From: Candidatus Omnitrophota bacterium | GTDB taxonomy: Bacteria > Omnitrophota > Gorgyraeia > 2-01-FULL-45-10 | Assembly (NCBI GenBank): GCA_043798375.1 | Contig: JAZDOS010000029.1 | Location: 62,955-126,954 of the forward strand | Length of the DNA stretch: 64,000 bases | Reading direction: 5' to 3' | Shown here: one piece after another, positions 1 to 64,000 of the stretch | How positions within the stretch are numbered: position 1 is the first letter of the stretch | Layout of the letters: each line of letters begins with the position of its first letter | The notes under the pieces: model-generated | What the model saw: only the letters and a program-made list of their open reading frames with translations | The model's database searches: none | What the model was told of the DNA's origin: nothing | Made by a program: the position numbers and the translations under genes

Positions 1-1
1 C

Positions 2-370
2 CTGTGCTATGTAACGCCGTCCGAACACCTGAGACTGCCGACATTGGAAGACGTCAGGGAAGGCGTCATCGCAAGCCTGATCGCCGCTCACGCAGGCGAT
101 ATCGCGAAGGGCGTAAAAGGCGCAATCGACTGGGATATCGCTATCTCGAAGGCGAGAAGGGCAAGGGACTGGGAGAAGCAGTTCAAGCTGGCTCTGGATA
201 AGGAGAAGCCGAGGATATATCGCAAGACGTCAAAGCCCGGCGCGAAAGACGTCTGCACCATGTGCGGCAAGTACTGTTCTATCAAGGTTTCAGAGAAGTG
301 CCTTAAGGGACTGTCCCCAACGCCCAGAGCTACTAATCGTAGGGGACTGTCCCATAAGGTCGCTCATTAA
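2..370 (+). CDS. thiC: Phosphomethylpyrimidine synthase ThiC, C-terminal part (5' truncated by window edge)
   Basis: Frame-2 translation reads ...[51 protein letters not shown]. This matches the conserved ThiC C-terminus including the Cys cluster. Stop codon at 368-370. Confidence 0.8.
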
Positions 371-371
371 A

Positions 372-450
372 ATTTTTCGATACAGCAGTAAAATGTGCTG
401 TGTCGAGTGGTTCGCCACATCACATTCCGAAGAGCGATAAATTTCACAGG
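372..450. repeat. Short copy of the 61148-61345 element (opposite orientation)
   Basis: See the paired feature. Lies in the intergenic region immediately 3' of thiC. Confidence 0.6.
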
Positions 451-489
451 AGGCTGTATTAAAATAGGGCGTCTATAAGAGACTCGAGC

Positions 490-1185
490 ATGGAAAAGAA
501 ATGGTATCAAAAAACTGCTATACAAGTAGCCATTATAAGCGGGATTTTTATATTGATAGCTGCGATCGTACCATTATTTCTAACAAGCAATAAGATTGAC
601 ACTAGGAAGGATGCTTCGACTTTCCCGGTAAAAAGTGATAATAATAAAATTGTATCTGCTAAACAGACAGGTAATGGTAACACCATCATTCAAACGAATG
701 ATAATTCTATGGTCAATCTAACTATGCAAAAAACGCAATATGCCAATGTTGAAGTATTAAGAAAGCTTAAACCACTTGAGACCGGTAAAGATGTTAGTGA
801 GCTACCAAGCGGCATTTATGGATTTTCAGTTGCAAGGGCTATTGTTTATGGTGCACGATATCCTGGTGACAAATACCTTACGTTATCTAATAAAAAATAT
901 GGTAGTTTTTTCGAAATTCAAAAAGTAAAGAATGAATGTTTCGTAATAGGCTATATTGGGGATGAAGCCTATGCTAATATTGGTAAAGTTAAGACAGCAA
1001 ATAGCGTAGAGTTAACTCTGTCTCCCAGTCCATGGGGCTCCATAAAAAATGTTGTTTCTATTCCTCTTAAGGCCATATTGAAAATAGAAGATAGAGTCAT
1101 CGATATAGATGAAGATAAAAATACGACAGTTCTGGACATGGTTACGACTACCATACTGACAAATGTTTATGAACATGAAAAATAG
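490..1185 (+). CDS. Hypothetical membrane-anchored protein with one N-terminal TM helix
   Basis: 231-aa ORF with a hydrophobic segment at residues ~8-30. AT-rich (roughly 35% GC against ~50% flanks). No recognisable family. Confidence 0.45.
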   Translation: MEKKWYQKTAIQVAIISGIFILIAAIVPLFLTSNKIDTRKDASTFPVKSDNNKIVSAKQTGNGNTIIQTNDNSMVNLTMQKTQYANVEVLRKLKPLETGKDVSELPSGIYGFSVARAIVYGARYPGDKYLTLSNKKYGSFFEIQKVKNECFVIGYIGDEAYANIGKVKTANSVELTLSPSPWGSIKNVVSIPLKAILKIEDRVIDIDEDKNTTVLDMVTTTILTNVYEHEK

Positions 1186-1441
1186 AATTGATTGAAAAAA
1201 TAGGGGGATTAGGATTAGGGGACGATTTCAAAATTAAGATCAGATGTGTCCCCGATACTCAGGGACGGCGTAATAGGTAGGGAACTTTACGGGTGACGCG
1301 ACCGAGGCTTTTCGCATATGGGCGAGCATGGGATGGGGGTGCCCGCCGTTTAGGATTGCATAACCGTAAGCCCGCGGCCCAGTTTTGCTAGTCCGGTTGT
1401 AGGCAATCCTGGCGGACATTTATAGGATAGAGGGAAGAACA

Positions 1442-1636
1442 ATGGCGGATTGCAGTAATAAGAAGAAAAACTTGGCGATGTGCAATTGCACATATGCAGG
1501 ATGTCCGAGGCATGGCATATGCTGTGAATGTCTTGCCTATCACAGGAAGAATAGTGAGCTGCCGGCATGTTATTTCGATAAAGAGGCGGAAAGAACCTAT
1601 GACCGCTCTTTTAATAATTTCATGAGAAATAGATAG
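1442..1636 (+). CDS. Small cysteine-rich protein, putative metal-binding
   Basis: 64 aa with [22 protein letters not shown], nine Cys. Preceded by GGGAAGAACAATG. Family not recognised. Confidence 0.45.
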
Positions 1637-1648
1637 GGGTATTGAACA

Positions 1649-1978
1649 ATGCTATTAATTATTAAAAAGAAGGTGGACGAAAATATTCTCAAGAAAGTGG
1701 CTGAGGATCTGAACGGCTACGTGAAGGTTGTGGTGGATGTCCGCCGGAAGATTTTATCTGCCGGCGGAACAATGCATGTCGATGGAGAAAGACTGTTGCT
1801 GGAAGACGGCGGTAAGCAATCCGATTTGTGGGGTGGAGGTATAGATCTTGAGACCAATTCAATTGATTTTGACTCATTGATTAATTTAAGGCCAAGACAA
1901 GCCAATACCAGCCGCGAGGTTTTAAATCAGGATATACGCAAGCAGATGGAAACGATAATTCATAGCTTACTGAGGTAG
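1649..1978 (+). CDS. Hypothetical protein
   Basis: 109-aa ORF, tightly spaced after the Cys-rich ORF. No family recognised. Confidence 0.4.
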   Translation: MLLIIKKKVDENILKKVAEDLNGYVKVVVDVRRKILSAGGTMHVDGERLLLEDGGKQSDLWGGGIDLETNSIDFDSLINLRPRQANTSREVLNQDIRKQMETIIHSLLR

Positions 1979-1980
1979 CC

Positions 1981-2265
1981 ATGAACGCACAGGAATTGAC
2001 TTTAAACATTGCCGTTAATTTGGGACGTATCGGAAGGTGGGCTTCCGAGGGCAGGATTAATCGATTGAATCAATTTTTGAAGGAGACCGATGAATATATT
2101 CATCAACTTGAGCAAGCTCCGAAATCGGCACGATTTCAATCAACCTTTGAGATATTTAAAAAAACTTTCGATGAACTAAAAAGTGATATGCAGTTAGATT
2201 CGGCATGGGCGGAAACAATGTTTACATGGGCTAATATATTGACACATCGCGCAAGATTAGCTTAA
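1981..2265 (+). CDS. Hypothetical protein
   Basis: 94-aa ORF starting 3 nt after the previous stop. No family recognised. Confidence 0.4.
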   Translation: MNAQELTLNIAVNLGRIGRWASEGRINRLNQFLKETDEYIHQLEQAPKSARFQSTFEIFKKTFDELKSDMQLDSAWAETMFTWANILTHRARLA

Positions 2266-2273
2266 CGGAAGAA

Positions 2274-2531
2274 ATGAAAACATACACCAGCTACCTCTGG
2301 TTCAACACGAAGAACAGGCAGGAGTTTATCAATATAACGCCTCAGGTGGAGGAAGCTGTCAAGAATAGCAAGGTAAAAGAGGGGTTGTGCCTCGTTAACG
2401 CCATGCACATAACGAGCTCCTGCTTTATCAACGACAAAAACTTGGAAACTTGGAAACTTGGGGACGGTTCTCGTGGTAATCCCGGACCTGTCCCCGGAGA
2501 GCGGGAAATGGCCGGTGGGGTTAAGACGTAA
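2274..2531 (+). pseudogene. Truncated YjbQ/UPF0047-family gene fragment (N-terminal ~58 aa only)
   Basis: The first 58 aa ([54 protein letters not shown]) are ~75% identical to the intact yjbQ-family gene at 3279-3695. After that the sequence diverges into unrelated residues (contains a GGAAACTTGG tandem) and terminates early. Confidence 0.6.
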
Positions 2532-2627
2532 AATTTTTTCTGGTCCCTGTCTACTGGAAACTAAACATGACAGCGATTAAGAAAATAGGGGACATGTCAT
2601 GCGGTCATTGGAGTTACAAAATACCTG

Positions 2628-2656
2628 TTGACAAGTGGATACTATTAGTGTATACT
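2628..2656 (+). promoter_or_regulatory. Sigma70-type promoter for the toxin-antitoxin operon
   Basis: TTGACA, 17-nt spacer, TATACT. GTATAC palindromes overlapping and downstream are plausible operator sites. RBS AGGAGGTG lies before ATG 2685. Confidence 0.5.
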
Positions 2657-2684
2657 TTTAGTAGATAGTAACAGGAGGTGGCAT

Positions 2685-2936
2685 ATGAGAGCACAGCATA
2701 TAAATATCACGATCCCGGCCAATTTGAAGATAAGGATCGATGAGGAATCAAGGCGGGAGCATATCGGGAGAAGCACTATTATCCAGAAAGCCGTCAGTCT
2801 ATATCTGGAACTTATAAAAAAGAAGAGAATCAGGGCGCTTCTTGCGGAAGGCTATAATGAAATGGCGGGGGAATCGCTTAAAATTACGCATGAATTTGAG
2901 TTGTTAGACGATGAGGCGATGAAGTATGCCGATTAA
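2685..2936 (+). CDS. Ribbon-helix-helix antitoxin (CopG/MazE-like)
   Basis: 83 aa. N-terminal INITIPANLKIRIDEESRREHIGRSTIIQKAV is a typical RHH fold. Overlaps the downstream toxin gene by 11 nt. Confidence 0.7.
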   Translation: MRAQHINITIPANLKIRIDEESRREHIGRSTIIQKAVSLYLELIKKKRIRALLAEGYNEMAGESLKITHEFELLDDEAMKYAD

Positions 2937-3270
2937 ACGCGGCGATATCTTCTATGTGGATTTAAATCCCGCAAAAGGTTCTGAGCAGGCAGGCAGGAGG
3001 CCTGTGCTTATCATTCAAAACGATATCGGTAATGCTCATGCCCCTACCGTTATTATCGCGCCGCTCACGACTAAGAAACTATCCAAAGAATATCCGACCA
3101 ACGTACACGTCAAGAAAGGTGTCGCCGGATTAAAAGAAGATTCAGCCGTGTTATTGTCGCAGGTTAGGACAATCGATAAAACAAGGTTGGGGAAAAGAGT
3201 GGGCGGCTTTCCGGCAGACATTATGCTTAAGGTTGATGAGGCGATCAAAATAAGCTTGGGGCTTGTCTAA
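2926..3270 (+). CDS. mazF: MazF/PemK-family type II toxin endoribonuclease
   Basis: 114 aa. [37 protein letters not shown] is the canonical PemK/MazF signature. Confidence 0.85.
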
Positions 3271-3278
3271 AAAAGAGA

Positions 3279-3695
3279 ATGAAAACATATACCCAATATC
3301 TCTGGCTCAACACGAAGAAACGGCATGAATTTGTGAATATAACCTCCGATGTCGAGGCCGCTGTCGGGAAGAGCGGCGTCAAGGAAGGCCTGTGCCTCGT
3401 CAACGCAATGCATATCACAGCCAGCGTATTTATCAACGACAATGAATCGGGGCTGCATCAGGATTTCAGCGAATGGCTGGAAAGGATAGCCCCTTACGGT
3501 AAAGACAAGTATAAACATAATTTGACCGGCGAGGATAACGCCGATGCGCACTTGAAGCGGACGATAATGGGGCGCGGGGTGGTGGTTGCGATTACGGGCG
3601 GTAAGCTCGATTTCGGGCCATGGGAAGCGATCTTCTACGGTGAGTTCGACGGGCAACGCAGGAAGCGCGTGCTTGTTAAAATAATCGGGGAGTGA
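3279..3695 (+). CDS. yjbQ: YjbQ/UPF0047 family protein (secondary thiamine-phosphate synthase enzyme family)
   Basis: 138 aa, full length. Conserved [56 protein letters not shown]. Confidence 0.8.
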
Positions 3696-3714
3696 CAGAG
3701 GAGGAAATGAAACC

Positions 3715-3879
3715 ATGAAGTATCTAAAAGGATCGAGCGTCAGGGCGGTTTATAAGAAATTGTTGATTGCGGCGATTGTTATATACATCATAGGTTCGTG
3801 TATGATACAGGCGGACCTGTGTTACAGGCTTGGCATGATAGAACACAAATTGTGCCATACCTCTTTCGATCGTAGATGA
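3715..3879 (+). CDS. Putative small membrane protein (54 aa)
   Basis: ATG 3715 preceded by GAGGAAATGAAACC. Hydrophobic core LLIAAIVIYIIGSCMI. Below the ORF-track size cutoff. Speculative. Confidence 0.25.
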   Translation: MKYLKGSSVRAVYKKLLIAAIVIYIIGSCMIQADLCYRLGMIEHKLCHTSFDRR

Positions 3880-4023
3880 AGGCGATAATCATATGGCTGA
3901 TGTAAAAGTACAGAAACTGACGAAGGAAGAGCTCGGGAAGGGCGACTTTGTCACTTTCCCCGAAGGGCTGGCATGCACGTGGGATATAAAAATTCCCGTA
4001 AAGAAACATTACAATTTTAAATA

Positions 4024-4923
4024 ATGAGTATATTGGTAGTCGGTTCGGTTGCGATAGATTCGATCAAGACGCCGTTCGGCAGGAGAAATGAGGCGCTCGG
4101 CGGATCCGCGACGTATTTTTCCATGGCGGCGTCTTTCTTCAACAAGGTCAATGTCGTCGCGACAGTGGGTGAGGATTTTCCCGGGAAATATATCACTCTA
4201 TTCAAAAGTAAAAAGATCGGAGTCGACGGGCTGCATGTCGCCCGCGGCAAGACATTCAGGTGGAAGGGCTGGTATGATTATGACCTCAATACGGCGCATA
4301 CGGTCTATACGCACCTTAACGTATTCAAAGATTTCGCCCCGGAAGTACCGCCGGCCCTTCGCAGGTCTCGGTGCGTATTTTTGGCGAATATCGATCCGGA
4401 GCTGCAGTATAACGTATTGAAACAGGTCGACCGCCCTGCGATCGTCGCGGCAGACTCGATGAACTACTGGTTGACACACAAGAAAAAGGCATTCGAACGG
4501 CTTCTCGGCAAGGTCGACGTCCTGCTCTTAAACGACGCTGAGGCGAGGCAGTTCAGCGGCGAGTCGAATCTGGTGAATGCCGCAAAATTCATCATTTCAT
4601 CCGGCCCAAAGGCGGTAATTATAAAAAAGGGCGAGCATGGCGTAATATATTTTTCAAAAAATACCCATTTTATTGCACCGGCGTATCTTCTCGAATCGAT
4701 ATATGATCCTACGGGCGCGGGAGATACGTTCGCCGGCGGCTTGATGGGTTATTTAAGCAGGGCCCCGCGTATCAATGAAGCGAGTATACGAAAGGGCATA
4801 ATATACGGCAGTATCCTGGCATCGTTCGCAGTGGAAGACTTCAGCGTCAACAGGCTTTTGGGCATATCGATGAAAGATATAAATAAAAGATATGAACATT
4901 ACAGGGAGGTAACGAAATTTTGA
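4024..4923 (+). CDS. PfkB-family carbohydrate/nucleoside kinase
   Basis: 299 aa. N-terminal VVGSVAIDSI and C-terminal DPTGAGDTFAGGLMGYL (PfkB signature 2). Confidence 0.8.
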   Translation: MSILVVGSVAIDSIKTPFGRRNEALGGSATYFSMAASFFNKVNVVATVGEDFPGKYITLFKSKKIGVDGLHVARGKTFRWKGWYDYDLNTAHTVYTHLNVFKDFAPEVPPALRRSRCVFLANIDPELQYNVLKQVDRPAIVAADSMNYWLTHKKKAFERLLGKVDVLLLNDAEARQFSGESNLVNAAKFIISSGPKAVIIKKGEHGVIYFSKNTHFIAPAYLLESIYDPTGAGDTFAGGLMGYLSRAPRINEASIRKGIIYGSILASFAVEDFSVNRLLGISMKDINKRYEHYREVTKF

Positions 4924-4929
4924 TGCCGG

Positions 4930-5003
4930 GCGAGCGTAGTTCAATGGTAGAATACCAGCTTCCCAAGCTGGCTACGGGGGTTCGATTCCCCTCGCTCGCT
5001 CCA
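4930..5003 (+). tRNA. tRNA-Gly (anticodon CCC)
   Basis: GCGAGCG..TAGTTCAATGGTAGAA (D arm), anticodon stem-loop CAGCT-TCCCAAG-AGCTG, T arm GGTTCGATTCC, acceptor 3' CGCTCGC, discriminator T and encoded CCA. Confidence 0.85.
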
Positions 5004-5018
5004 GTTCTGTTGCTACTT

Positions 5019-5492
5019 ATGCCGGTATTTATGACTGCGGGCTGCGCGACGGCGCCGGCCGCTACTCCTCCGATAGGGTCGCCCATCGCAACGCATGGAG
5101 CCGTAATTTATCAAAAAGAATATTTTACCTGGCCTGTTAAAGGCTGCATCCTGGCGCCATACGGCTCGAAAGTAGATAACATTATCAATAAAGGCGTAGA
5201 TATAAGGGTACCTGAAGGGTCAAGCGTCAAGGCGGCGAGGTCCGGCAGGGTTGTTTATTGCGATTCTTATTTGAAAGGGTTCGGCAAAACGATTATAATA
5301 GACCACGGCGAAGGATTGCAAACCGTGTATTCATACAACTCGGACATCCTGGTAAGTGTAGGCGCAAACGTGTCTAAGTATGAGACGATAGCAAAGGCGG
5401 GGAGGACCGGCAGGGCAAAAGAGTCGAGCCTGCATTTTGAGGTTCGTAAAAACGGCGAGCCGCAGAATCCGCTGTATTATTTACCCCGTTAG
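5019..5492 (+). CDS. M23-family metallopeptidase lipoprotein (LytM/NlpD-like)
   Basis: Start moved to ATG 5019 because the ORF-track start overlaps the tRNA. Lipobox LLLLMPVFMTAGC. M23 motifs GVDIRVPEGSSV..HFEVRKNGEPQNP. Confidence 0.75.
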   Translation: MPVFMTAGCATAPAATPPIGSPIATHGAVIYQKEYFTWPVKGCILAPYGSKVDNIINKGVDIRVPEGSSVKAARSGRVVYCDSYLKGFGKTIIIDHGEGLQTVYSYNSDILVSVGANVSKYETIAKAGRTGRAKESSLHFEVRKNGEPQNPLYYLPR

Positions 5493-5603
5493 AAAGGAAC
5501 TTTGTAACGGGACGGGGATGATAAAAATAAATAACATTTATTTAGAAAGGGTGGGCTTAAAGCCCCATCCTTTCTAACGGGGTTTACCGCGTTGAGGGAA
5601 ATT

Positions 5604-7238
5604 ATGTTCAGCGAACCGGTAGTGGGAGAAAAGTTTTTCGGAAGAGAAGAGGTGCTCGAGCTTTTAAATAAGCGCGTATCGGCCCTTAAAGAAGGCTACA
5701 GGCAGAACGTCGCCCTGACAGGCCCGAGCCTTGCCGGAAAATCCTCGATAATACTTCACTTCCTGCGCACAGTCAAGGAAGAGGGGTTCATACCTATATA
5801 TGTCGAGGTGGTTAAGGAAGATTTCAGGTCGTTTGCCGATAAGTTCATCGCAACCCTTTTATACAATGCGCTCCACAGGCTGGGCGAGGAATCGGATGTC
5901 GACATGGAGATGCTTATCGACAAGGCCGGTAAGGCGCTTCCCAGGACCGCCCATGCGATAAAGCAGGTAAACACGTCGATGGACCGCGGCGAATTCGACG
6001 AGGCATACATCGGGCTTCTCGCCCTGACGTCGGTCCTGAAAAATGAAGCCGGTTACTCATGCGTGGTGATCCTGGACGAATTCGACAACCTAGAGGCGCT
6101 CGGCATAAAGAACCCGTTCCTGGGCTTCGGCAAAGTGATAATGGTCCAGAAGGATACGATGTATATCGTTTCCAGCTCCAGGAACGAGGCGATAAAGAAG
6201 ATAATATCGGAAAAGCTCTCGCTCCTGTTCGGCAATTTCGAGGTGGTAAAGGTCCGGAACTTCGATCTTGTCACATCGCGCCAATTTCTGGATATACGAT
6301 TTGCCGGCTTCGAGATCAACGATTCCCTGAAGAAATTCTTCATAGCTTTTACCGACGGCAATCCTTTCTACCTCGACAGATTATCGGCCCGGGCCAGGGA
6401 GTTCTCCGCCGAAAAATTGTCGGGTGTCATTGAACCGGATTCTGTCGCGGATGCCATGCTGGAGCTAGTCTATAACGCGAACGGCCTTATCCATCAATAT
6501 CTGTTTAATTATCTATTAAGCCTGCTGGACACAAAAACAAGGGACAGCCACATGTCCATTCTCATATCTATAGCTGACGGCCGGAACAAGCGCACCGATA
6601 TAGCGCGCGCGATAAAGACTAAACAGGCTGAGGTTGCCAAGGGCCTTTTACGCCTTTCGGAGCTGGGGCTCGTATCGAAGAACGGCGTATTCTACGAGAT
6701 CGACGATGTGATGCTGGCGTTCTGGCTTAAACATGTCTACGAGCGAAGAAGGCAGCTTCTTGTTGACGGGACATTCGACAGATTGGCCTTATTCTCCCGG
6801 GAGATAAGGTCTTACATCTCGGCGTTCGAGGAAGAGTCCCGCGAAAAGACTCCCTCGGCAAGGCTCGCCGAGCTTTTCAACGCGTTCTCCAATGAACTCG
6901 TTTCCATCGAGTCAAAGAATATCAGGCTTCCTCACTTCACAAAGGTAGAGGTGAAGAATACGGCCGATTCGAAGGAGATCCTGGCGGCGTCATTCCGCGG
7001 CAATTTTTGGATAGTTCAGGCTTTTGAATCCTACGCGGCCGAAAGCGACGTCATAGGTTATATTAAGAATACAAAGGGGATAGTCGAAAAAATATCCAAT
7101 AAAATCATAGTGCCGTTAAGGGGCATCGATGAAAACGCGAAACTGCTCGCCAAGGAACTCAAGATATCGATCTGGGACGCCTCTACGGTAAACAGGCTGT
7201 TCGGTTACTATAACAAGAAAAGGATGATCACCCTTTAG
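5604..7238 (+). CDS. AAA+ ATPase of the archaeal-ATPase/DUF234 family
   Basis: N-terminal FFGREEVLELL..VALTGPSLAGKSS (Walker A) and DEFD (Walker B), typical of PF01637. The ORF track starts at a TTG. The first ATG (5604) is used here. Confidence 0.6.
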   Translation: MFSEPVVGEKFFGREEVLELLNKRVSALKEGYRQNVALTGPSLAGKSSIILHFLRTVKEEGFIPIYVEVVKEDFRSFADKFIATLLYNALHRLGEESDVDMEMLIDKAGKALPRTAHAIKQVNTSMDRGEFDEAYIGLLALTSVLKNEAGYSCVVILDEFDNLEALGIKNPFLGFGKVIMVQKDTMYIVSSSRNEAIKKIISEKLSLLFGNFEVVKVRNFDLVTSRQFLDIRFAGFEINDSLKKFFIAFTDGNPFYLDRLSARAREFSAEKLSGVIEPDSVADAMLELVYNANGLIHQYLFNYLLSLLDTKTRDSHMSILISIADGRNKRTDIARAIKTKQAEVAKGLLRLSELGLVSKNGVFYEIDDVMLAFWLKHVYERRRQLLVDGTFDRLALFSREIRSYISAFEEESREKTPSARLAELFNAFSNELVSIESKNIRLPHFTKVEVKNTADSKEILAASFRGNFWIVQAFESYAAESDVIGYIKNTKGIVEKISNKIIVPLRGIDENAKLLAKELKISIWDASTVNRLFGYYNKKRMITL

Positions 7239-7721
7239 ATGAAGATCCTGGTCCTGTCAGATACCCATATCCCCAGGTCCTCGCACGACCTCCCTATGGA
7301 GGTCTACGACGCGATCGAGGGCGTCGACATGATTTTACATGCCGGCGATTTTGTGGAAAAAGATGTGCTCGATAAACTGAAAGCCTTAAGGCCCACAACC
7401 GCTGTTTACGGAAATATGGACGCAAACACGCTCCACAACGTCCTCAACCAGAAAGAGGTCGTCGAAGTCGGCAACTTCAAGATCGGCCTCATACACGGCT
7501 ATGGCGCCTCGGCGAACATTATCGATACCGTAAAATCCGAGTTTAAAGACGTGGATGCGATAATCTTCGGCCATTCGCACGCGCCGGTCAACATTAAGAA
7601 AGACGGCATCCTGTTTTTTAACCCGGGCAGCCCGACCGATAAGGTATTCGCCAATGCCAATTCTTACGGTATTTTAGAGGTTACGGACAAAAAGATAGAA
7701 GGGCATATAATAACTATATGA
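7239..7721 (+). CDS. Metallophosphoesterase, YfcE/MJ0936 family
   Basis: MKILVLSDTHIP..HAGDF..GNMD..GHSH is the calcineurin-like phosphoesterase motif set. 160 aa. Confidence 0.8.
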   Translation: MKILVLSDTHIPRSSHDLPMEVYDAIEGVDMILHAGDFVEKDVLDKLKALRPTTAVYGNMDANTLHNVLNQKEVVEVGNFKIGLIHGYGASANIIDTVKSEFKDVDAIIFGHSHAPVNIKKDGILFFNPGSPTDKVFANANSYGILEVTDKKIEGHIITI

Positions 7722-8542
7722 GAGATATACCGGTAATCAAAGTCGAGGGCCTTACGCTCCCTGAAGCATGGGAGAAGGCGGTCCTTGCCGTCTGGAAGGA
7801 CGGACTGGACATAAAAACGGAATACGACAAGAAAGGCGATCCGTTAAGTAAGGATTGCACGATGATCATGGTCGTTAACGAGCCGATGAAAGAGCCGCGC
7901 ATACACAGGGCTTTCCCCGGCGGGCTGGAGGACCTTGAGGTATACCGCCAGGAGGTAGTGCTCGGCATACACGACCATTGGATAAAGCCTGAAGAAGGAA
8001 AATGGACTTATACATATCACCAGAGAATGACAAATTACGATATGGAAGGTGAGTCGATAGACCAGATCGATTATATCATTAAAAAACTTGCCCAAACACC
8101 GTATTCCCGCCGCGCTCAGGGTATAACCTGGAATCCGAAGTCGGACCCTGCTACAGACGACCCTCCGTGCCTGCAGAGGATCTGGGCCAGGCTCGTAAGG
8201 CTGGGTGAAGACAAATACACGCTCGACATAAATACGCACTGGCGTTCGCGCGACGCTTACAAAGCGAGTTTTATGAACATATTCGCGCTTACAGACCTGC
8301 AGAGGGTCATGGCGGAAAAAATTTCAAAGCTTGGCGGCTTCGAGGTTGCGGTAGGCCGTTACGTCGATATCAGCGATAGCTTCCATATATACGGCAGCTA
8401 TCACGAGGAGTTCAAAAATTTCCTGAAGATGGTAAAGGACAGGTCATTCGAGGAGAGGACATGGCCTACGGATTTTGCCAGGCCGTTCTTCGAAGACGCG
8501 ATATTAAAGATACAAAATGAACGAGGCAATAATGTCAAATGA
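7718..8542 (+). CDS. Thymidylate-synthase-family protein (divergent ThyA-like, dUMP-directed)
   Basis: IDQIDYIIKKLAQTPYSRRAQGITWNP aligns to the ThyA DQI..SRR..SAWN motif. DPPCLQRIW aligns to the P-C catalytic Cys. HWRSRDAYKASFMNIFAL aligns to YQRSCD..PFNIASYAL with the Asn retained. DSFHIYGSYH aligns to GDxHxYxNH. Confidence 0.6.
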   Translation: MRDIPVIKVEGLTLPEAWEKAVLAVWKDGLDIKTEYDKKGDPLSKDCTMIMVVNEPMKEPRIHRAFPGGLEDLEVYRQEVVLGIHDHWIKPEEGKWTYTYHQRMTNYDMEGESIDQIDYIIKKLAQTPYSRRAQGITWNPKSDPATDDPPCLQRIWARLVRLGEDKYTLDINTHWRSRDAYKASFMNIFALTDLQRVMAEKISKLGGFEVAVGRYVDISDSFHIYGSYHEEFKNFLKMVKDRSFEERTWPTDFARPFFEDAILKIQNERGNNVK

Positions 8543-8591
8543 CAAAATCCAAATGACAAATAAAATTTATGATTCGTTTGACATTTGAGCT

Positions 8592-9131
8592 TTGACATTT
8601 GTCATTGACCAGGAGGTATACGTGAATAAACTATGGGCGCCGTGGAGGAGCAAATACATTTACATGAGAAAGCGCAAGAGTTGCATATTCTGCGGGAGGC
8701 CTCACGGATCCGCCGGCGACAAGAAAAAACATATAATCTGCCGCGCAAAACACTCGTTCGCCATGCTCAACCTCTATCCTTACAATAACGGCCATGTCAT
8801 GGTGGCGCCCTGCAGGCACGTAAAGAGCCTCGAGCAGCTCTCCGACGTCGAACTGCTCGACGTCTTCAGGCTGCTGAACAGGATAAAATCGCTCATCGAT
8901 AAAAAGTTAAAGCCTCACGGCTACAATATAGGGATAAATCTCGGCAGGGTCGGCGGCGCCGGCGTTGCGGGACATGTCCACATCCACATAGTGCCGAGGT
9001 GGGCGGGCGATACGAATTTCATGCCGATCACCGCGGACACGAAGGTCATCTCGGAATCATTGGCGGCGATGTACAAACTGTTGAAGGTAAACCCCGTTAG
9101 AAAGGACGGGCTTTCTAACGGGGTGAAATAA
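8592..9131 (+). CDS. HIT-family protein (Ap4A phosphorylase/GalT-like branch)
   Basis: Histidine triad GHVHIHIVPR and the LWAPWRSKYI motif. GTG 8622 with upstream AGGAGG is an alternative start. Confidence 0.75.
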   Translation: MTFVIDQEVYVNKLWAPWRSKYIYMRKRKSCIFCGRPHGSAGDKKKHIICRAKHSFAMLNLYPYNNGHVMVAPCRHVKSLEQLSDVELLDVFRLLNRIKSLIDKKLKPHGYNIGINLGRVGGAGVAGHVHIHIVPRWAGDTNFMPITADTKVISESLAAMYKLLKVNPVRKDGLSNGVK

Positions 9132-10282
9132 TGCTGAAACGAAAAGACCTGGAAAAAAAAGAGGAGATCCTGGCGCCTTACGCCCAGAAGTCTAAATTCA
9201 CCAAAGGCCGCTGCCACAAAGAAGAGGAGCATGGCTACAGGTCATGCTACCAGCGCGATAAAGACAGGATCATATATTCGACCGCCTTCCGCCGGCTCGA
9301 ATATAAGACCCAGGTTTTCGTCAACCATGAAGGGGATTACTACCGCACGAGGCTCACCCACACGCTGGAAGTTTCGCAGATAGCGAAGTCGATAGCCAGG
9401 GCTCTCGGGCTCAATGAGGACCTGGTAGAAGCGATAAGCCTCGCTCATGACCTCGGCCATACGCCATTCGGCCATTCGGGCGAGGACGCCCTCCATGAGT
9501 TGATGCGGGAACACGACGGGTTCGATCATAATACGCAAGGCTTAAGGGTCGTCGATTTCCTGGAACAGCGCTATCCCGATTTTCCCGGCTTAAACCTGAC
9601 CTATGAGGTCAGGGAAGGTATAATAAAACATTCGACGCCGTTCGACCGGCCGAGGCCGGCGATCCCGTTCGAGTCAAAAGGCTCACCGCTTCTCGAGATC
9701 CAGGCGGTCGATATTGCCGACGAGATAGCTTACGATAACCACGACCTTGATGACGGGATAACGAGCGGCCTTATCAAAGAGGACGATTTAAGGGAAGTGC
9801 GGCTCTGGTCGGAGAGGGAGAGGGAGATAAGGAAGCTCTATCCGCGCATAAAGGGAGAAGTGAAGAAATACCAGATCATCCGGTCTCTCATCAATTGCCA
9901 GGTCACTAACGTGATCAACAATACCGAAGAGAAACTCAAGAGGCTCAAGATCAAGAATACATCTAGTGTAATAAAGACCCCTGAAAGGATCGTAACGGTT
10001 TCAAAGGATATGCAGCTCTTGAGATCGCCGATGAGGGAATTCCTCACGGAAAACCTATATCAGCATTACAGGGTCGTGCGGATGTCGAATAAGGCTTATC
10101 GGTTCATAACGAGCCTCTTCAACATCTACCTGGATAAGCCGGAGCAGCTGCCGCCGACGACCCTGGGCCGCCTCAAAAAAGAAGAGCCTCATCGCGTCAT
10201 CTGTGATTACATCGCCGGCATGACCGACCGCTACGCGCTCGACGAATACAAGAAGTTCTTCGAACCATATGAGAGGGTGTAG
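9131..10282 (+). CDS. dgt: dGTP triphosphohydrolase-like HD-domain protein
   Basis: YQRDKDRIIYSTAFRRLEYKTQVF..RTRLTHTLEVSQIAKS..HDLGHTPFGHSGE is the Dgt-family signature. Confidence 0.85.
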   Translation: MLKRKDLEKKEEILAPYAQKSKFTKGRCHKEEEHGYRSCYQRDKDRIIYSTAFRRLEYKTQVFVNHEGDYYRTRLTHTLEVSQIAKSIARALGLNEDLVEAISLAHDLGHTPFGHSGEDALHELMREHDGFDHNTQGLRVVDFLEQRYPDFPGLNLTYEVREGIIKHSTPFDRPRPAIPFESKGSPLLEIQAVDIADEIAYDNHDLDDGITSGLIKEDDLREVRLWSEREREIRKLYPRIKGEVKKYQIIRSLINCQVTNVINNTEEKLKRLKIKNTSSVIKTPERIVTVSKDMQLLRSPMREFLTENLYQHYRVVRMSNKAYRFITSLFNIYLDKPEQLPPTTLGRLKKEEPHRVICDYIAGMTDRYALDEYKKFFEPYERV

Positions 10283-10291
10283 AGGACGCTA

Positions 10292-10320
10292 TTGACAGAA
10301 ACGACTATTGGCTTTATAAT
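10292..10320 (+). promoter_or_regulatory. Consensus sigma70 promoter
   Basis: TTGACA, exactly 17 nt, TATAAT. Sits 12 nt upstream of ATG 10332, giving a very short leader. Confidence 0.5.
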
Positions 10321-10331
10321 CATAATAAAGC

Positions 10332-11849
10332 ATGGAAAAGACAAGAAATAATAATATCTACCAGAAGGAACTCTTCGACAGGCTGAAAAAGTCGATAAGC
10401 CTGAGGAAGGAAGAAGAATGTATCGGCTGTATGATACATCCGGCCGCCTGGTGGATAATCGAAAAACCAAATCCGAATATACGGGAACTGGAAAAGGTAA
10501 TCTCCGCAATCTGCCCCTATCACAAGAAACATCCTGCAGGCAAACAGAAGATATGCATCAAAGCGATCTTCGAAGTAATAAAAAGGGCCGCCCAAGCCAA
10601 GGCGCTTGCCGGGTTCGATTGCATTGAAGGCCTACACGGCTTCGCGTATCCTATCGCGCAGGGCGACAGGATCTACGGCTATTTAGGGACGTGTTACAGA
10701 AAAAAGGATATCTCGCCGCAGATGCTGGATGTCTTCTCGGCCTTTACCGATACAATCGTCCGCGAAATTCAGAAAGAGCTTGAGCTGTCCAAGCTGTATG
10801 AAACGATAAGGCCCCGCGCCATAGCCCTGTCGACGGTTCACACCGTCCACAGGCTGATAAGCTCGACCCTTGATCTCGCCGAACTCCTGCCCCGCATAGC
10901 AAGGCTGTCATTGCAGATAATGCGCGCCAACAGATGTTCGATAAAGCTTATGGATTCGAAACGCAGGATCCTTCTGCCGAAGGCGACCGTCGACCTGAGA
11001 ACAAAGAATGTCCGGATGAAGAAGGTCAAGGTCGGTAAATACTCTCCGGGTAAAGCGGTAAAGTATGGAAGGCCTGTAAGGGGCCGCGACTTCCTCGCGG
11101 TTCCGCTGATAGATGAAGACGTCATCGGCGTAATCACTATTTACGACAAGATCGATAAAAAACCGTTCAGCTCGTTCGACCAGGAGATAATGTCCACCAT
11201 GGCGGAACAGGCGGTAATAGCAATCAAGAACGCGCAGCTTTACAAGGAGCAGGAAAAACTGATGATGGGAAGCATCAAGTCACTTGCTAAGGTCCTCGAT
11301 ACCCGCGCTCCGGGCACCTATGTCCCCAGGGCGTCTTTTCTTAAGATAGCCCTCGCGATGGGTACTGAGATGCGGCTGGATACCGAAAGCATAAAGAGCC
11401 TCGAATACGCCGCTATACTCCATGACGCGGGCGAGATAATCGTGCCTTATGAAGTCCTGACCAAGCCTTCGAAATTGACAGGTAAGGAATACGAGAAGAT
11501 AAAAGAGCACCCGATGGCCGGTGTAGAACTCATAAAGCATATGAAGGCCCTAAAAACGGTTAACCCCATAATACTGTATCACCATGAAAACTATGATGGG
11601 TCGGGATATCCCAAAGGGCTTAAGAAGGAGCAGATACCGATCGGCGCCAGAATCATGGCCGTTGTGAGCGCGTTCGAAGCCATGACGACAAAGAGGCCAT
11701 ACCGGTCAATAAAGAATATCGATGAAGCCGTGGAAGAGATTAAGAAGAATTCCGGAACGCAGTTCGACCCCAAGGTCGTGAATGTCTTTCTAAAGGTAAT
11801 TTACAGAAAAGACGTGCGGCAGGCGCTGGAGGGGAAGCTCTATGGATAA
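10332..11849 (+). CDS. GAF domain-containing HD-GYP phosphodiesterase (c-di-GMP)
   Basis: C-terminal HD..ILHDAGEI..HHENYDGSGYP (HD-GYP). Central GAF-like region. N-terminal Cys cluster CIGC..CPYH. Confidence 0.75.
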   Translation: MEKTRNNNIYQKELFDRLKKSISLRKEEECIGCMIHPAAWWIIEKPNPNIRELEKVISAICPYHKKHPAGKQKICIKAIFEVIKRAAQAKALAGFDCIEGLHGFAYPIAQGDRIYGYLGTCYRKKDISPQMLDVFSAFTDTIVREIQKELELSKLYETIRPRAIALSTVHTVHRLISSTLDLAELLPRIARLSLQIMRANRCSIKLMDSKRRILLPKATVDLRTKNVRMKKVKVGKYSPGKAVKYGRPVRGRDFLAVPLIDEDVIGVITIYDKIDKKPFSSFDQEIMSTMAEQAVIAIKNAQLYKEQEKLMMGSIKSLAKVLDTRAPGTYVPRASFLKIALAMGTEMRLDTESIKSLEYAAILHDAGEIIVPYEVLTKPSKLTGKEYEKIKEHPMAGVELIKHMKALKTVNPIILYHHENYDGSGYPKGLKKEQIPIGARIMAVVSAFEAMTTKRPYRSIKNIDEAVEEIKKNSGTQFDPKVVNVFLKVIYRKDVRQALEGKLYG

Positions 11850-12108
11850 GCTGTTTAAGTCCGAGATCCATCTTAAGATAATAAAATTTTTCCATGAAAA
11901 CCAGGCTTCGATCGATACACCGCGGGGAGTAGCGACATGGATCGGTGAGGATAGAACCAAAGCGCAAAATGCCCTCGAGGACCTCGTTAAGGCAAAGATA
12001 CTTATAGCCCACCGCGCCACATCGACGACCGGCTACGGCTATACCAGCGACGAGAAGCTCATATCCAGGATAAAAAAATATCTTAAGAAGAGCGAGCCCG
12101 CCTCTTAA
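11842..12108 (+). CDS. Hypothetical small protein
   Basis: 88 aa. Overlaps the upstream gene by 8 nt (operonic). No family recognised. Confidence 0.4.
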   Translation: MDKLFKSEIHLKIIKFFHENQASIDTPRGVATWIGEDRTKAQNALEDLVKAKILIAHRATSTTGYGYTSDEKLISRIKKYLKKSEPAS

Positions 12109-12205
12109 ACATTCAACCCCTCGGCGCGCTTCGGATTGAAAACAGAAGCTTGCTCGGGGTTGACCCTGAGCGCCGTCGAATGGGTCAAGACCCTTGTAAA
12201 AACAG

Positions 12206-15200
12206 ATGAAAGATTACCTGAAGTTCTACAATGAATTGAACCCCCCTCAGAAAGAGGTCGTTGACCGGACAGAAGGCCCTCTCCTTGTCCTTGCAGGCCC
12301 CGGCACGGGCAAGACGCTTGTCTTATCGGTAAGGGCGGGCTCTATACTGAAGAAGAAGGATATTCGGCCCGACAACATCCTCATACTCACCTATACCAAT
12401 TCCGCCGCCAAGGCGATGAAGGAGAGGCTTTCCGAGGTCATAGGCCTCGAGGGATACGAGGTGGAAGTAGGCACTTTTCATAGTTTCGCGAACTCCATAA
12501 TACAGGAATCCGAAGAGGCGGCCGTATATATCGGGGACAAGGTCCAGATGGACGACGTCGAGAGGATGAGGGTGATCGAATACATTCTCGACAATACCGG
12601 GGGGCTCGACGAAATACGCCCTTTTAGGGCGCCTTACACATACCTTAAAGAGATATTACAGAGGATCGGCGACCTGAAAAAAGATGGACTCTCGCCTCAG
12701 GATTTCGAAAATTATTTAAAGGGCCCGAAGAGCCAATACAGGTCCCTGGAGGATAAATACAAAAACCGCCTTGAGAGGCTCGCGGCCGTATATAAGAGGT
12801 ACGAGGAGCTTAAAGAGGGGAAAAATAAGGATGTCTTCGATGAACGCGGGCGATATGATTTCGACGACATGATCCTGTTCGCCATAGAAGTATTAAGGAA
12901 AGAGGGGGCTGTAAAGAAAGAGTACCGGGACCAATACAGGTACGTGATGGTGGACGAGTTCCAGGACACGAACGGCGCGCAGGCCGAATTACTCTTCGAG
13001 CTTTTGGATTACAAGAATCCCAACCTTCTTTGCGTAGGCGACGACGACCAGTCGATATACCGTTTTCAGGGCGCGAGCGCCGGGAATTTTAAACTTTTCT
13101 CCAAAAAATTTCCCCTGGAAACAATTTACCTTAAACACAACTACCGCTCCGCGAAAGAGCTGATAGACGTCTCTTCCAGGATAATTTGCATGATCCCGGC
13201 AAAAGAGAGGATGCCGGGGAAGACGCTGGAGGCCGCGCGCGACTACCGCGACAAGGAAATAACGTTCAGGGAATTTACGACCGAGGAAGAGGAGCTTATC
13301 TATATCGTCGACAAGGTTAAAGAGCTGAAGGATACGATTGCGCAAGACTTAACCCTGGCCGAAGAGGAGCGTAAACATCCTTACAACAATATTGCCGTAT
13401 TGGTAAGAAAAAGAAACGACATCCTGAAGATAATCGACGCCTTTTTGCAGGCGGGGATCCCGTACGCTACCGACGGCAAAGAAGATATCAGCGGCGAGAA
13501 ACGGGTGAAACAGCTTCTCGACGTCCTGGATCTCGCGCACATAGACCCCGCCGAACACGAGGCGAAGGATCTGGCGCTCTACAAGGTCCTCGCGGCCGAT
13601 TATCTCGAAATACCGCACGTCGACGTTTTGAGGTTCTTAAGCTATGCCAATACTGCCAGGAAGAACGGCGGCCGCTCGACTGTGCTGGAGGAGTTCTTAA
13701 GCTATTTCCAAAAGGCAAAATCGGAAATTAAATTTGAGGCGCCCGAAAAGATGCGGCGCGCCGCGTCTATGATAGGGGGGCTTCTCCAGGACGCAAGGAC
13801 GAGGAGCGTTCATTCTATATTGATGGAATTTATAAAGGACGCGGGCGTATTCAAATTCATAATCAAGTCCTATGACAAAAACGAGATCCTTAAGATAAGG
13901 GAACTCCGCTCACTCACCTCATTTGTAAATATGGTCAAGGCAGGCGATATGGCAAAACCCGGTATGCGCCTTGACGATTTTTCACTCGACCTTAAGACGC
14001 GTAAAGACCACGGCCTTCCGATACAGGGCTCCTTAGTCACTATGACGCAGGAGGGCGTCAGGATCTACACGGCCCACGGCTCCAAGGGCCTCGAATTCCA
14101 AACAGTGCTGATCCCTTTCTGCCTTCACAACAAGAACTGGCCGGCGCGGCCGATTCCAGACAAGATCCGGCTGCCATTCGACCTTTTCAAAACGAGGCAG
14201 GATCACCAGGAGAAAGAGGCGCTAAAAGAGCTTGCCCTCCACGATGAGACGAGGCTTTTCTATGTCGCGGCAACGAGGGCCAAGTCGAACCTCATATTCA
14301 CCTCAAGCCCTACGGAGGGCTCCGTCTCAAGCCTGTACCTGAACGAACTCGACATCCACAAGGATTCGCCGGAATACGCGAGCGAGGAAGAGCTGATTTC
14401 GAAATCGATCGAACTAACAGACTTAAACGATCCGTTTATAGGGACAGAGGAGGTTCTGAAAGATATGGTGGACTCTCTTACCCTGAATCCGACAAGGCTC
14501 AATACCTACATCACATGCAGAAGAAAATTTCTGTATAACGACGCCCTGAAATTGCCTGGCGCTAAAAAGAAGAGCCTCGTATTCGGTAACTCGGTGCATA
14601 AAGCTCTCGAAGAAACGTATAGAGAGTTTATGAAGACGAAAAAATTCCCGATTTTCAAGTTCTTCAAAAACTCTTTTGCGAAAGAGTTGAGGTTTCAGGG
14701 CCCGGACAGGGCAATAGAGAGAGATTGCCTTAACAAGGCCGAGACGCTTAAAGACTGGTTCCGGATGCTTGCCGCGAATCCGGTCATGCCCATAGGCCTT
14801 GAGAGGAAACTGGTCATAACGGTCGGCGATAACATCATCTTCACCGGCAAATACGACAAGGTTGAGTGGGAAAACGAGAAGAAGGGCCTTGTGAGGATAG
14901 TTGATTACAAAACGGGAAAACCCGACGATCACCTGAAGGATATCGACAGAGTGCCCGATATACAAAATCCCGATTGCGACGGATATTTAAGGCAGCTCGT
15001 CTGTTATAAGCTTTTATTCGAAAAAGACAGGAAGGAATCGAAGGCGAGGCGTGTAAGTCAGGGCGTTCTTGTCTTCACCGAACCCGTCAATGCGGATATC
15101 AGAAAACTGGGCTACAAGAAAGGCCAGTATGTAATGAAGTCCGTAAAGATAGAGGATGAGATGGTGGCGGCCCTGGAAGAGCTGATTAAAGAAGTTTGGG

Positions 15201-15292
15201 CGGATATAAAAGCGTTAAGGTTTGAGAAATTACCCGAAAGGGACGTAGTTTTATGCGGAAGATGCGACTTCAACACATTCTGCTGGGAATAA
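12206..15292 (+). CDS. UvrD-family SF1 helicase fused to a C-terminal Cas4/AddB-like PD-(D/E)xK Fe-S nuclease domain
   Basis: N-terminal PQKEVVDRTEGPLLVLAGPGTGKT (Walker A). C-terminal IVDYKTGKPDD and YLRQLVCYKLL (RecB-nuclease motifs II/III). Cys tetrad C..CGRCDFNTFC. Confidence 0.75.
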   Translation: MKDYLKFYNELNPPQKEVVDRTEGPLLVLAGPGTGKTLVLSVRAGSILKKKDIRPDNILILTYTNSAAKAMKERLSEVIGLEGYEVEVGTFHSFANSIIQESEEAAVYIGDKVQMDDVERMRVIEYILDNTGGLDEIRPFRAPYTYLKEILQRIGDLKKDGLSPQDFENYLKGPKSQYRSLEDKYKNRLERLAAVYKRYEELKEGKNKDVFDERGRYDFDDMILFAIEVLRKEGAVKKEYRDQYRYVMVDEFQDTNGAQAELLFELLDYKNPNLLCVGDDDQSIYRFQGASAGNFKLFSKKFPLETIYLKHNYRSAKELIDVSSRIICMIPAKERMPGKTLEAARDYRDKEITFREFTTEEEELIYIVDKVKELKDTIAQDLTLAEEERKHPYNNIAVLVRKRNDILKIIDAFLQAGIPYATDGKEDISGEKRVKQLLDVLDLAHIDPAEHEAKDLALYKVLAADYLEIPHVDVLRFLSYANTARKNGGRSTVLEEFLSYFQKAKSEIKFEAPEKMRRAASMIGGLLQDARTRSVHSILMEFIKDAGVFKFIIKSYDKNEILKIRELRSLTSFVNMVKAGDMAKPGMRLDDFSLDLKTRKDHGLPIQGSLVTMTQEGVRIYTAHGSKGLEFQTVLIPFCLHNKNWPARPIPDKIRLPFDLFKTRQDHQEKEALKELALHDETRLFYVAATRAKSNLIFTSSPTEGSVSSLYLNELDIHKDSPEYASEEELISKSIELTDLNDPFIGTEEVLKDMVDSLTLNPTRLNTYITCRRKFLYNDALKLPGAKKKSLVFGNSVHKALEETYREFMKTKKFPIFKFFKNSFAKELRFQGPDRAIERDCLNKAETLKDWFRMLAANPVMPIGLERKLVITVGDNIIFTGKYDKVEWENEKKGLVRIVDYKTGKPDDHLKDIDRVPDIQNPDCDGYLRQLVCYKLLFEKDRKESKARRVSQGVLVFTEPVNADIRKLGYKKGQYVMKSVKIEDEMVAALEELIKEVWADIKALRFEKLPERDVVLCGRCDFNTFCWE

Positions 15293-15936
15293 TCGCGCTT
15301 ATAGCGATCGCAGGCTTAATCTACATATCTTTCGGCCACGTAGCGGTATATCTATTCGCAAGGGCCAACAACCTCGATATTTCATACGCAAGCCTCGCCA
15401 GGCCCGGGGCGAATTTCGCATTTAAGGATTTCAGGGTTGTGAACAAGGCTTCGGGCCTCGGAATATCCGCCCAAGCGGCCGCGATCAGGCCAAAGCTTAA
15501 AGGCTATGAGTTCAATTTTACGGATGTCCGTTTCCTGCAAAAACACGGCGATGAACTATCCTCATATGAAAATTTGGCCGGGCTTGTGGCGGTCCCGTTC
15601 AAAGGAAGCTGGGTATACAAAGAGATAGCGGGAGAGGCGGCGCCGTCCCGCGACACCCTGGAGGTAAAAAAGCTCGACGCCGTAAGCGATGAGATAAAAT
15701 TACATATCACCGGAAAATTCAACGCCGACAATACCGTGGATACCGATATAAAAATATATTTTGGCCCCGGTATAACAAAGAAGATACCGGAAGAGCTGTC
15801 GAAAGTCATTTTAACAGATGAGGAGGGCAGATGGAAAAGCCTTGCCGTCCATCTATCCGGCAATTACGCCGCGCCCTCCATCCAGGTCTCCGGCAAACTC
15901 TTCCGTCTCAACATCAAATCCATATCAGAAAAATAG
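15253..15936 (+). CDS. Hypothetical membrane-anchored or secreted protein
   Basis: 227 aa with N-terminal TM/signal segment ILLGIIALIAIAGLIYI. Overlaps the helicase 3' end by 40 nt. Confidence 0.45.
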   Translation: MRKMRLQHILLGIIALIAIAGLIYISFGHVAVYLFARANNLDISYASLARPGANFAFKDFRVVNKASGLGISAQAAAIRPKLKGYEFNFTDVRFLQKHGDELSSYENLAGLVAVPFKGSWVYKEIAGEAAPSRDTLEVKKLDAVSDEIKLHITGKFNADNTVDTDIKIYFGPGITKKIPEELSKVILTDEEGRWKSLAVHLSGNYAAPSIQVSGKLFRLNIKSISEK

Positions 15937-15954
15937 TAGTTAAATAAATTTTTC

Positions 15955-16161
15955 GGGTCCTGCCGAAGGAATCTCCGCGAGGGATTGTGCTCAAGCGGGA
16001 CGTTAAAATCGCGAGCGGGCACGGTTTTTTGGCCCTTACCAATACAACCTGCGAGGTTAAACGGTATAAAACTACCGGCAAACCTCGCAGGTTGTATTGG
16101 TGATGCCAAAAAGGGCGAGCAATTTTACCTGGAAAGAAAAGCCGAGGGAGCGGCAGGACCC
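15955..16161. repeat. Nested inverted-repeat element, copy A
   Basis: Shares the core GGGATTGTGCTCAAGCGGGACGTTAAAATCGCGAGCGGGCA..CCAATACAACCTGCGAGGTT-[22 nt]-AACCTCGCAGGTTGTATTGG with 26690-26970. Flanked by GGGTCCTGCCG at 15955-15965 and CGGCAGGACCC at 16151-16161. Confidence 0.6.
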
Positions 16162-16249
16162 GAAAAATTTAATGTGAGTCAATTCGTGATCTTGGAACAA
16201 TAGCACAAAATTGATTTTTGAATCGGCGTATGGTATAATGCCCGATATT

Positions 16250-16756
16250 ATGGAAGAGGAGAAAGGCCAGAAAGAATTATTCGAGTTCGAGAAGCCCAAA
16301 AGGTCGTTCCCGAAGCTCTCAAGCTTTCTTCCGAAGGCTGACTTTGAAAGAAATATCCTTATAACCCTAACGCTTGAGAAGATCATATTCATTTCCATAG
16401 GGTTAATTCTGGCCATGGTCGTCGTTTACGCGCTCGGAGTCGAAGTCGGCAAGGCGAAGACGGCTGTCCAAAAGGCAAGAGGGGCCGGCCAAATCGTTCA
16501 GCAGGCAAGCGTGAATAAAGCGGCGCCTATCACACAGCCGCCGGCGCCTTATATTATCATTGCCGGCGCTTACTCGCGTAAGGAGAACGCCTTATCAGTT
16601 ATGGCGCGTTTAAGGCAGGCGGGTTTTGACGCATATATAGGCAAAAGCGCTCCGCTATTTCAGGTATGGATAGGGGCCAAAACAAGCGCTGACGCGCAAA
16701 GAGAGCTGGCCAGAGTAAAAAAACTATGCAAGGACGCGTATTTAAAAACACGGTAG
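16250..16756 (+). CDS. SPOR-domain protein with one TM helix (peptidoglycan-binding)
   Basis: C-terminal YIIIAGAYSRKENALSVMARLRQAGFDAYIGKS..LFQVWIG is a SPOR domain. TTGATT-17-TATAAT (16211-16239) overlaps the upstream in-frame ATG (16238) and the TTG ORF-track start. ATG 16250 is therefore chosen. Confidence 0.6.
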   Translation: MEEEKGQKELFEFEKPKRSFPKLSSFLPKADFERNILITLTLEKIIFISIGLILAMVVVYALGVEVGKAKTAVQKARGAGQIVQQASVNKAAPITQPPAPYIIIAGAYSRKENALSVMARLRQAGFDAYIGKSAPLFQVWIGAKTSADAQRELARVKKLCKDAYLKTR

Positions 16757-16782
16757 ATGTTTAAACTAAAGGGGGTATTAAG

Positions 16783-17136
16783 ATGTCTCAGCATCCCAGT
16801 CTAAGTTCATCGGATAAGGATAAACAGCATAGATCCGTATTGAAAAGGTATGAAAAGGTTAAGATCTTAAAAGACAAGGAAAAGTGGAAAGACGGCGATT
16901 CCGTATACGGACTACCCAAGGTAAAGATCGTAAGATTCAAGATCAAAAAAGAGAAGGCGGCCGCAGCCGAAGGCGCTGAAAGCCTTGAAGGCGCAGCACC
17001 GGGTACAGAAGCTGCACCGACTCAAGCAGGCGCAGCGAAAACCGCCGGCCCCGCAAAGGGACAGGCCCCGGCAAAGGGAGCCGCGTCGAAGGAAGGCGCT
17101 AAACCCGCCGGTGAAGGAAAGAAAGAAGCGAAATAG
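16783..17136 (+). CDS. Small basic protein (Sbp-like) with Ala/Gly/Lys-rich low-complexity tail
   Basis: MSQHPSLSSS..RSVLKRYEKVKILKDKEKWKDGDSVYGLPKVKIV resembles the small-basic-protein family. The tail is A/G/K/P-rich. Confidence 0.5.
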   Translation: MSQHPSLSSSDKDKQHRSVLKRYEKVKILKDKEKWKDGDSVYGLPKVKIVRFKIKKEKAAAAEGAESLEGAAPGTEAAPTQAGAAKTAGPAKGQAPAKGAASKEGAKPAGEGKKEAK

Positions 17137-18234
17137 TTGAAAACGATCCATGTCCGTCTTAAAGAACGCTCTTACGATATAGTCGTAGGGCTTGATTTAT
17201 TGTCGAAGACAGGCGCTTTATTGCGAAAACTCAAGATAGGTAAAGACGCCGTCGTAATTACGAATAAACCGCTTATGGGCCTCTATAAACGGGACCTGGA
17301 AAGATCCCTCCATAAAAACGGGTTCACCGTCCGATTCGAACTCGTGCCTGATTCCGAAAAGGCGAAATCCTCTAACGTCGCGTTGAAACTGGCCTCCAGG
17401 ATAGCCGCCTACGACAAAAAAAGATCGGTATTTATTATCGCTTTCGGCGGCGGCGTCATCGGAGACCTGGCGGGATTCGTCGCGGCGATATACAAGAGAG
17501 GCGTGCCGTATGTCCAGATCCCTACCACGCTTTTAGCGCAGGTCGATTCCGCGATAGGCGGCAAGACTGCCATAGACCTCAATATAGCGAAGAACCTTGT
17601 CGGCGCCTTTTATCAGCCTCGTATGGTAATATCGGACATATCGCTCTTGGAGACGCTGCCCGCCCGGCAGATAAGAAACGGCCTTGCGGAGGTGATAAAA
17701 TACGGCGTGATCAAAGACAGGCGGCTGTTCGCTTTCCTGGAAAAAAAGTATTCCGACATTTTGAAGTATGACAGGGGCAGCCTGGAGTATGCTGTTTTGA
17801 GATCGAGCCGCATCAAGGCGAAGGTCGTCGAACGCGACGAGCTTGATAGAACCGGATTGAGGGTTATATTGAACTATGGCCATACGGTGGGACACGCTAT
17901 CGAGAGCGCATCCTCATACTCGTCCAGATATAACCACGGCGAGTCAGTGGCGATCGGTATGGCTGTGGCCTGCGACATCGCGTTAAAACTTAAATTGACG
18001 AACCCCGCGGTTTCGGAAAGGATCAAGGCGCTAATCAAAAAAATCGGCCTTCCCGCGAAAATCACGGGCCTTAGCCTCTCGAAGATACGCGGATCTTTAG
18101 CGCATGATAAGAAGTTTATGCGGGGGAAAAACAGGTTTGTTCTGCCCGTCTCGGTCGGAGAGGTAAGGGTCTTCGACGGAGTGCCTGACAAAATAATAAC
18201 CGAAGCCATTAAAAAGAATTTGAAAAACGGCTGA
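17137..18234 (+). CDS. aroB: 3-dehydroquinate synthase
   Basis: FGGGVIGDLAGFVAA..VPYVQIPTTLLAQVDSAIGGKTAIDL..NYGHTVGHAIE. The TTG start is taken from the ORF track. Confidence 0.85.
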   Translation: MKTIHVRLKERSYDIVVGLDLLSKTGALLRKLKIGKDAVVITNKPLMGLYKRDLERSLHKNGFTVRFELVPDSEKAKSSNVALKLASRIAAYDKKRSVFIIAFGGGVIGDLAGFVAAIYKRGVPYVQIPTTLLAQVDSAIGGKTAIDLNIAKNLVGAFYQPRMVISDISLLETLPARQIRNGLAEVIKYGVIKDRRLFAFLEKKYSDILKYDRGSLEYAVLRSSRIKAKVVERDELDRTGLRVILNYGHTVGHAIESASSYSSRYNHGESVAIGMAVACDIALKLKLTNPAVSERIKALIKKIGLPAKITGLSLSKIRGSLAHDKKFMRGKNRFVLPVSVGEVRVFDGVPDKIITEAIKKNLKNG

Positions 18235-18246
18235 ATAGGAGAAAAA

Positions 18247-18708
18247 ATGCGCCACTCTTTACGTAACTTCAGGAATGAGGACGCCTTTGGCGTAAAAGAT
18301 CTGATACTTGGAATTCTCGCGAAAGAGTATCCTTTCGACAAGAGCGCATACTCTGACAGCGACCTTGATAAGATCGTCGAGACCTACGGCGGCGTCAGGG
18401 ATTCCTTCTTCGTTATCGAAGAAGGCGGTGAGGTCGTAGGAACGGTCGGGGTGAAAGAGGAGTCGAGGGACGAGGCGCTGTTAAGGAGGCTCTTCGTGGA
18501 CTTGAAGCACAGGAAGCACGGTTACGGCACCGAGCTTCTCGATAAAGCCGTCGCTTTCTGCGGGGAAATGGGCTATAAAAAAATATACTTCAGGTGCACG
18601 GACAGGATGTCCGACGCGATGAAGCTCTGTCTTAAAAAAGGCTTCAAAGAAACGGAGAAGCTCGAAGTAAGCGGCTTCAAAATACATAAACTCGAGTTGG
18701 GGCTTTGA
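18247..18708 (+). CDS. GNAT-family N-acetyltransferase
   Basis: LRRLFVDLKHRKHGYGTELLDKAV is the acetyl-CoA-binding motif A (R/Q-x-x-G-x-G/A). Confidence 0.75.
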   Translation: MRHSLRNFRNEDAFGVKDLILGILAKEYPFDKSAYSDSDLDKIVETYGGVRDSFFVIEEGGEVVGTVGVKEESRDEALLRRLFVDLKHRKHGYGTELLDKAVAFCGEMGYKKIYFRCTDRMSDAMKLCLKKGFKETEKLEVSGFKIHKLELGL

Positions 18709-19100
18709 TGAAAGTTCACGAAACCGAGATAAGGGTAAGATACCAGGAGACGGACAACATGGGTGTGGTCTATTACGCGAATTACTTAACCTGGTTCGAG
18801 GTGGCAAGGACCGAATATTTCCGGGCAGCGGGGCTGGTCTACCGCAAGCTTGAAGAGAAGGGGATATATCTTATGGTGGCGAGCGCTTCCTGCCAGTACA
18901 GGTCTCCTGCCAGGTATGACGATGTCGTTAAGCTCCATGCGTGGGTGCCGGAACTCAAAAATTCAAGCCTTAAATTCGCGTATAAATTATTTGTCGGCGA
19001 AAAAGTGATCGCGCAGGGAGAGTCTGTTCACGTATTTACCGACGCTCGGGGCAAGCCGACAAGAATACCCGAAGAAGTAAGAAGATTATTCCATCCCTAA
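18705..19100 (+). CDS. Acyl-CoA thioesterase, YbgC/4HBT hot-dog family
   Basis: ETEIRVRYQETDNMGVVYYANYLTWFEVARTEYF is the YbgC signature. Confidence 0.8.
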   Translation: MMKVHETEIRVRYQETDNMGVVYYANYLTWFEVARTEYFRAAGLVYRKLEEKGIYLMVASASCQYRSPARYDDVVKLHAWVPELKNSSLKFAYKLFVGEKVIAQGESVHVFTDARGKPTRIPEEVRRLFHP

Positions 19101-19559
19101 CGTAACTACAGAATCTTTTTTCTGTAAAACAACCTTGTCCTTGTCTATCTTAATCACCTTTGCGCCGCTGATAATATCTCCGGTCGCCACAATAACGTTA
19201 TTGACAATCGCCCTGGGCCCATCCACCAGCTCCATTACGCCGTTCAGGACAAAATCCGGAAACTTCCCCTTTGCCGGTTTCGACCTGGACGCGCCGGTAT
19301 AGGTTTCGGCAACCGGAAAATCATCCGTACCCATATCGATCGTCGATATGGGTTTATAGATGGCTTCGGTGACAGCCGAGCCTGCTTTCGCCCCGCTTTT
19401 GCCTGGCGAAAACGAAACCTGTTTTATTGTAACGCCCAACAGCATAATGAAAATTATCAAAAGCACGACGGGCGCGAAATTCTTTTTATTCGGGCTTTGT
19501 CCCGTCCCGGGCCCTTTGAGTCCTTGAGCTTTCTTCAGCGCTTCCTGCACTATGCTCAT
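19086..19559 (-). CDS. Membrane-anchored protein, possible ExeB/GspB-like partner of ExeA
   Basis: 157 aa with N-terminal TM segment APVVLLIIFIMLLGV. Lies directly downstream of the exeA-like gene on the minus strand. Confidence 0.4.
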   Translation of the reverse strand: MSIVQEALKKAQGLKGPGTGQSPNKKNFAPVVLLIIFIMLLGVTIKQVSFSPGKSGAKAGSAVTEAIYKPISTIDMGTDDFPVAETYTGASRSKPAKGKFPDFVLNGVMELVDGPRAIVNNVIVATGDIISGAKVIKIDKDKVVLQKKDSVVTLGME

Positions 19560-19760
19560 CCCGTTAGACCTCCTATTTAAGTAATCTAAGCCCCGTCAAT
19601 GGGTCTAACGGGACTCATCCCGTTAGAACCTCAATCTTGAAAATAAAAAAATAACACATTTTTTGCAATAAAACCCGTTTATATAATAAATACATATTCT
19701 GTTAACCCCGTTAGAAATGTAATTTCTAACGGGGTTAAAGGTTCTAACGGGACTCATGTT
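19559..19760. repeat. Cluster of CCCGTTAGA(A/C)C-type palindromic units
   Basis: CCCGTTAGACC..GGGTCTAACGGG, CCCGTTAGAACC..GGTTCTAACGGG and CCCCGTTAGAAATGTAATTTCTAACGGGG within a 200-bp intergenic region. Confidence 0.6.
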
Positions 19761-20584
19761 CGTATGCCCTCCAGTTCTTTAATACTCTTTTCAACTATGG
19801 GTAGGCCCACGACCCTCGTCTCCATGACATACGCGGCCAGCAATGACTTATCGCAAATCATATTGATAATGCGCGGAATACCGCCGGAAAATTTGTATAT
19901 CGTCTCTATGGCGTCGTCGGGAAAATTTATCTCGCCGTTAGAACCGGCTACGGACAGCCTGTGATATATATATCTTCCGACTTCATCTTTGTCCAGAGGC
20001 GTTATGTGGAACCTCACCGCGATGCGCTGCTTCAGCTGTTTCAGGTTCGGCGAGTCTATTTTTACTTTAAGTTCAGGTTGTCCCACCAGAACTATCTGGA
20101 ACAGCTTCTCCTTGTCGGTCTCGAGATTGGAGAGCATCCGTATCTCTTCCAGTATGGAAGGCTTCAGGTTCTGGGCCTCATCGATTATCAGTATAACATT
20201 GTTTCCCCTTGACAGCTCCTCAAGAAGAAAACCGTTGAGCTGGCGGAGCATCGACCCCTTGTTCTTCCGCTCCACAGAAAGGCCGTAATCCTCTATTATC
20301 GACTGCAGGAGTTGAAGCTCGGGCAGGTTTGAGTTAAATATAAAAGCGCTTTTTGTCCTGGCATCGAGCTGGTTCAGGATCGCCCTGCAAAGGGTTGTTT
20401 TCCCGGCCCCTATCTCGCCGGTTATCTCTAAAAAACCCTTGCGCTCTTTTATGCCGTATAACAGGTGGGAAAACGCTTCCTTATGGACACGGCTCAGGAA
20501 GAGAAAGTTCGGATCGCTTGTGACATTGAACGGCCTTTCCTTAAGGCCAAAGAATTCTCTATACATACCGATTATAGTATACAC
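19754..20584 (-). CDS. ExeA/GspA-like AAA ATPase
   Basis: FFGLKERPFNVTSDPNFLFLSRVHKEAFSHLLYGI..GEIGAGKTTLCRAIL..LIIDEAQNL is the ExeA-family signature. Confidence 0.8.
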   Translation of the reverse strand: MYTIIGMYREFFGLKERPFNVTSDPNFLFLSRVHKEAFSHLLYGIKERKGFLEITGEIGAGKTTLCRAILNQLDARTKSAFIFNSNLPELQLLQSIIEDYGLSVERKNKGSMLRQLNGFLLEELSRGNNVILIIDEAQNLKPSILEEIRMLSNLETDKEKLFQIVLVGQPELKVKIDSPNLKQLKQRIAVRFHITPLDKDEVGRYIYHRLSVAGSNGEINFPDDAIETIYKFSGGIPRIINMICDKSLLAAYVMETRVVGLPIVEKSIKELEGIRT

Positions 20585-20684
20585 GCCTCACCCTCGAGTT
20601 GCAAATAAAATAAAATTATATTAAACTTGCTTTTTTTGAAATCCTTATGTATAATTAACGCATATCTTTAAAGGAGAGAAGCGT

Positions 20685-21053
20685 ATGTGGGACGGAATAA
20701 ACAGAAGAAAGTTTCCCAGGGCCAACTATAAATGCCTGATAAGCATAAAGAAACGCCTTACGGCGAAGACGATATCGACCGAGACGGAGAATATAGGCGC
20801 GGGCGGCATATGCGTCATCATAAAAGAAGACCTGGGCCTCTTTCAGGGCGTTGATGTTGAGCTGTACCTGGATGAGAACCGTCCTCCGATAAAGTCGGGC
20901 GGCACGGTGGTATGGGTGGTGAAGAAGTCTTTTTCCAAGAAGGGGAGCTATTTATACGATACGGGCATCGAATTCATAGACATAAGGCCGGAAGACAGGG
21001 AAAAGATATCCGAGCGGGTTGAAGAGATCCTTAAAAATCAGAGGCGTAAATAG
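20685..21053 (+). CDS. PilZ domain protein (c-di-GMP receptor), single domain
   Basis: RRKFPRANY..(RxxxR) and ENIGAGGICV (D/NxSxxG). 122 aa. Upstream TTGCTT-17-TATAAT and AAAGGAGAG RBS. Confidence 0.75.
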   Translation: MWDGINRRKFPRANYKCLISIKKRLTAKTISTETENIGAGGICVIIKEDLGLFQGVDVELYLDENRPPIKSGGTVVWVVKKSFSKKGSYLYDTGIEFIDIRPEDREKISERVEEILKNQRRK

Positions 21054-21092
21054 AAGAAACGCCTGGAAGAAACGCCTGGAAGAAACGCCTGG
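21054..21092 (+). repeat. 3 x 13-bp perfect tandem repeat GAAGAAACGCCTG
   Basis: Three exact tandem copies lying immediately 5' of a consensus promoter. Confidence 0.7.
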
Positions 21093-21098
21093 CACGGC

Positions 21099-21127
21099 TT
21101 GACAAATCATAGAAATTGTGTTATACT
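21099..21127 (+). promoter_or_regulatory. Sigma70-type promoter
   Basis: TTGACA, 17 nt, TATACT. GGAAGGGAGGTG RBS upstream of ATG 21167. Confidence 0.5.
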
Positions 21128-21166
21128 TGTGTAAATTAAAATCAGGAAGGGAGGTGAAATTAAAAA

Positions 21167-21505
21167 ATGAAAAACTTGTTAAAGGGTATAATTATATGTG
21201 TTGCTATATTGATGGTACTTAATATAGCCAATGCATGCTATGCTCAAGATATGGGTAAGAAGATCTACAGAGGCCTAGCGAATATTATAACGGGATGGAT
21301 AGAGCTTCCAAAGAATATATACGACACCAGCGTGGAAGATAATCCTCTCTCTGGTTTAACGATCGGTTTGGCGAAAGGCGTTGGGATGACGATAGTGCGC
21401 ACAGGCGCAGGAGTGTACGAAACGGTTACATTCCCGTTCCCGATTCCGGAAGGCTACGCACCGGTTCTGGAGCCAGAATTTGTTTTCAATAAGGCTGCGA
21501 AATAA
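21167..21505 (+). CDS. Exosortase-system-associated secreted protein (TIGR04073-like)
   Basis: Signal peptide followed by RGLANIITGWIELPKNIYDTSVEDNPLSGLTIGLAKGVGMTIVRTGAGVYETVTFPFP, which matches my recollection of that family. Confidence 0.55.
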   Translation: MKNLLKGIIICVAILMVLNIANACYAQDMGKKIYRGLANIITGWIELPKNIYDTSVEDNPLSGLTIGLAKGVGMTIVRTGAGVYETVTFPFPIPEGYAPVLEPEFVFNKAAK

Positions 21506-21515
21506 GCCCAATCCT

Positions 21516-21560
21516 GATTTCATGGATAAAAATAAGGGGATAGAAGAGATTTTATCCCCT
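21516..21560 (+). terminator. Rho-independent-terminator-like hairpin
   Basis: ATAAAAATAAGGGGATAGAAGAGATTTTATCCCCTTATTTTTAT: 15-bp perfect stem ATAAAAATAAGGGGA/TCCCCTTATTTTTAT (loop TAGAAGAGATTTTA) with a T-rich 3' side. Confidence 0.6.
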
Positions 21561-21671
21561 TATTTTTATCCGCCTTCGCAAACAGTAAGCAATAGAGCAG
21601 GTGCTTCGGCGGATTATATATCTTGATTAAACGGAATAATCACTATATAATACCAACAAAAAGAGGATAGC

Positions 21672-22022
21672 GTGACAGAGAGAAGAAAGTTTTTACGATT
21701 TGAAACCGCGTTGAACGCGATCTGTGACATGGTAAGTCATAATCACAGGGCTTCATATAAAGTAAGAAACATCTCCAAGGAGGGCGCCCTTCTTCTTGTA
21801 GATAAGAAACTCAGGGAAGGGGCCGAAATAAAGCTTTCGATGGACGTGCCCGGAGATAACGTTCCGATATTCGCGTCATGCGAAGTCGCATGGCAGAAAG
21901 GCGGCGAGAATTGCAATCTGTATGAAACCGGCGTCAGGTTCAAGAGTATCGACGGCCCGGACAGGGGAAGGCTCCTCGAATATATTTATCTGCAGTGGTT
22001 AAAATTACTGGATAAAAAATAA
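21672..22022 (+). CDS. PilZ domain protein, single domain
   Basis: GTG start. RRKFLRFE.. and RNISKEGALL motifs. 116 aa. Confidence 0.7.
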   Translation: MTERRKFLRFETALNAICDMVSHNHRASYKVRNISKEGALLLVDKKLREGAEIKLSMDVPGDNVPIFASCEVAWQKGGENCNLYETGVRFKSIDGPDRGRLLEYIYLQWLKLLDKK

Positions 22023-22157
22023 TATGAGCCCCGTTAGAAAATTTTCCTAATTCTACGTTATTTAATGCCACCGTATACATGAATTCTTTACTTAAATCAT
22101 GATTTAGAAATTTGTAAATTTTCTAACGGGGTGAGCGAAGAAAAGAGGCAAGATTAA

Positions 22158-22511
22158 ATGGAAAATGAGAAACCACAAAAGCCTGCTGAAACAGCTCCGA
22201 AAACCAAGGCCCCTCAGGCCGAAGCTAAGCCGGCCGAGAAGAAGGCTCGGGTGAAGAAGGAGAAGCCGGCAAACTGCGCGGGCTGTAACAAGTCCATAAG
22301 AAAAAAGCGCTGGTATTACAGGAACGGCAAAACTTACTGCACGAAGAGGTGCTGGCAGACGACTGAGAAAAAGATTAAAGAGGAGCATCTGGCGGCCGAA
22401 AAAGCAGCTGCTGAAAAGGCAGCCGCCGAGAAAGCCGCTCAAGAGAAGGCCGCAGATGAAAAAGCCCAAACAGATAAAGCGGCCGACGACACTCCGAAGC
22501 TTCAGGGGTAA
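22158..22511 (+). CDS. Lys/Ala-rich zinc-ribbon protein
   Basis: CAGCNKS..x15..CTKRC (four Cys) flanked by KP/AK-rich N-terminus and AAEKAAAEKAAAEKAAQEKAADEKA repeats. Possibly nucleic-acid binding. Confidence 0.45.
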   Translation: MENEKPQKPAETAPKTKAPQAEAKPAEKKARVKKEKPANCAGCNKSIRKKRWYYRNGKTYCTKRCWQTTEKKIKEEHLAAEKAAAEKAAAEKAAQEKAADEKAQTDKAADDTPKLQG

Positions 22512-22555
22512 AAGCCTCAAGCATTCAAACCGTATCTTAAGAACCTTCCTTATAT

Positions 22556-23011
22556 ATGGCTTCTCGGATAAATAAACCCATCCTGGTAAGCGCATGCCTT
22601 GCGGGCATAGACTGTACTTACAGGGGCAGGAACAAGCTCGTACCCTCTATTAAAAAAATGGTCGATGACGGCATTGCCATACCCGTGTGCCCTGAGGTCA
22701 TGGGTGGGATGGGAATCCCCCGCGAAAATTCCGAGATTGTTGGCGGCGGCGGTATGGACGTCCTGATGAAGAGGGCTCGCGTTATAACAATCTCAGGCAA
22801 GGATGTTACCAAAATTTATATTAAAGGCGCGAAGGCAGTCCTTGCGATCGCCGGAATTTTCGGCGTCAGGAAGGCCATTTTAAAATCGAAAAGCCCGGCC
22901 TGCGGGGCGGGGCGGATCTACGACGGGTCTTTTACGAAGAAGCTTAAAAACGGATCCGGCGTAACGGCAAGCCTGCTTTGTCAAAAAGGCGTAAAGGTCT
23001 ATAGTGCTTGA
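22556..23011 (+). CDS. DUF523 family protein (TudS-like Fe-S protein)
   Basis: PILVSACLAGIDCTYRG..CPEV..SPACGAG is the conserved DUF523 Cys pattern. Confidence 0.65.
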   Translation: MASRINKPILVSACLAGIDCTYRGRNKLVPSIKKMVDDGIAIPVCPEVMGGMGIPRENSEIVGGGGMDVLMKRARVITISGKDVTKIYIKGAKAVLAIAGIFGVRKAILKSKSPACGAGRIYDGSFTKKLKNGSGVTASLLCQKGVKVYSA

Positions 23012-23044
23012 AAATTTAGGTAAAAAGGTGGTAGAATAGGGGTC

Positions 23045-23395
23045 ATGGACAAAGAATTTTGCCTGTTCTGCGGAATAGCGAAAAAAGAGATCCCTGCGAA
23101 GATCGCCTATGAGGACGACGCGGCATTGGCATTTGAAGACATAAATCCCAAGGCGCCGGTCCATCTTCTCGTCATACCGAAGCTGCATATAGAAAGGGTG
23201 TCGGATATCCGCGAAGACGGCTTTGAGCTGGTGGGCCATCTGATATCGATAGCAAATAGACTTGCCGAATCCAGGAAGATCAAGGAATCGGGATATAGGC
23301 TAATTTTAAACTGCAACAAAGACGCCGGTCAGGAAGTTTTTCACCTGCACCTGCATCTTCTCGGCGGAAGGAAGTTTTCATGGCCGCCGGGGTAA
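23045..23395 (+). CDS. HIT-family nucleotide hydrolase (Hint-like)
   Basis: CLFCGI..DINPKAPVHLLVIPK..HLHLHLLGG histidine triad. Confidence 0.85.
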   Translation: MDKEFCLFCGIAKKEIPAKIAYEDDAALAFEDINPKAPVHLLVIPKLHIERVSDIREDGFELVGHLISIANRLAESRKIKESGYRLILNCNKDAGQEVFHLHLHLLGGRKFSWPPG

Positions 23396-23414
23396 CGATA
23401 GGAGCCTGACATAA

Positions 23415-23780
23415 ATGGCCGCTAATGAAAGAAGGTCTTTTCCCCGTATAAAGGATGAGGGGCTGTCTCTTAAGCTTAATGCGGGTGATTTCGACACCAC
23501 AACCCATACCCTGAATATAAGCGCATCGGGAATATACTGCAAGGTTGACAGGGAAATGCCTCTCATGTCCAGGGTGCGGGTAGCGCTGGAGCTGCCGGAG
23601 TCATCAGGCGAAAACCGGTCCGTAAAAAACCTCGAGGTCGACGGCGTGGTAGTGAGGGGACACCCTGTCATAATCGACGGCGTGATAAAACATTACGATA
23701 TCGCGATATTTTTCGACAGCCTCTCCCCGAAAAACAGGGATATGCTCCAGGATTATATCTCAAGAACAAAAAAGAAATAG
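23415..23780 (+). CDS. PilZ domain protein, single domain
   Basis: RRSFPRIK and LNISASGIYC motifs. 121 aa. Confidence 0.7.
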   Translation: MAANERRSFPRIKDEGLSLKLNAGDFDTTTHTLNISASGIYCKVDREMPLMSRVRVALELPESSGENRSVKNLEVDGVVVRGHPVIIDGVIKHYDIAIFFDSLSPKNRDMLQDYISRTKKK

Positions 23781-23789
23781 GCGGTTCTT

Positions 23790-24272
23790 ATGTTCACGCT
23801 CGTAGGGCTTTTCTTTATACTGCTTCTTTCGATGATACTCTATATGCTTTACAGAACCGAGCTTACCGCAACGAAGAATAACCGCCATCACGCAAAGGTC
23901 GAGGAGTATTGGACGGGAAAAGAGAGAAGAAAATATACCCGTTTCAAAAAAACGCTGGACGTCATATACACAGTCGCGAAGAAGCCGCATCTTTCCAGTC
24001 GCGGCCATACGATAGATATATCCGAAGGCGGCATGAAACTGGTCCTCGACGAAAAGCTTCCGAAGGGCGCAATAATGGACCTCAAAATTTCGATTCCCGG
24101 CTCATCCCAGGACACGGATGTGGAGGGCGAAATCATCTGGAGCGAAGAGGCGAATTACGATAAACTCTCCGGCAAAAGGCAGTTCTATTACGGCATAAAG
24201 TTCCTGTACATCAAAGAACCGTCCGGAAAACATTTAAGCGACTACATCCGCTCTATCTCCGTACAACCTTAA
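23790..24272 (+). CDS. Membrane-anchored PilZ domain protein
   Basis: N-terminal TM LVGLFFILLLSMILYML, then RRKYTRFK and IDISEGGMKL. Confidence 0.7.
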   Translation: MFTLVGLFFILLLSMILYMLYRTELTATKNNRHHAKVEEYWTGKERRKYTRFKKTLDVIYTVAKKPHLSSRGHTIDISEGGMKLVLDEKLPKGAIMDLKISIPGSSQDTDVEGEIIWSEEANYDKLSGKRQFYYGIKFLYIKEPSGKHLSDYIRSISVQP

Positions 24273-24295
24273 CTCATGCGACAGGCCTTCGAAAA

Positions 24296-24826
24296 ATGGG
24301 AACGATTAAACATCCGGACAAAGTAAAGCTTATCGCAGGCCTTCTCTCCGGAGATGCGGCCCTATTCCAGAAGGTTAAGAAAAGGCTGGAAGAAATATGC
24401 GGAGCCGTTGATCTTGAAAGCGGAATACTGGATTTTGGCCATACGGACTATTACCGCAAGGAGATGGGCGGGGATCTAAAAAGAATATTTTACAGCTTCA
24501 AGAGGCCGGCCGGCCTGGCCGATATCTATAAAGTAAAATTGCGCACCAACCTTATCGAGAAACGGTTTCTTGCAAACGGCAAAAGGGCCGTTAATATAGA
24601 TCCCGGATACCTGAACCTCTCAAAGCTTGTCGTCTTTTCCACAAAAGACTACACCCATAGGATATATTTAAACAAAGGTATCTGTGCCGAGGTAACCCTG
24701 TTCTATAAAGACGGCACTTACAATCCGTGGCCGTGGACATACCCGGATTATAAAACAGGCCCTTATATAAAATTTTTTAATTCGGTCCGCGCGATATATA
24801 AAGAAGGGGGCAAGGCAACTTTATGA
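24296..24826 (+). CDS. DUF4416 family protein
   Basis: 176 aa starting KHPDKVKLIAGLL. Assignment is from recollection of the family. Confidence 0.5.
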   Translation: MGTIKHPDKVKLIAGLLSGDAALFQKVKKRLEEICGAVDLESGILDFGHTDYYRKEMGGDLKRIFYSFKRPAGLADIYKVKLRTNLIEKRFLANGKRAVNIDPGYLNLSKLVVFSTKDYTHRIYLNKGICAEVTLFYKDGTYNPWPWTYPDYKTGPYIKFFNSVRAIYKEGGKATL

Positions 24827-24981
24827 TTATAAAAAAGAAGAGCCTGATAGTGGCGCTCGTTTCCGGCTTTATCATATCCCTGGTGCTCATACTTACCTTG
24901 ATAGGGTATGCCGCATACCTGGAACTCAAAAACGAGAACTTTATAAGGTCCTACGAATGCGCTATGGAGAAGCTTAAGTGA
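24823..24981 (+). CDS. Putative small membrane protein (52 aa)
   Basis: ATGA overlap with the upstream stop. Hydrophobic LIVALVSGFIISLVLILTLIGYAAY. Its stop overlaps the next GTG start. Below the ORF-track cutoff. Confidence 0.3.
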   Translation: MIIKKKSLIVALVSGFIISLVLILTLIGYAAYLELKNENFIRSYECAMEKLK

Positions 24982-26660
24982 AAAAAATTTACATAACCGT
25001 TATCTGCCTCTTTGCCGCAAGTATCGTCATATTCATATCATCGTTCGTTTATCTCGACAAAAATAAGCGTAAAACCTATTACTATGTAATAAATTCGTCC
25101 GGCCGCGATATCGGCATTATAAAGGTGGATAAATTCGTAACGGAGGATAAGCTCATATATAAAACGGCCGCCCTGGTGCCTTATGGCGAAATTATCACGG
25201 AAAACAGGTCCAAGATCGTCTATGACCGAAAATACAACCTCGAGAGCTACGCGGCCGAGAGAACGGCGAACGGCGCTGTTGAGACAATATCCGTCGAAAA
25301 AAAAGGCGGCGGCGTGTCGTTCGTATCGAGGCTTAATTCGTGCTTCGCGTTTCTCGAAGATATTCCCACAAGGAAAGAGACTTTCATATTCGAAGAGAAT
25401 TCGCCCGCGACCTATTTGCCGATAATAGAGAACTACGATTTCGCAAGGGGAAGGAGCCAGGGGTTCAGCGCAATATCCTGCTTCATGGACTGGGAATTGC
25501 CGCCGATGAAAAGGTTCGTCACGCTCACCTCGATAAGGGACGAATACTTAAAGATAGGGCGTAAAAAGATAAAAACCGAGAATCTGCTCTTAAAGATAAA
25601 AAATTATCCTCAAGGCAGCGTCTGGGTGGCTAAAATAGACCGGTCGCTTATAAAGATAGAGATGCCGGCTGTTGCCCTTAAAATAACAAGGACATTCTCT
25701 CCATGGGAACTTACGTCAAAAAATTATATCGGCCGGAGCAAAGATTATACGTCCAGGGATATTGCGTTCAAAAATAACGGAGTTAACCTATCCGGCACGC
25801 TGACCTTTCCTCTGAAAGAAGGTAAATACCCGGCCGTCCTTCTCGCCGGCCCTGATGGGCCTGAAGACCGCAATCTCAGGGGCCTCTTCGCTGATTTAGC
25901 CGAGACCCTGTCAAGAAACGGTCTTACGGTATTGAGGTTTGACAAGCGCGGAGTCGGTTCGAGCGACGGAAGCTTGGCGTCTCTTTCGGAAGATGAAGAG
26001 ACGGACGACCTTGCCAGGGCCCTGGATCTTCTGGCTGCCCAAAAAGAGGCTGATCCGCAAAGCCTCTTCATTTTAGGCCATTCGCGCGGATGCTTTCGCG
26101 CCTTGAAACTCGCATCCGAAAAAAATTACATAAAGGGGCTCATCCTGATGGCGCCGGAAATATACTCCAGGTACGGCGCCAAGGAAAATTTTGAAAATTA
26201 TGACAAAATATTTTTTGACAAAAAGTGGGGCCAGGACTATTTAAAATCCGTGAAGAAATCTCTGGAAGAGATAAAGGACAGGGCGTCGCGATCCAAGGGG
26301 AACTGGGCTTTCATCCTGTGGAAAAGGTGTTTCGTAAAGAGGGTCAAGGAAGAGATGAACAGAATTCCATCCCTTTTCATAAAAAATGTAAAAGTTCCGG
26401 TACTCATCCTTCAGGGAAGGCAAGACAGCCCCTCCTCGATGGAATCGTCATTCCTTCTCGACAGGATGCTTGAAGATGGCGGCAATATTAGCCACGCGTT
26501 GACCTATTACGGCTATCTGGGCCGCTACTTTGGCAAGAAGGTAAACGACGGCATATACAAAATACATTATGCGGCCGATAAAGACGTCCTGGACAATATC
26601 ATAAACTGGATTGCCAAAATGGCAGCCGCGCCGCAAGAAACTTCCCCGCAAACAGCGTAA
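24978..26660 (+). CDS. Membrane-anchored alpha/beta-hydrolase (S9/dienelactone-hydrolase-like)
   Basis: N-terminal TM. C-terminal AVLLAGPDGPEDRN..RFDKRGVGSSDG..GHSRG nucleophile elbow. Confidence 0.65.
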   Translation: MKKIYITVICLFAASIVIFISSFVYLDKNKRKTYYYVINSSGRDIGIIKVDKFVTEDKLIYKTAALVPYGEIITENRSKIVYDRKYNLESYAAERTANGAVETISVEKKGGGVSFVSRLNSCFAFLEDIPTRKETFIFEENSPATYLPIIENYDFARGRSQGFSAISCFMDWELPPMKRFVTLTSIRDEYLKIGRKKIKTENLLLKIKNYPQGSVWVAKIDRSLIKIEMPAVALKITRTFSPWELTSKNYIGRSKDYTSRDIAFKNNGVNLSGTLTFPLKEGKYPAVLLAGPDGPEDRNLRGLFADLAETLSRNGLTVLRFDKRGVGSSDGSLASLSEDEETDDLARALDLLAAQKEADPQSLFILGHSRGCFRALKLASEKNYIKGLILMAPEIYSRYGAKENFENYDKIFFDKKWGQDYLKSVKKSLEEIKDRASRSKGNWAFILWKRCFVKRVKEEMNRIPSLFIKNVKVPVLILQGRQDSPSSMESSFLLDRMLEDGGNISHALTYYGYLGRYFGKKVNDGIYKIHYAADKDVLDNIINWIAKMAAAPQETSPQTA

Positions 26661-26689
26661 TAACGCTTCGATTAATTTCGGCGATTTTA

Positions 26690-26970
26690 GGGTCCTGCCG
26701 TCCTTCGATTTAACTCAAGGACATGCCCCGAGCGTAGTCGAGGGGCCGCTCCCTCACGGAATCCCCGTAGGGATTGTGCTCAAGCGGGACGTTAAAATCG
26801 CGAGCGGGCATGGTTTTTTGCCCTTACCAATACAACCTGCGAGGTTTGCTGGCAGCTATCTACCTGTTAACCTCGCAGGTTGTATTGGCTATGCAAAAAG
26901 AGCGAGCGATTTTACCGAGCAAAATTTTCCTCGCTGGGGAAAATTTTGCGATCCCGCGAAGCACAATCCC
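26690..26970. repeat. Nested inverted-repeat element, copy B
   Basis: Same core as 15955-16161, with the 20-bp stem CCAATACAACCTGCGAGGTT/AACCTCGCAGGTTGTATTGG but a different 22-nt loop. Additionally bounded by imperfect TIRs GGGATTGTGCTCAAGCGGGACG (26771) and CGATCCCGCGAAGCACAATCCC (26949). Confidence 0.6.
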
Positions 26971-27075
26971 GAAAGGGGATTCTTTTTAGCAGCGAAAAAA
27001 TTCGATTTCATTTACATTGACGTTGCTTTTTTTGTATGCTATATTTAATCGAAATGCGAAACGAGGTTTTGACCC

Positions 27076-27462
27076 ATGACAAAAAAAGAAGAGTTCATTG
27101 ATAGAAGAGGCTCTATTCGGCTGAGGATCCCCGTAAGCATTGCCTATCAAACATCAGGCAATGGCAGAGTTCATACGGTTACGGCCAAAGACATATCCGC
27201 CGAAGGCGCGAGGTTCGAGGCCCACGACAAGCGCCTCAAAGAATCCGATATTCTGGATATGAAGATAGGCATCCCTGAGATATCCGGAGACGGGGTCCGC
27301 GCAACGGGCGCCGTTATATGGAAAAAACGTTTATCGCTTGAGGATAAGTCGCCGTTCGATATCGGCATCGAATTCGGCGAGATAGCGGAAGACGACAAAA
27401 ACGGTTTTCTTAAATTTTTATGTGATTTTATATATAAACTACCGGAGGAAAAAAAGAGATGA
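27076..27462 (+). CDS. PilZ domain protein, single domain
   Basis: DRRGSIRLRIP and AKDISAEGARF motifs. 128 aa. Confidence 0.7.
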   Translation: MTKKEEFIDRRGSIRLRIPVSIAYQTSGNGRVHTVTAKDISAEGARFEAHDKRLKESDILDMKIGIPEISGDGVRATGAVIWKKRLSLEDKSPFDIGIEFGEIAEDDKNGFLKFLCDFIYKLPEEKKR

Positions 27463-27791
27463 GGAAGATAATGGTTTGTGCGCCAATATTTGCGCTGGCC
27501 TTGATTTGCGGATGTTCCGTGATCCAGGTGCCGAATGCGGAGGACGTCATCAGCCATCCTCTCGGAACCGAATCGATAAAGATAGGGATGTCCAAAGACG
27601 AGGTCGAATCTATTTGGGGTAAGCCCAACGATGTCAGGATGGTTGAGAATAAGGAGAAGTGGCAAGGGGCGGCCCATGAAGTGTGGATCTACCGCGCCCA
27701 GTACGGCTCTATACCTGTCGACGCCGGATACCTCTCTAAAACCAAGAAGCTCTACTTCGACGGCAACAATCTGACCGAAATAGGGGAATAG
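27459..27791 (+). CDS. BamE/SmpA/OmlA-like outer-membrane lipoprotein
   Basis: Lipobox ALALICGCS. IGMSKDEVESIWGKPND resembles the SmpA_OmlA motif. Confidence 0.5.
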   Translation: MRKIMVCAPIFALALICGCSVIQVPNAEDVISHPLGTESIKIGMSKDEVESIWGKPNDVRMVENKEKWQGAAHEVWIYRAQYGSIPVDAGYLSKTKKLYFDGNNLTEIGE

Positions 27792-27800
27792 GCGGCTACA

Positions 27801-28169
27801 ATGATGAGAATGATGTGCAAATCAAAAATACACAGGGCCGTCCTGACAAAGGTCGACCTTCACTACGAAGGCAGCATAGGCATCGATAAAAACCTTCTCG
27901 AAATAGCCGATATCCATCCCGGCGAGATCGTCCAGGTCGTGAACGTAAATAACGGCGCGCGGTTTGAGACATACGCGATAGAAGAAAAGGCCGGCTCAGG
28001 TGAAATCGGCCTGTATGGAGCGGCGGCGCATCTTGGAAAGGCAGGCGATATAGCCATAATCCTGTCCTACGCGCTTGTTGAGGATAAAGAGGCAAAATCG
28101 ATGAAGGTCAGGGTCGTGCGTGTAGGCCAAAACAACAAACCCGTCAAAAGTCAGGCATGTCAGCATTAA
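27801..28169 (+). CDS. panD: Aspartate 1-decarboxylase
   Basis: [34 protein letters not shown] is the PanD signature including the Gly-Ser processing site. Confidence 0.85.
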
Positions 28170-28672
28170 AGATCAGGATATTCCCCGATTCAATTCTTCG
28201 TAAAAAGGCAAAGAAGGTCCCGCATATAGGCGACATCGAAAAAAAAGAGCTCTCCGAAATGGCCAAGGCGATGTATCTTGCCAGGGGCGTCGGGCTTGCG
28301 GCCGTCCAGGTCGGCATAGACAAGCAGCTTGCCGTTATCGATATAGGCGACGGCCTTATCAAGATGGCCAATCCCGCAATAATGAAGAAAGAGGGCAGCC
28401 TTGCCCTGGAAGAAGGGTGCCTCAGCGTACCGGAGGTATACGTGAAGGTGAGGAGGGCTAACTCTATCATTGTCAATTACTTGAATGAATCAGGCGAGGC
28501 TATGCAGCTCCGGGCTACGGGGCTTCTCGCAAGGGCCGTTCAACATGAAATAGACCACCTTTGCGGCACACTTATCATAGATTACACAAACCCCGTAAAA
28601 AAGATGATTATCAAACGAAGGCTTTCCAGGAAGAAGCCGAGCCGGGGACAAAATAACACGGGGACAAAATAA
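28157..28672 (+). CDS. def: Peptide deformylase
   Basis: [10 protein letters not shown] (motif 1), EGCLSVP (motif 2), QHEIDHL (motif 3). Confidence 0.9.
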
Positions 28673-28674
28673 CC

Positions 28675-28703
28675 TTGACAAATCAGGGCTTATATGCTAT
28701 ATT
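28675..28703 (+). promoter_or_regulatory. Sigma70-type promoter for cspA with long 5' UTR
   Basis: TTGACA, 17 nt, TATATT. About 110-nt leader before ATG 28818, as is typical of cold-shock mRNAs. Confidence 0.5.
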
Positions 28704-28817
28704 TTAAGCAATTGTAAGCGAGTATATTTGGTGAAGAAGATTTACATCTAAAATATATGCCATTTGAAGCTTTAAAAAGCTTTGGGTGGCATTTTTTGAT
28801 GGGGGGTGAAAGGATAG

Positions 28818-29021
28818 ATGGCACAGGGAACGGTAAAATGGTTCAATGATAAGAAGGGTTTCGGGTTCATAGTAGCCGATACCGGTAAAGACGTATTTGT
28901 CCACCACTCCGCTATCGAGGGTGAAGGCTATAAAAGCTTGAAAGAAGGGGATAAGGTCCAGTTTGAGATCGTAACTGGCCCAAAGGGTGAGCAGGCGACA
29001 AAGGTCGTAAAGCTATCCTAA
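28818..29021 (+). CDS. cspA: Cold-shock protein, CspA family
   Basis: [15 protein letters not shown] (RNP1) and VFVHHSAI (RNP2). Confidence 0.9.
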
Positions 29022-29166
29022 TATTCTTATGCTTCGACGCATCCCGCCGAAGCATTTACTCTATTGCCGGTTGATTGCGAAGGCGGATGAGGGCTTCTCA
29101 TCGAAAACCGTCGGTTTCAGGGGAAGGACTGTTTCTAATAGGGCTTACCGGGGGATAGATAATTGT

Positions 29167-29613
29167 ATGGAGCTATATCAAAAGATTGAGGAAGATGTCA
29201 GGCTGGCGCTGAAAAAAGGCGAAGCTGTCAAATTGTCGGTCTTAAGGATGCTCTTGTCGGAGGTAAAAATGTTCGAGATCGAGAAGAGCGTCAAGAGGGC
29301 CGGTGAGGCGGATATATTGCAGATTATACAGCGCCAGATAAAGCAGCATAAGGATTCCATAGAGCAGTTCGAGAAGGGTAAACGCGCTGATCTCGCCGGT
29401 AAAGAGCTGGATGAGCTCAAGATCCTCGAGTCTTACATGCCTGAACAGATGGGGGAAGTTGAATTGACGGATATTGTCAGAGAGGCGATAAAGACAAGCG
29501 GCGCGGCGACCAAATCTGAGGTCGGCAAGGTCATGAAAATAGCCATGGAAAAGGCAAAAGGAAAAGCTGATGGCAGGGCCGTAAGGGATATTGCCATGAA
29601 GATGCTGAAATAA
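29167..29613 (+). CDS. yqeY: GatB/YqeY domain protein
   Basis: MELYQKIEEDVRLALKKGEAVKLSVLRMLLSEV..ELDELKILESYMPEQM. The internal ATG 29167 gives the canonical ~148-aa length. The upstream part of the ORF-track call looks like a spurious extension. Confidence 0.75.
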   Translation: MELYQKIEEDVRLALKKGEAVKLSVLRMLLSEVKMFEIEKSVKRAGEADILQIIQRQIKQHKDSIEQFEKGKRADLAGKELDELKILESYMPEQMGEVELTDIVREAIKTSGAATKSEVGKVMKIAMEKAKGKADGRAVRDIAMKMLK

Positions 29614-29689
29614 TGCGAGAGGATATATTTATTCTCTTGCTATAAGAATGGTTTTATAGTAATATAAGTTCATACGAAAGGAGGGAAAG

Positions 29690-30085
29690 ATGAAAAGTAA
29701 ATTATTCACATGCGCGTGTGTCGCATTGGCTTTGTCTTTTATGCTAACAGGCATATCCTATTCCGCGCCGGAAAAAGAGACAGCCGGCGCTAAGGCAAAA
29801 AGTTTCTGGCAAAAGCTTTTCAACTATCCGGCTAATGTGACGAATGAATCAGTCGCAGTCGTTTCGGATACCGCGAAGCGCGGAACGGCCGTAGTGACTA
29901 AAGAGGTTAAGACCGTAGGCCAGGTAACATCCGGAGAAACCGCGAAGACGAAAGAGCTCATTACCGAACCGATAACCGGCACTGCCGAAACTGCGGTAAA
30001 GGCGGTCGAGGAAATGGTTGCCGTTCCTGTAAATGCGGCCAAGGAAGAGCCTCAAGCTGTCCAGCCGCCGGCTGAACAGAAATAA
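29690..30085 (+). CDS. Hypothetical secreted protein
   Basis: Signal peptide MKSKLFTCACVALALSFMLTGISYSA. T/A/V/K/E-rich. Followed by hairpin AAAAAGCCATA..TATGGCTTTTT (30093-30135), terminator-like. Confidence 0.45.
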   Translation: MKSKLFTCACVALALSFMLTGISYSAPEKETAGAKAKSFWQKLFNYPANVTNESVAVVSDTAKRGTAVVTKEVKTVGQVTSGETAKTKELITEPITGTAETAVKAVEEMVAVPVNAAKEEPQAVQPPAEQK

Positions 30086-30177
30086 GACAGAACTTGTCTG
30101 GAAAAAGCCATATTCTTACTTGAAGAGAGGGTATGGCTTTTTCTACGGCAGCACCGGGTAAACATTAACAAACTATC

Positions 30178-30693
30178 ATGAAATTGCGATCGGTTGCTTT
30201 TTTTACAGCGCCGGCTGTCATCGCGACCATAATATTATACCAGCCGGTCCGGGTTGCTTTTTTTAAGCTGGCCGAACCTTACTTTGCCTGTCCCATCAAG
30301 AGCGATCCGAATAATCTTACGATCAGGAACGATTCGCTCGGCGAAGGCGGTTATGGCGCGAAGAGGCGTAACGGCAGGTTCCATGCCGGCGTGGATATAC
30401 TGGCGAACGTCGGAATACCGGTATACGCTTCGAAAACAGGCCTTGCCTACTTCGGAAATGTCCCGACCGGTTACGGAAAATATGTGATGATTCATCACCC
30501 CGACGGCACCCAGACATTTTATGGCCACCTTTCGGACTGGAACGGAAAGGCGCCAAGAAAAGTGCGTAGGGGCGAGTTGATAGGGTTTGTGGGAAAGACC
30601 GGCAATGCCGCAAATAAGCTCATACAGCCGCACCTGCATTTTGAAATCAGAAAAGACGGGGAGCCCGTCGATCCGCGGGGGCTCATGAGATAA
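30178..30693 (+). CDS. M23-family metallopeptidase
   Basis: HAGVDILANVGIPVYA..HLHFEIRKDGEPVDP. Confidence 0.8.
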   Translation: MKLRSVAFFTAPAVIATIILYQPVRVAFFKLAEPYFACPIKSDPNNLTIRNDSLGEGGYGAKRRNGRFHAGVDILANVGIPVYASKTGLAYFGNVPTGYGKYVMIHHPDGTQTFYGHLSDWNGKAPRKVRRGELIGFVGKTGNAANKLIQPHLHFEIRKDGEPVDPRGLMR

Positions 30694-30709
30694 AAGTGGA
30701 GGGTATGAT

Positions 30710-30847
30710 ATGAAAACAGTTGCCATTATCTCGATAATGATATTTTTATGCCTTGGATTAACCGGGTGCGGCGAAACCATTTCCGGCGCAGGAAAGGATG
30801 TCAACAGGATGGGTAAGGGGGTTTCCACCTTCTTCTTCAGGCAGTAA
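30710..30847 (+). CDS. Entericidin EcnA/B-family small lipoprotein (45 aa)
   Basis: MKTVAIISIMIFLCLGLTGCGETISGAGKDVNRMGKGVS. Lipobox followed by the entericidin-like G-x-G-KD..G motif. Below the ORF-track cutoff. RBS GGAGGG upstream. Confidence 0.55.
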   Translation: MKTVAIISIMIFLCLGLTGCGETISGAGKDVNRMGKGVSTFFFRQ

Positions 30848-30860
30848 TAACAGGGTTCAT

Positions 30861-31574
30861 ATGTCAATACGTTTAAGAGAAGTTGACAGCGTAAACATAC
30901 TCGATATCGAAGGCAAAATCGATATCAACTCATCGGATCTCATAGAGATGGTGGGTTGGCTTGTCAATTCCGGCAAGGTGAACATAATCTTCAACCTCGA
31001 AAACACCGACACCGTAGATTATAACGGCCTCTCGATACTGTCCATAGCATACAAAAACGTAACGAACCATAAAGGCAGATTGAAACTGATCAATGTCCCG
31101 CTATCCGTCATCGAACTTCTGAAGGCGGTAAAGCTTGAGGCCGTCTTTGAGATATACGCCGAGGAGGATGCCGCCGTCAGCAGTTTTTTTGACGAGGGGA
31201 TAGACAAGCTCTCCTTAAGAAGGAGATTTCAGCGCCTTGAAATCCATCTGAATGTTTTGTACGGGATAGCCGGCGGCCAAAAGAAGCCGAAGCTATTTGA
31301 CGGGAAAGTACTCAACTTGAGCGCCGCCGGAATCTATATCTACACCCCGTATACTTTCCCCATAAACAGCATGCTCGACCTGGAACTCAATGTGCCGGGC
31401 ATGGGTAAATCTCTCGGGGCCACAGGGAAGGTAAGCTGGCTTGCCGATAAGGAGATACAGCCGCATGCCTATCCCGGGATGGGCGTATCTTTTGTGCACC
31501 TTACCCCGGAAAAAGAGAAGGCGATAGCCGACTTCATAGAAAAAAATGTAACGCACAGGGCCGACTCGTTATGA
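30861..31574 (+). CDS. STAS (anti-sigma-factor-antagonist-like) domain fused to a PilZ domain
   Basis: N-terminal SpoIIAA-like STAS (VNILDIEGKIDINSSDL..KLINVPLSVIELLKAVKL). C-terminal PilZ (RRRFQRLEI..LNLSAAGIYI). Start ATG 30861, chosen to avoid overlap with ecn. Confidence 0.65.
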   Translation: MSIRLREVDSVNILDIEGKIDINSSDLIEMVGWLVNSGKVNIIFNLENTDTVDYNGLSILSIAYKNVTNHKGRLKLINVPLSVIELLKAVKLEAVFEIYAEEDAAVSSFFDEGIDKLSLRRRFQRLEIHLNVLYGIAGGQKKPKLFDGKVLNLSAAGIYIYTPYTFPINSMLDLELNVPGMGKSLGATGKVSWLADKEIQPHAYPGMGVSFVHLTPEKEKAIADFIEKNVTHRADSL

Positions 31575-32473
31575 GCCCCGACGCCAAAATCGAGTCAAAA
31601 AATAACATCCTTGCGGCCGCGCGGACCGAAAAAGGCCTTGCGGGATGCGATTTGAAAAAAGCGGACCTTTCGCAAGCCGATCTGTCGGGAGCGCATATGT
31701 TCGATGCCTGCCTGGAAGGGGCCAGTCTCGTAGGCGTAAATCTAGCCGGCTGCGACCTTACTCACTGCAACATGGCCAACGCGGATCTCACGAAGGCAAA
31801 TCTTACCGGCGCAAGGCTGTGGAACGCGGACCTGTCCGGCGCCAATCTTACGGAGTGCGATCTCACCGGAGCCGACCTGTGGAACGCCAAACTTTTCAAT
31901 GTTAAATTATGGCAGGCGAATTTTGAAAGGGCGAAGTCCATTTCAAGGAGAAGTTTTTCCAGCCAGGCGGGGTTGCTCGACAGTGTAAAAATAAACGAGA
32001 CGGGCTCGGCCCAGGCGGAGGATTCCTACAGAAACCTTAAAGCCTACTTCATGGCCCGGGGGATGTATAATGACGCCGGCTGGGCGTCGTTTAAAGAGAA
32101 GGTCATGGAGAGGTTCTCCTTAAAAAAGAGCGGTAATTTGAAATATTTCCCGAGCCTCGCCATGAGCGCGTTGTGCGGTTACGGTGAGAAGCCCTTCAGG
32201 ATAATATTCGCCTCGCTATTCACCATAATTTTATTCGCCCTGTTCTTCTATTCGCATAACGCGATAGAATATACGGGTATCCGGGAATCGCCGCTTCGGT
32301 GGGGCGATTACCTATATTACAGCACAATAACGTTCACTACCGTCGGTTACGGCGATATCGTCCCAAAACCGCAAACCCTGTTCAGGCTCATGGCCGCCTT
32401 CGAAGCCTTTATGGGGGTATTTTTGACCGGATTATTCATATTTACATTGGCGCGCAAGTACTCCGCCAGGTAG
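31571..32473 (+). CDS. Pentapeptide-repeat protein fused to a 2-TM potassium-channel pore domain
   Basis: N-terminal tandem A(D/N)LxxA(N/D)Lxx pentapeptide repeats. C-terminal TM-P-loop-TM with selectivity filter TTVGYGD. 4-nt overlap with the upstream STAS-PilZ gene. Confidence 0.7.
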   Translation: MSPDAKIESKNNILAAARTEKGLAGCDLKKADLSQADLSGAHMFDACLEGASLVGVNLAGCDLTHCNMANADLTKANLTGARLWNADLSGANLTECDLTGADLWNAKLFNVKLWQANFERAKSISRRSFSSQAGLLDSVKINETGSAQAEDSYRNLKAYFMARGMYNDAGWASFKEKVMERFSLKKSGNLKYFPSLAMSALCGYGEKPFRIIFASLFTIILFALFFYSHNAIEYTGIRESPLRWGDYLYYSTITFTTVGYGDIVPKPQTLFRLMAAFEAFMGVFLTGLFIFTLARKYSAR

Positions 32474-32479
32474 ACAAAG

Positions 32480-33433
32480 ATGTCCCCGCAAAACCGTAAA
32501 CTTCCACTCCTGAAGAAAATAAACAGCGATCTTGAGGGCGCGTTAAAGATTTGCGCGATATGCCCGCGTAAGTGCGGCGTGGACCGGGCAAGGGGCGAAT
32601 TGGGATGGTGCCGCGCGGGCCTGAGGCCTAAAATCTACAGTTATTCGCCGCACCACGGCGAAGAGCCGCCGCTATCCGGGACGAGGGGTTCGGGCACGAT
32701 ATTTTTTTCCGGCTGCAATATGAAATGCGCTTATTGCCAGAATTATTATTTCAGCCAGCTCGACAAAGGCATGGAGGTGACGATCGATAAGCTTGCGGCG
32801 ATGATGCTTGGCCTCCAGAAAAAGGGGTGCCACAATATAAACCTTGTCACTCCGACGCATTACGCCGTACAGATACTTCAGGCGCTGGAGATAGCGATAG
32901 CAAAGGGGCTCGATATTCCAATCGTATATAATACAAGCGGCTATGAGCTTCCGGAGATGATAAAGCGGCTTCGCGGCATCATAGATATATACCTTCCGGA
33001 CATGCGCTATTCCGACGATAGGGCAGCCTGTCGCTATTCCGAAGCCGTAAAATATGTGGAATACAATAGAAACAGCGTCAAAGAGATGCAGGCCCAGGTG
33101 GGCGACCTTGTTTTGGACGACGAGGGAATCGCCAAAAAGGGGCTTATCATAAGGCTTTTGGCTTTGCCGGAAGGCCTCTCGGGAACTATCGAGTCTTTGA
33201 AATTTATAAAGGATAGTATATCCAAAAATGCGCGTTTGAGCATTATGAGCCAATATTACCCCACATTTAAAGCTTATGATTATAAGGAGATTTCAAGAGG
33301 CGTAACTATAGATGAGTACGAGTTTATAGTTGACGAGGCAAGGCAATTGCGGTTAAATAAGGGATGGGTGCAGGAAGCCCCGGGAGGATTCGATCCCCGG
33401 TTTTTAGGCACGAGCATAAACCCCAATATATAA
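32480..33433 (+). CDS. Radical SAM protein (PflA-like activase / AmmeMemoRadiSam-type)
   Basis: N-terminal auxiliary Cys cluster CAICPRKCGVDRARGELGWC and radical-SAM CNMKCAYCQN. Confidence 0.6.
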   Translation: MSPQNRKLPLLKKINSDLEGALKICAICPRKCGVDRARGELGWCRAGLRPKIYSYSPHHGEEPPLSGTRGSGTIFFSGCNMKCAYCQNYYFSQLDKGMEVTIDKLAAMMLGLQKKGCHNINLVTPTHYAVQILQALEIAIAKGLDIPIVYNTSGYELPEMIKRLRGIIDIYLPDMRYSDDRAACRYSEAVKYVEYNRNSVKEMQAQVGDLVLDDEGIAKKGLIIRLLALPEGLSGTIESLKFIKDSISKNARLSIMSQYYPTFKAYDYKEISRGVTIDEYEFIVDEARQLRLNKGWVQEAPGGFDPRFLGTSINPNI

Positions 33434-33486
33434 AATGAACCCCGCCCTTCCTAAAGAGGCGGGGTGCTTAAGAAAGGAAGGGCGGG

Positions 33487-34191
33487 GTGAAGAAAAAAAC
33501 GATATCTCACGCAAAACAGTTCGAGGCCATCTCAAAGGTAAGTAAGACGATAACGTCGAGCTTATACCTGGAGGACATCCTTAAACTCATAGTCACCGTT
33601 ACCGCCGAGATAATGAACTCGAAAGTTTGTTCCCTCATGCTTATAGATGAAAAGACCGGGGAGCTTGTCCTTAAAGCCACCCAGTCGATGAGCGAGGCTT
33701 ACAATAAGAAGCCGCCTCTTAAGATCGGCGAAGGCATCGCGGGAAAGGTCGCCGAGGAAAATAAGCCCAAGGCTGTCTACGATATCTCCAAAGAGCCGGA
33801 GTATAAATCGAAGAATATCGCCAAAGATGAGGGATTGAGAAGCCTCCTCTCCGTCCCGCTCGCGGTAAAGGGAAGGGTTATAGGCGTGCTGAACAATTAC
33901 ACATCCGAGCCCCATAAATTCACCAAGACGGAGATCAACATACTGACGACCGTCTCCAACCAGGCGGCGATAGTCATAGAGAACGCGGGCCTCGTGGTGA
34001 AGACTAAGATGATACAGGATGAACTTGAAACCAGGAAGGTCGTTGAGAGGGCAAAAGGTATTTTGATGCGCGAACAAAGCATCTCCGAGGCCGACGCGTT
34101 CAGGAAGATCCAGAAACAGTCCATGGACATGAGAAAATCGATGCGCGAAATTGCCGAGGCGATAATATTGATGGAGAAGATGAAGAAATGA
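33487..34191 (+). CDS. GAF and ANTAR domain RNA-binding regulator
   Basis: GTG start. GAF in the N-terminal ~150 aa. C-terminal ANTAR helix pair RKVVERAKGILMREQSISEADAFRKIQKQSMDMRKSMREIAEAII. Confidence 0.7.
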   Translation: MKKKTISHAKQFEAISKVSKTITSSLYLEDILKLIVTVTAEIMNSKVCSLMLIDEKTGELVLKATQSMSEAYNKKPPLKIGEGIAGKVAEENKPKAVYDISKEPEYKSKNIAKDEGLRSLLSVPLAVKGRVIGVLNNYTSEPHKFTKTEINILTTVSNQAAIVIENAGLVVKTKMIQDELETRKVVERAKGILMREQSISEADAFRKIQKQSMDMRKSMREIAEAIILMEKMKK

Positions 34192-35873
34192 AAGCCCGCA
34201 AGATTAGCATAAGGCTCGCCATCGCGCAGATCAACGCCACCGTCGGCGACATGGACTCGAACTGTAAATCGATCGCCGAATTTATCCGGAAGGCGGAAGG
34301 CCTCGGCGCGGACATAATATCATTTCCGGAACTTGCGATCACGGGCTACCCGCCGGAAGACCTCCTTTTAAAATCGAAATTTATCGACGACAATCTGGCC
34401 GCCTTAAAAAAGATAGCCGGCAAAGTCGGAGATATTACGGCTGTGGTCGGATTCGTCGATAGGGTCAAGTCCGACATCTATAACGCGGCCGCGGTCATAT
34501 ATAAAGGCGAGGTGAAAGGCGTATATCATAAGATATTCCTTCCGAATTACGGCGTCTTTGATGAGAAAAGATATTTTAAGGCCGGCTCGAGCGCCCCCGT
34601 CTTCAGGCTTGGCAAATTGGCCTTCGGAGTAAATATATGCGAAGATATATGGCATAGAGAGGGGCCCCTCGCCGAACAGGCAAAAATCGGCGCGACATTA
34701 ATCATAAATATCAATGCCTCTCCCTATTATGCGGGTAGAATCAAGGAAAGGGAGGATATCGTTAGAAGCCAAGCAAGAACGAACGGTGTATATATTTCAT
34801 ATACGAATCTCGTCGGCGGCCAGGATGAACTCGTCTTTGACGGGCAGAGCATGGTCGTTGATAAAACCGGCAGGATCATTTGCCGCGCCGGGGTATTTTT
34901 GGAAGGCCTGTTAACCGTAGACCTCGATATCGAGACGAAGCTCCTGCGGGGATCCAAAGATACCATCGTAGTCGCGAAAGAGATTGCTTCGAAAACCAGG
35001 CCATCCATCCAAAAAAAGGAAATCAAGACTCTTGAGCCTGTTCCGGAGATATACCGGGCGCTTACCCTGGGACTGAAGGATTACGTTGCAAAAAACGGTT
35101 TCGAGAAGGTTGCCGTCGGCCTTTCGGGCGGTATCGACTCGGCGCTCACGGCCGCATTGGCAGTCGACGCGCTGGGCAAGAATAATACGATCGCGGTATT
35201 CATGCCGTCACGTTATTCATCTTTAAACTCCGAACAAGACGCTAAAGAGCTTGCTTCCAATCTGGGAATAAAACTCATTACCATATCCATAGAGCAGATA
35301 TTCAAGCTTTACCTCATGGCGCTCGAACCGAAGTTTGAGGGCCGCGGAAGGGGTACGGCCGAGGAGAATCTGCAGGCGCGTATCAGGGGCAGCCTTCTCA
35401 TGGCGCTCTCGAATAAATTCGGATGGATGGTGCTCGCCACCGGCAATAAGTCGGAGATGTCCACCGGTTACGCTACCCTGTATGGGGACATGGCCGGCGG
35501 CTTTGCGGTGATCAAGGATGTTTACAAAACGATGGTATATAAACTCGCTAAATACAGGAATTCGATAAATAAGGCCATACCCGATTCAATAATCGAGAAG
35601 GAGCCGACAGCCGAGTTGAAACCAAATCAAAGGGACACGGATACCCTGCCGCCTTATGATATGCTGGATGATATCCTGAAATTGTACGTCGAAAAGGACA
35701 GGGGATTAAGCGAGATAATTGAAGCGGGTTTCGATAAGGATACCGTCATAAAGGTCCTCGACATGGTAGACAAAAGCGAGTACAAGAGGAGGCAGTCGCC
35801 GCCAGGGATAAAGATCACCCCAAAAGCCTTCGGCAAAGACAGGCGCATGCCGATCACGAATAAATACAAATAG
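34188..35873 (+). CDS. nadE: Glutamine-dependent NAD+ synthetase
   Basis: N-terminal CN-hydrolase domain (ICED..). C-terminal PP-loop GLSGGIDSALTAAL. Confidence 0.85.
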   Translation: MKARKISIRLAIAQINATVGDMDSNCKSIAEFIRKAEGLGADIISFPELAITGYPPEDLLLKSKFIDDNLAALKKIAGKVGDITAVVGFVDRVKSDIYNAAAVIYKGEVKGVYHKIFLPNYGVFDEKRYFKAGSSAPVFRLGKLAFGVNICEDIWHREGPLAEQAKIGATLIININASPYYAGRIKEREDIVRSQARTNGVYISYTNLVGGQDELVFDGQSMVVDKTGRIICRAGVFLEGLLTVDLDIETKLLRGSKDTIVVAKEIASKTRPSIQKKEIKTLEPVPEIYRALTLGLKDYVAKNGFEKVAVGLSGGIDSALTAALAVDALGKNNTIAVFMPSRYSSLNSEQDAKELASNLGIKLITISIEQIFKLYLMALEPKFEGRGRGTAEENLQARIRGSLLMALSNKFGWMVLATGNKSEMSTGYATLYGDMAGGFAVIKDVYKTMVYKLAKYRNSINKAIPDSIIEKEPTAELKPNQRDTDTLPPYDMLDDILKLYVEKDRGLSEIIEAGFDKDTVIKVLDMVDKSEYKRRQSPPGIKITPKAFGKDRRMPITNKYK

Positions 35874-35975
35874 CGCGTCAGATTTTTGTTGCAATTTATT
35901 TTAATACGTATATAATACTTTCCATCATCCCCTGGGGATAGGCTAGGGGATATTTTTTAACGGGTAAGAAATAAG

Positions 35976-37976
35976 ATGAGCGACGTAGCAAAAAAAAGCA
36001 TATTCGGCAAGACCAAGGACATGCTCATAGGTAAGGCGCGAAACCTTTATGAGCCCGGCCTGTTCCAGAACATATCGCTGGTCGCCTTTTTTGCGTGGGT
36101 CGGGCTCGGGGTGGACGGCCTTTCATCCTGCTGTTACGGGCCTGAGGAGGCGTTCCTTGCCCTGAAGAGCCACATGTTTTTGGGGATATTCGTAGCGGCG
36201 ATCACAGCGATCACGATCTTCGTAATAAGCGCGAGTTACTCTCAGATAATAGAGCTCTTTCCGGCCGGCGGCGGAGGGTATCTCGTCGCATCCAAACTTC
36301 TTTCGCCGTCGCTGGGAATGATATCCGGCTGCGCCCTTTTGGTTGATTATGTTCTCACGATAGCCATTTCGATCGCCAGCGGCACCGACGCGCTTTTCAG
36401 CTTCCTGCCCGCCGGTTTTTATAAGTTTAAACTTCTTGTGGCCGCCCTTGGCGTAATAGCGCTCGTTCTTTTAAACCTTCGCGGAGTCAAGGAGTCGGTT
36501 CTTCCGCTCGTTCCCGTGTTTTTAATATTTTTGGCGACACATATTTTCGCGATCATCTATGCCATGGGAACGCATATGGCCGATTTCGGCGCGCTCGCCA
36601 ATACAACCGTAACCGAGGTCAAGTTCGCGAGCGCCGAACTCGGCATGTTCGGGATGTTCATGCTGATCATGCGCGCTTACAGCATGGGCGCCGGAACATA
36701 CACCGGAATAGAGGCCGTTTCAAACGGCCTTCCTATTTTACGGGAACCCAAGGTCGAAACGGCAAAAAAGACTATGAGGTATATGGCCGCCTCGCTGGCT
36801 TTCATGGCATGCGGGCTAATGATCGGATACCTGCTCTACAGGGTCCGGCACATCCCGGGGAAAACCTTAAACGCCGTACTCCTGGAAAATGTCGCCGCCG
36901 GCTGGAGCCCCGGCCTCGGAGAAACTTTTATTATTATAACACTGATCTCGGAGGCAGTGCTCCTCTGTGTAGCGGCGCAAACCGGTTTTCTGGACGGGCC
37001 GCGGGTACTCGCGAACATGGCGCAGGACCGCTGGTTCCCATACCAGTTCGCCCTCCTGAGCGAGCGGTTTGTAAACCAAAACGGCATCCTTTTGATGGGC
37101 GGCGCCGCTCTTACATTGATAGTCTTCAGCCGGGGTTCGGTGAAATTTCTCGTCGTCCTTTACGCGATAAACGTATTTATTACATTTTTACTTTCGCAGC
37201 TCGGCATGGTAAGGCACTGGTGGGAGGCAAGACGCAGGGTAACGGGATGGTTCAGGAAGCTTTCAATAAACGGAGTGGGCCTTGCGCTCACCGCTTTTAT
37301 ATTGGTCTCTGTAACAATAATAAAATTTCACGAGGGCGGCTGGCTCACGATATTCATAACGAGCTCGCTCGTATTGATAGCGGCGCTTATCAAGCGCTAC
37401 TACTTCAGGACACGAAAACAACTTTTGAGGCTCGATAACCTGGTCCATGTGACGGACCTGGAAAAGGCGGATACCCTGCAGCCGGGCCAGGTTCGGCCGG
37501 AGGTTAAATTCGACCCCGAATCAAAAACGGCGGTAATCCTTGTTAGCGGTTTCAACGGGATGGGCCTCCATACGCTCTTTAACGTGATGCGGTTATTCGG
37601 CGATACCTTCAAAAATTTCTTCTTCATTCAGGCGGGAATAGTCGATTCCGGGAATTTCAAGGGAGTTTATGAGATCGATAAGCTGAAAGAACATGTCGAC
37701 CAGGAGCTGGGCCACTATAAGAATTTTATGGAGCGTCAGGGATATCACGCCGAGATTTTCTCCACGATAGGGACCGACATCTCCGAGCAGATCTCGGAGC
37801 TCGCCTATAAAATATTCGAGCAATTCCCTCGGGCGGTATTCTTCGGCGGCCAGATAGTATTCAAGGAAGAGACTATATTCACGAAGATGCTTTACAATTA
37901 CACCACCTTTGCCGTGCAGAGGAGGCTTCACCAGCAGGGGATACCGTTTGTCGTTATGCCGGTCCGCGTGGATTAA
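35976..37976 (+). CDS. APC-superfamily permease with C-terminal cytoplasmic extension
   Basis: About 12 predicted TM helices in the first ~440 aa, then a ~220-aa soluble tail. Confidence 0.55.
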   Translation: MSDVAKKSIFGKTKDMLIGKARNLYEPGLFQNISLVAFFAWVGLGVDGLSSCCYGPEEAFLALKSHMFLGIFVAAITAITIFVISASYSQIIELFPAGGGGYLVASKLLSPSLGMISGCALLVDYVLTIAISIASGTDALFSFLPAGFYKFKLLVAALGVIALVLLNLRGVKESVLPLVPVFLIFLATHIFAIIYAMGTHMADFGALANTTVTEVKFASAELGMFGMFMLIMRAYSMGAGTYTGIEAVSNGLPILREPKVETAKKTMRYMAASLAFMACGLMIGYLLYRVRHIPGKTLNAVLLENVAAGWSPGLGETFIIITLISEAVLLCVAAQTGFLDGPRVLANMAQDRWFPYQFALLSERFVNQNGILLMGGAALTLIVFSRGSVKFLVVLYAINVFITFLLSQLGMVRHWWEARRRVTGWFRKLSINGVGLALTAFILVSVTIIKFHEGGWLTIFITSSLVLIAALIKRYYFRTRKQLLRLDNLVHVTDLEKADTLQPGQVRPEVKFDPESKTAVILVSGFNGMGLHTLFNVMRLFGDTFKNFFFIQAGIVDSGNFKGVYEIDKLKEHVDQELGHYKNFMERQGYHAEIFSTIGTDISEQISELAYKIFEQFPRAVFFGGQIVFKEETIFTKMLYNYTTFAVQRRLHQQGIPFVVMPVRVD

Positions 37977-38014
37977 TTACCAATATCGCAAACATAACTA
38001 ACAGGGAGGGATAA

Positions 38015-40342
38015 GTGCTATCAGGTCTCACTTTTTTTGAGCAGGCGGCTATCTGGTCGGTTTTAGGCGTCGCGCTTCTGGGGCTGGCTTACGCGCTCTT
38101 TCTTCGAAAACAGATTTTGGTCGAGGATAAGGGGGATGCCCGGATGCTGGAAGTCTGGAACGCGATACGCGAAGGCGCGGATACGTATCTACGCAAGCAA
38201 TTATTCTCCATACTTCCTTTAATAGGCGTCCTGACGTTTGCCCTCTTCTTTTCGGTCTTTATCGTTCCTCCTTCAGAAGACGCTATGGCGAGATTCGCAG
38301 GCCTTAGTGAATCTACGGTCCGGCTTATAATAGGTATAGGCAGGGCCCTCGCATTCATAATGGGCGCTTTATTTTCGCTTTTGGTAGGCCAACTCGGCAT
38401 GAGGATGGCTGTTCAGGGCAACGTCCGTGTCGCGGCCGCGTCGAAAAGGTCTTTCGGCGAGGCGCTGCGCATCGCTTACCGCACAGGCACTATCACCGGA
38501 ATGCTGACGGACGGCCTGGGATTATTCGGCGGAACTATAATATTTATTATTTTCGGCATCGCCGCGCCTGACGCGCTATTGGGATTCGGTTTCGGCGGAA
38601 CGTTATTAGCGCTATTCATGAGGGTAGGCGGAGGTATCTATACTAAAGCGGCTGACGTCGGCGCCGACCTCGTAGGCAAGGTGGAGGCGGGAATTCCCGA
38701 AGACGATCCGCGCAATCCGGCTGTAATAGCGGATCTCGTCGGGGATAACGTCGGCGATTGCGCCGGTATGGCGGCCGATATTTTCGAGTCGTATGAAGTA
38801 ACCATAGTATCCGCGCTTATACTGGGCCTTGCGCTATATCATATAACTCACAGGTTGGAATGGATAATATATCCGCTTCTCGTCCGCGGGATCGGAGTCG
38901 TCTGTTCGATAATAGGCACTTACGCCGTAAAGGGCACCTCTAATATCGGCAAGAGCGGAAACGCGATGCGCGCCATATTCCGCGGATTTCTCACTTCGGC
39001 CGTCATCTCGATCGCGTTGTTCGGAGGCCTTGCCTTTCTTTACATGAGCAAGCTGCCCGGCGGGTGGTGGAGGCCGTTTGCGGCAACAACGCTCGGCGTA
39101 CTGCTGGCCATAACGATCGACCGTCTCACCGAATATTTCACGGGAACAGAAGGTAAGCCCGTCCAGGAGGTAAGAAAATCGATGGATACCGGGCCGGCGA
39201 CCACAATACTTTCGGGTTTATCCGTCGGCCTGGAGTCTTCGGTCTGGTCGGTACTTGTGATTGCGGCGACGATATTCGGATCCATCCTTATATTCGGCAC
39301 TATCCCGGGGTTGTCCGGCGCCGAGAAGGTGACATACATACTCTACGGCGTGGCTATGACGGGCATAGGGATGCTCACCCTTACCGGCAACAACGTCGCC
39401 ATGGACTCGTTCGGCCCTATATCGGATAACGCCAACGGCATCGGCGAGATGGCGTGGCACGATAAAAAGGACGGCGCCACCACGAAGGCGCGCAAGATCA
39501 TGGCGGACCTCGACGCAGTAGGAAACACGACAAAGGCTATCACTAAAGGGGTCGCCATAGGCTCTGCCGTAATAGCGGCGGTTGCGCTATTCGGTTCTTA
39601 CATGGTCGACGTAAGCAAGGTCCAGGCGGCGATGGGGATGCCGCTGGGGGATCAGCTTAATTCTGTCGGTATCCGCGTCTCGGTTCCGCAGGTATTCGTC
39701 GGAATGCTCATCGGAGGCGCAATACCGTGGCTATTTTCTTCGTTCTGCATCAAGGCCGTCAGCCGCGCCGCCTCGCTGATAGTAGAGGAGGTCCGCAGGC
39801 AATTCCGCCTCGGCGTGTTGGACGGCAAGATAAAACCTGATTACAGGCAGGCTGTAGCGATATCCACAACGGCCGCGCAAAAAGAACTGGTGGGCCTCGC
39901 TCTCCTCGGAGTTGTATCACCGATATTGGTGGGGCTCGTTCTGCAGGTAGAAGCGCTCGGCGGATTTCTGGCCGGCATAATTTTATCGGGGCAGCTCCTG
40001 GCAGTGTTTATGGCCAACGCCGGCGGCGCGTGGGATAACGCCAAGAAGACGATCGAAGACGAAGAGTGCGATATCGCCAATAACAGGGGAAAGGGATCCG
40101 AGAGGCATAAGGCGGGCGTAGTCGGCGATACCGTCGGCGATCCGCTGAAGGATACCGCGGGCCCGGCGCTCAACCCGATGATAAAGGTCGTCAACCTTGT
40201 GTCGGTAATAATAGCTCCTATCGTTGTCCAATACAATAAACTCGGGCTTGGTACATGGGTGGTCATATCTCTACTCTCGGCAAGCCTCGTCTGGGCTGTG
40301 TGGCAGAGTAAGAGGTCCGCTCCTGATGTGGTATCGGTATAA
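38015..40342 (+). CDS. hppA: Membrane-bound H+/Na+-translocating pyrophosphatase
   Basis: GDNVGDCAGMAADIFESYEV and GDTVGDPLKDTAGPALN are V-PPase signatures. GTG start. Confidence 0.9.
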   Translation: MLSGLTFFEQAAIWSVLGVALLGLAYALFLRKQILVEDKGDARMLEVWNAIREGADTYLRKQLFSILPLIGVLTFALFFSVFIVPPSEDAMARFAGLSESTVRLIIGIGRALAFIMGALFSLLVGQLGMRMAVQGNVRVAAASKRSFGEALRIAYRTGTITGMLTDGLGLFGGTIIFIIFGIAAPDALLGFGFGGTLLALFMRVGGGIYTKAADVGADLVGKVEAGIPEDDPRNPAVIADLVGDNVGDCAGMAADIFESYEVTIVSALILGLALYHITHRLEWIIYPLLVRGIGVVCSIIGTYAVKGTSNIGKSGNAMRAIFRGFLTSAVISIALFGGLAFLYMSKLPGGWWRPFAATTLGVLLAITIDRLTEYFTGTEGKPVQEVRKSMDTGPATTILSGLSVGLESSVWSVLVIAATIFGSILIFGTIPGLSGAEKVTYILYGVAMTGIGMLTLTGNNVAMDSFGPISDNANGIGEMAWHDKKDGATTKARKIMADLDAVGNTTKAITKGVAIGSAVIAAVALFGSYMVDVSKVQAAMGMPLGDQLNSVGIRVSVPQVFVGMLIGGAIPWLFSSFCIKAVSRAASLIVEEVRRQFRLGVLDGKIKPDYRQAVAISTTAAQKELVGLALLGVVSPILVGLVLQVEALGGFLAGIILSGQLLAVFMANAGGAWDNAKKTIEDEECDIANNRGKGSERHKAGVVGDTVGDPLKDTAGPALNPMIKVVNLVSVIIAPIVVQYNKLGLGTWVVISLLSASLVWAVWQSKRSAPDVVSV

Positions 40343-40345
40343 TTT

Positions 40346-41779
40346 ATGCATACAAATTTACTTCTGGCAATCGTGCTTGTGCCGATAACAGGATCTTTCT
40401 TGCTTCCTGTTGCCGGCCGCATATCCGAGAGGATGAGGAACGCTCTGGCGCTTCTATTGGTCATCATACCATTGATAGGCTCGGCCCTGATCGCCCCGAT
40501 CGTCCTGACGGGCCAGAAGATCACTATCCTGTGGGGAGTTCCGCTCGGATTCGATTTTATCCTGACGGCCGATCGCCTCGCCGTCTTCATGGCGCTCGTC
40601 TCATCTCTCATAAGCGCCATAATAATCCTGTATTCGTTCGGATATATAAGCCATTATGACAACCGAAATGAGTACTACTTCATGGTAGTGCTCTTCGTGG
40701 GCGCTATGATGGGTATTGTCTATTCCGGAAACCTGATCTTCCTGTATCTCTTCTGGGAGATCACTGCGATAACAAGCTGGCGTTTAATAGGGTTCTTCCG
40801 CGCAAAAGAACATGTCATAAAGGCGGACAAGGCGTTTCTCGTAACAATCGGAGGAGCGCTCGCGATGTTGATAGGATTTATCTTCATATACCAAAAGACC
40901 GGTTCTTTTGACCTGGTCGTGATAAAAGAAACTCTCAAGGGCATTCCGATCCCCGACATATTCGTGATGCTGATACTTTTCGGGATACTCTCCAAATCCG
41001 CGACGCTTCCGTTCCACACATGGCTTCCGGACGCCGGCGTCGCGCCGTCGCCCGTAACGGCGCTCCTTCACGCGGCGCTTCTCGTCAAGATCGGTGTCTA
41101 TGTATTCGCAAGACTCTTCATCGTGACATTTTCATACACAGCGGTATGGCACACGATTTTACCTGTGATAGCGGCTATAAGCGCTCTCGTCGCGGCCGGC
41201 GCAGCGCTGGTTGAAACAGACATGAAGCGCATAATAGCATACTCGACGGTGAGCCAAATAGCCTTTATATTTCTTGGATTCTCAGTCGGAAATGAAATAG
41301 GGATTGCCGGCGCTCTTCTATTTATACTGATGCACGGGCTTGCCAAGGGGGGGCTATTCCTCTGCGCAGGCATAGTCGAACAGAATACAAAGACCAAGGA
41401 CATAAGGAAGCTGGGGGGCCTTATAAGCACAATGCCGATAACTGCGGTTTCATTTTTCGCCTGCTCGTTATCGGTAATGGGGGTGCCGCCTTTCGGCGGG
41501 TTCTTCTCGAAATACCTCGTATTCTCCGGCGCGGTATCATCGGGCCATATCATGATAGCGCTTACATTCTTATTCGGCTCTCTTTTAACCATAGTCTATC
41601 TATTCAGGATATTTAACATGATATTTTTAGGCGAAGGGTCTATCAAGGCGAGGGAGGGCTCGGCTACGATGGTATTTTCGGTGGCAGCCCTTGCCGTCCT
41701 TTCTATTATCGGAGGCATTTGTATAAGTTATCCTTCCGGATTTGCGGGGGCTTGCGTAAAACAGATGCTGGGTTTATAG
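40346..41779 (+). CDS. Mrp/complex-I antiporter-like subunit (NuoN/MrpD family)
   Basis: 477-aa polytopic membrane protein with the WLPDA motif of the proton-pumping subunit family. Confidence 0.7.
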   Translation: MHTNLLLAIVLVPITGSFLLPVAGRISERMRNALALLLVIIPLIGSALIAPIVLTGQKITILWGVPLGFDFILTADRLAVFMALVSSLISAIIILYSFGYISHYDNRNEYYFMVVLFVGAMMGIVYSGNLIFLYLFWEITAITSWRLIGFFRAKEHVIKADKAFLVTIGGALAMLIGFIFIYQKTGSFDLVVIKETLKGIPIPDIFVMLILFGILSKSATLPFHTWLPDAGVAPSPVTALLHAALLVKIGVYVFARLFIVTFSYTAVWHTILPVIAAISALVAAGAALVETDMKRIIAYSTVSQIAFIFLGFSVGNEIGIAGALLFILMHGLAKGGLFLCAGIVEQNTKTKDIRKLGGLISTMPITAVSFFACSLSVMGVPPFGGFFSKYLVFSGAVSSGHIMIALTFLFGSLLTIVYLFRIFNMIFLGEGSIKAREGSATMVFSVAALAVLSIIGGICISYPSGFAGACVKQMLGL

Positions 41780-43609
41780 ATGAATATATTATTCTTACCT
41801 ATATTGATACCTGTCGCGGCAGGCTTGATTGTCTGGGTCCTGCCTAAAAAAGCGAAACTGCCGAGAGACGCTGTGGTACTGGTCTCGACGCTCGCTAACA
41901 TGGCTATAGCCGTAATGTTATTTAAAAGAGAGGTGGTTTTTTCTTATCCGTGGGTCGGATTCGGTTTCGAGTTCTCTTTAAGGTTGTACAATTTCAGCGC
42001 GTTCATCGTGGGAGCGGCTGCCTGTTTCGGCGTACTCATTGCGTTGTATTCAAGTGTTTTCATAGGCCTTAAAAATTACTCCAGGTCATTTTTCGCCTAT
42101 CTTCTCTTAACGCTCGGTTTTTTGAACGGGGCGGTCCTGTCGAACAATCTGCTTTTGATGCTTTTCTTCTGGGAAGCCCTCCTGATAATGCAGTTCGGAA
42201 TGATCATACTGGGGGGGAGATCTGCTTTCAGGACCGCTACAAAAGCGTTCATAATAATCGGCGCGAGCGACCTATGCCTGATGGTCGGAATAGCGCTTTA
42301 CGGCTCGCTATCGGGTTCGTTCACGTTCTCGAAACTTATGCCGCTCGCCGGCCTGGGGGGAGGCCTGGCGTTCGTATTATTGATGATAGGCGCTATTGCG
42401 AAGGCGGGCTCGATGCCGTTTCACAGCTGGATCCCTGACGCCGCGCTGGACGCGCCGCTTCCCTTTATGGCATTAGTCCCCGCTGCATTAGAGAAACTTT
42501 TAGGGATATATTTCCTGGCGAGAATTTCTTTGGATATGTTTCAACTTAACCCTGATTCCTGGGCAAGTATCATGCTGATGATTATCGGAGCGATAACCAT
42601 ACTCCTTGCCGTAATGATGGCGTTGATACAGAAAGATTATACCAAGCTTTTATCGTATCACGCTATCAGCCAGGTAGGTTATATGATTTTAGGTATCGGC
42701 ACCGCTGTCTCAGCCGGGATTGTCGGCGGATTATTCCATATGATTAACCACGCCATGTATAAGAGCTGCCTGTTTCTTACAAGCGGCTCAGTGGCAAAGC
42801 AGACCGGCACCACAAATCTGGAAAAGTTGGGGGGCTTGGGCAGAAAAATGCCCTGGACTTTTATCTGTTTTATCGTGACCGCGGCTTCCATATCCGGTGT
42901 CCCGCCGTTTAACGGCTTCTTTTCCAAAGAATTGGTTTATGAAGGGGCGCTAGAAAGAGGTTTAATCTTTTATATCGCCGCCGTAGCCGGCTCTTTCTTT
43001 ACTGCGGCTTCATTTTTAAAATTAGGGCACGCGGCATTTTTAGGCAAATTAAATCCGGAGCATAAGGATGTAAAAGAGGCGCGGATATCTATGCTGGCCC
43101 CAATGCTCTTTATTGCTTTTATGTGCATACTTTTCGGAGTGTGTAATTCCTTGCCTCTTAATAATTTGATCCAGCCGATATTAGGAGAAAGGCTCCACGG
43201 CCATAATTATAGCGGCGCCCCCCAAAATTTAAAAATGGTGATTGTTACGATGGCGGTATTGCTCGGCGCGTTTTTAAATCACCTCTTTGGCTTCAAAACC
43301 AAAGGCAGCGGCTTGAAAGCAGTTGACCATATTCACTATGCTCCTGTTTTATCGGGGATTTATGCGCGGGCTGAAAATAGATATTTTGACCCTTACGAGA
43401 TCGGCCTGAAAGTTTCTCAGGCATTCAGTAGATTAAGCTGGCGGGTGGACAGGGGTATTGACGCAATATACAGTAAGGTAGTGACAGGATTAGCCTATTG
43501 GCTTACCGGTATTTTGAGAAGATTGCATAATGGCAGTTTTGCAACATACCTGATCTGGTCTCTCGTCGGGATGTTATTAGTAACGCTGTTTTTGTTGTAT
43601 TCAGCTTAA
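41780..43609 (+). CDS. NuoL/MrpA-like antiporter subunit
   Basis: 609-aa polytopic protein. HSWIPDA motif. Long C-terminal extension as in the NuoL class. Confidence 0.7.
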   Translation: MNILFLPILIPVAAGLIVWVLPKKAKLPRDAVVLVSTLANMAIAVMLFKREVVFSYPWVGFGFEFSLRLYNFSAFIVGAAACFGVLIALYSSVFIGLKNYSRSFFAYLLLTLGFLNGAVLSNNLLLMLFFWEALLIMQFGMIILGGRSAFRTATKAFIIIGASDLCLMVGIALYGSLSGSFTFSKLMPLAGLGGGLAFVLLMIGAIAKAGSMPFHSWIPDAALDAPLPFMALVPAALEKLLGIYFLARISLDMFQLNPDSWASIMLMIIGAITILLAVMMALIQKDYTKLLSYHAISQVGYMILGIGTAVSAGIVGGLFHMINHAMYKSCLFLTSGSVAKQTGTTNLEKLGGLGRKMPWTFICFIVTAASISGVPPFNGFFSKELVYEGALERGLIFYIAAVAGSFFTAASFLKLGHAAFLGKLNPEHKDVKEARISMLAPMLFIAFMCILFGVCNSLPLNNLIQPILGERLHGHNYSGAPQNLKMVIVTMAVLLGAFLNHLFGFKTKGSGLKAVDHIHYAPVLSGIYARAENRYFDPYEIGLKVSQAFSRLSWRVDRGIDAIYSKVVTGLAYWLTGILRRLHNGSFATYLIWSLVGMLLVTLFLLYSA

Positions 43610-43629
43610 TTGCATAGGGGAGAATCTCA

Positions 43630-45039
43630 ATGTCCCAGGCTCTAATTGTCATACCGTTGTTGAGCGTGATTGTTTTGAATCTGCCCTTTAGGGTCCTGAT
43701 GAAAAAGGCGGCTTTTTGGCTGGCCCTGGTTTTGTTTATCAGTCAGATCTGCCTGGTTATTTTTGTTCCTTTTAATCTATGGAGTCGTAACTTAGGCGTA
43801 TTCGGGACTTTCTTGAAGTTTAACCTTATGGTTGACCCCCTCGCTTTGGTCATGCTGCTTTGCATCGGTATAGTTTTGTTTATTTCGCTTCTGGTGGCTA
43901 ATTTTCTGCTTACCGACGCAGAACAAAAGTTCAATTTTACCAATCTTTTATTGATCATTCTCTCCGGGATGAACGGCGTAGTCATGGCCAGCGATATTTT
44001 TTCCCTGTTTGTCTTTATGGAGATCACCTCCGTGGTTTCTTTTATTCTGGTAGCTTTTAAAAGAAACAGCGAGGGGTTTGAGGCGGCTTTCAAGTATCTA
44101 ATTCTTTCGGGTATCGCTACTGTGGCGATGCTTTCCGCGATCGCCTTAATTTTACTGATCTCAGGGGGTACGAGTTTTCAGGAAGTGCGTGCTGCGATGA
44201 GCGCCTCGCCGCATAATTTCCTGATCATCTTTGCCATAGGTATATTTATCTGCGGTCTTTTTGTCAAAGGCGGACTAATGCCTTTTCATGCCTGGCTGCC
44301 GGATGCCCACTCTGCGGCGCATTCAGCGGTGTCTATACTTTTATCCGGTGTACAGATAAAGGTATTGGGTGCCTACGTATTATTACGATTAATCACCGCG
44401 GTTTTTGGCTATACAAACTCGATTACGCAGATACTGATGGTGGTGGGCTTGATTTCAATGATCTTTGGCGCTCTGGGCGCGTTAGGGCAGAACGATTTCA
44501 AAAGAATGCTTGCCTATTCCAGCATCAGTAATATGGGCTATATCGTCTTAGGGTTTGGTTGCGGGACGACGCTGGCAATAGCAGGCGCTCTATTTCATTT
44601 GTTTAATCACGCGGTTTTTAAATCACTTTTGTTCGCTAATGCCGCGGCGGTAGAATTCAGAACCGGCACCCGGGATATGGATAAGATGGGGGGCTTGGCA
44701 GAGTGTATGCCTGTAACCGGCCTGACTTCGGTTTTAGGAAGCCTTTCTGCTGCCGGGGTTCCGCCGCTTGCCGGATTTTGGAGTAAACTTATTATCGTAA
44801 TCGCCTTGTGGGCAGCCGGATATCGCGCCTATGCGGCAATGGCAGTAGTGGGCAGCCTCATTACTCTTGCCTATCTACTTTCTATGCAAAGGAGAGTTTT
44901 TTTTGGTAAGATAACGGAAGAATTTAAAGGGATAAAAGAGGCGGGTTTTGGATTGATATTGCCTGCCATGATACTTGCTGTGATAACCGTTGCGGTAGGC
45001 CTGATCTTTCCCTTTCTATTAAGGCTGGCGCAATTTTAG
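43630..45039 (+). CDS. NuoM/NuoN/MrpD-like antiporter subunit
   Basis: 469 aa. HAWLPDAH motif. Confidence 0.7.
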   Translation: MSQALIVIPLLSVIVLNLPFRVLMKKAAFWLALVLFISQICLVIFVPFNLWSRNLGVFGTFLKFNLMVDPLALVMLLCIGIVLFISLLVANFLLTDAEQKFNFTNLLLIILSGMNGVVMASDIFSLFVFMEITSVVSFILVAFKRNSEGFEAAFKYLILSGIATVAMLSAIALILLISGGTSFQEVRAAMSASPHNFLIIFAIGIFICGLFVKGGLMPFHAWLPDAHSAAHSAVSILLSGVQIKVLGAYVLLRLITAVFGYTNSITQILMVVGLISMIFGALGALGQNDFKRMLAYSSISNMGYIVLGFGCGTTLAIAGALFHLFNHAVFKSLLFANAAAVEFRTGTRDMDKMGGLAECMPVTGLTSVLGSLSAAGVPPLAGFWSKLIIVIALWAAGYRAYAAMAVVGSLITLAYLLSMQRRVFFGKITEEFKGIKEAGFGLILPAMILAVITVAVGLIFPFLLRLAQF

Positions 45040-45048
45040 GAGCAAAAG

Positions 45049-45543
45049 TTGCTGAACACGATCGATTTAATTATTCTGATTTTTATGATTCTTGGGGCAT
45101 TATGGGTAGTGATGACCCGCAGTTTATTGCGTGCGGCAATTGCTTTGGCTTTTACGAGCGCGGTATTATCCATACTGATGTTTCGGCTCAGCGCTCCATT
45201 AGCTGCGGTTTTTGAATTGTCGGTATGCACGGGCCTGGTCTCCGTATTATTTATCAGCGCCATCAGCCTGACCCATCCCTCAACCCGCGAAGAAACCATC
45301 GAGCATATGGCAGAGAGGCTGCGGAAGTTTAAGTATTTACCTTTTATTGTCGTAGCAGTAGGTATCGCACTTAGTTTTGTTGCCGTAAAACTTACTTTAC
45401 AGTTACCGCCGCCGGAACTAGAAGACGATGTGCGCATGATTATGTGGAATTTAAGGCCGCTGGATATGGTGGGGCAGGTAATCATATTATTGAGCGGAGT
45501 CTTTGGAGTGGTGATCTTATTTAAAGAAGCGAATAAAAAATGA
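45049..45543 (+). CDS. MnhB-like small membrane subunit
   Basis: 164 aa, 4-5 TM helices. Sits in the position of an Mrp/Mbh small subunit. Confidence 0.5.
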   Translation: MLNTIDLIILIFMILGALWVVMTRSLLRAAIALAFTSAVLSILMFRLSAPLAAVFELSVCTGLVSVLFISAISLTHPSTREETIEHMAERLRKFKYLPFIVVAVGIALSFVAVKLTLQLPPPELEDDVRMIMWNLRPLDMVGQVIILLSGVFGVVILFKEANKK

Positions 45544-45860
45544 ACTTAGAGCTTTTGCAGACATTCTGGCCTTTAGGTATTTTTATGATCGTGCTTTGTA
45601 TGATCGGCCTTTACTGTTTGCTGGCGACATACAATTTAATCAGGGCATTGCTGGGATTAGAATTGATCATTAAGGCAGTGACGTTATTAATTATTGTTGT
45701 CGGATATATCAGCCGCCATACTGCCCTTGCCCAGGCTATTGTGATCACTTTTATCGTCATTGAAGTAGTGGTGATGACGGTTGCCATCGGTATTGTTTTA
45801 GGTATACGCGGCCATAATGATTCTTTGGATGTGCGAAAGGTCAGGAATTTAAAGGGATAG
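45540..45860 (+). CDS. NuoK/MnhC-like membrane subunit
   Basis: 106 aa, 3 TM helices, typical length and spacing. Confidence 0.55.
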   Translation: MNLELLQTFWPLGIFMIVLCMIGLYCLLATYNLIRALLGLELIIKAVTLLIIVVGYISRHTALAQAIVITFIVIEVVVMTVAIGIVLGIRGHNDSLDVRKVRNLKG

Positions 45861-45873
45861 GTGTAAATAGAAT

Positions 45874-46206
45874 ATGGATAAGCTGCTGCTTTCACCTCCG
45901 GTTGCTTTTATCATAGTGCTGGCAGTATGTTTTTTACTTGCACGCCTTTTTTCTAAGCTTTCCTTTCGCCCTAAAAGCCACACCGGCGGAGAGGGTGAAT
46001 CTTACGCCTGCGGAGAAAAAACTTATGATAATACAGCGCAGCCGGACTATAATACTTTTTTTGCTTTTGCTTTTTTCTTTACCATTGCCCACGTAGCTAC
46101 TTTGATTATGGCTACAGTTCACGCGCAAAATATGCAGGCATTTGTTTTAGCATTCCTGTATATAATAGGTACGGTTACCGGATTATATATTTTATTGAGA
46201 AAGTAG
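45874..46206 (+). CDS. NuoA-like small membrane subunit
   Basis: 110 aa. GESYACGEK resembles the NuoA xYECG motif. Confidence 0.4.
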   Translation: MDKLLLSPPVAFIIVLAVCFLLARLFSKLSFRPKSHTGGEGESYACGEKTYDNTAQPDYNTFFAFAFFFTIAHVATLIMATVHAQNMQAFVLAFLYIIGTVTGLYILLRK

Positions 46207-46216
46207 GGGCCTTGAT

Positions 46217-46645
46217 ATGGAAGTTGTCAAAAAAATCGTAACCTGGGCAAGAATCAAATCGCCCTGGATCATACATTTCAATACCGGGGCATGCAATGCC
46301 TGTGATATTGAAATTATCGCGGCATTGACACCGCGTTATGACCTGGAGAGGTTCGGGGTACTGCTTAAAGGAACGCCCAGGCATGCGGATATCCTGGTTT
46401 GTTCAGGGCCGGTCACTAAACAGGTCCGGGACAGGCTAAAGAGAATCTATGAGCAGACGGTAGAGCCTAAATTTGTCATTGCCGTCGGTACTTGCGCCTG
46501 CACCGGCGGTGTATTCGGCGGTTGTTATAATGTCGGGGGCGGGATAGATACAGCGATACCTGTTTCTGCCTATATACCCGGATGCCCGGCTAGCCCTAAA
46601 GCGATAATCGACGGAGCAGTAAAGCTCCTGGCGAGTTTAAAGTAA
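46217..46645 (+). CDS. Group-4 [NiFe] hydrogenase small subunit (NuoB-like)
   Basis: Cys ligands CNACDIE..GTCACTGG..IPGCPASP for the proximal [4Fe-4S] cluster. Confidence 0.8.
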   Translation: MEVVKKIVTWARIKSPWIIHFNTGACNACDIEIIAALTPRYDLERFGVLLKGTPRHADILVCSGPVTKQVRDRLKRIYEQTVEPKFVIAVGTCACTGGVFGGCYNVGGGIDTAIPVSAYIPGCPASPKAIIDGAVKLLASLK

Positions 46646-46672
46646 GGATAAAGAATATAATTAGGAGGAGAC

Positions 46673-47122
46673 ATGTCTTTAGAAGAGGGCATTGTACAGG
46701 AATTAAGCAAAAAATTTCCGTATCTTGAGGGTAATATTAAAATAACCCGCCCCCGGCGTTTATTTTTAGCGTTAGAACCAGCCCGCCTGGAAGCGGTATT
46801 AGCATATGCTTTGAAAAATTTAGGATTCCTGCATTTGCTTTCGATTACCGGCCTTGATGAGCAGGATAATCTGAGCTTTATTTATCATTTGAGCCAAGAT
46901 AGCGGCGTGGTTTTGAATTTAAAAACATCAGTTTCAAAAAACCACCCCGTAATAAAGACAATCACGAAATATTTTTCCGGTGCTGATATTTATGAGAGGG
47001 AACTGATGGATTTGTTTGGCGCCGAAGTAGAAGGATTACCCGCAGGCAACCGGTATCCTCTCGCCGATGATTGGCCGGCAGGGCAGTTTCCCTTACGTAA
47101 AGACTGGAAGCAGGCAGGTTAG
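46673..47122 (+). CDS. NuoC-like (30 kDa) hydrogenase subunit
   Basis: 149 aa. Conserved position and YERELMDLFG motif. Confidence 0.65.
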   Translation: MSLEEGIVQELSKKFPYLEGNIKITRPRRLFLALEPARLEAVLAYALKNLGFLHLLSITGLDEQDNLSFIYHLSQDSGVVLNLKTSVSKNHPVIKTITKYFSGADIYERELMDLFGAEVEGLPAGNRYPLADDWPAGQFPLRKDWKQAG

Positions 47123-47136
47123 GAGGGGGTAGTATT

Positions 47137-48372
47137 ATGCACGATACAAATAAATTTAAAATACCCGTTGGCCCGCAACATCCGGCATTAAAAGAACCCG
47201 AAAGTTTCAGCATCGCTTTAAAAGGTGAAAAAATTCTGGGGGTAGATATCAGGTTAGGTTATAACCACCGCGGCATAGAAAAAGCCTGCGAGGAAAGAAC
47301 GTTTATCCAGGATGTGTACCTGGTCGAACGTGTTTGCGGTATTTGCTCGCATTCACATTCTACTTGTTTTGTGCAGGCGGTAGAAGAAATAGCCGGGCTG
47401 GCTGTGCCAAAGCGCGCCCTGTATCTTAGGACCTTGATCGGAGAATTAGAGCGCATCCATAGCCATTTACTCTGGCTGGGCGTAGCCGGCCATGAAATAG
47501 GTTTTGATACTCTCCTGATGTATACCTGGAGGGACAGAGAAGTGGTGATGGATATTTTGGCGGATTTGACCGGCAACCGCGTCAATTACGGAATGAATAC
47601 CATCGGCGGGGTGAGGCGCGATATAACTGTCAAGCAAGCGCAAAAGGTGCTGGAAGGAACCGATATTCTGGAGGAGAGGACTAAGTATTATATTGATATT
47701 GCTACTTCAGAAACAACGGTGATTAAAAGATTATCCGGAGTCGGCGTACTATCGCATGAGGATGCAATACTTTTGGACGCGGTGGGGCCGACTGCGCGCG
47801 CCTCAGGGGTCAACCGTGATGTACGGCGCGATGATCCGTATGCGGCGTACGGAGAGGTTGATTTTGAGGTGATCATTGATAATCATAACGATGTTTACGG
47901 ACGGACCGTAGTGCGGGTGAAAGAGCTGATGGAGTCTTACAAAATCGTTCGCCAGATTTTAAAAAATCTGCCTGAAGGGCCGATCAGTATAAAGCAGCCC
48001 CTGCGTAAAATTCCTGCCGGTGAAGCATTGAGCCGTTATGAGGCGCCAAGGGGCGAAGATATGCATTATGTCAAAGCTAATGGCACGGAAAAACCGGAGA
48101 GAGTCAAGCTCAGGGCTCCTACTTTAGCTAACGTACAGGCAGTAAAACATATGCTCAAAGACAGATTCTTAGCAGATATGCCTATTGTCATTGCCGCGAT
48201 AGACCCTTGTTTTTCCTGCACTGACAGACAAATTGCGATAGATGATTTAGGTCATCATGATAATCGGATTATCAGCTGGGAGGCTTTGAATAAATACGGC
48301 ATAGAGTGGCACCGCCAAAAGGGAATAGATTTTACGGAATTAAATAAGAGGTTATCCTTAAAACTAAAATAA
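47137..48372 (+). CDS. Group-4 membrane-bound [NiFe] hydrogenase large subunit
   Basis: Both Ni-Fe ligand motifs are intact: N-terminal RVCGICSHSH (RxCGxCxxxH) and C-terminal DPCFSCTDR (DPCxxCxxR). Confidence 0.85.
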   Translation: MHDTNKFKIPVGPQHPALKEPESFSIALKGEKILGVDIRLGYNHRGIEKACEERTFIQDVYLVERVCGICSHSHSTCFVQAVEEIAGLAVPKRALYLRTLIGELERIHSHLLWLGVAGHEIGFDTLLMYTWRDREVVMDILADLTGNRVNYGMNTIGGVRRDITVKQAQKVLEGTDILEERTKYYIDIATSETTVIKRLSGVGVLSHEDAILLDAVGPTARASGVNRDVRRDDPYAAYGEVDFEVIIDNHNDVYGRTVVRVKELMESYKIVRQILKNLPEGPISIKQPLRKIPAGEALSRYEAPRGEDMHYVKANGTEKPERVKLRAPTLANVQAVKHMLKDRFLADMPIVIAAIDPCFSCTDRQIAIDDLGHHDNRIISWEALNKYGIEWHRQKGIDFTELNKRLSLKLK

Positions 48373-48373
48373 A

Positions 48374-49315
48374 ATGGTAAAAGCATTGTTTTCAATTTTG
48401 ATTTTTCCCGGTTTTCTTTTTGTCTGCTTTTTCGGGTTAGCCGCTGAATTTGTGGATAGAAAACTGCACGCGCGCATGCAAAACAGGATAGGGCCGCCCT
48501 GGTTTCAGCCGCTGGCAGATTTTATCAAGCTATTGGCTAAAGAAGACTTGGTTCCTAAAGATGCCCGCGCCGCCATGTTTAAGGTTACCCCGGTTTTTGC
48601 CCTGGCTGCCGTAGCCACTGCTTTCCTTTATATTCCGCTATGGAATACGGAAGCGTTATTCTCATTTAACGGAGATATTATAGTCGTGTTATATCTATTA
48701 ACTCTCCCCACCATGGCATTTTTTATCGGCGGCTGGTATTCGACTTCTTTATTTGCAAAACTGGGCTCTATGCGCACGCTGATCCAATTATTTGCCTATG
48801 AGGTGCCTCTGTTTATGGGTATACTTTCCTGCGCGCTGCTGGCAGATACCTGGTCATTATACGGGATTACGGTTTTTTACCATCAACACCCGATGCTGCG
48901 TTTTTTTAATATTATAGGTTTTGCGGTATCATTGATCGCGCTTTTAGGCAAACTGGAGAAGGTGCCTTTTGATATTCCTGAGGCAGAGACAGAAATCGTG
49001 GCCGGGATTTTTACCGAGTATAGCGGCCGGCTCCTGGCATTATTCAGGTTGACTCTGGATGTTGAAATGGTGGTGGGCGCAGCTTTATTGGCAACAGTAT
49101 TTTTGCCTATCGGATTGAACCTTAATATATTTTTAAGGTTTATAATTTTTCTGGTTAAGGTTTTCTTTATCATCGGATTGATATCATTACTGCGTTCGGT
49201 ATTTGCGCGTTTGCGCATAGACCAGATGGTCAAATTCTGCTGGAAGTATATGGTGCCGTTGGGCATCACACAGATTTTAATTAATCTTATCGCGAAAGGG
49301 ATATTGGTAAGATGA
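48374..49315 (+). CDS. NuoH-like membrane subunit
   Basis: 313 aa, 8 TM helices. Located immediately downstream of the large subunit as in Mbh and Ech operons. Confidence 0.65.
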   Translation: MVKALFSILIFPGFLFVCFFGLAAEFVDRKLHARMQNRIGPPWFQPLADFIKLLAKEDLVPKDARAAMFKVTPVFALAAVATAFLYIPLWNTEALFSFNGDIIVVLYLLTLPTMAFFIGGWYSTSLFAKLGSMRTLIQLFAYEVPLFMGILSCALLADTWSLYGITVFYHQHPMLRFFNIIGFAVSLIALLGKLEKVPFDIPEAETEIVAGIFTEYSGRLLALFRLTLDVEMVVGAALLATVFLPIGLNLNIFLRFIIFLVKVFFIIGLISLLRSVFARLRIDQMVKFCWKYMVPLGITQILINLIAKGILVR

Positions 49316-49680
49316 GACCCGGTAGAATGATAAGACAGGTTCTGAATTCGCTATTTAAGAAACCCGCGACCAACCTGTATCCCTACGAGAAATTGGAAAT
49401 GGCGGATAAGCTTCGGGGCAAACTTAAATTTATTCCGCAGAATTGTATTGGCTGCAAGCTCTGCATGAAAGATTGTCCCTCTGAAGCAATCACCATCAAT
49501 AAAATTGGAGAAAAACAATTCGAGGCAGTCATAGATTTAGGCAAATGTATATATTGCGCGCAGTGTGTATACACTTGTCCTAAAGCAGCCCTTGAATTTA
49601 CCCAGGAAATAGAATTGGCGGAGTTGGATAAAACAAAACTGAAAGTAACCTTTCATGCCCACCCTGAAGAAGGAACTTAA
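49312..49680 (+). CDS. NuoI-like 2x[4Fe-4S] ferredoxin subunit
   Basis: CIGCKLCMKDCP and CIYCAQCVYTCP. Confidence 0.8.
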   Translation: MRPGRMIRQVLNSLFKKPATNLYPYEKLEMADKLRGKLKFIPQNCIGCKLCMKDCPSEAITINKIGEKQFEAVIDLGKCIYCAQCVYTCPKAALEFTQEIELAELDKTKLKVTFHAHPEEGT

Positions 49681-50158
49681 AGATCGGCTTAAAGGCGCAA
49701 AACGAGTAGCTATATTAGGTATCGGTTCTGAACTAAGAAGCGATGATGCGGTAGGCGTCGTTATTGCCGGAAAGCTTCAAGCATATATTAAAAAGATGAA
49801 AATAAAAGCGCTAAAAGCTTTCTTGGGAGAAACTGTCCCGGAAAATTTAACCGGAGAGATAAAGAAATTTAACCCGACCCATCTGATTATTATCGATGCG
49901 ACAGATTTTCAAAAGAAGGCGGGCACGATCGGTATTGTTGATAGCTGCGGAGAAAAAGGGGTATCTTTTTCCACTCATAGAATGCCGATTAAATTCATCA
50001 AAGATTATCTTTATAAATCTATTGCGTGCCAGACTGTAATCATAGGAATACAGCCGCAATCTCTGGAATTTTGCGGAGGTCTTTCGGCTGCAATACAGGA
50101 GTCTGTGCGAATGGCGTGCAAAGAAATAAGCGAGGTTTTAAAAAAATTGTTTGAATAG
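49655..50158 (+). CDS. hycI: Hydrogenase maturation endopeptidase (HycI/HybD family)
   Basis: VAILGIGSELRSDDAVGVVIAGKL..LIIIDATDF is the family signature. Confidence 0.75.
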   Translation: MPTLKKELKDRLKGAKRVAILGIGSELRSDDAVGVVIAGKLQAYIKKMKIKALKAFLGETVPENLTGEIKKFNPTHLIIIDATDFQKKAGTIGIVDSCGEKGVSFSTHRMPIKFIKDYLYKSIACQTVIIGIQPQSLEFCGGLSAAIQESVRMACKEISEVLKKLFE

Positions 50159-50241
50159 CATGGCTATAACTTGCCCGTCGGAGATGGGCGGAGGCGTGAC
50201 CTTTTCCACGCATACGATGCCGGCACGGAAGGCTTGACAAA

Positions 50242-50472
50242 TTGAGGCAAGAGATATATAAATGGGTTAGACTTGGGGGCCTATTGTCCTTTATACCGTT
50301 CGTCCTGGCGGCGGGCCCGATAGCCGGTTATCTGGCAGGCGAATACCTGATAAAAAAGTTTGGCCTGCCTTCGTATATCTCTTTTATTTTCGCAGCGGTG
50401 GGATTTGCGGCGAGCATCAGAGAGACCATCAGGATTATCAGGATTGCGATAAAAACAGACAAGGAATTTTAA
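50242..50472 (+). CDS. AtpZ/AtpI-like small membrane protein preceding atpB
   Basis: Two hydrophobic helices. The TTG start from the ORF track overlaps a TTGACA-17-TATAAA promoter-like sequence (50234-50262), so the true start may lie further 3'. Confidence 0.35.
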   Translation: MRQEIYKWVRLGGLLSFIPFVLAAGPIAGYLAGEYLIKKFGLPSYISFIFAAVGFAASIRETIRIIRIAIKTDKEF

Positions 50473-51210
50473 ATGCAAAAGGCCGTTCCCGAGCTTCCCA
50501 ATGCCGTAACAATGCTGGAGAAACTCTTTAAGGGCTCGCGTCTAGCCGAATTCCTCAAGACATGGGAAAACCCGATATTTTCGCTTGTCATCATCCTGGC
50601 CATCTCGGCTATAGCATATTCGGCATCCCGCAGGATAAAATTTATCCCCGCAAGGCTCCAGGCCGCTTTTGAAATATTTGTCGCAAGTATCGACGATTTT
50701 GTATGCGGCATCATAGGTCCCGCGGGAAGAAGATATACTCCTTTTATAGGGACGCTCTTCCTGTATATTCTCCTCATGAACCTATCAGGGCTTATCCCGC
50801 TAATGAAGGCCCCGACCACAAGCTGGTCGACGACGCTCGCGCTTGCGATATGCGTCTTCATCTACGTCCAATACGCGGCCTTAAGAGAACGCGGGGTTTT
50901 GGGTTACATAGACCATCTCTCGGGAAGGCCGAGGGGGATAATCGCGTTTTCGGTATTTATACCGATAATGATGCTCATCATGCACATAGTATCGGAGCTT
51001 GTGCGGCCTATCAGCCTGTCGCTTCGTCTAAGATCGAACATCTGGGGGGACGATATGCTGTTGGCGGTCATTGCGGGGTTCGGATTAAAGGGCGTGCCGC
51101 TCTTATTTTTTAATTATTTCATCATAATTCTGGCCTCATTAGTACAGGCTGTTGTTTTTACTTTGTTAACAACGATATATTTCGCTCTTGCGCTGACGCA
51201 TGAGGAATAA
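50473..51210 (+). CDS. atpB: F-type ATP synthase subunit a
   Basis: LSLRLRSNIWGDDML contains the conserved Arg of subunit a. Confidence 0.85.
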   Translation: MQKAVPELPNAVTMLEKLFKGSRLAEFLKTWENPIFSLVIILAISAIAYSASRRIKFIPARLQAAFEIFVASIDDFVCGIIGPAGRRYTPFIGTLFLYILLMNLSGLIPLMKAPTTSWSTTLALAICVFIYVQYAALRERGVLGYIDHLSGRPRGIIAFSVFIPIMMLIMHIVSELVRPISLSLRLRSNIWGDDMLLAVIAGFGLKGVPLLFFNYFIIILASLVQAVVFTLLTTIYFALALTHEE

Positions 51211-51225
51211 AAAAGGAGGTGCTGT

Positions 51226-51456
51226 ATGGATTATAAAGTAGTGCTTGCGTTTGCCCTTCCGTTCGGACTTGGCATAACGGCAGTCGGCTCGGCAATCGCG
51301 CTTGGAAAAGCCGTCGCCGCGGCAATGGAGGCGACCGCCAGGCAGCCGGAGGCCGCGACAAAGATATTGATCAGTATGGCAACGGGATGCGCATTCATAG
51401 AAGCGCTGACGATCTACGCGCTCTTATTCGTCTTCGGCATTGCCGGAAAAATATAG
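51226..51456 (+). CDS. atpE: F-type ATP synthase subunit c
   Basis: 76-aa hairpin proteolipid. GAAMEATARQPEA loop. Carboxylate in FIEALTIYAL. Confidence 0.9.
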   Translation: MDYKVVLAFALPFGLGITAVGSAIALGKAVAAAMEATARQPEAATKILISMATGCAFIEALTIYALLFVFGIAGKI

Positions 51457-51511
51457 AAACCCCTTGACGGGATCAGGGTTTCATCCTGACAATCTAAGTG
51501 ATGGATAACCT

Positions 51512-52006
51512 ATGGATTTACTGAAGCTTTTAAGCGCAAATGAGATAATTGCCCAAGCAGCGTGTTTTCTTCTATTCCTGGCAATCTTGCGTGTCTTTCT
51601 CTGGAACAGGTTCCTCAAGCTCCTTGATGCGCGAAAAGAGCGTATCGCGTCCGAACTGAAAGCGATAGAAGATGCGAAAGCGGATGTCGAGAAGCTGAAG
51701 AATAATTACGATGGCAGGATCGCGAAGATCGAGGAAGAGGCGGGGGAGATGATGCAGGCCGCCATAGCCGAAGGAAAGAGGGACGCTCAAGGAATAAGAG
51801 AGAAGGCGCAGGAAGACGCCGAAGGGCTTTTTGAAAAGACGCGGGAAAGTATCAAGGCGGAGGCCGCCAAGGCCGAGGAGAAGCTCAAGAATAAGATCGT
51901 CGACATCGCCATAGAGGCCGCAGGAAAAGTGCTGGAAGAGCGGCTGTCGGAGGACAGGGACAGAAAGCTGGTTGAAGAATTCATAGATAAGTTAGAGCGC
52001 CAATGA
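51512..52006 (+). CDS. atpF: F-type ATP synthase subunit b
   Basis: N-terminal TM helix followed by a long charged Glu/Lys/Ala-rich helix. Confidence 0.75.
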   Translation: MDLLKLLSANEIIAQAACFLLFLAILRVFLWNRFLKLLDARKERIASELKAIEDAKADVEKLKNNYDGRIAKIEEEAGEMMQAAIAEGKRDAQGIREKAQEDAEGLFEKTRESIKAEAAKAEEKLKNKIVDIAIEAAGKVLEERLSEDRDRKLVEEFIDKLERQ

Positions 52007-52563
52007 TCAAAAACGAGATAGTCGCAAAACGTTACGCGGATGCCTTCTTGGGCTATTGCGCGGAAACGATCGGTCGTGAAAAGGGATTAGATGAGCTTTT
52101 GAGGGCGCGGCGCGTCTTTGAAGATAACCCCGATTTCAAGGAATTCCTGGAATCACTCGACATCACAACGAAAGAGAAATTCGATATCATTGAAAAAGTG
52201 ATGAGTAACAATTTTTCCGAAGAACTTCGGAATTTCCTGAAACTTTTATTGGACAAGGGTCGTATTCGGCTATTTCTCGATATAGCCGAATACGCGAGGA
52301 TCAACTATTCTCACGGCGTCGAGCAGGATGCTTTATTAAAAACAAGCTACCCCCTCGACACCGAAGTGATAGAGGCCATTAAAAATGTGCTCGAGAGTAA
52401 ACTGAAGAAGAAGCTCCATCTTTACATCGAGCTCGACCCGGAGCTGTTGGGGGGCATTTCGGTCCAGGCCGGCAATATGATAATCGATGGATCCGTAAAA
52501 AAACGGCTCGAAGATCTGCGTACGAAGCTTATTCTGTCGAAAGTGGAGCGCCATGGAAATTAG
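52003..52563 (+). CDS. atpH: F-type ATP synthase subunit delta
   Basis: Position in the operon. [10 protein letters not shown]-terminus and [18 protein letters not shown]-terminal motif. Confidence 0.8.
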
Positions 52564-54073
52564 GCCGGAAGAAGTAACTTCTATAATCAAGAAAGAGCTC
52601 GAAAAATACAGGACGAGGCTCAGAGTCGAGTCTGTAGGCACAGTACTGCAGATCGGCGATGGCATTGCCCTGGTCTACGGCCTTGACGACGTCATGGTAG
52701 GTGAACTTGTCCAATTCCCGAATAATATCACCGGCATAGTTTTCAACCTGGAGGAGGACAATGTAGGTATCGTCATATTCGGCGACGAGAAGACTATCAA
52801 AGAAGGCGATACCGTAAAGAGGACCGGAAAGATCGCCCAGATCCCTGTGGGCGAAGCGCTTTTAGGCAGGGTCATAAACCCGTTGGGACGGCCGATCGAT
52901 GGAAAGGGCCCCATCGCTACCAACAAATACCGTCCTGTAGAATTCAAGGCGCCCAACGTCGTGGAGCGCCAGCCTGTCAAGGAGCCGCTTCATACGGGAA
53001 TCAAGGCGATAGATTCCATGATCCCGATCGGCCGCGGACAGCGTGAGCTCATCATAGCCGACAGGCAGACAGGGAAGACGGCCATCGCTATCGATACGAT
53101 AATCAACCAGAAGGGGAAAGACGTCTTGTGTATTTACGTCGCGATCGGCCAGAAGATGTCCAATATAGTATCCGTTTCGGAGGTCCTGCAAAAATACGGC
53201 GCGATGGACTATACGGTAATAGTGAGCGCGTCGTCCCGGGCATCGGCGTCGCTCCAGTTTCTCGTCCCTTATGCCGGATGCGCTATAGCCGAAGAATTTA
53301 TGTATGCAGGCAAGCACGCCCTGGTAATTTATGACGATTTATCAAAACATGCGCAGGCCTACAGGCAGCTGTCGCTCTTACTGCGAAGACCTCCGGGAAG
53401 AGAGGCGTATCCGGGCGATATATTCTACCTTCACTCGAGGTTGCTGGAGCGCGCGGCAAAGTTGTCGGATAAGCTCGGCGGCGGGTCTCTCACAGCCCTT
53501 CCTATAATAGAGACTCAGGCGGGGGATATCACAAGCTATATACCCACAAACGTCATATCCATAACAGACGGGCAAATATACCTGGAGACAGACCTTTTTT
53601 ACGCAGGCGTGCGGCCTGCCGTGAACGTCGGGCTGTCGGTATCGAGGGTGGGAGGGGCTGCGCAGACAAAGGCGATGAAGCAGGTCGCGGGACGCTTGCG
53701 GCTCGACCTGGCGCAGTACCGCGAGCTCCTGACGTTCACGCAATTCGGCGCCGAGCTCGATAAGACCACTCAAGCCCTGATCCACAGGGGTGAACGTATG
53801 GTGGAGATACTCAAGCAAGGGCAATACGAACCCCTTCAGATGTCGAAACAGGTCATGTTGATATATGCCGGCATAAACGGTTTTATGGACGATATTCCGG
53901 TGGAGTCTATTCGAAAACTGGAGCCCGCCTTCTATAAATATATGGACGATAATTACCAGGAGATAGGGTTCGAGATAGAGACAAAAGGCGCGATCAGCAA
54001 CATCCTAAAATCTAAACTCGATAACGCGATCAGGGATTTCAAGGAAGAGATCGGAAAGCGCGGCATTAAATGA
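52553..54073 (+). CDS. atpA: F-type ATP synthase subunit alpha
   Basis: [11 protein letters not shown] Walker A. Confidence 0.95.
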
Positions 54074-54924
54074 TCCAGAACTTACGGCAGATAAAGTCCA
54101 GGATAAAAAGCGTAGAAAACACCAGGAAGATAACACGGGCGATGGAGACGATATCCGCGGCGAAACTGAACCGCGTAAAAAACTCTTTTTACGCCGCGCG
54201 CTCGTATTCCGCAAGCCTCGAAGCGGTATTGAAAAGGTTCTTATCGGACATAACGACGCCTGAAAATCCCTTCATCAAAAAGAGAGAGCGGATCAAAAAT
54301 ATCGCCGTATGCATAATAGCTTCGGACACGGGGCTTTGCGGCGCATATAATAACAACATAATCAAGCAGACCGAGGCATTCCTCGGCGATCGCGATAGGC
54401 AAAGCGTCAGGTTGATCGCCGTGGGTAAGCAGGTCTTCACTCATTTTAAAAATAAGGGATATCCGGTCACAAGGGAGCATATAGGCCTGTTCGGCCGCTA
54501 CTCGTTAAAGATCTCCGAGGAGCTTGTCAGCGAGTTGACATCGATCTACTTATCGGAAGAGGTGGACGAGGTCTATATCGCCTATACGCATTTCAACGCA
54601 AATTTAAGGTATAATCCCGTTGTAGAAAAATTTCTTGGCATCGACTTCGAGAAAGGAAAGAGGGCATATTATATATTCGAACCGGATGCTCAGAAGATCC
54701 TGAATGATATGATACCGCGATATCTGGCCTCAAAAATGAATACGATCATCATGGACGCGTTCACCGCCGAGCATTCGGCAAGGATGCTCGCGATGAAAAT
54801 AGCGACCGATAACGCGGACGAACTTATAGATACGCTGACACTCGCGCGCAACAAGGCAAGGCAGTCGCAGATAACCAGAGAGGTCGTCGAGATCGCGATG
54901 GCTGCCGAAGCAGTCAGGGAGTAA
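54070..54924 (+). CDS. atpG: F-type ATP synthase subunit gamma
   Basis: [14 protein letters not shown]-terminus and ITREVVEI C-terminal helix. Confidence 0.9.
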
Positions 54925-56615
<1,691 letters not shown>

Positions 56616-56626
56616 TCACCTCCCGG

Positions 56627-57277
56627 ATGAAATACAGGCTCATAATCTTCGATATAGACGGCACCATAACAAACCACATAAGCTCGTGGCGGTATATTCA
56701 CGAGAAACTCGGGATTTGGTCCAGGAGGGCTTTTCAATATCAGGACGCGTTTTTCGCCGGCAAAATAGGATATAGGAAATTCTGCTCACTCGACGCGGCA
56801 CACTGGAAGGGGATGCGCGAAAAGAGGATCCGTGAACTATTCAGATCTACTCGATATTCCAGAAACGCGGCCGCCTGCATAAAAAAACTTAAAAATTCCG
56901 GCTTCAAACTTGCCGCCGTATCTACGGGTTTACAGTATATGCCCGATAGGATAATGGCTGAGCTCAAGTTTGATTACGCCATTTCAAACAGGCTGATATC
57001 CAGGAATGGAATCCTCACGGGCGGAGTAAAGATAAACCTTGAGCACGGTGCAAAGCATAAAATCCTCAAGGATATATTCGAAAGGTTTAGGGTAAAACCA
57101 CGCCGGGTGATATCCGTGGGCGATAGTGAAGGCGACATACCTCTCGCAAGAGAGTGCGGTTATTCGATAGCGTTCAACTCGACAAGTAAAGAGCTGTCGG
57201 AAATGTCCAATTACAACTGCGGGACAAGGGATTTCAGAGAAGTTTATAAAAAGATAATATCGGTCGCTTATGAATAA
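56627..57277 (+). CDS. HAD-superfamily hydrolase (HAD-IB/SerB-like)
   Basis: LIIFDIDGTIT (motif I), VSTG (motif II), GDSEGD (motif IV). Confidence 0.75.
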   Translation: MKYRLIIFDIDGTITNHISSWRYIHEKLGIWSRRAFQYQDAFFAGKIGYRKFCSLDAAHWKGMREKRIRELFRSTRYSRNAAACIKKLKNSGFKLAAVSTGLQYMPDRIMAELKFDYAISNRLISRNGILTGGVKINLEHGAKHKILKDIFERFRVKPRRVISVGDSEGDIPLARECGYSIAFNSTSKELSEMSNYNCGTRDFREVYKKIISVAYE

Positions 57278-59048
57278 GGAATTTCTGCCGACATCCCCGG
57301 CCGAGATCAAATCCCGCGGATGGGATGGGCTGGATATCATACTGGTCTCAGGCGACGCCTATGTAGATCACCCCTCATACGGCACCGCTATAATAGGAAG
57401 GGTCCTTGAAAACGCCGGTTTTAAGGTCGGCATAATAGCCCAGCCAAACTGCGCCGGCCTGGCCGACTTTACGAAACTGGGTAGGCCCGGGCTATTCTTC
57501 GGCATAACCGCGGGAAACCTCGATTCGATGGTCGCCAATTATACGGCCAATAAGAAGCCGAGGGGCGATGATGACTATTCGCCCGGAGGTAAGGCCGGCT
57601 TGAGGCCCGACCGGGCGGTGACCTTATATACGAACAAGATCCGTCAGGCATTCCCCAAAGCAACAATAGTGCTGGGCGGAATTGAGGCGAGCTTAAGAAG
57701 GCTCGCGCATTACGACTACTGGTCGGATACAGTGAAGCGCTCGGCCCTCTCTGACTCAAAGGCCGATATCCTCGTTTATGGAATGGGGGAGGCGCAAATT
57801 CTGGAGATTGCCGGCCGCCTGAAAGAGGGCGGCGGGGTGAAATCCCTGGAAGGAATCCCGGGCACCGTCATCGTAAAAAATAATATCGACGGCCTCAAAA
57901 ATTACGTATCGATCCCGTCCTACGAGGAAACAGCCGGGGATTTGGATAAATTTATAAACGCGTTCAGGGCGATTTATGCCGAAAATGACCCTTTTAGAGG
58001 CAGGACGATCGTGCAGCTTCACGGCCAAAGGTACGTCATCCAATTTCCTCCGGCAAAACCGCTTAAGACAGGCGAGCTCGACAGGATCTACGGCTTAAAT
58101 TACGCCAGGCAATGGCATCCGGTATACGATAAGCTTGGCGGCGTCCCGGGGTCCGAAACGGTCAGGTTCTCGGTGATATCCCACCGCGGATGCGCGGGCG
58201 AGTGCAGCTTCTGCAGCCTCTTCATGCATCAGGGCCGTATCGTCCAGAGCCGCAGCCGCGAATCGATACTGAACGAGATAAGAAGTATCTCTCGGGATGA
58301 TTTGTTTAAAGGCACTATCACAGATATAGGCGGACCCACCGCCAATCTATATATGACGCGGTGCGCCGGGTGGGAGGGGCCCGGAACGTGCCGGGCCAAA
58401 TTCTGTCTCGTCCCTGAAAAATGTAAAAGCCTCGAACTCGGCTACGCCGAGACTGTAAAACTCTGGGAAGATGCCCTGAAGATACCCGGGGTAAAACGCA
58501 TATTCGTCGGAAGCGGCGTAAGGTACGACCTTTTGGCGGACAAATATTCGGATGAATATCTTAAGGCCCTGTGTAAATCGCATGTGAGCGGCCGGCTGAA
58601 GGTCGCGCCAGAGCATTGTGAAAGGTCTATTCTGAAACTTATGAATAAGCCCGGCCTTGACATATACGAAAATTTCGTAAAGCGTTACAGGAACATCAAT
58701 GAGCGGCTGCAAAAAAAGCAATATCTTGTAAATTATATAATAAGCGCTCATCCCGGCGCGACGCTCGAGAGCGCGCTTAATCTATCTCTACAGCTTATGA
58801 AGATGAATATATATCCCGAGCAGATCCAGGACTATCTTCCGCTCTCCATGACAGCTTCCGGCTGTATGTACCATACCCAAAAGGATTTCTTTTCCGGAAA
58901 ACCCATCCACGTCGCAAAAGGGGAAAGGGAGAGAAAGCTCCAAAGGGCGCTCGTCCAGTATAAAAATCCCGAAAATAAGAGGTATGTCATCGAGGCATTG
59001 AGAGCGCTCAATAAGATGCCTCTTTCAAAAAAATTCTTCGGTAGATAA
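57270..59048 (+). CDS. ygiQ: YgiQ-family (UPF0313) radical SAM protein
   Basis: N-terminal ILVSGDAYVDHPSYGTAIIGRVLE and radical-SAM HRGCAGECSFCSL. Confidence 0.85.
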   Translation: MNKEFLPTSPAEIKSRGWDGLDIILVSGDAYVDHPSYGTAIIGRVLENAGFKVGIIAQPNCAGLADFTKLGRPGLFFGITAGNLDSMVANYTANKKPRGDDDYSPGGKAGLRPDRAVTLYTNKIRQAFPKATIVLGGIEASLRRLAHYDYWSDTVKRSALSDSKADILVYGMGEAQILEIAGRLKEGGGVKSLEGIPGTVIVKNNIDGLKNYVSIPSYEETAGDLDKFINAFRAIYAENDPFRGRTIVQLHGQRYVIQFPPAKPLKTGELDRIYGLNYARQWHPVYDKLGGVPGSETVRFSVISHRGCAGECSFCSLFMHQGRIVQSRSRESILNEIRSISRDDLFKGTITDIGGPTANLYMTRCAGWEGPGTCRAKFCLVPEKCKSLELGYAETVKLWEDALKIPGVKRIFVGSGVRYDLLADKYSDEYLKALCKSHVSGRLKVAPEHCERSILKLMNKPGLDIYENFVKRYRNINERLQKKQYLVNYIISAHPGATLESALNLSLQLMKMNIYPEQIQDYLPLSMTASGCMYHTQKDFFSGKPIHVAKGERERKLQRALVQYKNPENKRYVIEALRALNKMPLSKKFFGR

Positions 59049-59057
59049 CGGGCGGGA

Positions 59058-60932
59058 TTAACTCTCGCGAAGCTGTTTTTCGGCGTCGATGACATCGCGG
59101 TTTATCAGCCGGATCGCCTTTTTTATCCTCTGGTCGAGGACGGCCGAGATCGGCGCGTCTTCTATTTCGCGCAAGATCTGTATCGCCATCCTGAAGTAGC
59201 GTATGACCTCGCCTTCATCGGTATCGGTAAGTTCAAGGATCCGCGCGAACTTCATCCCATGCATCCATCCTTCCAGCGCCTTGGCGAGATTGAAATGGGG
59301 AATCTTACTGAAAGGGCGTATCACGTGCCTTGTTTCCTTATGGCGTATTCTTTCGCTGAATGTTTCGCAGATCGACTTAAGGTATTGGCTTGACCTTGAA
59401 AGGGACGGCAGGCGCTGATTTTTGCGGGGCTCAAAGACCGCGGCTGCGGCGATAACGCCCATGCTAATCTCGTCGAGATCCTCAAAAATCCCTCCGTCAT
59501 ACAGCTCGGCAAGCAATAGTTCGTATCCGTAGACGGCCTTGGCGAACTCGCCCTTAGCGGTAAGCCTGCCTTCAGCGATATGCCCCATCTCCTTCAATAA
59601 CGCCAGCTTCGACTCCATCAGCTTCAGGGCCTCCTTCTGCTGGTGCGGCCTCGTCTGGAAATAATGCATCGAGAGGGGATAGATATTGAAGAGTTCTTCC
59701 CTGTATTTCTGGTATAGATTGAGCATGGTAGCGTAAGAGGCGTTAAATTGGCTGGAGACGTTCTCGGGCTTCCCGTAGATTATACGTCTTACCTCTTCAA
59801 GGCGTATCCTTCTTGGATTAATCCTGCTGTAGACGAAACCCTCCTTATCGATACCGCGCCTGCCGGCGCGGCCGGCCATCTGATAGAAGTCGCGCGTTTT
59901 GAGCGTCCTTATGTAACTGCCGTAAAACTTCTTCAACTCATCGAATACGACAGAACGGCTCGGCATGTTAATACCAAGCGCGAAGGTCTCCGTAGTGAAT
60001 ATGACTTTCAAAAGACGGCTCGTGAAGAGCCTTTCAACCGCCTCCTTCAGCGTAGGAAGCATCCCGGCGTGATGAAAGGCGATGCCGCGCTCTATCAAAG
60101 ACCGCATCGCTATAGCGCTCTTCTCGTGCATGAGGTCAAATCGCCGGCAAAGGTTTTCATATAATGAAAGGATTTTGGAACGTTCCGCGGAATCCAGAAA
60201 ATCGTGGTTATACAGCTCCGCCGCCAGATATTCCGCCCGTTTTCTGCCGAAGACAAAATATATGCACGGAAGGCCGTCCTTATATTCGATATACTTTATG
60301 AGTGAATTCGTCCTGTTAGGCTTATGCCCGTGGAATTTACGCAATTTATTGATATCGTCGACGACCTGGTTATTCTCCTGATAGAAGAAGTGGAGGGGAA
60401 CGGGCCTCTCGTTTTCGATTACGACCTTGACCGTCTTCTTATGTATCGATTCGATCCATTTGGCGAACTCGCCGATATTCGGTATCGTCGCGGAGAGGCA
60501 AAGGATATTCATGTGGGCCGGCAGGAATATGAGCGACTCTTCCCACACGGTGCCGCGCTCGGGGTTGTCTATATAATGGACTTCGTCGAATATTATCCAG
60601 GAATATTTCTTCAGGCTTTCCGGCTCGTCGAGGACCTTGTTGCGGAATATCTCGGTAGTCATTATAAGAATGGGGGCGTCGGCATTAAGCGAGACATCGC
60701 CGGTCAGTATCCCGATCGAATCTTTGTAATCGACCGTGAAATCGCGGAACTTCTGGTTCGAGAGCGCCTTGATAGGCGCGGTATAGATGACGCAGGTCTT
60801 ATCCCGAAGGGCGGTCTCGATGACGTGCTCGGCTATGGCGGTCTTGCCCGCGCCCGTAGGGGCAGAGACGATGACCGAGTGGCCGTTATTGATATGCCCG
60901 ATCGCCTCCTCTTGAAACCTGTCGTATACCAT
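59058..60932 (-). CDS. DEAD/DEAH-box Ski2-like helicase
   Basis: SAPTGAGKT Walker A, DEVHY (motif II), SAT, QMAGRAGRRG (motif VI). Confidence 0.8.
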   Translation of the reverse strand: MVYDRFQEEAIGHINNGHSVIVSAPTGAGKTAIAEHVIETALRDKTCVIYTAPIKALSNQKFRDFTVDYKDSIGILTGDVSLNADAPILIMTTEIFRNKVLDEPESLKKYSWIIFDEVHYIDNPERGTVWEESLIFLPAHMNILCLSATIPNIGEFAKWIESIHKKTVKVVIENERPVPLHFFYQENNQVVDDINKLRKFHGHKPNRTNSLIKYIEYKDGLPCIYFVFGRKRAEYLAAELYNHDFLDSAERSKILSLYENLCRRFDLMHEKSAIAMRSLIERGIAFHHAGMLPTLKEAVERLFTSRLLKVIFTTETFALGINMPSRSVVFDELKKFYGSYIRTLKTRDFYQMAGRAGRRGIDKEGFVYSRINPRRIRLEEVRRIIYGKPENVSSQFNASYATMLNLYQKYREELFNIYPLSMHYFQTRPHQQKEALKLMESKLALLKEMGHIAEGRLTAKGEFAKAVYGYELLLAELYDGGIFEDLDEISMGVIAAAAVFEPRKNQRLPSLSRSSQYLKSICETFSERIRHKETRHVIRPFSKIPHFNLAKALEGWMHGMKFARILELTDTDEGEVIRYFRMAIQILREIEDAPISAVLDQRIKKAIRLINRDVIDAEKQLRES

Positions 60933-61147
60933 AGAGTTATTATAGCGTATTATCAGGATTAATTAAATAGCAAATAAAAGGGTCACACCCATTTATTTTC
61001 GCGCTATAAGCTAACTAATTTTTTCGTCTCTCATCGAAGGCGGAACTTTTGTGGTCGCCTTATACATGGCGTTAGCTGGGCGGCTACGGAAGAATACGGC
61101 GGCATGTGAAGCTCCACCGCCTCTCGGCGTTGTGCTTCGCGGGATCG

Positions 61148-61345
61148 CGAAATTTTTCGATCTACTGTAATGTGATGTGGCGACGTGGTGAGCAGGGCCT
61201 GTAAATTTTTGTGGATTGGTCCGCTATAGTTAAATAGCGGCGGCACAAAAATTTACCTGGAGCGAGGCCGCCGCTGGAGCGGCCGAGCGTCCCTGCGAAC
61301 CACTCGACACAGCACATTTGACCGGTGGATCGAAAAATTTCGCTA
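61148..61345. repeat. Inverted copy of the 372-450 element, carrying an internal hairpin insertion
   Basis: The reverse complement of 372-450 (AAATTTTTCGATACAGCAGTAAAATGTGCTGTGTCGAGTGGTTCGCCACATCACATTC) matches CGAAATTTTTCGAT..AATGTGATGTGGCGA-[~115-nt insert with 13-bp stem GTAAATTTTTGTG/CACAAAAATTTAC]-GAACCACTCGACACAGCACAT..CGAAAAATTTCG. Confidence 0.6.
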
Positions 61346-61413
61346 TTCCAATTAAAATGTAGTATACTATTTTCCATGAGCTGCCAGCAGGCGCTTAAGA
61401 AAGAAGGTGCAGG

Positions 61414-62517
61414 GTGAAGAAAAGGATAAGAATAGGCATTCTCACAGCCGGCGGAGACTGCCCCGGAATAAACGCCGTGATCAGGGCGGTGGCGAAGAAA
61501 GCCATTCATGAGATGGATGCCGAGATAATAGGCTTCGAGGACGGCTACGAAGGTTTAGTAAATGACCGACATAGAAAACTTGAGTATAATGATCTTTCAG
61601 GCATCCTCACTGTCGGCGGCACGATACTTGGCACATCGAAGAAAGCGAACCCTTACCGCTACGCCTTTAAAAAAGACGGTAAGCTCGAATTCAAAGACAT
61701 GTCAAAACAAGCGATAAGAAATTACGGGGACCTGGACCTGTCGTGCCTTGTCTGTATCGGCGGCGACGGAACACTCTATGTGGCATCCAAATTATTCAAA
61801 GACGGGATCCCTGTCATCGGCGTGCCTAAGACGATCGACAACGACATAATGGGCACCGACATAACTTTCGGGTTCGATTCCGCCGTGTGGGTAGCGACGG
61901 AGGGGATAGACAGGCTGCACTCCACCGCACAGTCCCACCACAGGGCGATGATCATCGAGGTGATGGGTCATCGCGCCGGATGGCTCGCGCTTTATTCCGG
62001 CATCGCCGGCGGCGGCGACGTCATCCTGATACCTGAGATTCCATACGAGATCGACTTCATTATCAAGAAGGTCCTGGAAAGAAGCAGGAAAGGAAAGAGG
62101 TTTAGTATAATAGTCGTCGCGGAAGGGGCAAAGCCCAAGGGCGGCGGCGTCGTCATCCAGCGCATTGTAAAAGAGAGCTCTGACCCGATCCGCCTGGGCG
62201 GTATCGGATTCATCCTGGGCGATCAGATAGAGAAGGCGACAGGTATCGAAACACGCACGGTCGTGATGGGCCATCTGCAGAGGGGTGGTTCACCCACACC
62301 GTTCGACAGGGTGCTAGCCACCCGGCTCGGAACCAAGGCGGTGGACATGATCAGGGAGAGGGGGTTTGGCTGTATGGCCGGGGTCAGAAAAAACGAAATC
62401 GTTAAGGTCCCACTGAAAGATGTCGCAAAAGGCTATAGAACGGTTCCGCTCGACCATCCCTTGATAAAATCGGCTCTGTCTTTATCAACATCGTTCGGAA
62501 CAAAAAAATTTGCCTGA
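61414..62517 (+). CDS. pfkA: 6-phosphofructokinase (ATP/PPi specificity unresolved)
   Basis: IGILTAGGDCPGINAVIRAV, GGDGT and PKTIDNDI motifs. GTG start. Confidence 0.85.
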   Translation: MKKRIRIGILTAGGDCPGINAVIRAVAKKAIHEMDAEIIGFEDGYEGLVNDRHRKLEYNDLSGILTVGGTILGTSKKANPYRYAFKKDGKLEFKDMSKQAIRNYGDLDLSCLVCIGGDGTLYVASKLFKDGIPVIGVPKTIDNDIMGTDITFGFDSAVWVATEGIDRLHSTAQSHHRAMIIEVMGHRAGWLALYSGIAGGGDVILIPEIPYEIDFIIKKVLERSRKGKRFSIIVVAEGAKPKGGGVVIQRIVKESSDPIRLGGIGFILGDQIEKATGIETRTVVMGHLQRGGSPTPFDRVLATRLGTKAVDMIRERGFGCMAGVRKNEIVKVPLKDVAKGYRTVPLDHPLIKSALSLSTSFGTKKFA

Positions 62518-62572
62518 TCTTTATCTTTTTATGGTAAAATTAACGAATAAAAGCCTGTGAGAGGGGCAGCCG

Positions 62573-63055
62573 ATGCAAAATGTATTTAATGCCGCCGAAG
62601 TCATTGATATGGGCATTGAGAAAGAGAAGAAGAGGCGCGATTTTTACGCGCTTGCGGCCGCCGCATTCAAGGATAAAGAAGTGAGGGATCTATTCACAAA
62701 GCTCCGCGATTGGGAAGAGCTCCACATAAAGAAATTCATGGAGATCCGCAATGCCATCGAAGAATCTGAAGTTTCCGAAACATACGAGGGTGAATTCGCA
62801 TCATACGTAAAAGCGACGGTAGACGATATTCTGTATAAGCAGGTATCGGCGGAATGGTTCGCGAAATTTGTAAAATCGGAACTCGCGGCGATACAATACG
62901 GCATAGGTTTCGAGAAGGACGCAATCTTGTTTTTTAATGAGCTGTTGAAATACATGAACCCGTACCACAAGGAAAAAGTCCAGGCGCTTATCGATGAGGA
63001 GAAGAAGCACCTGATTTACCTAAGTGAGTTAAGACAAAGATGTGAAGGGAGGTGA
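62573..63055 (+). CDS. Ferritin-like/rubrerythrin-family di-iron protein
   Basis: Two E..H-type helical motifs: EKKRRDFYALAA..LRDWEELHIKKF and ..EEKKHLIYLSEL. Confidence 0.6.
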   Translation: MQNVFNAAEVIDMGIEKEKKRRDFYALAAAAFKDKEVRDLFTKLRDWEELHIKKFMEIRNAIEESEVSETYEGEFASYVKATVDDILYKQVSAEWFAKFVKSELAAIQYGIGFEKDAILFFNELLKYMNPYHKEKVQALIDEEKKHLIYLSELRQRCEGR

Positions 63056-63252
63056 GGAGAATGGCGAAATTTAATTTTGACAGGCCAATGTCTCAAGGAA
63101 GCGGCTCAAAGGCTTCCGTTAGCTCTAGCCAGATCACGGATATGATCAGAAAAAAGGCTTACGAACTCTACGAGAAGAGAGGCAGGAAGCCCGGCCGCAC
63201 GATGGAAGACTGGTTAGAGGCGGAACGTATAATAAAAAAAAGGGCTCTTTAA
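63052..63252 (+). CDS. DUF2934 family small protein
   Basis: IRKKAYELYEKRGRKPGRTMEDWLEAERII matches the DUF2934 signature. Confidence 0.6.
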   Translation: MRRMAKFNFDRPMSQGSGSKASVSSSQITDMIRKKAYELYEKRGRKPGRTMEDWLEAERIIKKRAL

Positions 63253-63308
63253 CGCTTCTTAATAAACCTGGACTCTAGTTAACCCGAATAACCGACGGAG
63301 TCCAGGTT

Positions 63309-63557
63309 TTGTTGTTGAAACCGGAAAATAGTAAAGTGAAGATATCTGTAAAGGTAAAACCTAATTCAAAAAAACCCGGCGTCGAGATCGCCGCAAACAA
63401 CGAATACATCCTGCGAGTCAGGGAAAAGGCCCTCGACGGCAGGGCGAATGCCGCCGCAATCAAATTACTTAGCGAATATTCAGGGGTACCGAAAGCCGGG
63501 ATATCTATCATTAAAGGCCATACCTGCAGAAATAAAATCATACGGATTGACAAATAA
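63309..63557 (+). CDS. yggU: DUF167 (YggU) family protein
   Basis: KVKPNSKKPGV..LRVREKALDGRANAAAIKLLSEYSGVPKAGISIIKGHTCRNKII. The start is uncertain (TTG 63309 or GTG 63336). Confidence 0.7.
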   Translation: MLLKPENSKVKISVKVKPNSKKPGVEIAANNEYILRVREKALDGRANAAAIKLLSEYSGVPKAGISIIKGHTCRNKIIRIDK

Positions 63558-63614
63558 CTAATCTGTGGTATACTAGATACAGATAAGCGCAGAGTAGCGC
63601 GCAGGGGATAAAGA

Positions 63615-63651
63615 TGTCCCTTTTGGCGAAGTAAGGCCAAAAGGGATTTTT
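63615..63651 (+). terminator. Rho-independent terminator
   Basis: TCCCTTTTGGC-GAAGTAAG-GCCAAAAGGGA followed by TTTTTTATT. Confidence 0.7.
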
Positions 63652-63720
63652 TATTGGGACAAGGGCGTTCTATGCCGAAAAACTAACGGCAGATGAACGC
63701 TCTTTTTATTAAACCGATAC

Positions 63721-63772
63721 GACCTACGCGGTGGGACCTACGCGGTCCCACCGCGTAGGTCAACCAAGGTAA
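63721..63772. repeat. 17-bp-stem perfect palindrome
   Basis: GACCTACGCGGTGGGAC-CTACGC-GGTCCCACCGCGTAGGTC. Confidence 0.6.
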
Positions 63773-63784
63773 TGGTGATGAATT

Positions 63785-64000
63785 ATGGATTTCAGGATAT
63801 TGCTCGAAAAGATAACGCCGGCGCTAAAGTTTATCGCGCGAAAACACCTCCTTACATGTTTTTACGATGAAGGAGACCTTTATCAGGAAATGTGCCTGTA
63901 CTTATGGCGGAATTACGGACACGGGCTTCCGATAGGCATCAATGAGTCTTATGTAATCAAAGGCTGCGAATTCCATATACAGAATTTCCTGAGGAAAGGA
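63785..64000 (+). CDS. Hypothetical protein, 5' fragment (runs off the window); possibly sigma-70 region-2-like
   Basis: Open frame from ATG 63785 to the window edge (MDFRILLEKITPALKFIARKHLL..YQEMCLYLWRNY). Assignment weak. Confidence 0.3.
   Translation, partial: MDFRILLEKITPALKFIARKHLLTCFYDEGDLYQEMCLYLWRNYGHGLPIGINESYVIKGCEFHIQNFLRKG

Follow-up and report, generated by a model that had tools for sequence, protein, structure and literature searches.

ERIC/IRU elements of Enterobacteria and Vibrio are imperfect palindromes of ~100–200 nt that lie in transcribed intergenic regions and are conserved across species. Their size variants carry internal deletions or extra blocks at fixed internal positions, and we know of no transposase dedicated to them. 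The Omnitrophota element described here resembles ERIC/IRU in organization only; its sequence is apparently unrelated and its host belongs to a different phylum. Unlike ERIC/IRU, its termini hold a stop codon, its stop-adjacent copies have a single polarity, and its interior is built of modular shells (stems termed M1 and X) nested around a three-way junction.

Correia elements (CREE/NEMIS) of Neisseria and other MITEs are ~100–160 nt long, have terminal inverted repeats and form hairpins; they come in a long form and a short, internally deleted one, inserted beside genes and co-transcribed with them. For Correia elements, a TA duplication is clear and both orientations are found. The Omnitrophota elements likewise have terminal inverted repeats, are small, non-coding and multi-copy, and are present or absent at orthologous sites; however, their polarity is strongly biased, no duplication is demonstrable, and a related autonomous insertion sequence did not turn up in the DNA sampled.

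REP units are 20–40 nt long and carry a GTAG or CGTC tag; as REP/BIME and in REPIN–RAYT systems, they form mosaic clusters and hairpins from inverted halves, and REPs and REPINs persist for long periods by vertical inheritance with conserved sequence (PMC3733652, PMC3116915, bioRxiv 10.1101/2021.07.10.451892). REPs are found no more than 20 bp from the 3′ ends of ORFs, and it is often their termini that provide the stop codon (PMC3733652). Similarly, the Omnitrophota elements are extragenic, adjoin ORF 3′ ends (42/65 copies), and can provide a stop codon from their termini. In contrast, their unit measures ~175–200 nt, the halves of M1 are not palindromes themselves, and a limited, crude test detected no RAYT, the single-copy HUH tyrosine transposase gene of REPIN–RAYT systems that the repeats flank, near any copy, either in the window or at the loci sampled. 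Membership in the GTAG-tagged REPs was ruled out, with GTAG directly 5′ of M1 in 13 of 81 copies.

Copies A and B in the window

The window, i.e., the whole 64,000-nt stretch of Omnitrophota DNA analyzed, carries two copies of the element, A and B. An earlier sequence-only reading had placed inverted copies at both window ends, which was confirmed. AAATGTGCTGTGTCGAGTGGTTCG occurred at exactly two sites in the window, 391–414 (+) and 61296–61319 (−), and 0/100 shuffles matched it at ≤3 mismatches; CGCCACATCACATT occurred at 413–426 (+) and 61169–61182 (−). A and B thus have exact blocks of 24 and 14 nt in common. Similarity confined to A/T tracts, named beforehand as evidence against the relationship, was not seen, and the matching blocks contain GC. 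CGAAATTTTTCGAT formed both ends of copy B and was also found at 368–381 with 2 mismatches. Counted from the sequences, identity between A and B was ~87% over the 47-nt 5′ part and ~83% overall excluding the extra segment of copy B. The features, with the limits of both copies refined from terminal repeat to terminal repeat, are as follows.

368–444, +: copy A, short member, most likely internally deleted
368–379, +: copy A 5′ terminal inverted repeat, TAAAATTTTTCG, from the terminal-repeat consensus
392–426, +: copy A stem M1, asymmetric; 5′ half AATGTGCTGTGTCGAGTGGTTCG, 3′ half reduced to its distal part CCACATCACATT
435–444, +: copy A 3′ terminal repeat, degenerate, CGATAAATTT versus family consensus CGAAAAATTT
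61150–61340, −: copy B, full-length, version-1 centre
61296–61318, −: copy B M1 5′ half
61169–61192, −: copy B M1 3′ half, CTCACCACGTCGCCACATCACATT
61181–61295, −: 115-nt segment of copy B, absent from copy A, from the family alignment
61266–61284, −: hairpin H1, GC-rich, inside the 115-nt segment, GGCCGC-TCCAGCG-GCGGCC
61201–61256, −: hairpin H2, 13-bp stem GTAAATTTTTGTG/CACAAAAATTTAC (61244–61256/61201–61213)
61118–61149, −: 3′ half of module X, CGCGATCCCGCGAAGCACAACGCCGAGAGGCG, directly abutting copy B; 5′ half missing
61017–61059, −: truncated neighbouring element, the 3′ half of a third type of module, GGCGACCACAAAAGTTCCGCC...GACGAAAAAATT

The stop codon of thiC (ORF 44–370; ThiC_Rad_SAM match, E = 6.9e-40) is the TAA at 368–370, inside the 5′ terminal repeat of copy A, and AGGAGG is located at 448–453, just past the 3′ terminal repeat. 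The 115-nt segment of copy B contains a closing stem (CAGGG/CCCTG), H1 and H2, and the proximal M1 3′ half CTCACCACGTCG. The 13-bp stem and the GC-rich palindrome that had been described in this segment were both present, as the stem of H2 and as H1, respectively. Both forms were folded, as had been proposed, and both z values were negative: copy B formed a single long branched hairpin (MFE −111.8 kcal/mol, z = −8.8), and copy A reached −25.3 kcal/mol (z = −3.1).

The elements had also been taken for an independent third repeat family of the window, which did not hold, as their terminal repeats and neighbouring modules are common to other long hairpin elements there. The terminal repeat AAATTTTTCG is also carried by the long hairpin element at 15946–16170 and, in degenerate form, by that at about 26680–27004, and the X half-module beside copy B matches 26940–26976 (versus 61120–61156). 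In other loci, X encloses M1 or M1 encloses X (L001, L005, L013, L014, L015, and L021), and sequences like the third module come after family members (L004, L009, L015, and L018). At the pfkA locus of relatives, a DUF3786 gene lies upstream of pfkA, and in those whose contig includes the helicase as well, it sits within the helicase–pfkA interval; in the window, this gene is missing and repeat modules occupy the interval instead. The comparison is therefore not one with a clean empty site.

A dispersed and structurally conserved family

A search for further copies showed that the core 20-mer recurs across Omnitrophota. From 9 Omnitrophota MAGs, 29 stretches contained it, with 1 further match at the level expected by chance; 59 metagenome stretches contained it too, giving about 83 distinct copies in all, and none was found in viral contigs. 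As copies were gathered by exact core match, conservation of the core is partly a matter of ascertainment. No Rfam 15 family was matched by the elements at the gathering threshold or at E up to 10. A scan of the whole window against Rfam returned tRNA-Gly only, and the best local matches were miRNA models (E = 0.85 to 8). A relation to tRNA or tmRNA was ruled out, the sole tRNA in the window being the tRNA-Gly at 4930. Our literature search on Omnitrophota repeats found nothing relevant; a family of hairpin-forming DNA repeats at Omnitrophota gene ends apparently has not been described so far. Several copies lay at contig ends or beside runs of N. Copies A and B are genuine members of one dispersed, non-coding, imperfectly palindromic Omnitrophota repeat family.

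The full element is ~175–200 nt long and is bounded by 13-nt terminal inverted repeats with the consensus GTAAAATTTTTCG ... CGAAAAATTTTAC, which includes GTA/TAC. Inside these repeats, a short variable spacer is followed by the highly conserved stem M1 and then by a central three-way junction. M1 has fixed irregularities, namely a C·U mismatch, a U·C mismatch, a bulged purine and a small internal loop. The junction exists in two versions that are alike in layout and differ in their hairpins, and the inner hairpin stems, e.g., GTAAATTTTTGTG and GTAAAATTTCTCG, are similar to the terminal repeat. We counted 38 version-2, 26 version-1, 2 short, 1 intermediate, and 8 truncated copies. That is, 64 of the ~83 copies carry a centre of the kind that the sequence-only reading had regarded as an insertion interrupting the distal copy, and aligning the copies for filled and empty forms set 64 long ones against 2 short and 1 intermediate. 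The 115-nt segment belongs to the element as its normal centre, and copy B, which was aligned with 22 other version-1 copies, is a standard version-1 full element.

Pairing in the stems was almost complete, with 98.3% of cells paired, and 98% of the pairing was Watson–Crick. Double changes occurred at 13 pairs compared with 6.4 in shuffles, 0/500 of which reached 13, and slid controls showed double changes at 2 or fewer pairs. In the version-1 alignment, 11/45 pairs showed double changes. The stem changes included GC-to-CG flips, and loops and junction nucleotides were conserved.

Position, polarity and turnover

The 5′ boundary of the element coincided with the stop of a same-strand ORF (at least 80 codons) in 42 of the 65 copies, and 37 of these 42 stops were at one identical offset, the TAA of the repeat. 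The mirror case, in which a minus-strand ORF stops at the 3′ boundary, was found in 1 of 47 copies. Gene contexts were 30 ‘++’ versus 5 ‘−−’. Among copies with a same-strand start codon within 80 nt, the element's 3′ end lay 12–35 nt ahead of that start in 16/18, and in some elements it lay ahead of a promoter instead. The sense bias of the stop-adjacent copies is not explained by the palindromic terminus, and it suggests a strand-specific mechanism or an RNA-level role. When gene direction was counted at the 42 stop-adjacent loci, 13 had too little sequence and 29 were informative: in 27 of these the remaining long ORFs lay predominantly on the same strand as the element, and in 2 they were mixed; gene direction and replication direction are not separable as the cause of polarity in this count. 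A simple TA duplication at stop codons was ruled out, as the right flank is mostly TAC and not TAA/TAG; the TA beside the element is its own complement and extends the palindrome. The empty sites at hand are too diverged for a target duplication to be read.

Orthologous sites differed in their content. L059 was empty at the site filled in L063, and position 10283 of the window was empty where L041 was filled, with the same protein end. One gene end was empty in L001, held another tandem repeat in L059, and held a family element in L039 and L053. Between identical flanks, an M1 shell was found in L070 and an X shell with two further elements in L035. Version 1 and version 2 were found at one and the same site (L065 compared with L029/L082). 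L029 carries a decaying copy, and truncated copies were found elsewhere. Meanwhile, elements at orthologous sites were 85–97% identical compared with 45–68% at third codon positions of the adjacent gene. Such conservation above synonymous sites requires selection or continual homogenization and is not that of neutral mobile DNA.

Explanations for the family

We consider it probable that this is a REP/ERIC/Correia-like repeat family, of which copies A and B are members and copy A an internal-deletion derivative. The suggestion of a mobile miniature element is supported insofar as the family is dispersed, miniature and hairpin-forming, has terminal inverted repeats, and is present or absent at orthologous sites. 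As in REP/ERIC/Correia-type elements, a putative trans-acting enzyme would act on the element at the DNA level, copying or recombining it. The element would land at the 3′ ends of genes and provide the TAA stop from its terminal repeat, and would cluster beside, and nest within, other elements with the same termini. Transcribed together with the upstream gene, it would fold into a long hairpin that separates the stop codon from the ribosome-binding site or promoter that follows. The asymmetric features of M1, which are invariant, may imply that a protein recognizes one folded strand, either ssDNA or RNA.

Points against this reading are that no target duplication is demonstrable, that elements at orthologous sites are so highly conserved, and that stop-adjacent copies are almost all in sense orientation. 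In addition, using crude tests, we found no transposase or RAYT-like gene flanked by elements or elsewhere in the ~680 kb of sampled DNA, and no autonomous element with the same termini and a transposase in these sequences. The only pair of terminal repeats more than 400 nt apart had ordinary genes inside, and a motif scan of 2049 open frames for transposase was negative. The ORFs between elements were housekeeping-like, as judged by N-terminal sequences without a Pfam scan.

Alternatively, the element may be a 3′-UTR or intercistronic RNA module that is selected at gene ends and whose multi-copy nature is secondary, a reading to which we give tentative credence. It could act as an mRNA 3′-end stabilizer, an RNase III-type processing site, a U-tract-independent terminator, or a site for a global RNA-binding protein. 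The conserved loops and junction nucleotides beside covarying stems, GC-to-CG flips included, are consistent with this role, as are the retention of the three-way-junction layout by both centre versions with different helices, the 42 to 1 ratio of sense to antisense among stop-adjacent copies, the regular placement of the 3′ end before the next start or a promoter, and conservation far above synonymous sites. However, G·U pairs were not in excess, with 8 G·U versus 11 A·C among about 2400 paired cells, and the antisense strand was predicted to fold better in 43/47 copies; its lower folding energy probably stems from the conserved pyrimidine–pyrimidine mismatches. An orthologous site that is empty, or holds another element, shell or centre, argues against a locus-specific requirement, and truncated and decaying copies are common. 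In addition, copy B lies between divergent promoters and not at a transcript 3′ end, the elements have no Rfam match, and neither A nor B was scored as an intrinsic terminator in the sense orientation. No terminator-like site was detected at copy A, nor on the element's − strand near copy B; the only two such sites around copy B are small + strand hairpins in the flanking modules (61136–61151 and 61022–61045), one of which overlaps its 3′ terminal repeat by 2 nt. The earlier suggestion of a conserved module, taken as a structured one, also fits the covariation and the cross-species conservation.

It is also conceivable, although we think it unlikely, that the family is more than tolerated mobile DNA and constitutes a strand-specific system spanning the lineage, with a dedicated putative protein that reads the invariant asymmetric M1 and the three-way junction on one folded strand. 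The elements would then be selected as stop-anchored ‘punctuation’ between genes or would be REPIN-like replicators. If the former were true, control of 3′-end formation, processing or translational coupling would be possible; if the latter, they would persist by vertical inheritance, with a partner enzyme of a new kind.

For the short copy, the sequence-only reading had taken the ~80-nt form as basic and copy B as the same element with a separate 115-nt hairpin element inserted, which we regard as very unlikely. Elements of the superfamily do nest within each other (L014, L016, L018, and L076), the stems of the inner hairpins are similar to the terminal repeat, and the short form exists in two different genomes, the only other short copy being L027, with the same junction as copy A (GGTTCG|CCACATC). 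However, long copies far outnumber the short and intermediate ones, and the supposed insert holds ACCACRTCG, the complement of CGAGTGGT in the M1 of the host element, so that CGAGTGGT is left without a pairing partner in copy A. The edges of the segment are TCGC microhomologies (61295–61298 and 61180–61183) and not terminal repeats plus a target duplication. The spacer subtypes of the short copies are also found in long copies (L020, L026, and L031), and the intermediate L031 is accounted for by a second, smaller central deletion. Because an orphan half-stem and TCGC edges are expected of an internal deletion, deletion explains copy A better than insertion, and copy A most likely lost its 115-nt centre. 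The loss may have occurred by slippage between the two TCGC microhomologies, which the hairpin would juxtapose.

Integron attC sites are strand-specifically folded imperfect palindromes with fixed irregularities, a variable centre, and R/L boxes with the core site GTTRRRY; they lie right after ORFs in one orientation and form cassette arrays beside an integrase. The elements share with them the imperfect palindromes, conserved extrahelical features, variable centre, and single orientation right after stops, but it is extremely improbable that they are attC-like recombination sites marking gene cassettes, a reading contradicted by the terminal sequences (AAATTTTTCG, with no GTTRRRY core) and by a gene context of syntenic housekeeping genes (thiC, pfkA, and an argH-like gene) with no cassette array, about 4 sites among roughly 60 window genes, and no integrase among the ORFs scanned.

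To our knowledge, Omnitrophota have not been cultured, and almost nothing of their non-coding DNA has been described. The family provides a sequence-defined, structurally constrained element with several to many copies per genome in many species. In practical terms, repeats of this type break MAG assemblies; in evolutionary terms, the elements mark sites of rearrangement. With a stop codon in the terminal repeat, near-exclusive polarity, conservation above synonymous sites, and module swaps at fixed sites, the family is a clean test case for asking if REP-like elements live as parasites, serve as domesticated RNA signals, or do both.

Two inverted copies and the structure of the element

Both regions were read and aligned, and the copy beside thiC was the reverse complement of the copy near pfkA minus one block.

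368-444, + strand: copy A, the short element, directly 3' of thiC
61150-61340, - strand: copy B, the full-length element, between a Ski2-like helicase gene and pfkA
61181-61295: 115 nt present in copy B and absent from copy A

The inverted repeat proposed for both ends of the window was borne out by the alignment and by an exact 24-mer pair: AAATGTGCTGTGTCGAGTGGTTCG occurs exactly twice in 64 kb, at 391-414 (+) and 61296-61319 (-), with zero occurrences expected by chance even when three mismatches were allowed. CGCCACATCACATT and the terminal block, both common to copies A and B, behaved in the same way, and the common blocks contain G and C; i.e., the similarity is not limited to A/T tracts. 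The extra segment of the distal copy was also seen, holding a 13-bp A/T-rich stem and a GC-rich hairpin. A check of the neighboring genes identified a ThiC C-terminus, a DEAD+DSHCT helicase and PFK. Copy B is antisense to most of the window, lies upstream of the helicase's own promoter and was predicted to fold as a single long branched hairpin (-111.8 kcal/mol, z = -8.8). Beside copy A, the ThiC Pfam domain stops at residue 98 (122 residues lie within the window), and a 24-aa tail (296-367) reaches the TAA inside the repeat. The tail carries two copies of the palindrome GGGACTGTCCC, at 307-317 and 343-353 (5 matches over both strands vs 0.6 expected), which may be a further small inserted repeat lengthening the ORF.

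The full element, written on the strand bearing AATGTGCTG, has the following parts, in which M1 is the conserved asymmetric stem.

5' terminal repeat: GTAAAATTTTTCG, then about 10 variable nt
M1 5' half: AATGTGCTGTGTCGAGTGGTTCG, after the variable nt
Closing stem of the center: CAGGG on the 5' side, CCCTG on the 3' side
Center, between CAGGG and CCCTG: AC, hairpin H1, UCSSU, hairpin H2, AASG
M1 3' half: CTCACCACRTCGCCACATCACATT, after CCCTG, then about 10 variable nt
3' terminal repeat: CGAAAAATTTTAC, the element end

The center is a three-way junction with two versions of identical layout, version 1 in copy B and 25 others and version 2 in 38 copies. The irregularities of M1 (one C.U and one U.C mismatch, a bulged purine and a UCG/CUC internal loop) are identical in every copy. 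A different shell module, X, lies inside M1 in loci L001 and L015 and outside it in L005, L013 and L021, and can take its place: at one orthologous site, L070 carries M1 and L035 carries X. The inner hairpin stems are close variants of the family terminal repeat, which also bounds an unrelated long hairpin element at 15946-16170 and, as degenerate copies, another long element at ~26680-27004. The sequence-only reading had taken the pair for an independent third family; the same terminal repeat is common to other long hairpin elements of the window and the modules are nested, and therefore the family is one branch of a modular, nested superfamily.

Both of these long elements follow gene ends. 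The first has the ends AAATTTTTCG...CGAAAAATTT (fold -117.7 kcal/mol, z = -11.5) and the second only degenerate versions of them; 86-nt and 55-nt internal blocks are common to both (repeat pairs D2, D4 and I1 of the window self-comparison), and a search of the 91 fetched loci for their internal modules gave no exact match. Downstream of the first lies a near-consensus promoter (TTGATT and TATAAT 17 nt apart, ~16210-16238). Other repeats and genes were also observed in the window. A separate family of short repeats, based on CCCCGTTAGAAA / TTTCTAACGGGG and arranged both as direct and as inverted pairs (D5, D11, D15, I7, I10, I11), occupies 5475-5609, 9086-9110, 19697-19761, 22020-22131 and 35951-35971, and some of these repeats border an AAA_22 ATPase gene (19757-20584, -). 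A stretch of ~7 kb contains genes for five small single-domain PilZ proteins (at 20685, 21672, 23415, 23790 and 27076, within 20685-24269 and 27076-27459), several with similar promoter-like upstream sequence (D18: CTTGACAAATCA...). A ribbon-helix-helix antitoxin and MazF/PemK toxin pair (2685-3267) is flanked by two UPF0047 genes, one truncated to the first 36 profile positions (2274-2528) and the other complete (3279-3692), which have a 165-nt direct repeat of 74% identity in common; region 2273-3695 has the look of an inserted toxin-antitoxin pair that partly duplicated its target.

Distribution and conservation

We searched a genome collection of species representatives and metagenomes for exact matches to a 20-mer from the M1 core. 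The 20-mer was found in 30 stretches of species-representative genomes, 29 of them from 9 Candidatus Omnitrophota MAGs with up to 8 copies each, and in 59 metagenome stretches, including two long contigs with 5 copies each. The thirtieth genome match was a Chloroflexota contig without any surrounding features, about the chance expectation for a 20-mer in that much DNA. After duplicate removal, ~83 copies remained, a family more extensive than the window shows. The 20-mer was absent from viral contigs, Rfam held nothing resembling the family, and full-text literature searches returned no description of repeats in Omnitrophota. This is a large family confined to Omnitrophota. In MAGs and metagenome assemblies, copies were frequently observed at runs of N or contig ends (L008, L018, L022, L023 and L026; contig ends including L005, L010, L012, L031, L039 and L083), which points to the repeats as a cause of broken or confused short-read assembly in Omnitrophota genomes.

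Base pairing was strongly maintained. Standard pairs filled 98.3% of consensus-structure cells in the version-2 alignment, and double-sided changes occurred at 13 pairs vs 6.4 in column shuffles (0/500 as high) and at most 2 in slid controls; in version 1, they occurred at 11 of 45 pairs. GC-to-CG and UA-to-AU flips are among them. Non-Watson-Crick cells were few and symmetric (G.U 8 vs A.C 11), and thus the sense strand shows no sign of RNA-specific selection of the kind that tolerates G.U. In 43 of 47 full copies, the antisense RNA had a predicted fold ~6 kcal/mol more stable than that of the sense RNA, probably owing to the conserved C.U and U.C mismatches, which become purine-purine on the other strand; this advantage may bear on which strand is recognized. 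At orthologous sites, the elements were 85-97% identical, compared with 45-68% at third codon positions of the adjacent gene. Conservation of the 20 nt of M1 by which copies were gathered is ascertainment; the M1 3' half, outside the probe, is also nearly invariant, and a search by this half recovered 62 exact and 6 slightly diverged 5' halves.

Polarity, turnover and the origin of the short copy

A same-strand ORF of at least 80 codons ended at the 5' boundary of 42 of the 65 testable copies, and in 37 of these the stop started one base before the A run; i.e., it was the TAA of the terminal repeat. The mirror case, in which the 3' repeat terminates an ORF on the minus strand, was seen once in 47, though the palindromic repeat offers the same TAA. 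Where an empty orthologue exists to compare, the protein ends at the same residue: the window gene ending at 10282 uses TAG and its filled orthologue in L041 uses TAA inside the repeat, and L001 and L059 compared with L039 and L053 showed the same pattern. Downstream, 18 of 47 copies with a testable 3' boundary had a same-strand start codon within 80 nt of the 3' repeat (12-35 nt in 16 of the 18); the others were followed by promoter-like sequence or by another element after a 16-23-nt purine-rich spacer. Gene contexts with ORFs of at least 200 codons were '++' in 30 cases vs '--' in 5, so that the polarity is strong, not absolute. Around the 42 stop-adjacent copies (13 with too little sequence), other long ORFs lay mostly on the element's strand in 27 of 29 informative loci, with 2 mixed; the genes are so heavily co-oriented that the polarity may reflect coupling either to transcription or to replication.

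Sites turned over. One intergenic site was empty in L059 and filled in L063. Another was empty in L001 and filled with a family element in L039 and L053; there, L059 has another hairpin repeat, a 55-nt unit (TAGGCCGATATCAGAGATATCGGCACTTAGTAAACAGGTGGCAGAATAAA) in three tandem copies (6270-6440) that start at the gene's stop codon. A single site held version 1 in L065 and version 2 in L029, L082 and L010, and the M1 shell of L070 corresponded to the X shell plus two further elements of L035 within identical outer boundaries. Eight copies were truncated, and one, in L029, was decaying. In the closest relatives (L090, L091 and the P0010 contig), a DUF3786 gene lies directly upstream of pfkA, between the divergent helicase and pfkA in the one contig with the helicase. 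The window is without this gene; its 481-nt gap (60933-61413) is occupied by copy B together with 3' halves of two other modules, an X module and one of a third type, suggesting repeat-associated rearrangement or deletion.

The 115-nt block had been read as an insertion into the distal copy; the direction is most likely the reverse. Long forms outnumbered short ones 64 to 2, plus one intermediate. In the long form, CGAGTGGT of the M1 5' half pairs with ACCACRTCG of the 3' half; the short form keeps the former without the latter, leaving an orphan half-stem in its loop. A separate inserted element is not expected to carry the complement of its host's loop, and a central deletion gives exactly such an arrangement. 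The block is edged by a direct repeat, TCGC (61295-61298 and 61180-61183). Direct repeats juxtaposed by a hairpin are a classical setting for slipped-strand deletion, and the hairpin would bring both TCGC repeats together. The intermediate, L031, keeps CAGGG/CCCTG with a tiny loop and is a smaller central deletion, and long copies with the spacer subtypes of the two short ones exist (L020, L026, L031). On these grounds, we read copy B as the canonical form and copy A as derived. The other short copy, L027, has an identical junction at a non-orthologous site, which would fit either deletions that recurred at one microhomology or a short subfamily that is propagating.

Nature of the family

By its properties, the family most likely belongs with REP/ERIC/Correia-like intergenic palindromic repeats, which it matches in being non-autonomous, hairpin-forming and placed beside gene 3' ends, and in its mosaics and clusters, its variants shortened by internal deletion and its turnover at fixed sites. 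REP termini can supply stop codons, and REPs lie within 20 bp of ORF ends (PMC3733652). REPIN-RAYT systems are documented to persist vertically over long times with their sequence conserved. Assignment to any specific named family failed: only 13 of 81 copies have the REP GTAG tag, limited tests found no RAYT or other transposase, no target duplication was demonstrable, and the attC core of integrons is absent.

We favor, with moderate confidence, a DNA-level repeat family that would be propagated and homogenized by a putative enzyme recognizing one folded strand; copy A would have been derived from a full element by deletion. The main alternative, a host-functional 3'-UTR or intercistronic RNA, is compatible with this reading and is favored by the polarity, by the loops being conserved and by conservation that exceeds that of synonymous sites; we consider it less likely, given the turnover of sites, the lack of G.U pairs, the decaying copies and the location of copy B outside a transcript 3' end. 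A DNA-level repeat of this kind is not categorically new, and it gives an uncultured phylum a well-defined, strongly constrained repeat system with an unusual polarity.

Follow-up and report, generated by a model that had tools for sequence, protein, structure and literature searches.

The closest described counterparts of the DNA elements considered here are the bacterial MITEs, such as Correia/NEMIS of Neisseria, Nezha, and MITEAba12, which are short non-coding sequences with terminal inverted repeats and a target-site duplication, occurring as many dispersed and mostly intergenic copies that show insertion polymorphism between relatives and occasionally affect neighboring genes. Their lower size limit is given in reviews as approximately 50 bp (PMC11602168). 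REP/REPIN sequences, mobilized by RAYT transposases of the Y1 HUH type, comprise palindromes of 20−40 nt in high copy number, likewise intergenic and with a hairpin unit, the mobilizing gene being mostly unlinked; they lack a target duplication, and they bear a GTAG or CGTC tag (PMC3733652). The Rickettsia palindromic elements (RPEs), found in Rickettsia only and measuring approximately 100−150 bp, are mobile palindromes tolerated in frame within protein genes. Additionally, piggyBac elements of eukaryotes and the bacterial IS1380 family resemble the present elements in having a 4-bp duplication (4−5 bp in IS1380) of the T..A type and ends that start with 5'-CC(C) and contain TAGA, a likeness that serves as a lead, the IS1380 family being represented by a single published element with the ends CCTAGA.../...TTTAGG (PMC9535334).

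The family described in this article shares the features of MITEs, being short and devoid of coding capacity, bounded by terminal inverted repeats, and flanked by a target-site duplication whose empty site holds a single copy. It differs from them in that the mobile unit extends down to 27−32 bp, the arms covary and their pairing ends sharply at 13 bp, a 9-bp core is common to several phyla, and no parent insertion sequence is known.

The window, namely the whole stretch of 64,000 nucleotides from a Candidatus Omnitrophota bacterium that was analyzed (GCA_043798375.1, JAZDOS010000029.1:62955-126954), contains eight copies of the exact 11-mer CCCCGTTAGAA, compared with 0.01 expected from shuffles, and 12 copies of the 9-mer core CCCGTTAGA, compared with 0.49 expected. 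All 12 core copies fall into six inverted pairs (P1−P6), each in the order plus then minus, which bears out the inverted pairing of CCCCGTTAGAA and TTCTAACGGGG proposed in a preliminary description; the coordinates given there are correct within a few bases. The complementary arms comprise 13 nt, compared with the 11 reported initially, and the pairs are flanked by 4-nt direct repeats (in order TTTA, TAAA/TGAA, CTCA, CTCA, TTAA, and TGAG), which are perfect at five pairs and match at three of four positions at the sixth. These repeats, the 13-nt arms, the nesting of P5, and the tandem of P3 and P4 were absent from that description. The copies measure 29−135 nt, leaving no room for an open reading frame, and their hairpins are stable on folding (−25 to −56 kcal/mol, z-scores −3 to −9).

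The six elements touch gene boundaries in different ways, and the overlaps with gene ends recognized earlier (the M23 peptidase stop in P1, the C-terminus of the HIT protein in P2, and the ExeA-like stop beside P4) are real. P1 (5484-5582, 99 nt; pair coordinates include the terminal bases) has the arms CCCCGTTAGAAAGGA and TCCTTTCTAACGGGG and lies between TTTA repeats at 5480-5483 and 5583-5586; its interior carries a degenerate mini-hairpin on the left side (5485-5511) and a GC hairpin, GGGTGGGC-TTAAA-GCCCCATCC, adjoining the right arm. The stop codon TAG (5490-5492) of the M23 peptidase gene sits within the left arm, from which the last codons and stop (LPR-TAG) are derived with the residues unchanged. 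P2 (9092-9123, 32 nt) consists of a hairpin only, CCCCGTTAGAAAG-GACGGG-CTTTCTAACGGGG, flanked by TAAA (9088-9091) and TGAA (9124-9127), and represents an in-frame insertion of 36 nt just upstream of the stop/start overlap between the HIT gene and an HD-domain gene, by which the C-terminus of the HIT protein gains the 12 residues NPVRKDGLSNGV. P2, and P1 too, are thus comparable to RPEs in being tolerated in frame; in contrast to RPEs, however, copies of this family are mostly intergenic, and coding insertions are confined to last or first codons.

P3 (19559-19613, 55 nt) and P4 (19618-19752, 135 nt, with an AT-rich interior), both with T/A tips, stand in tandem at one target, where P3 is flanked by CTCA at 19555-19558 and 19614-19617, and P4 by the same middle CTCA (19614-19617) and a further copy at 19753-19756. 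On the minus strand, P3 reads GGAGGTCTAACGGG-ATG and provides a gene of 157 aa (19086-19559, minus) with its Shine-Dalgarno sequence and the A of its start codon, while the TGA stop of the gene for an ExeA-like/XrtA-associated ATPase (19754-19756, minus) lies within the second CTCA of P4. Nested in P4 is P5 (19706-19734, 29 nt), a hairpin-only unit whose 13-bp stem is closed by a 3-nt loop, flanked by TTAA at 19702-19705 and 19735-19738. P6 (22029-22131, 103 nt), which also has an AT-rich interior, is flanked by TGAG at 22025-22028 and 22132-22135, and its insertion point is the start codon of the gene lying downstream of the PilZ gene; comparison of the N-termini places the start of this gene, now at 22158, approximately 20 residues later than in a relative.

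At every one of these sites, contigs of two close Omnitrophota relatives, at 87−94% protein identity, show a single uninterrupted copy of the 4-mer, which identifies each of the six copies as a recent insertion; the comparison of orthologous loci suggested at the outset gave a positive result for 6/6 copies. The empty site of P1 is found at 1636-1660 of contig L121 as TATTATTTA|CCGCGTTAGG, and that of P2 appears in the same contig as a clean 36-nt gap, with the HIT orthologues ending in ...LLKVK and lacking the 12-residue tail. For P3, P4, and P5, contigs L197 and L198 read ATC-A-TGAG-C-ATAGTG, and the two flanking genes overlap there as ATGA, matching a prediction made from the window sequence. 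The empty site of P6 is AATAATA-TGAG-CGAAGAAAA in L198. The core CCCGTTAGA has zero copies in these empty-site relatives.

Beyond the window, where elements measure 24−198 nt, the same layout recurs as 5'-Y-CCCGTTAGA-NNN ... N'N'N'-TCTAACGGG-R-3', with two 13-bp terminal inverted repeats enclosing as little as a 3-nt loop, for a total of 29 bp, or as much as about 100−190 nt. In the arm consensus YCCCGTTAGA+3, positions 2−10 are fixed, an invariance that is partly a product of searching for exact 9-nt matches, whereas positions 1 and 11−13 differ between copies while remaining Watson-Crick complementary within a copy. Pairing is observed at positions 11, 12, and 13 in 96%, 85%, and 72% of elements, respectively, and falls to about 25%, the random level, from position 14 onward, so the modal stem is 13 bp. 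The covariation score of the arms is 0.258, compared with 0.113 ± 0.010 after shuffling (0/500 reach it), and G-T (G-U) pairs are very scarce at the covarying positions. A perfect in-register 4-nt repeat flanks 82/157 pairs (120 genome loci plus the window), compared with 0−4/157 when the right flank is shifted by 1−2 nt, and the repeat has the form YNNR, its first base being Y and its fourth R in 92/92 distinct validated elements.

A canonical form of approximately 112 nt, with two internal hairpins kept by covariation, was recovered at 120 metagenome loci, where perfect repeats were found in 88/114 cases, the length peaks at 108−111 nt, and the repeat is orientation-specific (TTTA 74 versus TAAA 2). 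The terminal base is also correlated with the flanking base that follows it (Fisher p = 4.5e-9); this correlation and the TTTA orientation bias are unexpected under a simple symmetric target duplication. At the lower end of the size range, identical 27-, 29-, 30-, 38-, and 48-mers are found at different sites, and both copies of the 27-, 38-, and 48-mers carry validated repeats at loci of different organisms. For P2, which is 32 bp long, the empty site was verified.

The family is present in Omnitrophota, Patescibacteria, Planctomycetota, Nitrospirota, and Desulfobacterota, and matches also occur in archaeal-labelled metagenome-assembled genomes and viral contigs, few of the archaeal ones having validated flanking repeats. 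Copies survive chiefly between genes and at last or first codons: 64% are intergenic and 15% lie in the last 15 codons, compared with 12% and 8% for random placement. Their orientation is neither correlated with the direction of the flanking gene (14 versus 18) nor related to local GC skew (29/55), which is evidence for a mechanism operating at the level of double-stranded DNA.

Taken as a whole, the family probably consists of ultra-small, non-coding, and non-autonomous MITE-like elements that are moved in trans by a putative enzyme with a 4-bp stagger. Searches of the window, of orphan arms, and of arm pairs at long range revealed neither a transposase nor an autonomous copy, and no full-length parent with these ends was found in the window or approximately 2.4 Mb of related loci. 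A survey of about 240 loci (roughly 1.7 Mb) yielded no recurrent neighboring protein family, and a literature search found no description of this hairpin family.

Movement in which a Y1 HUH transposase (RAYT or TnpA) excises and reinserts single-stranded hairpins, after the manner of REP/REPIN or IS200/IS605, is judged unlikely. In an IS200/IS605-type reaction, the right-hand 4−5 nt would belong to the element, which would insert 3' of a matching target, and the 112-nt subfamily, with its fixed, oriented TTTA, does show such a PATE-like trait. The hairpin size of the smallest units (27−32 nt), the preservation of arms and internal hairpins by covariation, the many copies per gene in the absence of a linked transposase, and the archaeal and viral matches are likewise compatible with this mechanism. 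However, at least 19 different 4-mers serve as flanking repeats, the left and right copies being identical, and one 27-mer occurs with TTTA, TTCA, or TGAA, so the repeat is not set by a guide sequence within the element. Insertion of IS200/IS605 elements is specific to one strand at the replication fork, and their ends lack inverted repeats; the termini here are perfect inverted repeats, and orientation is unbiased with respect to GC skew or gene direction. The GTAG/CGTC tag is also absent, the tips being CCC/GGG (YCCC.../...GGGR) with GTTAG inside both arms and not one-sided, and scans of the window ORFs gave zero Y1_Tnp matches. The initial comparison with REP/BOX-like or miniature hairpin elements therefore holds in part: these are dispersed small palindromes at gene boundaries, but not REP/BOX in the strict sense, because their direct repeats derive from the target (as the empty sites verify) and differ between identical elements, they lack such a tag, and no RAYT gene was found in the window.

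It is very improbable that the hairpin-only units are excision footprints, that is, the two 13-bp ends left by a departing larger cut-and-paste insertion sequence. Although the minimum size corresponds sharply to a pair of 13-bp arms with an additional 3 nt or so, and footprints would outnumber a parent that is never seen, the 38-, 48-, and ~112-nt forms possess conserved structured interiors and flanking repeats of their own, identical 27-mers, including the loop, occur in different organisms, the nesting of P5 in P4 and the tandem of P3 and P4 resemble insertions, and no parent element was found in approximately 2.4 Mb of flanking DNA.

Retention for a function in cis, as terminators, mRNA-stabilizing hairpins, or regulator-bound operators, is the least credible explanation, since the stability of the hairpins, their positions at gene boundaries, and the GGAGG placed at the correct spacing from ATG in P3-type copies are outweighed by the absence of all six window copies from the relatives, the target duplications, an arm spacing of 3 to >100 nt, an orientation independent of transcription, the near lack of G-U pairs at covarying positions, and an Rfam search that returned no family matching the elements. 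A role as intrinsic terminators is not supported, as the sequences directly after the right arms (TTTACC, TGAAAT, CTCATG, and TGAGCG) provide no T-tract, and a terminator scan remained at background (26 found versus 24 expected). The operator suggested as a further possibility in the preliminary description fares no better, given the variable spacing, the absence of copies from close relatives, and a core found in many phyla; the window sites occupy the 3' ends of genes and junctions within operons, and are absent from orthologous loci.

For the favored MITE-like elements moved in trans, the target would be cut with a 4-bp stagger by a putative enzyme encoded elsewhere in the genome, which may require a 13-bp duplex with the fixed 9-bp core. 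This duplex could be offered either by two identical ends or by one stem formed from folded arms (hairpin or cruciform), and such folding would explain the mobility of the 27−32-bp units. A DDE synaptic complex of the conventional kind would have difficulty uniting the two ends of a 27−32-bp duplex. A DDE-type transposase is the most likely candidate, and its reaction is possibly piggyBac/IS1380-like, by analogy with tips of the form CCC...GGG, a 4-bp repeat of the T..A type (P5 being flanked by TTAA), and the lineage- and orientation-specific repeat; the repeat here is nevertheless YNNR and not strictly TTAA, and no such transposase is linked to the elements. In the piggyBac reaction, the excised element takes the flanking 4 nt along as 5' overhangs that must pair with the new target; a similar reaction in this family would explain lineage- and orientation-specific repeats. 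A bolder version, considered rather doubtful, is that a 13-bp stem with the core CCCGTTAGA would be the sole need in cis for mobility, with the folded arms serving as closely apposed ends for a prokaryotic transposase and an excised unit of at least 29 bp carrying its flanking 4 nt, so that, as in piggyBac, target choice would be partly inherited by base pairing. Recoded C-termini, replaced stops, and supplied ribosome-binding sites and start codons are regarded as side effects and not as the reason why the elements exist.

If hairpins of 27−32 bp truly move, no MITE described so far is as small, and yet, unlike REPs, they produce a target duplication, posing for transposition biochemistry the question of how an enzyme handles ends separated by only about 3 nt. 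Should the folded-stem version prove true, no smaller transposon would be known, and many uncultivated phyla would share an insertion system that depends on structure and is partly guided by DNA. In lineages that are difficult to investigate, among them Omnitrophota and Patescibacteria, the family additionally marks recent changes of the genome: the six window insertions postdate the split from a relative at ~90% protein identity, and among them they rewrote one stop codon, added 12 residues to one protein, separated the two genes of an ATGA-coupled pair, and displaced one start codon. The sites of such elements are prone to misannotation by gene callers, and the 9-bp core common to several phyla points to a widely transferred putative enzyme.

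With eight occurrences of the 11-mer CCCCGTTAGAA in the window (0.01 expected from shuffling) and 12 of the 9-mer core CCCGTTAGA (expectation 0.49), the sequence agrees with the preliminary description, which had reported dispersed pairs of the 11-mer and its reverse complement and had correctly given both their coordinates and their overlaps with gene ends. All 12 core copies fall into six inverted pairs, each a plus copy followed by a minus copy, and every pair folds into a stable hairpin (-23 to -56 kcal/mol, z-scores -3 to -9). A feature not seen at that stage is the direct repeat that flanks each pair, and such short direct repeats are the signature of insertion with target duplication. 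The elements can be written as Y-CCCGTTAGA...TCTAACGGG-R, where the repeat comprises the four bases outside the tips, that is, outside the outermost arm bases. With tips included, they are P1 (5484-5582, repeats TTTA/TTTA), P2 (9092-9123, TAAA/TGAA), P3 (19559-19613, CTCA/CTCA), P4 (19618-19752, CTCA/CTCA, one copy being common to P3 and P4), P5 (19706-19734, nested in P4, TTAA/TTAA), and P6 (22029-22131, TGAG/TGAG), with the target A|TGAG|C common to P3, P4, and P6.

The window derives from a Candidatus Omnitrophota genome, and its HIT and ExeA-like ATPase proteins are 99-100% identical to proteins encoded by a 148-kb NCBI MAG contig. For comparison, two close relatives supplied three syntenic contigs, L121 and L198 (both assembly GCA_026387115.1) and L197 (a JGI metagenome), whose proteins are 87-94% identical to those of the window and in which the core does not occur. 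At the P1 site, the relative reads TATTA-TTTA-CCGCG and the window TATTA-TTTA-[P1]-TTTA-CCGCG, while at the P2 site, the relative reads GAAGG-TAAA-ATAATG, a clean 36-nt gap corresponding to P2 and a second repeat copy in the window. The P3/P4 site in the relative is ATC-A-TGAG-C-ATAGTG, with an ATGA stop/start overlap, where the minus strand of the window has A-TGAG-[P4 with P5]-TGAG-[P3]-TGAG-C, and AATAATA-TGAG-CGAAG in the relative corresponds to P6 between two TGAG copies. Two predictions made from the window sequence held, namely that the HIT protein without P2 and one repeat would end in ...LKVK, and that the genes on either side of P3 and P4 would overlap as ATGA once both elements were taken out. 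The 12-residue tail that the HIT protein gains from P2 is absent from all 12 aligned orthologues (70-87% identity), most of which end within one residue of ...LLKVK, one having two extra residues. The presence/absence variation at orthologous loci that had been proposed as a check therefore extends to all six copies, and the single-copy empty sites demonstrate that all of them were inserted after the split from these relatives.

The M23 peptidase gene now takes its final codons and stop from an arm of P1, with the protein unchanged (LPR-stop), and the old stop downstream of P1 has since decayed. The original stop region reads CCGCGTTAGG in L121 (1645-1660) and CCGCGTTGAGG in the window (5587-5600), a change that fits a loss of constraint once the element had provided a new stop. 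The Pfam domain of the peptidase covers residues 60-154 of the 5010-5492 translation, and the presence of a tRNA-Gly(CCC) gene at 4930-5003, within the mechanical ORF 4920-5492, places the peptidase start downstream of the tRNA. An ATGA-coupled gene pair has been split by P3 and P4 with both genes intact, the left repeat at the junction retaining the TGA stop and the A tip of P3 together with the right repeat rebuilding the ATG, with GGAGG inside P3 nine nucleotides upstream. P6 struck a start codon, and compared with the relative, the gene start is now displaced inward by about 20 residues.

Outside the window, a T/A-tip subfamily with internal CCTCC (GGAGG on the other strand) repeatedly abuts CAT (ATG on the other strand), providing, like P3, a ribosome-binding site at the correct distance from a start codon rebuilt from tip and repeat. 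Copies are found in L036 (6216-6346), L056 (2497-2543 and 6524-6588), L147 (10175-10215), L169 (4734-4776 and 9059-9116), and L177 (377-417), together with a look-alike in L175 (2709-2758) that lacks a matching flanking repeat.

The window also holds a second dispersed repeat of about 160-230 nt, unrelated to this family, at 15945-16171 and 26763-26977 (about 86% identical over 162 nt), with a partial copy at 61120-61156 and a related piece upstream of an ExeA-like gene in L197 (1082-1242). The arms of its long central hairpin, TTTTGGCCCTTACCAATACAACCTGCGAGGTT..., lie at 16027-16066/16073-16112 and 26816-26855/26860-26899, the first copy being bracketed in addition by a perfect 21-nt inverted repeat (15945-15965/16151-16171), and in Rfam it yielded only sub-threshold chance matches (mir-374). 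Two palindromes likewise unrelated to the family, a near-perfect one at 21524-21571 with 22-nt arms GGATAAAAATAAGGGGATAGAA/... after ORF 21167-21505 and one at 63721-63761 with a perfect 18-nt arm pair, are possibly terminators. Other genes include a MazF/PemK-type toxin gene at 2926-3270 (Pfam E = 2e-35) in the region 2685-3270, with a small ORF (2685-2936) in the antitoxin position upstream, and a cluster of several small PilZ-domain genes (20685-24272) interleaved with two HIT-family genes, an arrangement also present in L198; the PilZ genes at 20685-21053 and 21672-22022 were scanned individually, and three further ones were matched in a batch scan.

A scan of one genome per species with the pattern CCCGTTAGA-N(5-35)-TCTAACGGG returned at least 120 loci. 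The chance background of this gapped 18-nt pattern is estimated at about 27 matches in every 6e10 nt, which amounts to about 270 for the 596-Gb genome collection, and this background is real: among 77 matched pairs on 75 viral contigs, only about 10 are true elements with a flanking repeat, most of the others being ordinary longer, terminator-like palindromes that happen to contain the 9-mers and have no flanking repeat. One such hairpin, AAAAAGG-CCCGTTAGAGCGATGAACTCTAACGGG-CCTTCTTT, recurs in the related contigs L136 (3725-3771), L140, L149, L183, L187, and others with the same 9-mers and without the direct repeat, displaying the chance background of the pattern. The flanking repeat was therefore needed as a criterion, and in the genome set, it is satisfied far beyond chance, with a perfect in-register 4-nt repeat in 82 of 157 pairs among the matches listed and, after a 1-2-nt shift of the right flank, in 0-4 of 157. 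Among the matches listed, 92 distinct validated elements always have Y at repeat position 1 (T 75, C 17) and R at position 4 (A 75, G 17), with C/G tips in 66 and T/A tips in 21, the commonest repeats being TTTA/TAAA, TTCA/TGAA, TCAA/TTGA, and CGAG/CTCG. The validated copies listed derive mainly from Omnitrophota, Patescibacteria, Planctomycetota, Nitrospirota, and Desulfobacterota, and many lie on scaffolds of 50-350 kb; the few matches in archaeal or actinobacterial MAGs are not relied on, since some lack the repeat or lie on short binned contigs. The location at gene ends described for the window holds elsewhere, as 64% of the validated copies among the matches listed are intergenic and 15% lie in the last 15 ORF codons under a crude ORF model, compared with 12% and 8% for random placement. 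On the Omnitrophota contig L044, a 29-nt element copy is followed about 200 nt downstream by an FMN riboswitch (Rfam RF00050, 82.5 bits, 3645-3800).

The ends of the elements are 13-bp inverted repeats with covarying variable positions. Arm positions 2-10 are fixed by the search pattern, while positions 1, 11, 12, and 13 vary among copies and remain complementary within a copy, in 98%, 96%, 85%, and 72% of the listed elements, respectively; from position 14 inward, pairing is at the random 25%, and the modal perfect stem among the matches listed is 13 bp. In the 58 listed elements of at least 33 nt, in which two 17-nt ends cannot overlap, the pairs are AU 37, GC 11, CG 4, and UA 4 at position 11, AU 29, GC 15, and CG 5 at position 12, and UA 21, CG 10, AU 8, and GC 3 at position 13. 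The covariation score of 0.258 (shuffled, 0.113 +/- 0.010) is reached by none of 500 shuffles, and the near absence of G-U pairs points to pairing of DNA rather than RNA.

Element sizes range from 24 to about 190 nt among the matches listed, with a mode of 27 nt without tips, corresponding to a 13-bp stem and a 3-nt loop, and longer elements frequently contain nested copies. Identical elements of 27, 29, 30, 38, and 48 nt occur at different sites; among them, the 27-, 38-, and 48-mers each have validated repeats at both copies, which come from different organisms. The smallest units thus appear to move as such, and units of 27-32 bp have inserted. The identical 27-mer is flanked by TTTA, TTCA, or TGAA, so the sequence of an element does not determine its repeat, and a guide model in which arm positions 11-13 specify the repeat was dropped. 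The P1 site (CCGCGTTAG versus CCCCGTTAG) had suggested that targets resemble the end of the element itself, an idea also rejected, as flanks show no such resemblance, their sole end-like feature being a preference for C/T at the first base past the repeat.

Several copies of 95-145 nt from different phyla share a common interior, and a metagenome scan with the left end of this 112-nt form returned at least 120 loci. Among the matches listed, lengths peak at 108-111 nt and 88 of 114 copies have perfect repeats. The layout comprises an arm, hairpin A, a spacer, hairpin B with a TTYAAW loop, a third degenerate arm copy, a short loop, and the right arm, the right end being itself a hairpin-only unit; both internal hairpins show compensatory changes, one hairpin B column pair being CG in 15 and UA in 15 listed copies. 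In the element's own orientation, the repeat in listed copies is TTTA in 74, TTCA in 5, TTGA in 2, and TAAA in 2, and the tip base matches the first base past the right repeat (C/C 65/72, T/T 10/13; Fisher p = 4.5e-9). The sequence of the repeat therefore depends in part on lineage and orientation, which plain symmetric duplication does not predict. Orientation in the listed copies is related neither to flanking co-directional genes (14 versus 18), nor to local GC skew (29/55 positive, mean absolute skew 0.077), which argues against a strand-specific RNA role and, for skew, against insertion into one replication strand only. The 21-nt left-end pattern coincidentally matches the DNA that encodes ...EKFPLEKAAEAYEQMISGRARFRVVLTMGG at the C-terminus of a conserved protein, and L289 186-206 and L310 389-409 were discarded as such false positives.

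No transposase was detected in the window by Pfam scans, and no full-length autonomous element was found among long-range pairs, orphan arms, or truncated copies. Only three long-range arm pairs had matching repeats (1.7, 2.8, and 4.1 kb), their arms belonging to separate small elements, and the 1.7-kb pair, the sole one whose ORFs were checked, encloses ordinary genes. Orphan arms also neighbor ordinary genes, arms relaxed to one mismatch gave no parent candidate, and 112-nt left ends without a right end were truncated copies or chance matches in a zinc-dependent alcohol dehydrogenase gene. All-against-all ORF clustering over about 240 loci revealed no recurrent neighbor family, only ABC transporters, kinases, sigma factors, secretion ATPases, and similar proteins. 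No Rfam 15 family matched the elements at the gathering score or at E-values up to 5, and full-text literature searches by sequence and topic (MITEs in these phyla), with subscription journals and supplementary tables outside their scope, returned nothing relevant, only primers and an unrelated IS30 end.

The elements are insertions through which one target 4-mer becomes two. The enzyme responsible would act in trans, cutting the target with a 4-bp stagger at r-YNNR-y and reading a 13-bp duplex with a fixed core. Since a duplex of 27-32 bp cannot bend its two ends together, the arms may fold into a cruciform, or a hairpin on each strand, giving two identical stems with the tips side by side, which would explain both the complementarity at sequence-free positions and its end at position 13. 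In the piggyBac reaction, excision leaves the element with its four flanking nucleotides as 5' overhangs, which must base-pair with the next target. A similar requirement here would fit the heritable, oriented repeat, and the CCC...GGG tips and T..A-type 4-bp repeat point toward piggyBac. The ends CCTAGA/TTTAGG of a bacterial IS1380-family element (PMC9535334) point the same way, and by analogy, a piggyBac/IS1380-like reaction may be taken as a lead.

Among the alternatives, the strongest is single-strand transposition by an HUH enzyme, as in REP/RAYT or IS200/IS605 systems, which would account for hairpin structure, small size, and an oriented repeat but does not fit the equality of left and right repeats over many different 4-mers, identical elements with different repeats, perfect terminal inverted repeats, and the missing GTAG tag and replication-strand bias. 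That the smallest units are excision footprints is poorly supported; identical 27-mers recur in different organisms. The operator for an unknown regulator raised in the preliminary description, or any other primary regulatory role, is also poorly supported, given the absence of transcription-strand bias and the recent insertion of the copies; a terminator scan was at background (26 found versus 24 expected), and no T-tract follows the hairpins.

The finding is real, and these elements are mobile DNA. They resemble MITEs and are of REP size, forming a class with target duplication and arm covariation that extends across phyla.

Follow-up and report, generated by a model that had tools for sequence, protein, structure and literature searches.

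The window, by which we mean the whole stretch of 64,000 nt analysed from a Candidatus Omnitrophota MAG, contains two related elements in different intergenic spacers. Copy A lies between the gene for a 227-aa protein (upstream) and a SPOR-domain protein gene (downstream), and copy B between an alpha/beta hydrolase gene (upstream) and a PilZ protein gene (downstream). The initial annotation placed the copies at 15955-16161 and 26690-26970; both are present there, and the look-alike stretches that it flagged are real. Its description of the upstream genes as envelope-protein genes is not supported, since one encodes the 227-aa protein, which has no Pfam match, and the other the hydrolase. For the downstream genes, described as small-protein or PilZ genes, PilZ is right at copy B, and the other gene encodes the SPOR-domain protein. 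The window holds three full elements and three fragments, listed here with their parts (letters denote core types, P1 to P4 helices of the B-type core, and L numbers other assemblies).

15945-16171, + strand: copy A, whole element (fold z = -9.9 versus shuffles; perfect 21-bp terminal inverted repeat)
15981-16024, + strand: copy A, 5' half of the B-type core (with the 5' arms of P1, P2 and P3 and the junction GAGCGGGCACGG; nhmmer E = 2.5e-14)
16039-16100, no strand: copy A, 62-nt apical hairpin (20-bp arms 16039-16058 and 16081-16100; loop 16059-16080)
16112-16129, + strand: copy A, start of the core 3' half (P3 3' arm, one C-A mismatch)
about 26679-27005, + strand: copy B, whole insertion (327 bp relative to empty sites, by alignment with L002, L003 and L004)
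26684-26756, + strand: copy B, 5' accessory part (F-type-like left end ATTTTAGGGTCCTGCCG, then a 56-nt hairpin module)
26770-26970, + strand: copy B, complete B-type core (P1, GGGATTGTGCT/AGCACAATCCC; P2, GCGGGAC/GATCCCGC; P3, GTTAAAATCGC/GCGATTTTAC, carrying the apex; P4; MFE = centroid)
26827-26888, no strand: copy B, 62-nt apical hairpin (arms 26827-26846 and 26869-26888; loop 26847-26868)
26919-26949: copy B, P4 hairpin
61150-61340, + strand: element C, rod-like, of a different core type (z = -9.3; C-type profile E = 5e-65)
61120-61148, - strand: partial 3' arm of a B-type core, immediately adjacent to element C (nhmmer E = 1.4e-5)
61017-61110, + strand: D-type-like fragment corresponding to the left half, AATTTTTTCG..GGCGGAACTTTTGTGGTCGCC (by-eye comparison with the D-types of L006, L009 and L012; boundaries approximate)
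370-441, - strand: mini C-type element, reduced to the outer stem by deletion of the apex (nhmmer E = 1.1e-7; terminus AAATTTTTCG)

Relationship between copies A and B

The first 41 nt of the core, GGGATTGTGC..GGGCA, occur exactly twice in the window (15981 and 26770) and never in 100 shuffles. The 20-nt arm CCAATACAACCTGCGAGGTT has four exact occurrences, also without a counterpart in shuffles, which make up the two perfect inverted pairs described initially. The shared stretch, put at about 130 bp, is real and longer than that, with a core of about 150 nt, extending over about 15971-16129 in copy A and 26760-26916 in copy B. From GGGATTG onward, the copies differ at 7 of about 127 positions outside the loop, and their flanks have no common sequence beyond the element.

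The 22-nt loops had been called completely different; they match at 10 positions as written, and at 15 if one is reverse-complemented (manual count). The signal for inversion amounts to 8 versus 3 discriminating positions and is not significant alone. The view of a conserved stem with a free loop has to be restated: the arms are identical and the loops differ, but it is the whole 62-nt hairpin that is an exchangeable apical module. This hairpin, with its perfect 20-bp arms and 22-nt centre, is common to copies A and B only, and scans of viral, genome and metagenome sequences found no related copies of the 20-mer arm. The two copies also have an F-type left end in common.

Copy A is bounded by a perfect 21-bp terminal inverted repeat, TAAATTTTTCGGGTCCTGCCG (15945-15965 and 16151-16171), of which 11 bp had been recognized before. 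Its ends align with those of an element at 6521-6910 in L007, at the orthologous position. Judged from its sequence, copy A is a chimera, in which F-type ends surround the 5' half of a B-type core and the apical hairpin; it lacks P4 as well as the 3' arms of P1 and P2. Copy B has a degenerate left end, contains the 56-nt hairpin module that is not present in copy A, and folds with z = -10.6 versus shuffles, the MFE structure being the centroid. What had been taken for a 22-bp imperfect terminal inverted repeat of copy B corresponds to the basal helices P1 and P2 of the conserved core, of which copy A keeps the 5' arms only.

Fold and conservation of the core

The B-type core is predicted to be a three-way junction (P1-P2, then P3 and P4), in which the tip of P3 bears an interchangeable hairpin. 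The architecture of the copy B core recurs in three other Omnitrophota assemblies, L006 (JGI 3300009538), L008 (GCA_026387115.1) and L009 (RA.bin12 JAKLDX01), and the same B-type core bears four different apices. The consensus fold has 53 pairs, four of them changed on both sides. Compensatory changes are seen in P1, P2 (by manual alignment) and P4, and all of this evidence comes from 4-5 copies. The unpaired junction bases are invariant among the compared B-type cores. Between genomes, the core is 92-97% identical, versus 75-85% at third codon positions of the flanking genes; within the elements, conservation is higher in the inner core than in the stretches that link it to the termini. In 5 of 5 B copies, the scaffold strand folds better than its complement, by 3-18 kcal/mol.

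A family of elements with common termini

The B-type cores of L006, L008 and L009 lie at unrelated, non-orthologous loci; they carry a different apical hairpin instead of the 20-bp stem. Altogether, element copies were found in five assemblies. In the window, the core has the orientation of the flanking genes; it runs against them in L008 (after SpoIID) and L009 (after a lipid A gene), and in L006 it occupies a divergent spacer.

One terminal inverted motif, AAATTTTTCG...CGAAAAATTT, is common to at least four core types that are otherwise unrelated (B, C, D and F). Of the exact 10-mer AAATTTTTCG, the window has five occurrences, versus 0.6 expected, all of them at element ends. Ends of this kind are found on copy A, on element C and on more than eight elements in relatives; L005-L009 have them. 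The elements measure about 75-400 bp, occupy the gap from a stop codon to the next promoter or a divergent spacer, and often abut or nest within one another. For instance, the mini C-type element begins at the ThiC stop codon, and blastn matches the B-type fragment beside element C to copy B (27 nt, 96%; 61130-61156) and to the L006 copy (29 nt, 100%; 61120-61148).

Three comparisons of filled and empty sites could be made. In L002, L003 and L004, which are 84-86% identical to the window in the upstream hydrolase gene (nt), the hydrolase stop codon almost directly abuts the conserved PilZ promoter, where the window has the additional 327 bp of copy B. Conversely, an array in L006 (8114-8760) and one in L007 (385-900) correspond to empty sites in the window (20584-20685 and 10283-10331, respectively). 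In principle, an element missing from relatives could reflect loss instead of gain. Presence and absence vary between relatives that are 84-90% identical in gene DNA (76% for L007). The spacer between the 227-aa and SPOR-domain genes is a hot spot of turnover whose contents differ among five genomes: copy A in the window, elements of types D and C in L006, an F element in L007, a D element in L012 and, in L005, other sequence.

A 7-bp direct repeat, TTCGATT, flanks copy B (26672-26678 and 26999-27005) and fits the empty site of L002; it could also be a coincidence of terminus-like sequence, TTCGAT being a common element start. No direct repeat or target duplication is visible at A, at C or at the elements of L006, L007, L008 and L012, where the outer AAATTT, itself palindromic, could hide one.

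Coding capacity and search for a mobilizing enzyme

A domain search of the approximately 70 ORFs in the window returned no transposase, integrase or reverse transcriptase, in line with the initial annotation; Y1_Tnp (RAYT) had no match in these ORFs, and TnpA and TnpB are also absent from the window. No autonomous partner with the same ends was found among the window ORFs or the neighbours of elements in L005, L008 and L009, and phage, plasmid and viral collections gave no matches to the element. The LCSSGTLKSRAG ORFs do exist in the copies, but they are spurious, as had been proposed, because a six-frame composite of the element has no relative among 5.8 billion proteins. The empty sites at copy B in relatives and the non-orthologous copies in other Omnitrophota bear out the suggestion of a non-autonomous miniature element.

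Comparison with known repeat families

Bacterial MITEs such as Correia/NEMIS and ERIC are non-coding, intergenic elements of 100-350 bp with terminal inverted repeats; they show presence/absence polymorphism between relatives, and size variants arise from internal insertions or deletions. The Omnitrophota elements resemble them in their terminal inverted repeats, in their small, non-coding, intergenic and dispersed copies with insertion polymorphism, and in their indel size variants. MITEs derive from DDE transposons and have target-site duplications of fixed length, whereas a putative duplication is visible here at copy B alone. A further difference from most MITEs is that the inner core is the better conserved part, the reverse of the usual pattern. 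In enterobacterial BIMEs, a small number of palindromic unit types of 35-40 nt alternate in mosaics and tandems between genes. Mosaics and tandems of palindromic units in intergenic gaps are found here as well, but the unit sequences are unrelated and the units are long rods or Y-shapes.

PATEs, the palindrome-associated elements derived from IS200/IS605, lack terminal inverted repeats, have distinct subterminal hairpins at the two ends and insert 3' of a conserved tetra- or pentanucleotide. The elements are PATE-like in being non-autonomous and hairpin-rich, and in that most copies have no target duplication. The label of an IS200/IS605-type PATE, suggested for them initially, is not supported, in view of perfect or near-perfect terminal inverted repeats, palindromy of the whole element, differing left flanks and the lack of TnpA/TnpB in the window. 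The left flanks compared (TTAAAT, ATCGCG, TGCAAT, ATATAT, TCAAGT, GAACCG, AAGTGG and TAGGGG) contain no conserved tetranucleotide 5' of the left ends.

REP units are headed by a conserved GT(A/G)G (the GTAG rule), and in REP-RAYT systems the repeats flank a single-copy RAYT (Y1 HUH) gene; the Omnitrophota termini are AAATTTTTCG(A/G), and there is no GTAG at the hairpin feet. REPINs have conserved inverted ends, a less conserved spacer and compensatory changes (Bertels & Rainey 2011, PMC3116915). They build up clusters when new copies insert within or beside those already in place, and REPINs and REP sequences are mobilized by RAYT transposases (PMC3116915). Like REPINs, the elements are extragenic and without coding capacity, and they last longer and are more conserved than neutral DNA; a pair of highly conserved inverted arms encloses a more variable spacer (identical arms in A and B, loops differing at 7-12 of 22 positions), core pairs are compensated, and clusters arise by nested or adjacent insertion. 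Unlike REPINs, they are larger and branched, several unrelated cores have one common terminus, and the window ORFs include no RAYT gene.

Alternative explanations

The least unlikely of the alternatives, although still unlikely in our view, is that these are BIME-like structures serving the host, which bind host proteins, punctuate transcription or stabilize upstream mRNAs independently of orientation, and which may no longer be mobile. That the elements always follow a stop codon and precede the next promoter is consistent with such a role, as is the hairpin with a T-run at the 3' end of copy B, which scores as terminator-like. The invariant junction bases and the conservation of the core above synonymous sites would fit a host-selected function too. 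However, the T-run is present in copy B only, the same gene pair occurs in relatives without the element, and the same spacer holds different element types across genomes. Fragments and chimeras are common, as expected for decaying passengers and not for selected parts.

A structured ncRNA or cis-regulatory RNA, with the three-way junction as functional core and the variable apex as a peripheral or specificity element, appears improbable. The strong, well-defined fold, the compensated helices, the invariant junction and the consistently greater stability of one strand would all suit an RNA. Yet compensated pairs are equally expected of a DNA hairpin, and the departures from pairing in the core alignment are one G-U and one C-A, so that there is no RNA-strand signature. 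In the Rfam search of the window only a tRNA reaches the gathering score; for copy B at E ≤ 10, only generic miRNA-hairpin models, on both strands, are significant (E < 0.01), the remaining matches being weak and below gathering scores. No promoter-like site was found inside or just upstream of the elements. The mixed orientations relative to genes, the terminal inverted repeats common to unrelated cores, the empty sites in relatives and the loss of half the structure from copy A also argue against the cis-regulatory RNA suggested initially, and a strand-specific RNA role is not supported.

Exchange of cassette-like units between loci, by a site-specific recombinase acting at the palindromic junction CGAAAAATTTTTCG and without transposition, is very improbable. 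Such junctions are common to tandem units, mosaics break at AAATTT-type motifs (element C abutting the B fragment; a truncated C beside B in L008), and most units have no visible target duplication; but no recombinase gene lies near any array, the copy B site in relatives has no AAATTT motif, and the breakpoints of chimeras, for example of copy A, fall within cores and not only at junctions. A purely local duplication within the contig, outside any family, would account for a 20-bp stem in two copies only that is unmatched in the scans, but it is hardly conceivable and was rejected given the core at other loci in L006, L008 and L009 and the unlike flanks of A and B.

Proposed mechanism

We consider it rather probable that A and B are members of a new MITE/REPIN-like family of non-autonomous palindromic interspersed repeats, probably mobile. 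As far as the compared sequences indicate, the family is specific to one lineage of uncultured Omnitrophota, previously undescribed, intergenic and non-coding.

We hypothesize that the members of this family are mobilized by a trans-acting enzyme, whose gene would lie elsewhere in the genome and which would recognize the shared termini, the invariant junction bases or both. Given that, within each family, one and the same strand gives the better fold irrespective of its location, the enzyme probably acts on a folded single strand. New copies would insert at A/T-rich positions immediately behind genes and into or alongside elements already present, thereby producing nested composites. Copies A and B may descend from one composite master copy, the unusual tip and the F-type left end being present in both. 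Later rearrangements at the centre of the palindrome (deletion, replacement or flipping between the inverted arms) would leave the arms perfect and let the loop change faster than any other part. Copy A would then have lost the 3' half of the core, and the 56-nt module may have been either gained by copy B or lost by copy A.

We also speculate, as a quite unlikely extension, that the B-type core is the recognition scaffold of an undescribed hairpin-targeting mobilization system. On a folded single strand, a protein would recognize both the invariant junction (GCGAGCGGGCATGG / AGAGCGAGCG) and the AAATTTTTCG feet shared by the elements, and it would favour the tips or feet of other hairpins as insertion sites; in a bolder version, specificity may be carried by the variable apical loop. 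If true, this reading would account for the nesting of composites, for apices that can be exchanged and for the core being better conserved across genomes than synonymous sites. As members of the MITE/REPIN-like family that we favour, the repeats would be an ordinary kind of genomic parasite or passenger, and not a new RNA gene.

Two related hairpin elements in intergenic spacers

The two copies proposed in the initial annotation were both found at the positions given there, and they align with each other over ~150 nt. The 41-nt start of the core occurs exactly twice in the window, and the 20-nt stem arm four times, forming two perfect inverted pairs; neither is found in shuffled sequence, and the copy A and copy B regions fold ~10 standard deviations better than shuffles. 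Copy A indeed ends in a terminal inverted repeat, but this repeat is longer than first reported, with 21 perfectly paired bp.

Elements, fragments and flanking features in the window
15945-16171: copy A, downstream of the gene for a 227-aa protein (locus tag V1927_04640)
16211-16239: predicted promoter downstream of copy A, TTGATT-17-TATAAT
24978-26660: hydrolase gene upstream of copy B
26679-27005: copy B
27017-27045: predicted promoter downstream of copy B, TTGACG-17-TATATT
61150-61340: element C, third complete element, different core type, fold z = -9.3
61120-61148: B fragment
~61017-61110: D-like fragment
370-441: mini-C, apex-deleted

Copies A and B each follow a stop codon and precede the predicted promoter of the gene downstream. 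The ~70 ORFs of the window have housekeeping functions (among them an AddA-like helicase-nuclease, DHQ synthase, an Mbh/complex-I-like operon, ATP synthase and H+-PPase), with many PilZ proteins, and contain no transposase, integrase or reverse-transcriptase domain, in line with the lack of a transposase noted earlier. The ORFs called within the elements are spurious, as had been proposed: a six-frame composite peptide has no relative among 5.8 billion proteins.

Several other features of the gene setting were observed. Small PilZ-domain genes are unusually dense, with six in 11 kb (20685-21053, 21672-22022, 23415-23780, 23790-24272, 27076-27462 and 30798-31574), several of them with near-identical promoter regions. 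A ribbon-helix-helix antitoxin/MazF-PemK toxin pair (2685-3270) is bracketed by a 165-nt direct repeat (2273-2437 and 3278-3442; 74% identity, 1005 bp apart), the first copy of which overlaps a truncated UPF0047-like ORF. A 34-nt leader/start region, GG(T/C)GCTTAAGAAAG..GGGTGAAGAAAA, is common to 33439-33496 and 61390-61423, where it precedes an ANTAR/GAF regulator gene and a phosphofructokinase gene; a 14-bp perfect hairpin lies ahead of the first of these.

Outside the 22-nt loop, 7 of ~127 aligned positions distinguish copy A from copy B. The loops differ at 12 positions as written and at only 7 when one of them is reverse-complemented (alignment and manual count). Of the 12 positions informative on orientation, copy B matches the inverted A loop at 8 and the direct A loop at 3, which is suggestive of an inverted orientation but not significant. 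Within a DUF5674 gene, 17 of the 20 positions at 1902-1921 match the stem arm. This match had no counterpart in shuffles and a chance expectation that we estimate at ~0.004; since the similarity does not extend past the 20 nt, we take it as probably due to chance, though unexplained.

Copy B fills a site that is empty in related genomes

The gene order DUF4416-hydrolase-PilZ is kept in three relatives, L002 (Logan SRR22388041), L003 (JGI 3300009538) and L004 (JGI 3300024056), whose hydrolases are 83% identical to that of the window at the protein level and 84-86% at the DNA level. In each of them, the conserved PilZ promoter follows almost directly after the hydrolase stop, and at that site the window carries an additional 327 bp (26679-27005) with the 7-bp direct repeat TTCGATT on both sides. 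With the insert and one repeat removed, the window sequence (..AATAACGCTTCGATTTCATTTAC..) is colinear with L002 (..AATAACCCCCTTCTTTCATTTAC..). From this comparison, we interpret copy B as an insertion relative to the relatives. A possible target-site duplication is visible at copy B only. The hydrolase itself varies at its C-terminus: in L003 and L004 the ORF is shorter and extends into the -35 element of the PilZ promoter (the stop is the TGA of TTGACG), and in the window (26600-26660) and L002 it is longer by 12-16 aa, with a separate stop.

The core is a conserved three-way junction with an exchangeable tip

B-type cores outside the window were located by blastn and by one genome-wide scan with a core 20-mer. 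The scan of genome contigs returned two true matches (L008 and L009); matches at L010 and L011, both inside genes, were dismissed as chance. The B-type cores of the window are co-oriented with their flanking genes.

B-type cores and their P3 tips
Copies A and B (window): TTTTTTGCCCTTA + 62-nt hairpin + CTATGCAAAA
L006 (JGI 3300009538): in a divergent spacer; base as in A and B, hairpin replaced by GTAACCTTA alone
L008 (GCA_026387115.1): after SpoIID gene, strand opposite both flanking genes; 10-bp GC stem, GAAG closing
L009 (RA.bin12, JAKLDX010000017): after lipid A biosynthesis gene, strand opposite both flanking genes; 12-bp stem, 43-nt loop

Helices of the B-type core
P1: GGGATTGTGCT/AGCACAATCCC
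P2: GCGGGAC/GATCCCGC
P3, first branch beyond P2: GTTAAAATCGC/GCGATTTTAC
P4 hairpin, second branch beyond P2: GCAAAATTTTCC..GGAAAATTTTGC

All B-type copies have one fold architecture, with variable outer stems. A consensus fold of the four complete cores without their apices, computed with RNAalifold, has 53 pairs, and in four of these both bases are changed with pairing kept. By manual alignment, two of the compensated pairs lie in P1 and one each in P4 and the outer stem, and P2 holds an extra one. The P1 pairs of copy B that look broken in the RNAalifold table reflect a 1-nt bulge, around which the alignment is shifted. In 4/4 complete copies, the bases left unpaired at the junction, CGCGAGCGGGCATGG, AGAGCGAGCG and CGA, are invariant. 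Between genomes the core is 92-97% identical, whereas flanking genes are 75-85% identical at third codon positions (overall, 84-90% identical to the window in L002-L006 and 76% in the more distant L007). Hence, the core is either constrained or younger than the divergence of the genomes.

The tip of P3 varies from copy to copy. The earlier description of a conserved stem with a free loop is correct in that the stems of A and B are identical, but because tips differ elsewhere it applies to a single, lineage-specific apical module. The 20-bp stem is known from these two copies; exact scans with its 20-nt arm gave no match in viral contigs or species-representative genomes, and one JGI metagenome match, which has no partner arm, was rejected as chance.

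Copy A is a chimera

Copy A contains the 5' half of the core together with the apex, but its 3' half stops after 18 nt, so that P4 and the 3' arms of P2 and P1 are missing. Its ends match those of a ~390-bp element in L007 (6521-6910; terminal repeat AAATTTTTGCGGGTCCTGCC...), which occupies the orthologous position directly after the stop of the 227-aa gene and has an interior unrelated to copy A. Copy A is thus a chimera. The left end of copy B has the same motif as copy A (..TTTTAGGGTCCTGCCG), followed by a 56-nt hairpin module that is missing from A. Both copies share an unusual composite (F-type left end, B core and 62-nt tip), which points to a common composite ancestor that was later rearranged.

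Several core types share one terminus

Elements related to C occur in L006 (two copies), L007 and L008. All element types carry the ends AAATTTTTCG...CGAAAAATTT; the exact terminal 10-mer occurs five times in the window (0.6 expected), always at element ends, and is found again in the relatives. Units are often in tandem with common CGAAAATTTTTCG junctions, or interrupt one another. In two further comparisons, an array in a relative corresponds to an empty site in the window: the L006 array to 20584-20685, and the L007 array to 10283-10331. Downstream of the 227-aa gene, the spacer ahead of the SPOR gene holds different elements in five genomes. Among the relatives, several contigs are short, with ends near or inside repeat arrays.

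Further repeats were noted. D-type elements of ~237 bp with the same termini (L006 3305-3541, L012 1336-1572, L009 5153-5389, L007 ~640-880) each have an inner unit bounded by AAAATTT(C/T)GAT..ATC(G/A)AAATTTT, giving a nested appearance. A CTTCGC/GCGAAG-rich palindromic 'E-type' repeat adjoins B and C elements in L006 (3810-3910 and 8560-8760). A ~60-nt segment (..GGCCTCGGTCGGAGGCCTCGGCACTTAGCAAACACCGTGGCTTAATTAAC..) between promoter and start codon, in opposite orientations in L006 (8800-8870) and L007 (925-990), may be another small repeat or leader element. A second, unrelated family in the window consists of inverted pairs ACCCCGTTAGAAA / TTTCTAACGGGGT at gene ends (5484-5495/5571-5582, 9092-9103/9112-9123, 19706-19717/19723-19734 and 22029-22040/22120-22131), with eight exact 12-mers against 0.4 expected and none in the relatives' loci retrieved; it resembles a hairpin of REP-like or shared-terminator type that is specific to this genome.

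Mobile DNA repeat or structured RNA

The initial annotation also considered a structured RNA. In 5/5 B copies the scaffold strand of the core is more stable when folded than its complement, by 3-18 kcal/mol, and the scaffold strand is likewise favored in 4/4 C copies. This asymmetry is a family property rather than independent evidence, and would fit a process that acts on a single folded strand, either ssDNA or RNA. Non-Watson-Crick departures on the scaffold strand are balanced, with one G-U (L009, P3) and one C-A (copy A, P3). A strand-specific RNA is not supported: core orientation relative to genes is mixed, the elements have no internal promoter, unrelated cores have common terminal repeats, and fragments and chimeras are frequent. 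Rfam searches at gathering thresholds (whole window) and at E <= 10 (copy B) returned only tRNA and generic miRNA-hairpin noise.

Other identities were rejected: a terminator (a T-run follows the basal hairpin in copy B only), an integron attC site (no R'/R'' motifs), a retron (no reverse transcriptase), CRISPR (no cas genes) and Tn3-type ends (flanking pentamers inverted, not direct). The core 24-mer and the C-type 23-mer have no match in viral contigs, and plasmid and phage collections contain no blastn match to copy B. The IS200/IS605-type PATE label was abandoned, as two defining PATE features fail.

Discussion

The feature is real and well delimited, and of an ordinary kind, interspersed palindromic repeats, which are well studied in proteobacteria. 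We consider as established the insertion/absence polymorphism, the non-orthologous dispersal on both strands, the shared termini, the conserved fold, the modular tips and the nesting. We favor, with some reservation, the view that the elements are non-autonomous mobile palindromic repeats mobilized in trans, with REPINs (PMC3116915), classical bacterial MITEs and BIMEs as closest analogues. Mobilization would involve an enzyme acting in trans and a single-stranded intermediate, with A/T-rich post-gene sites and resident elements as preferred targets. The divergent loop may have arisen by rearrangement at the center of the palindrome, including flipping between perfect arms.

To our knowledge, Omnitrophota are a phylum known from metagenomes only. 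A full-text literature search combining Omnitrophota with 'miniature inverted-repeat' found no paper, and as far as we could find such repeats were previously undescribed in the phylum. Unusual traits are the use of one terminus on several unrelated cores, the exchangeable tips, and a branched core that is better conserved than synonymous sites. The elements produce spurious ORF calls and break assemblies; they mark hot spots of intergenic turnover and can therefore serve to annotate genomes and type strains of this Omnitrophota lineage. Their biological value would be greater if the shared termini and the invariant junction led to a new mobilizing enzyme or to a rule for insertion at hairpin tips.
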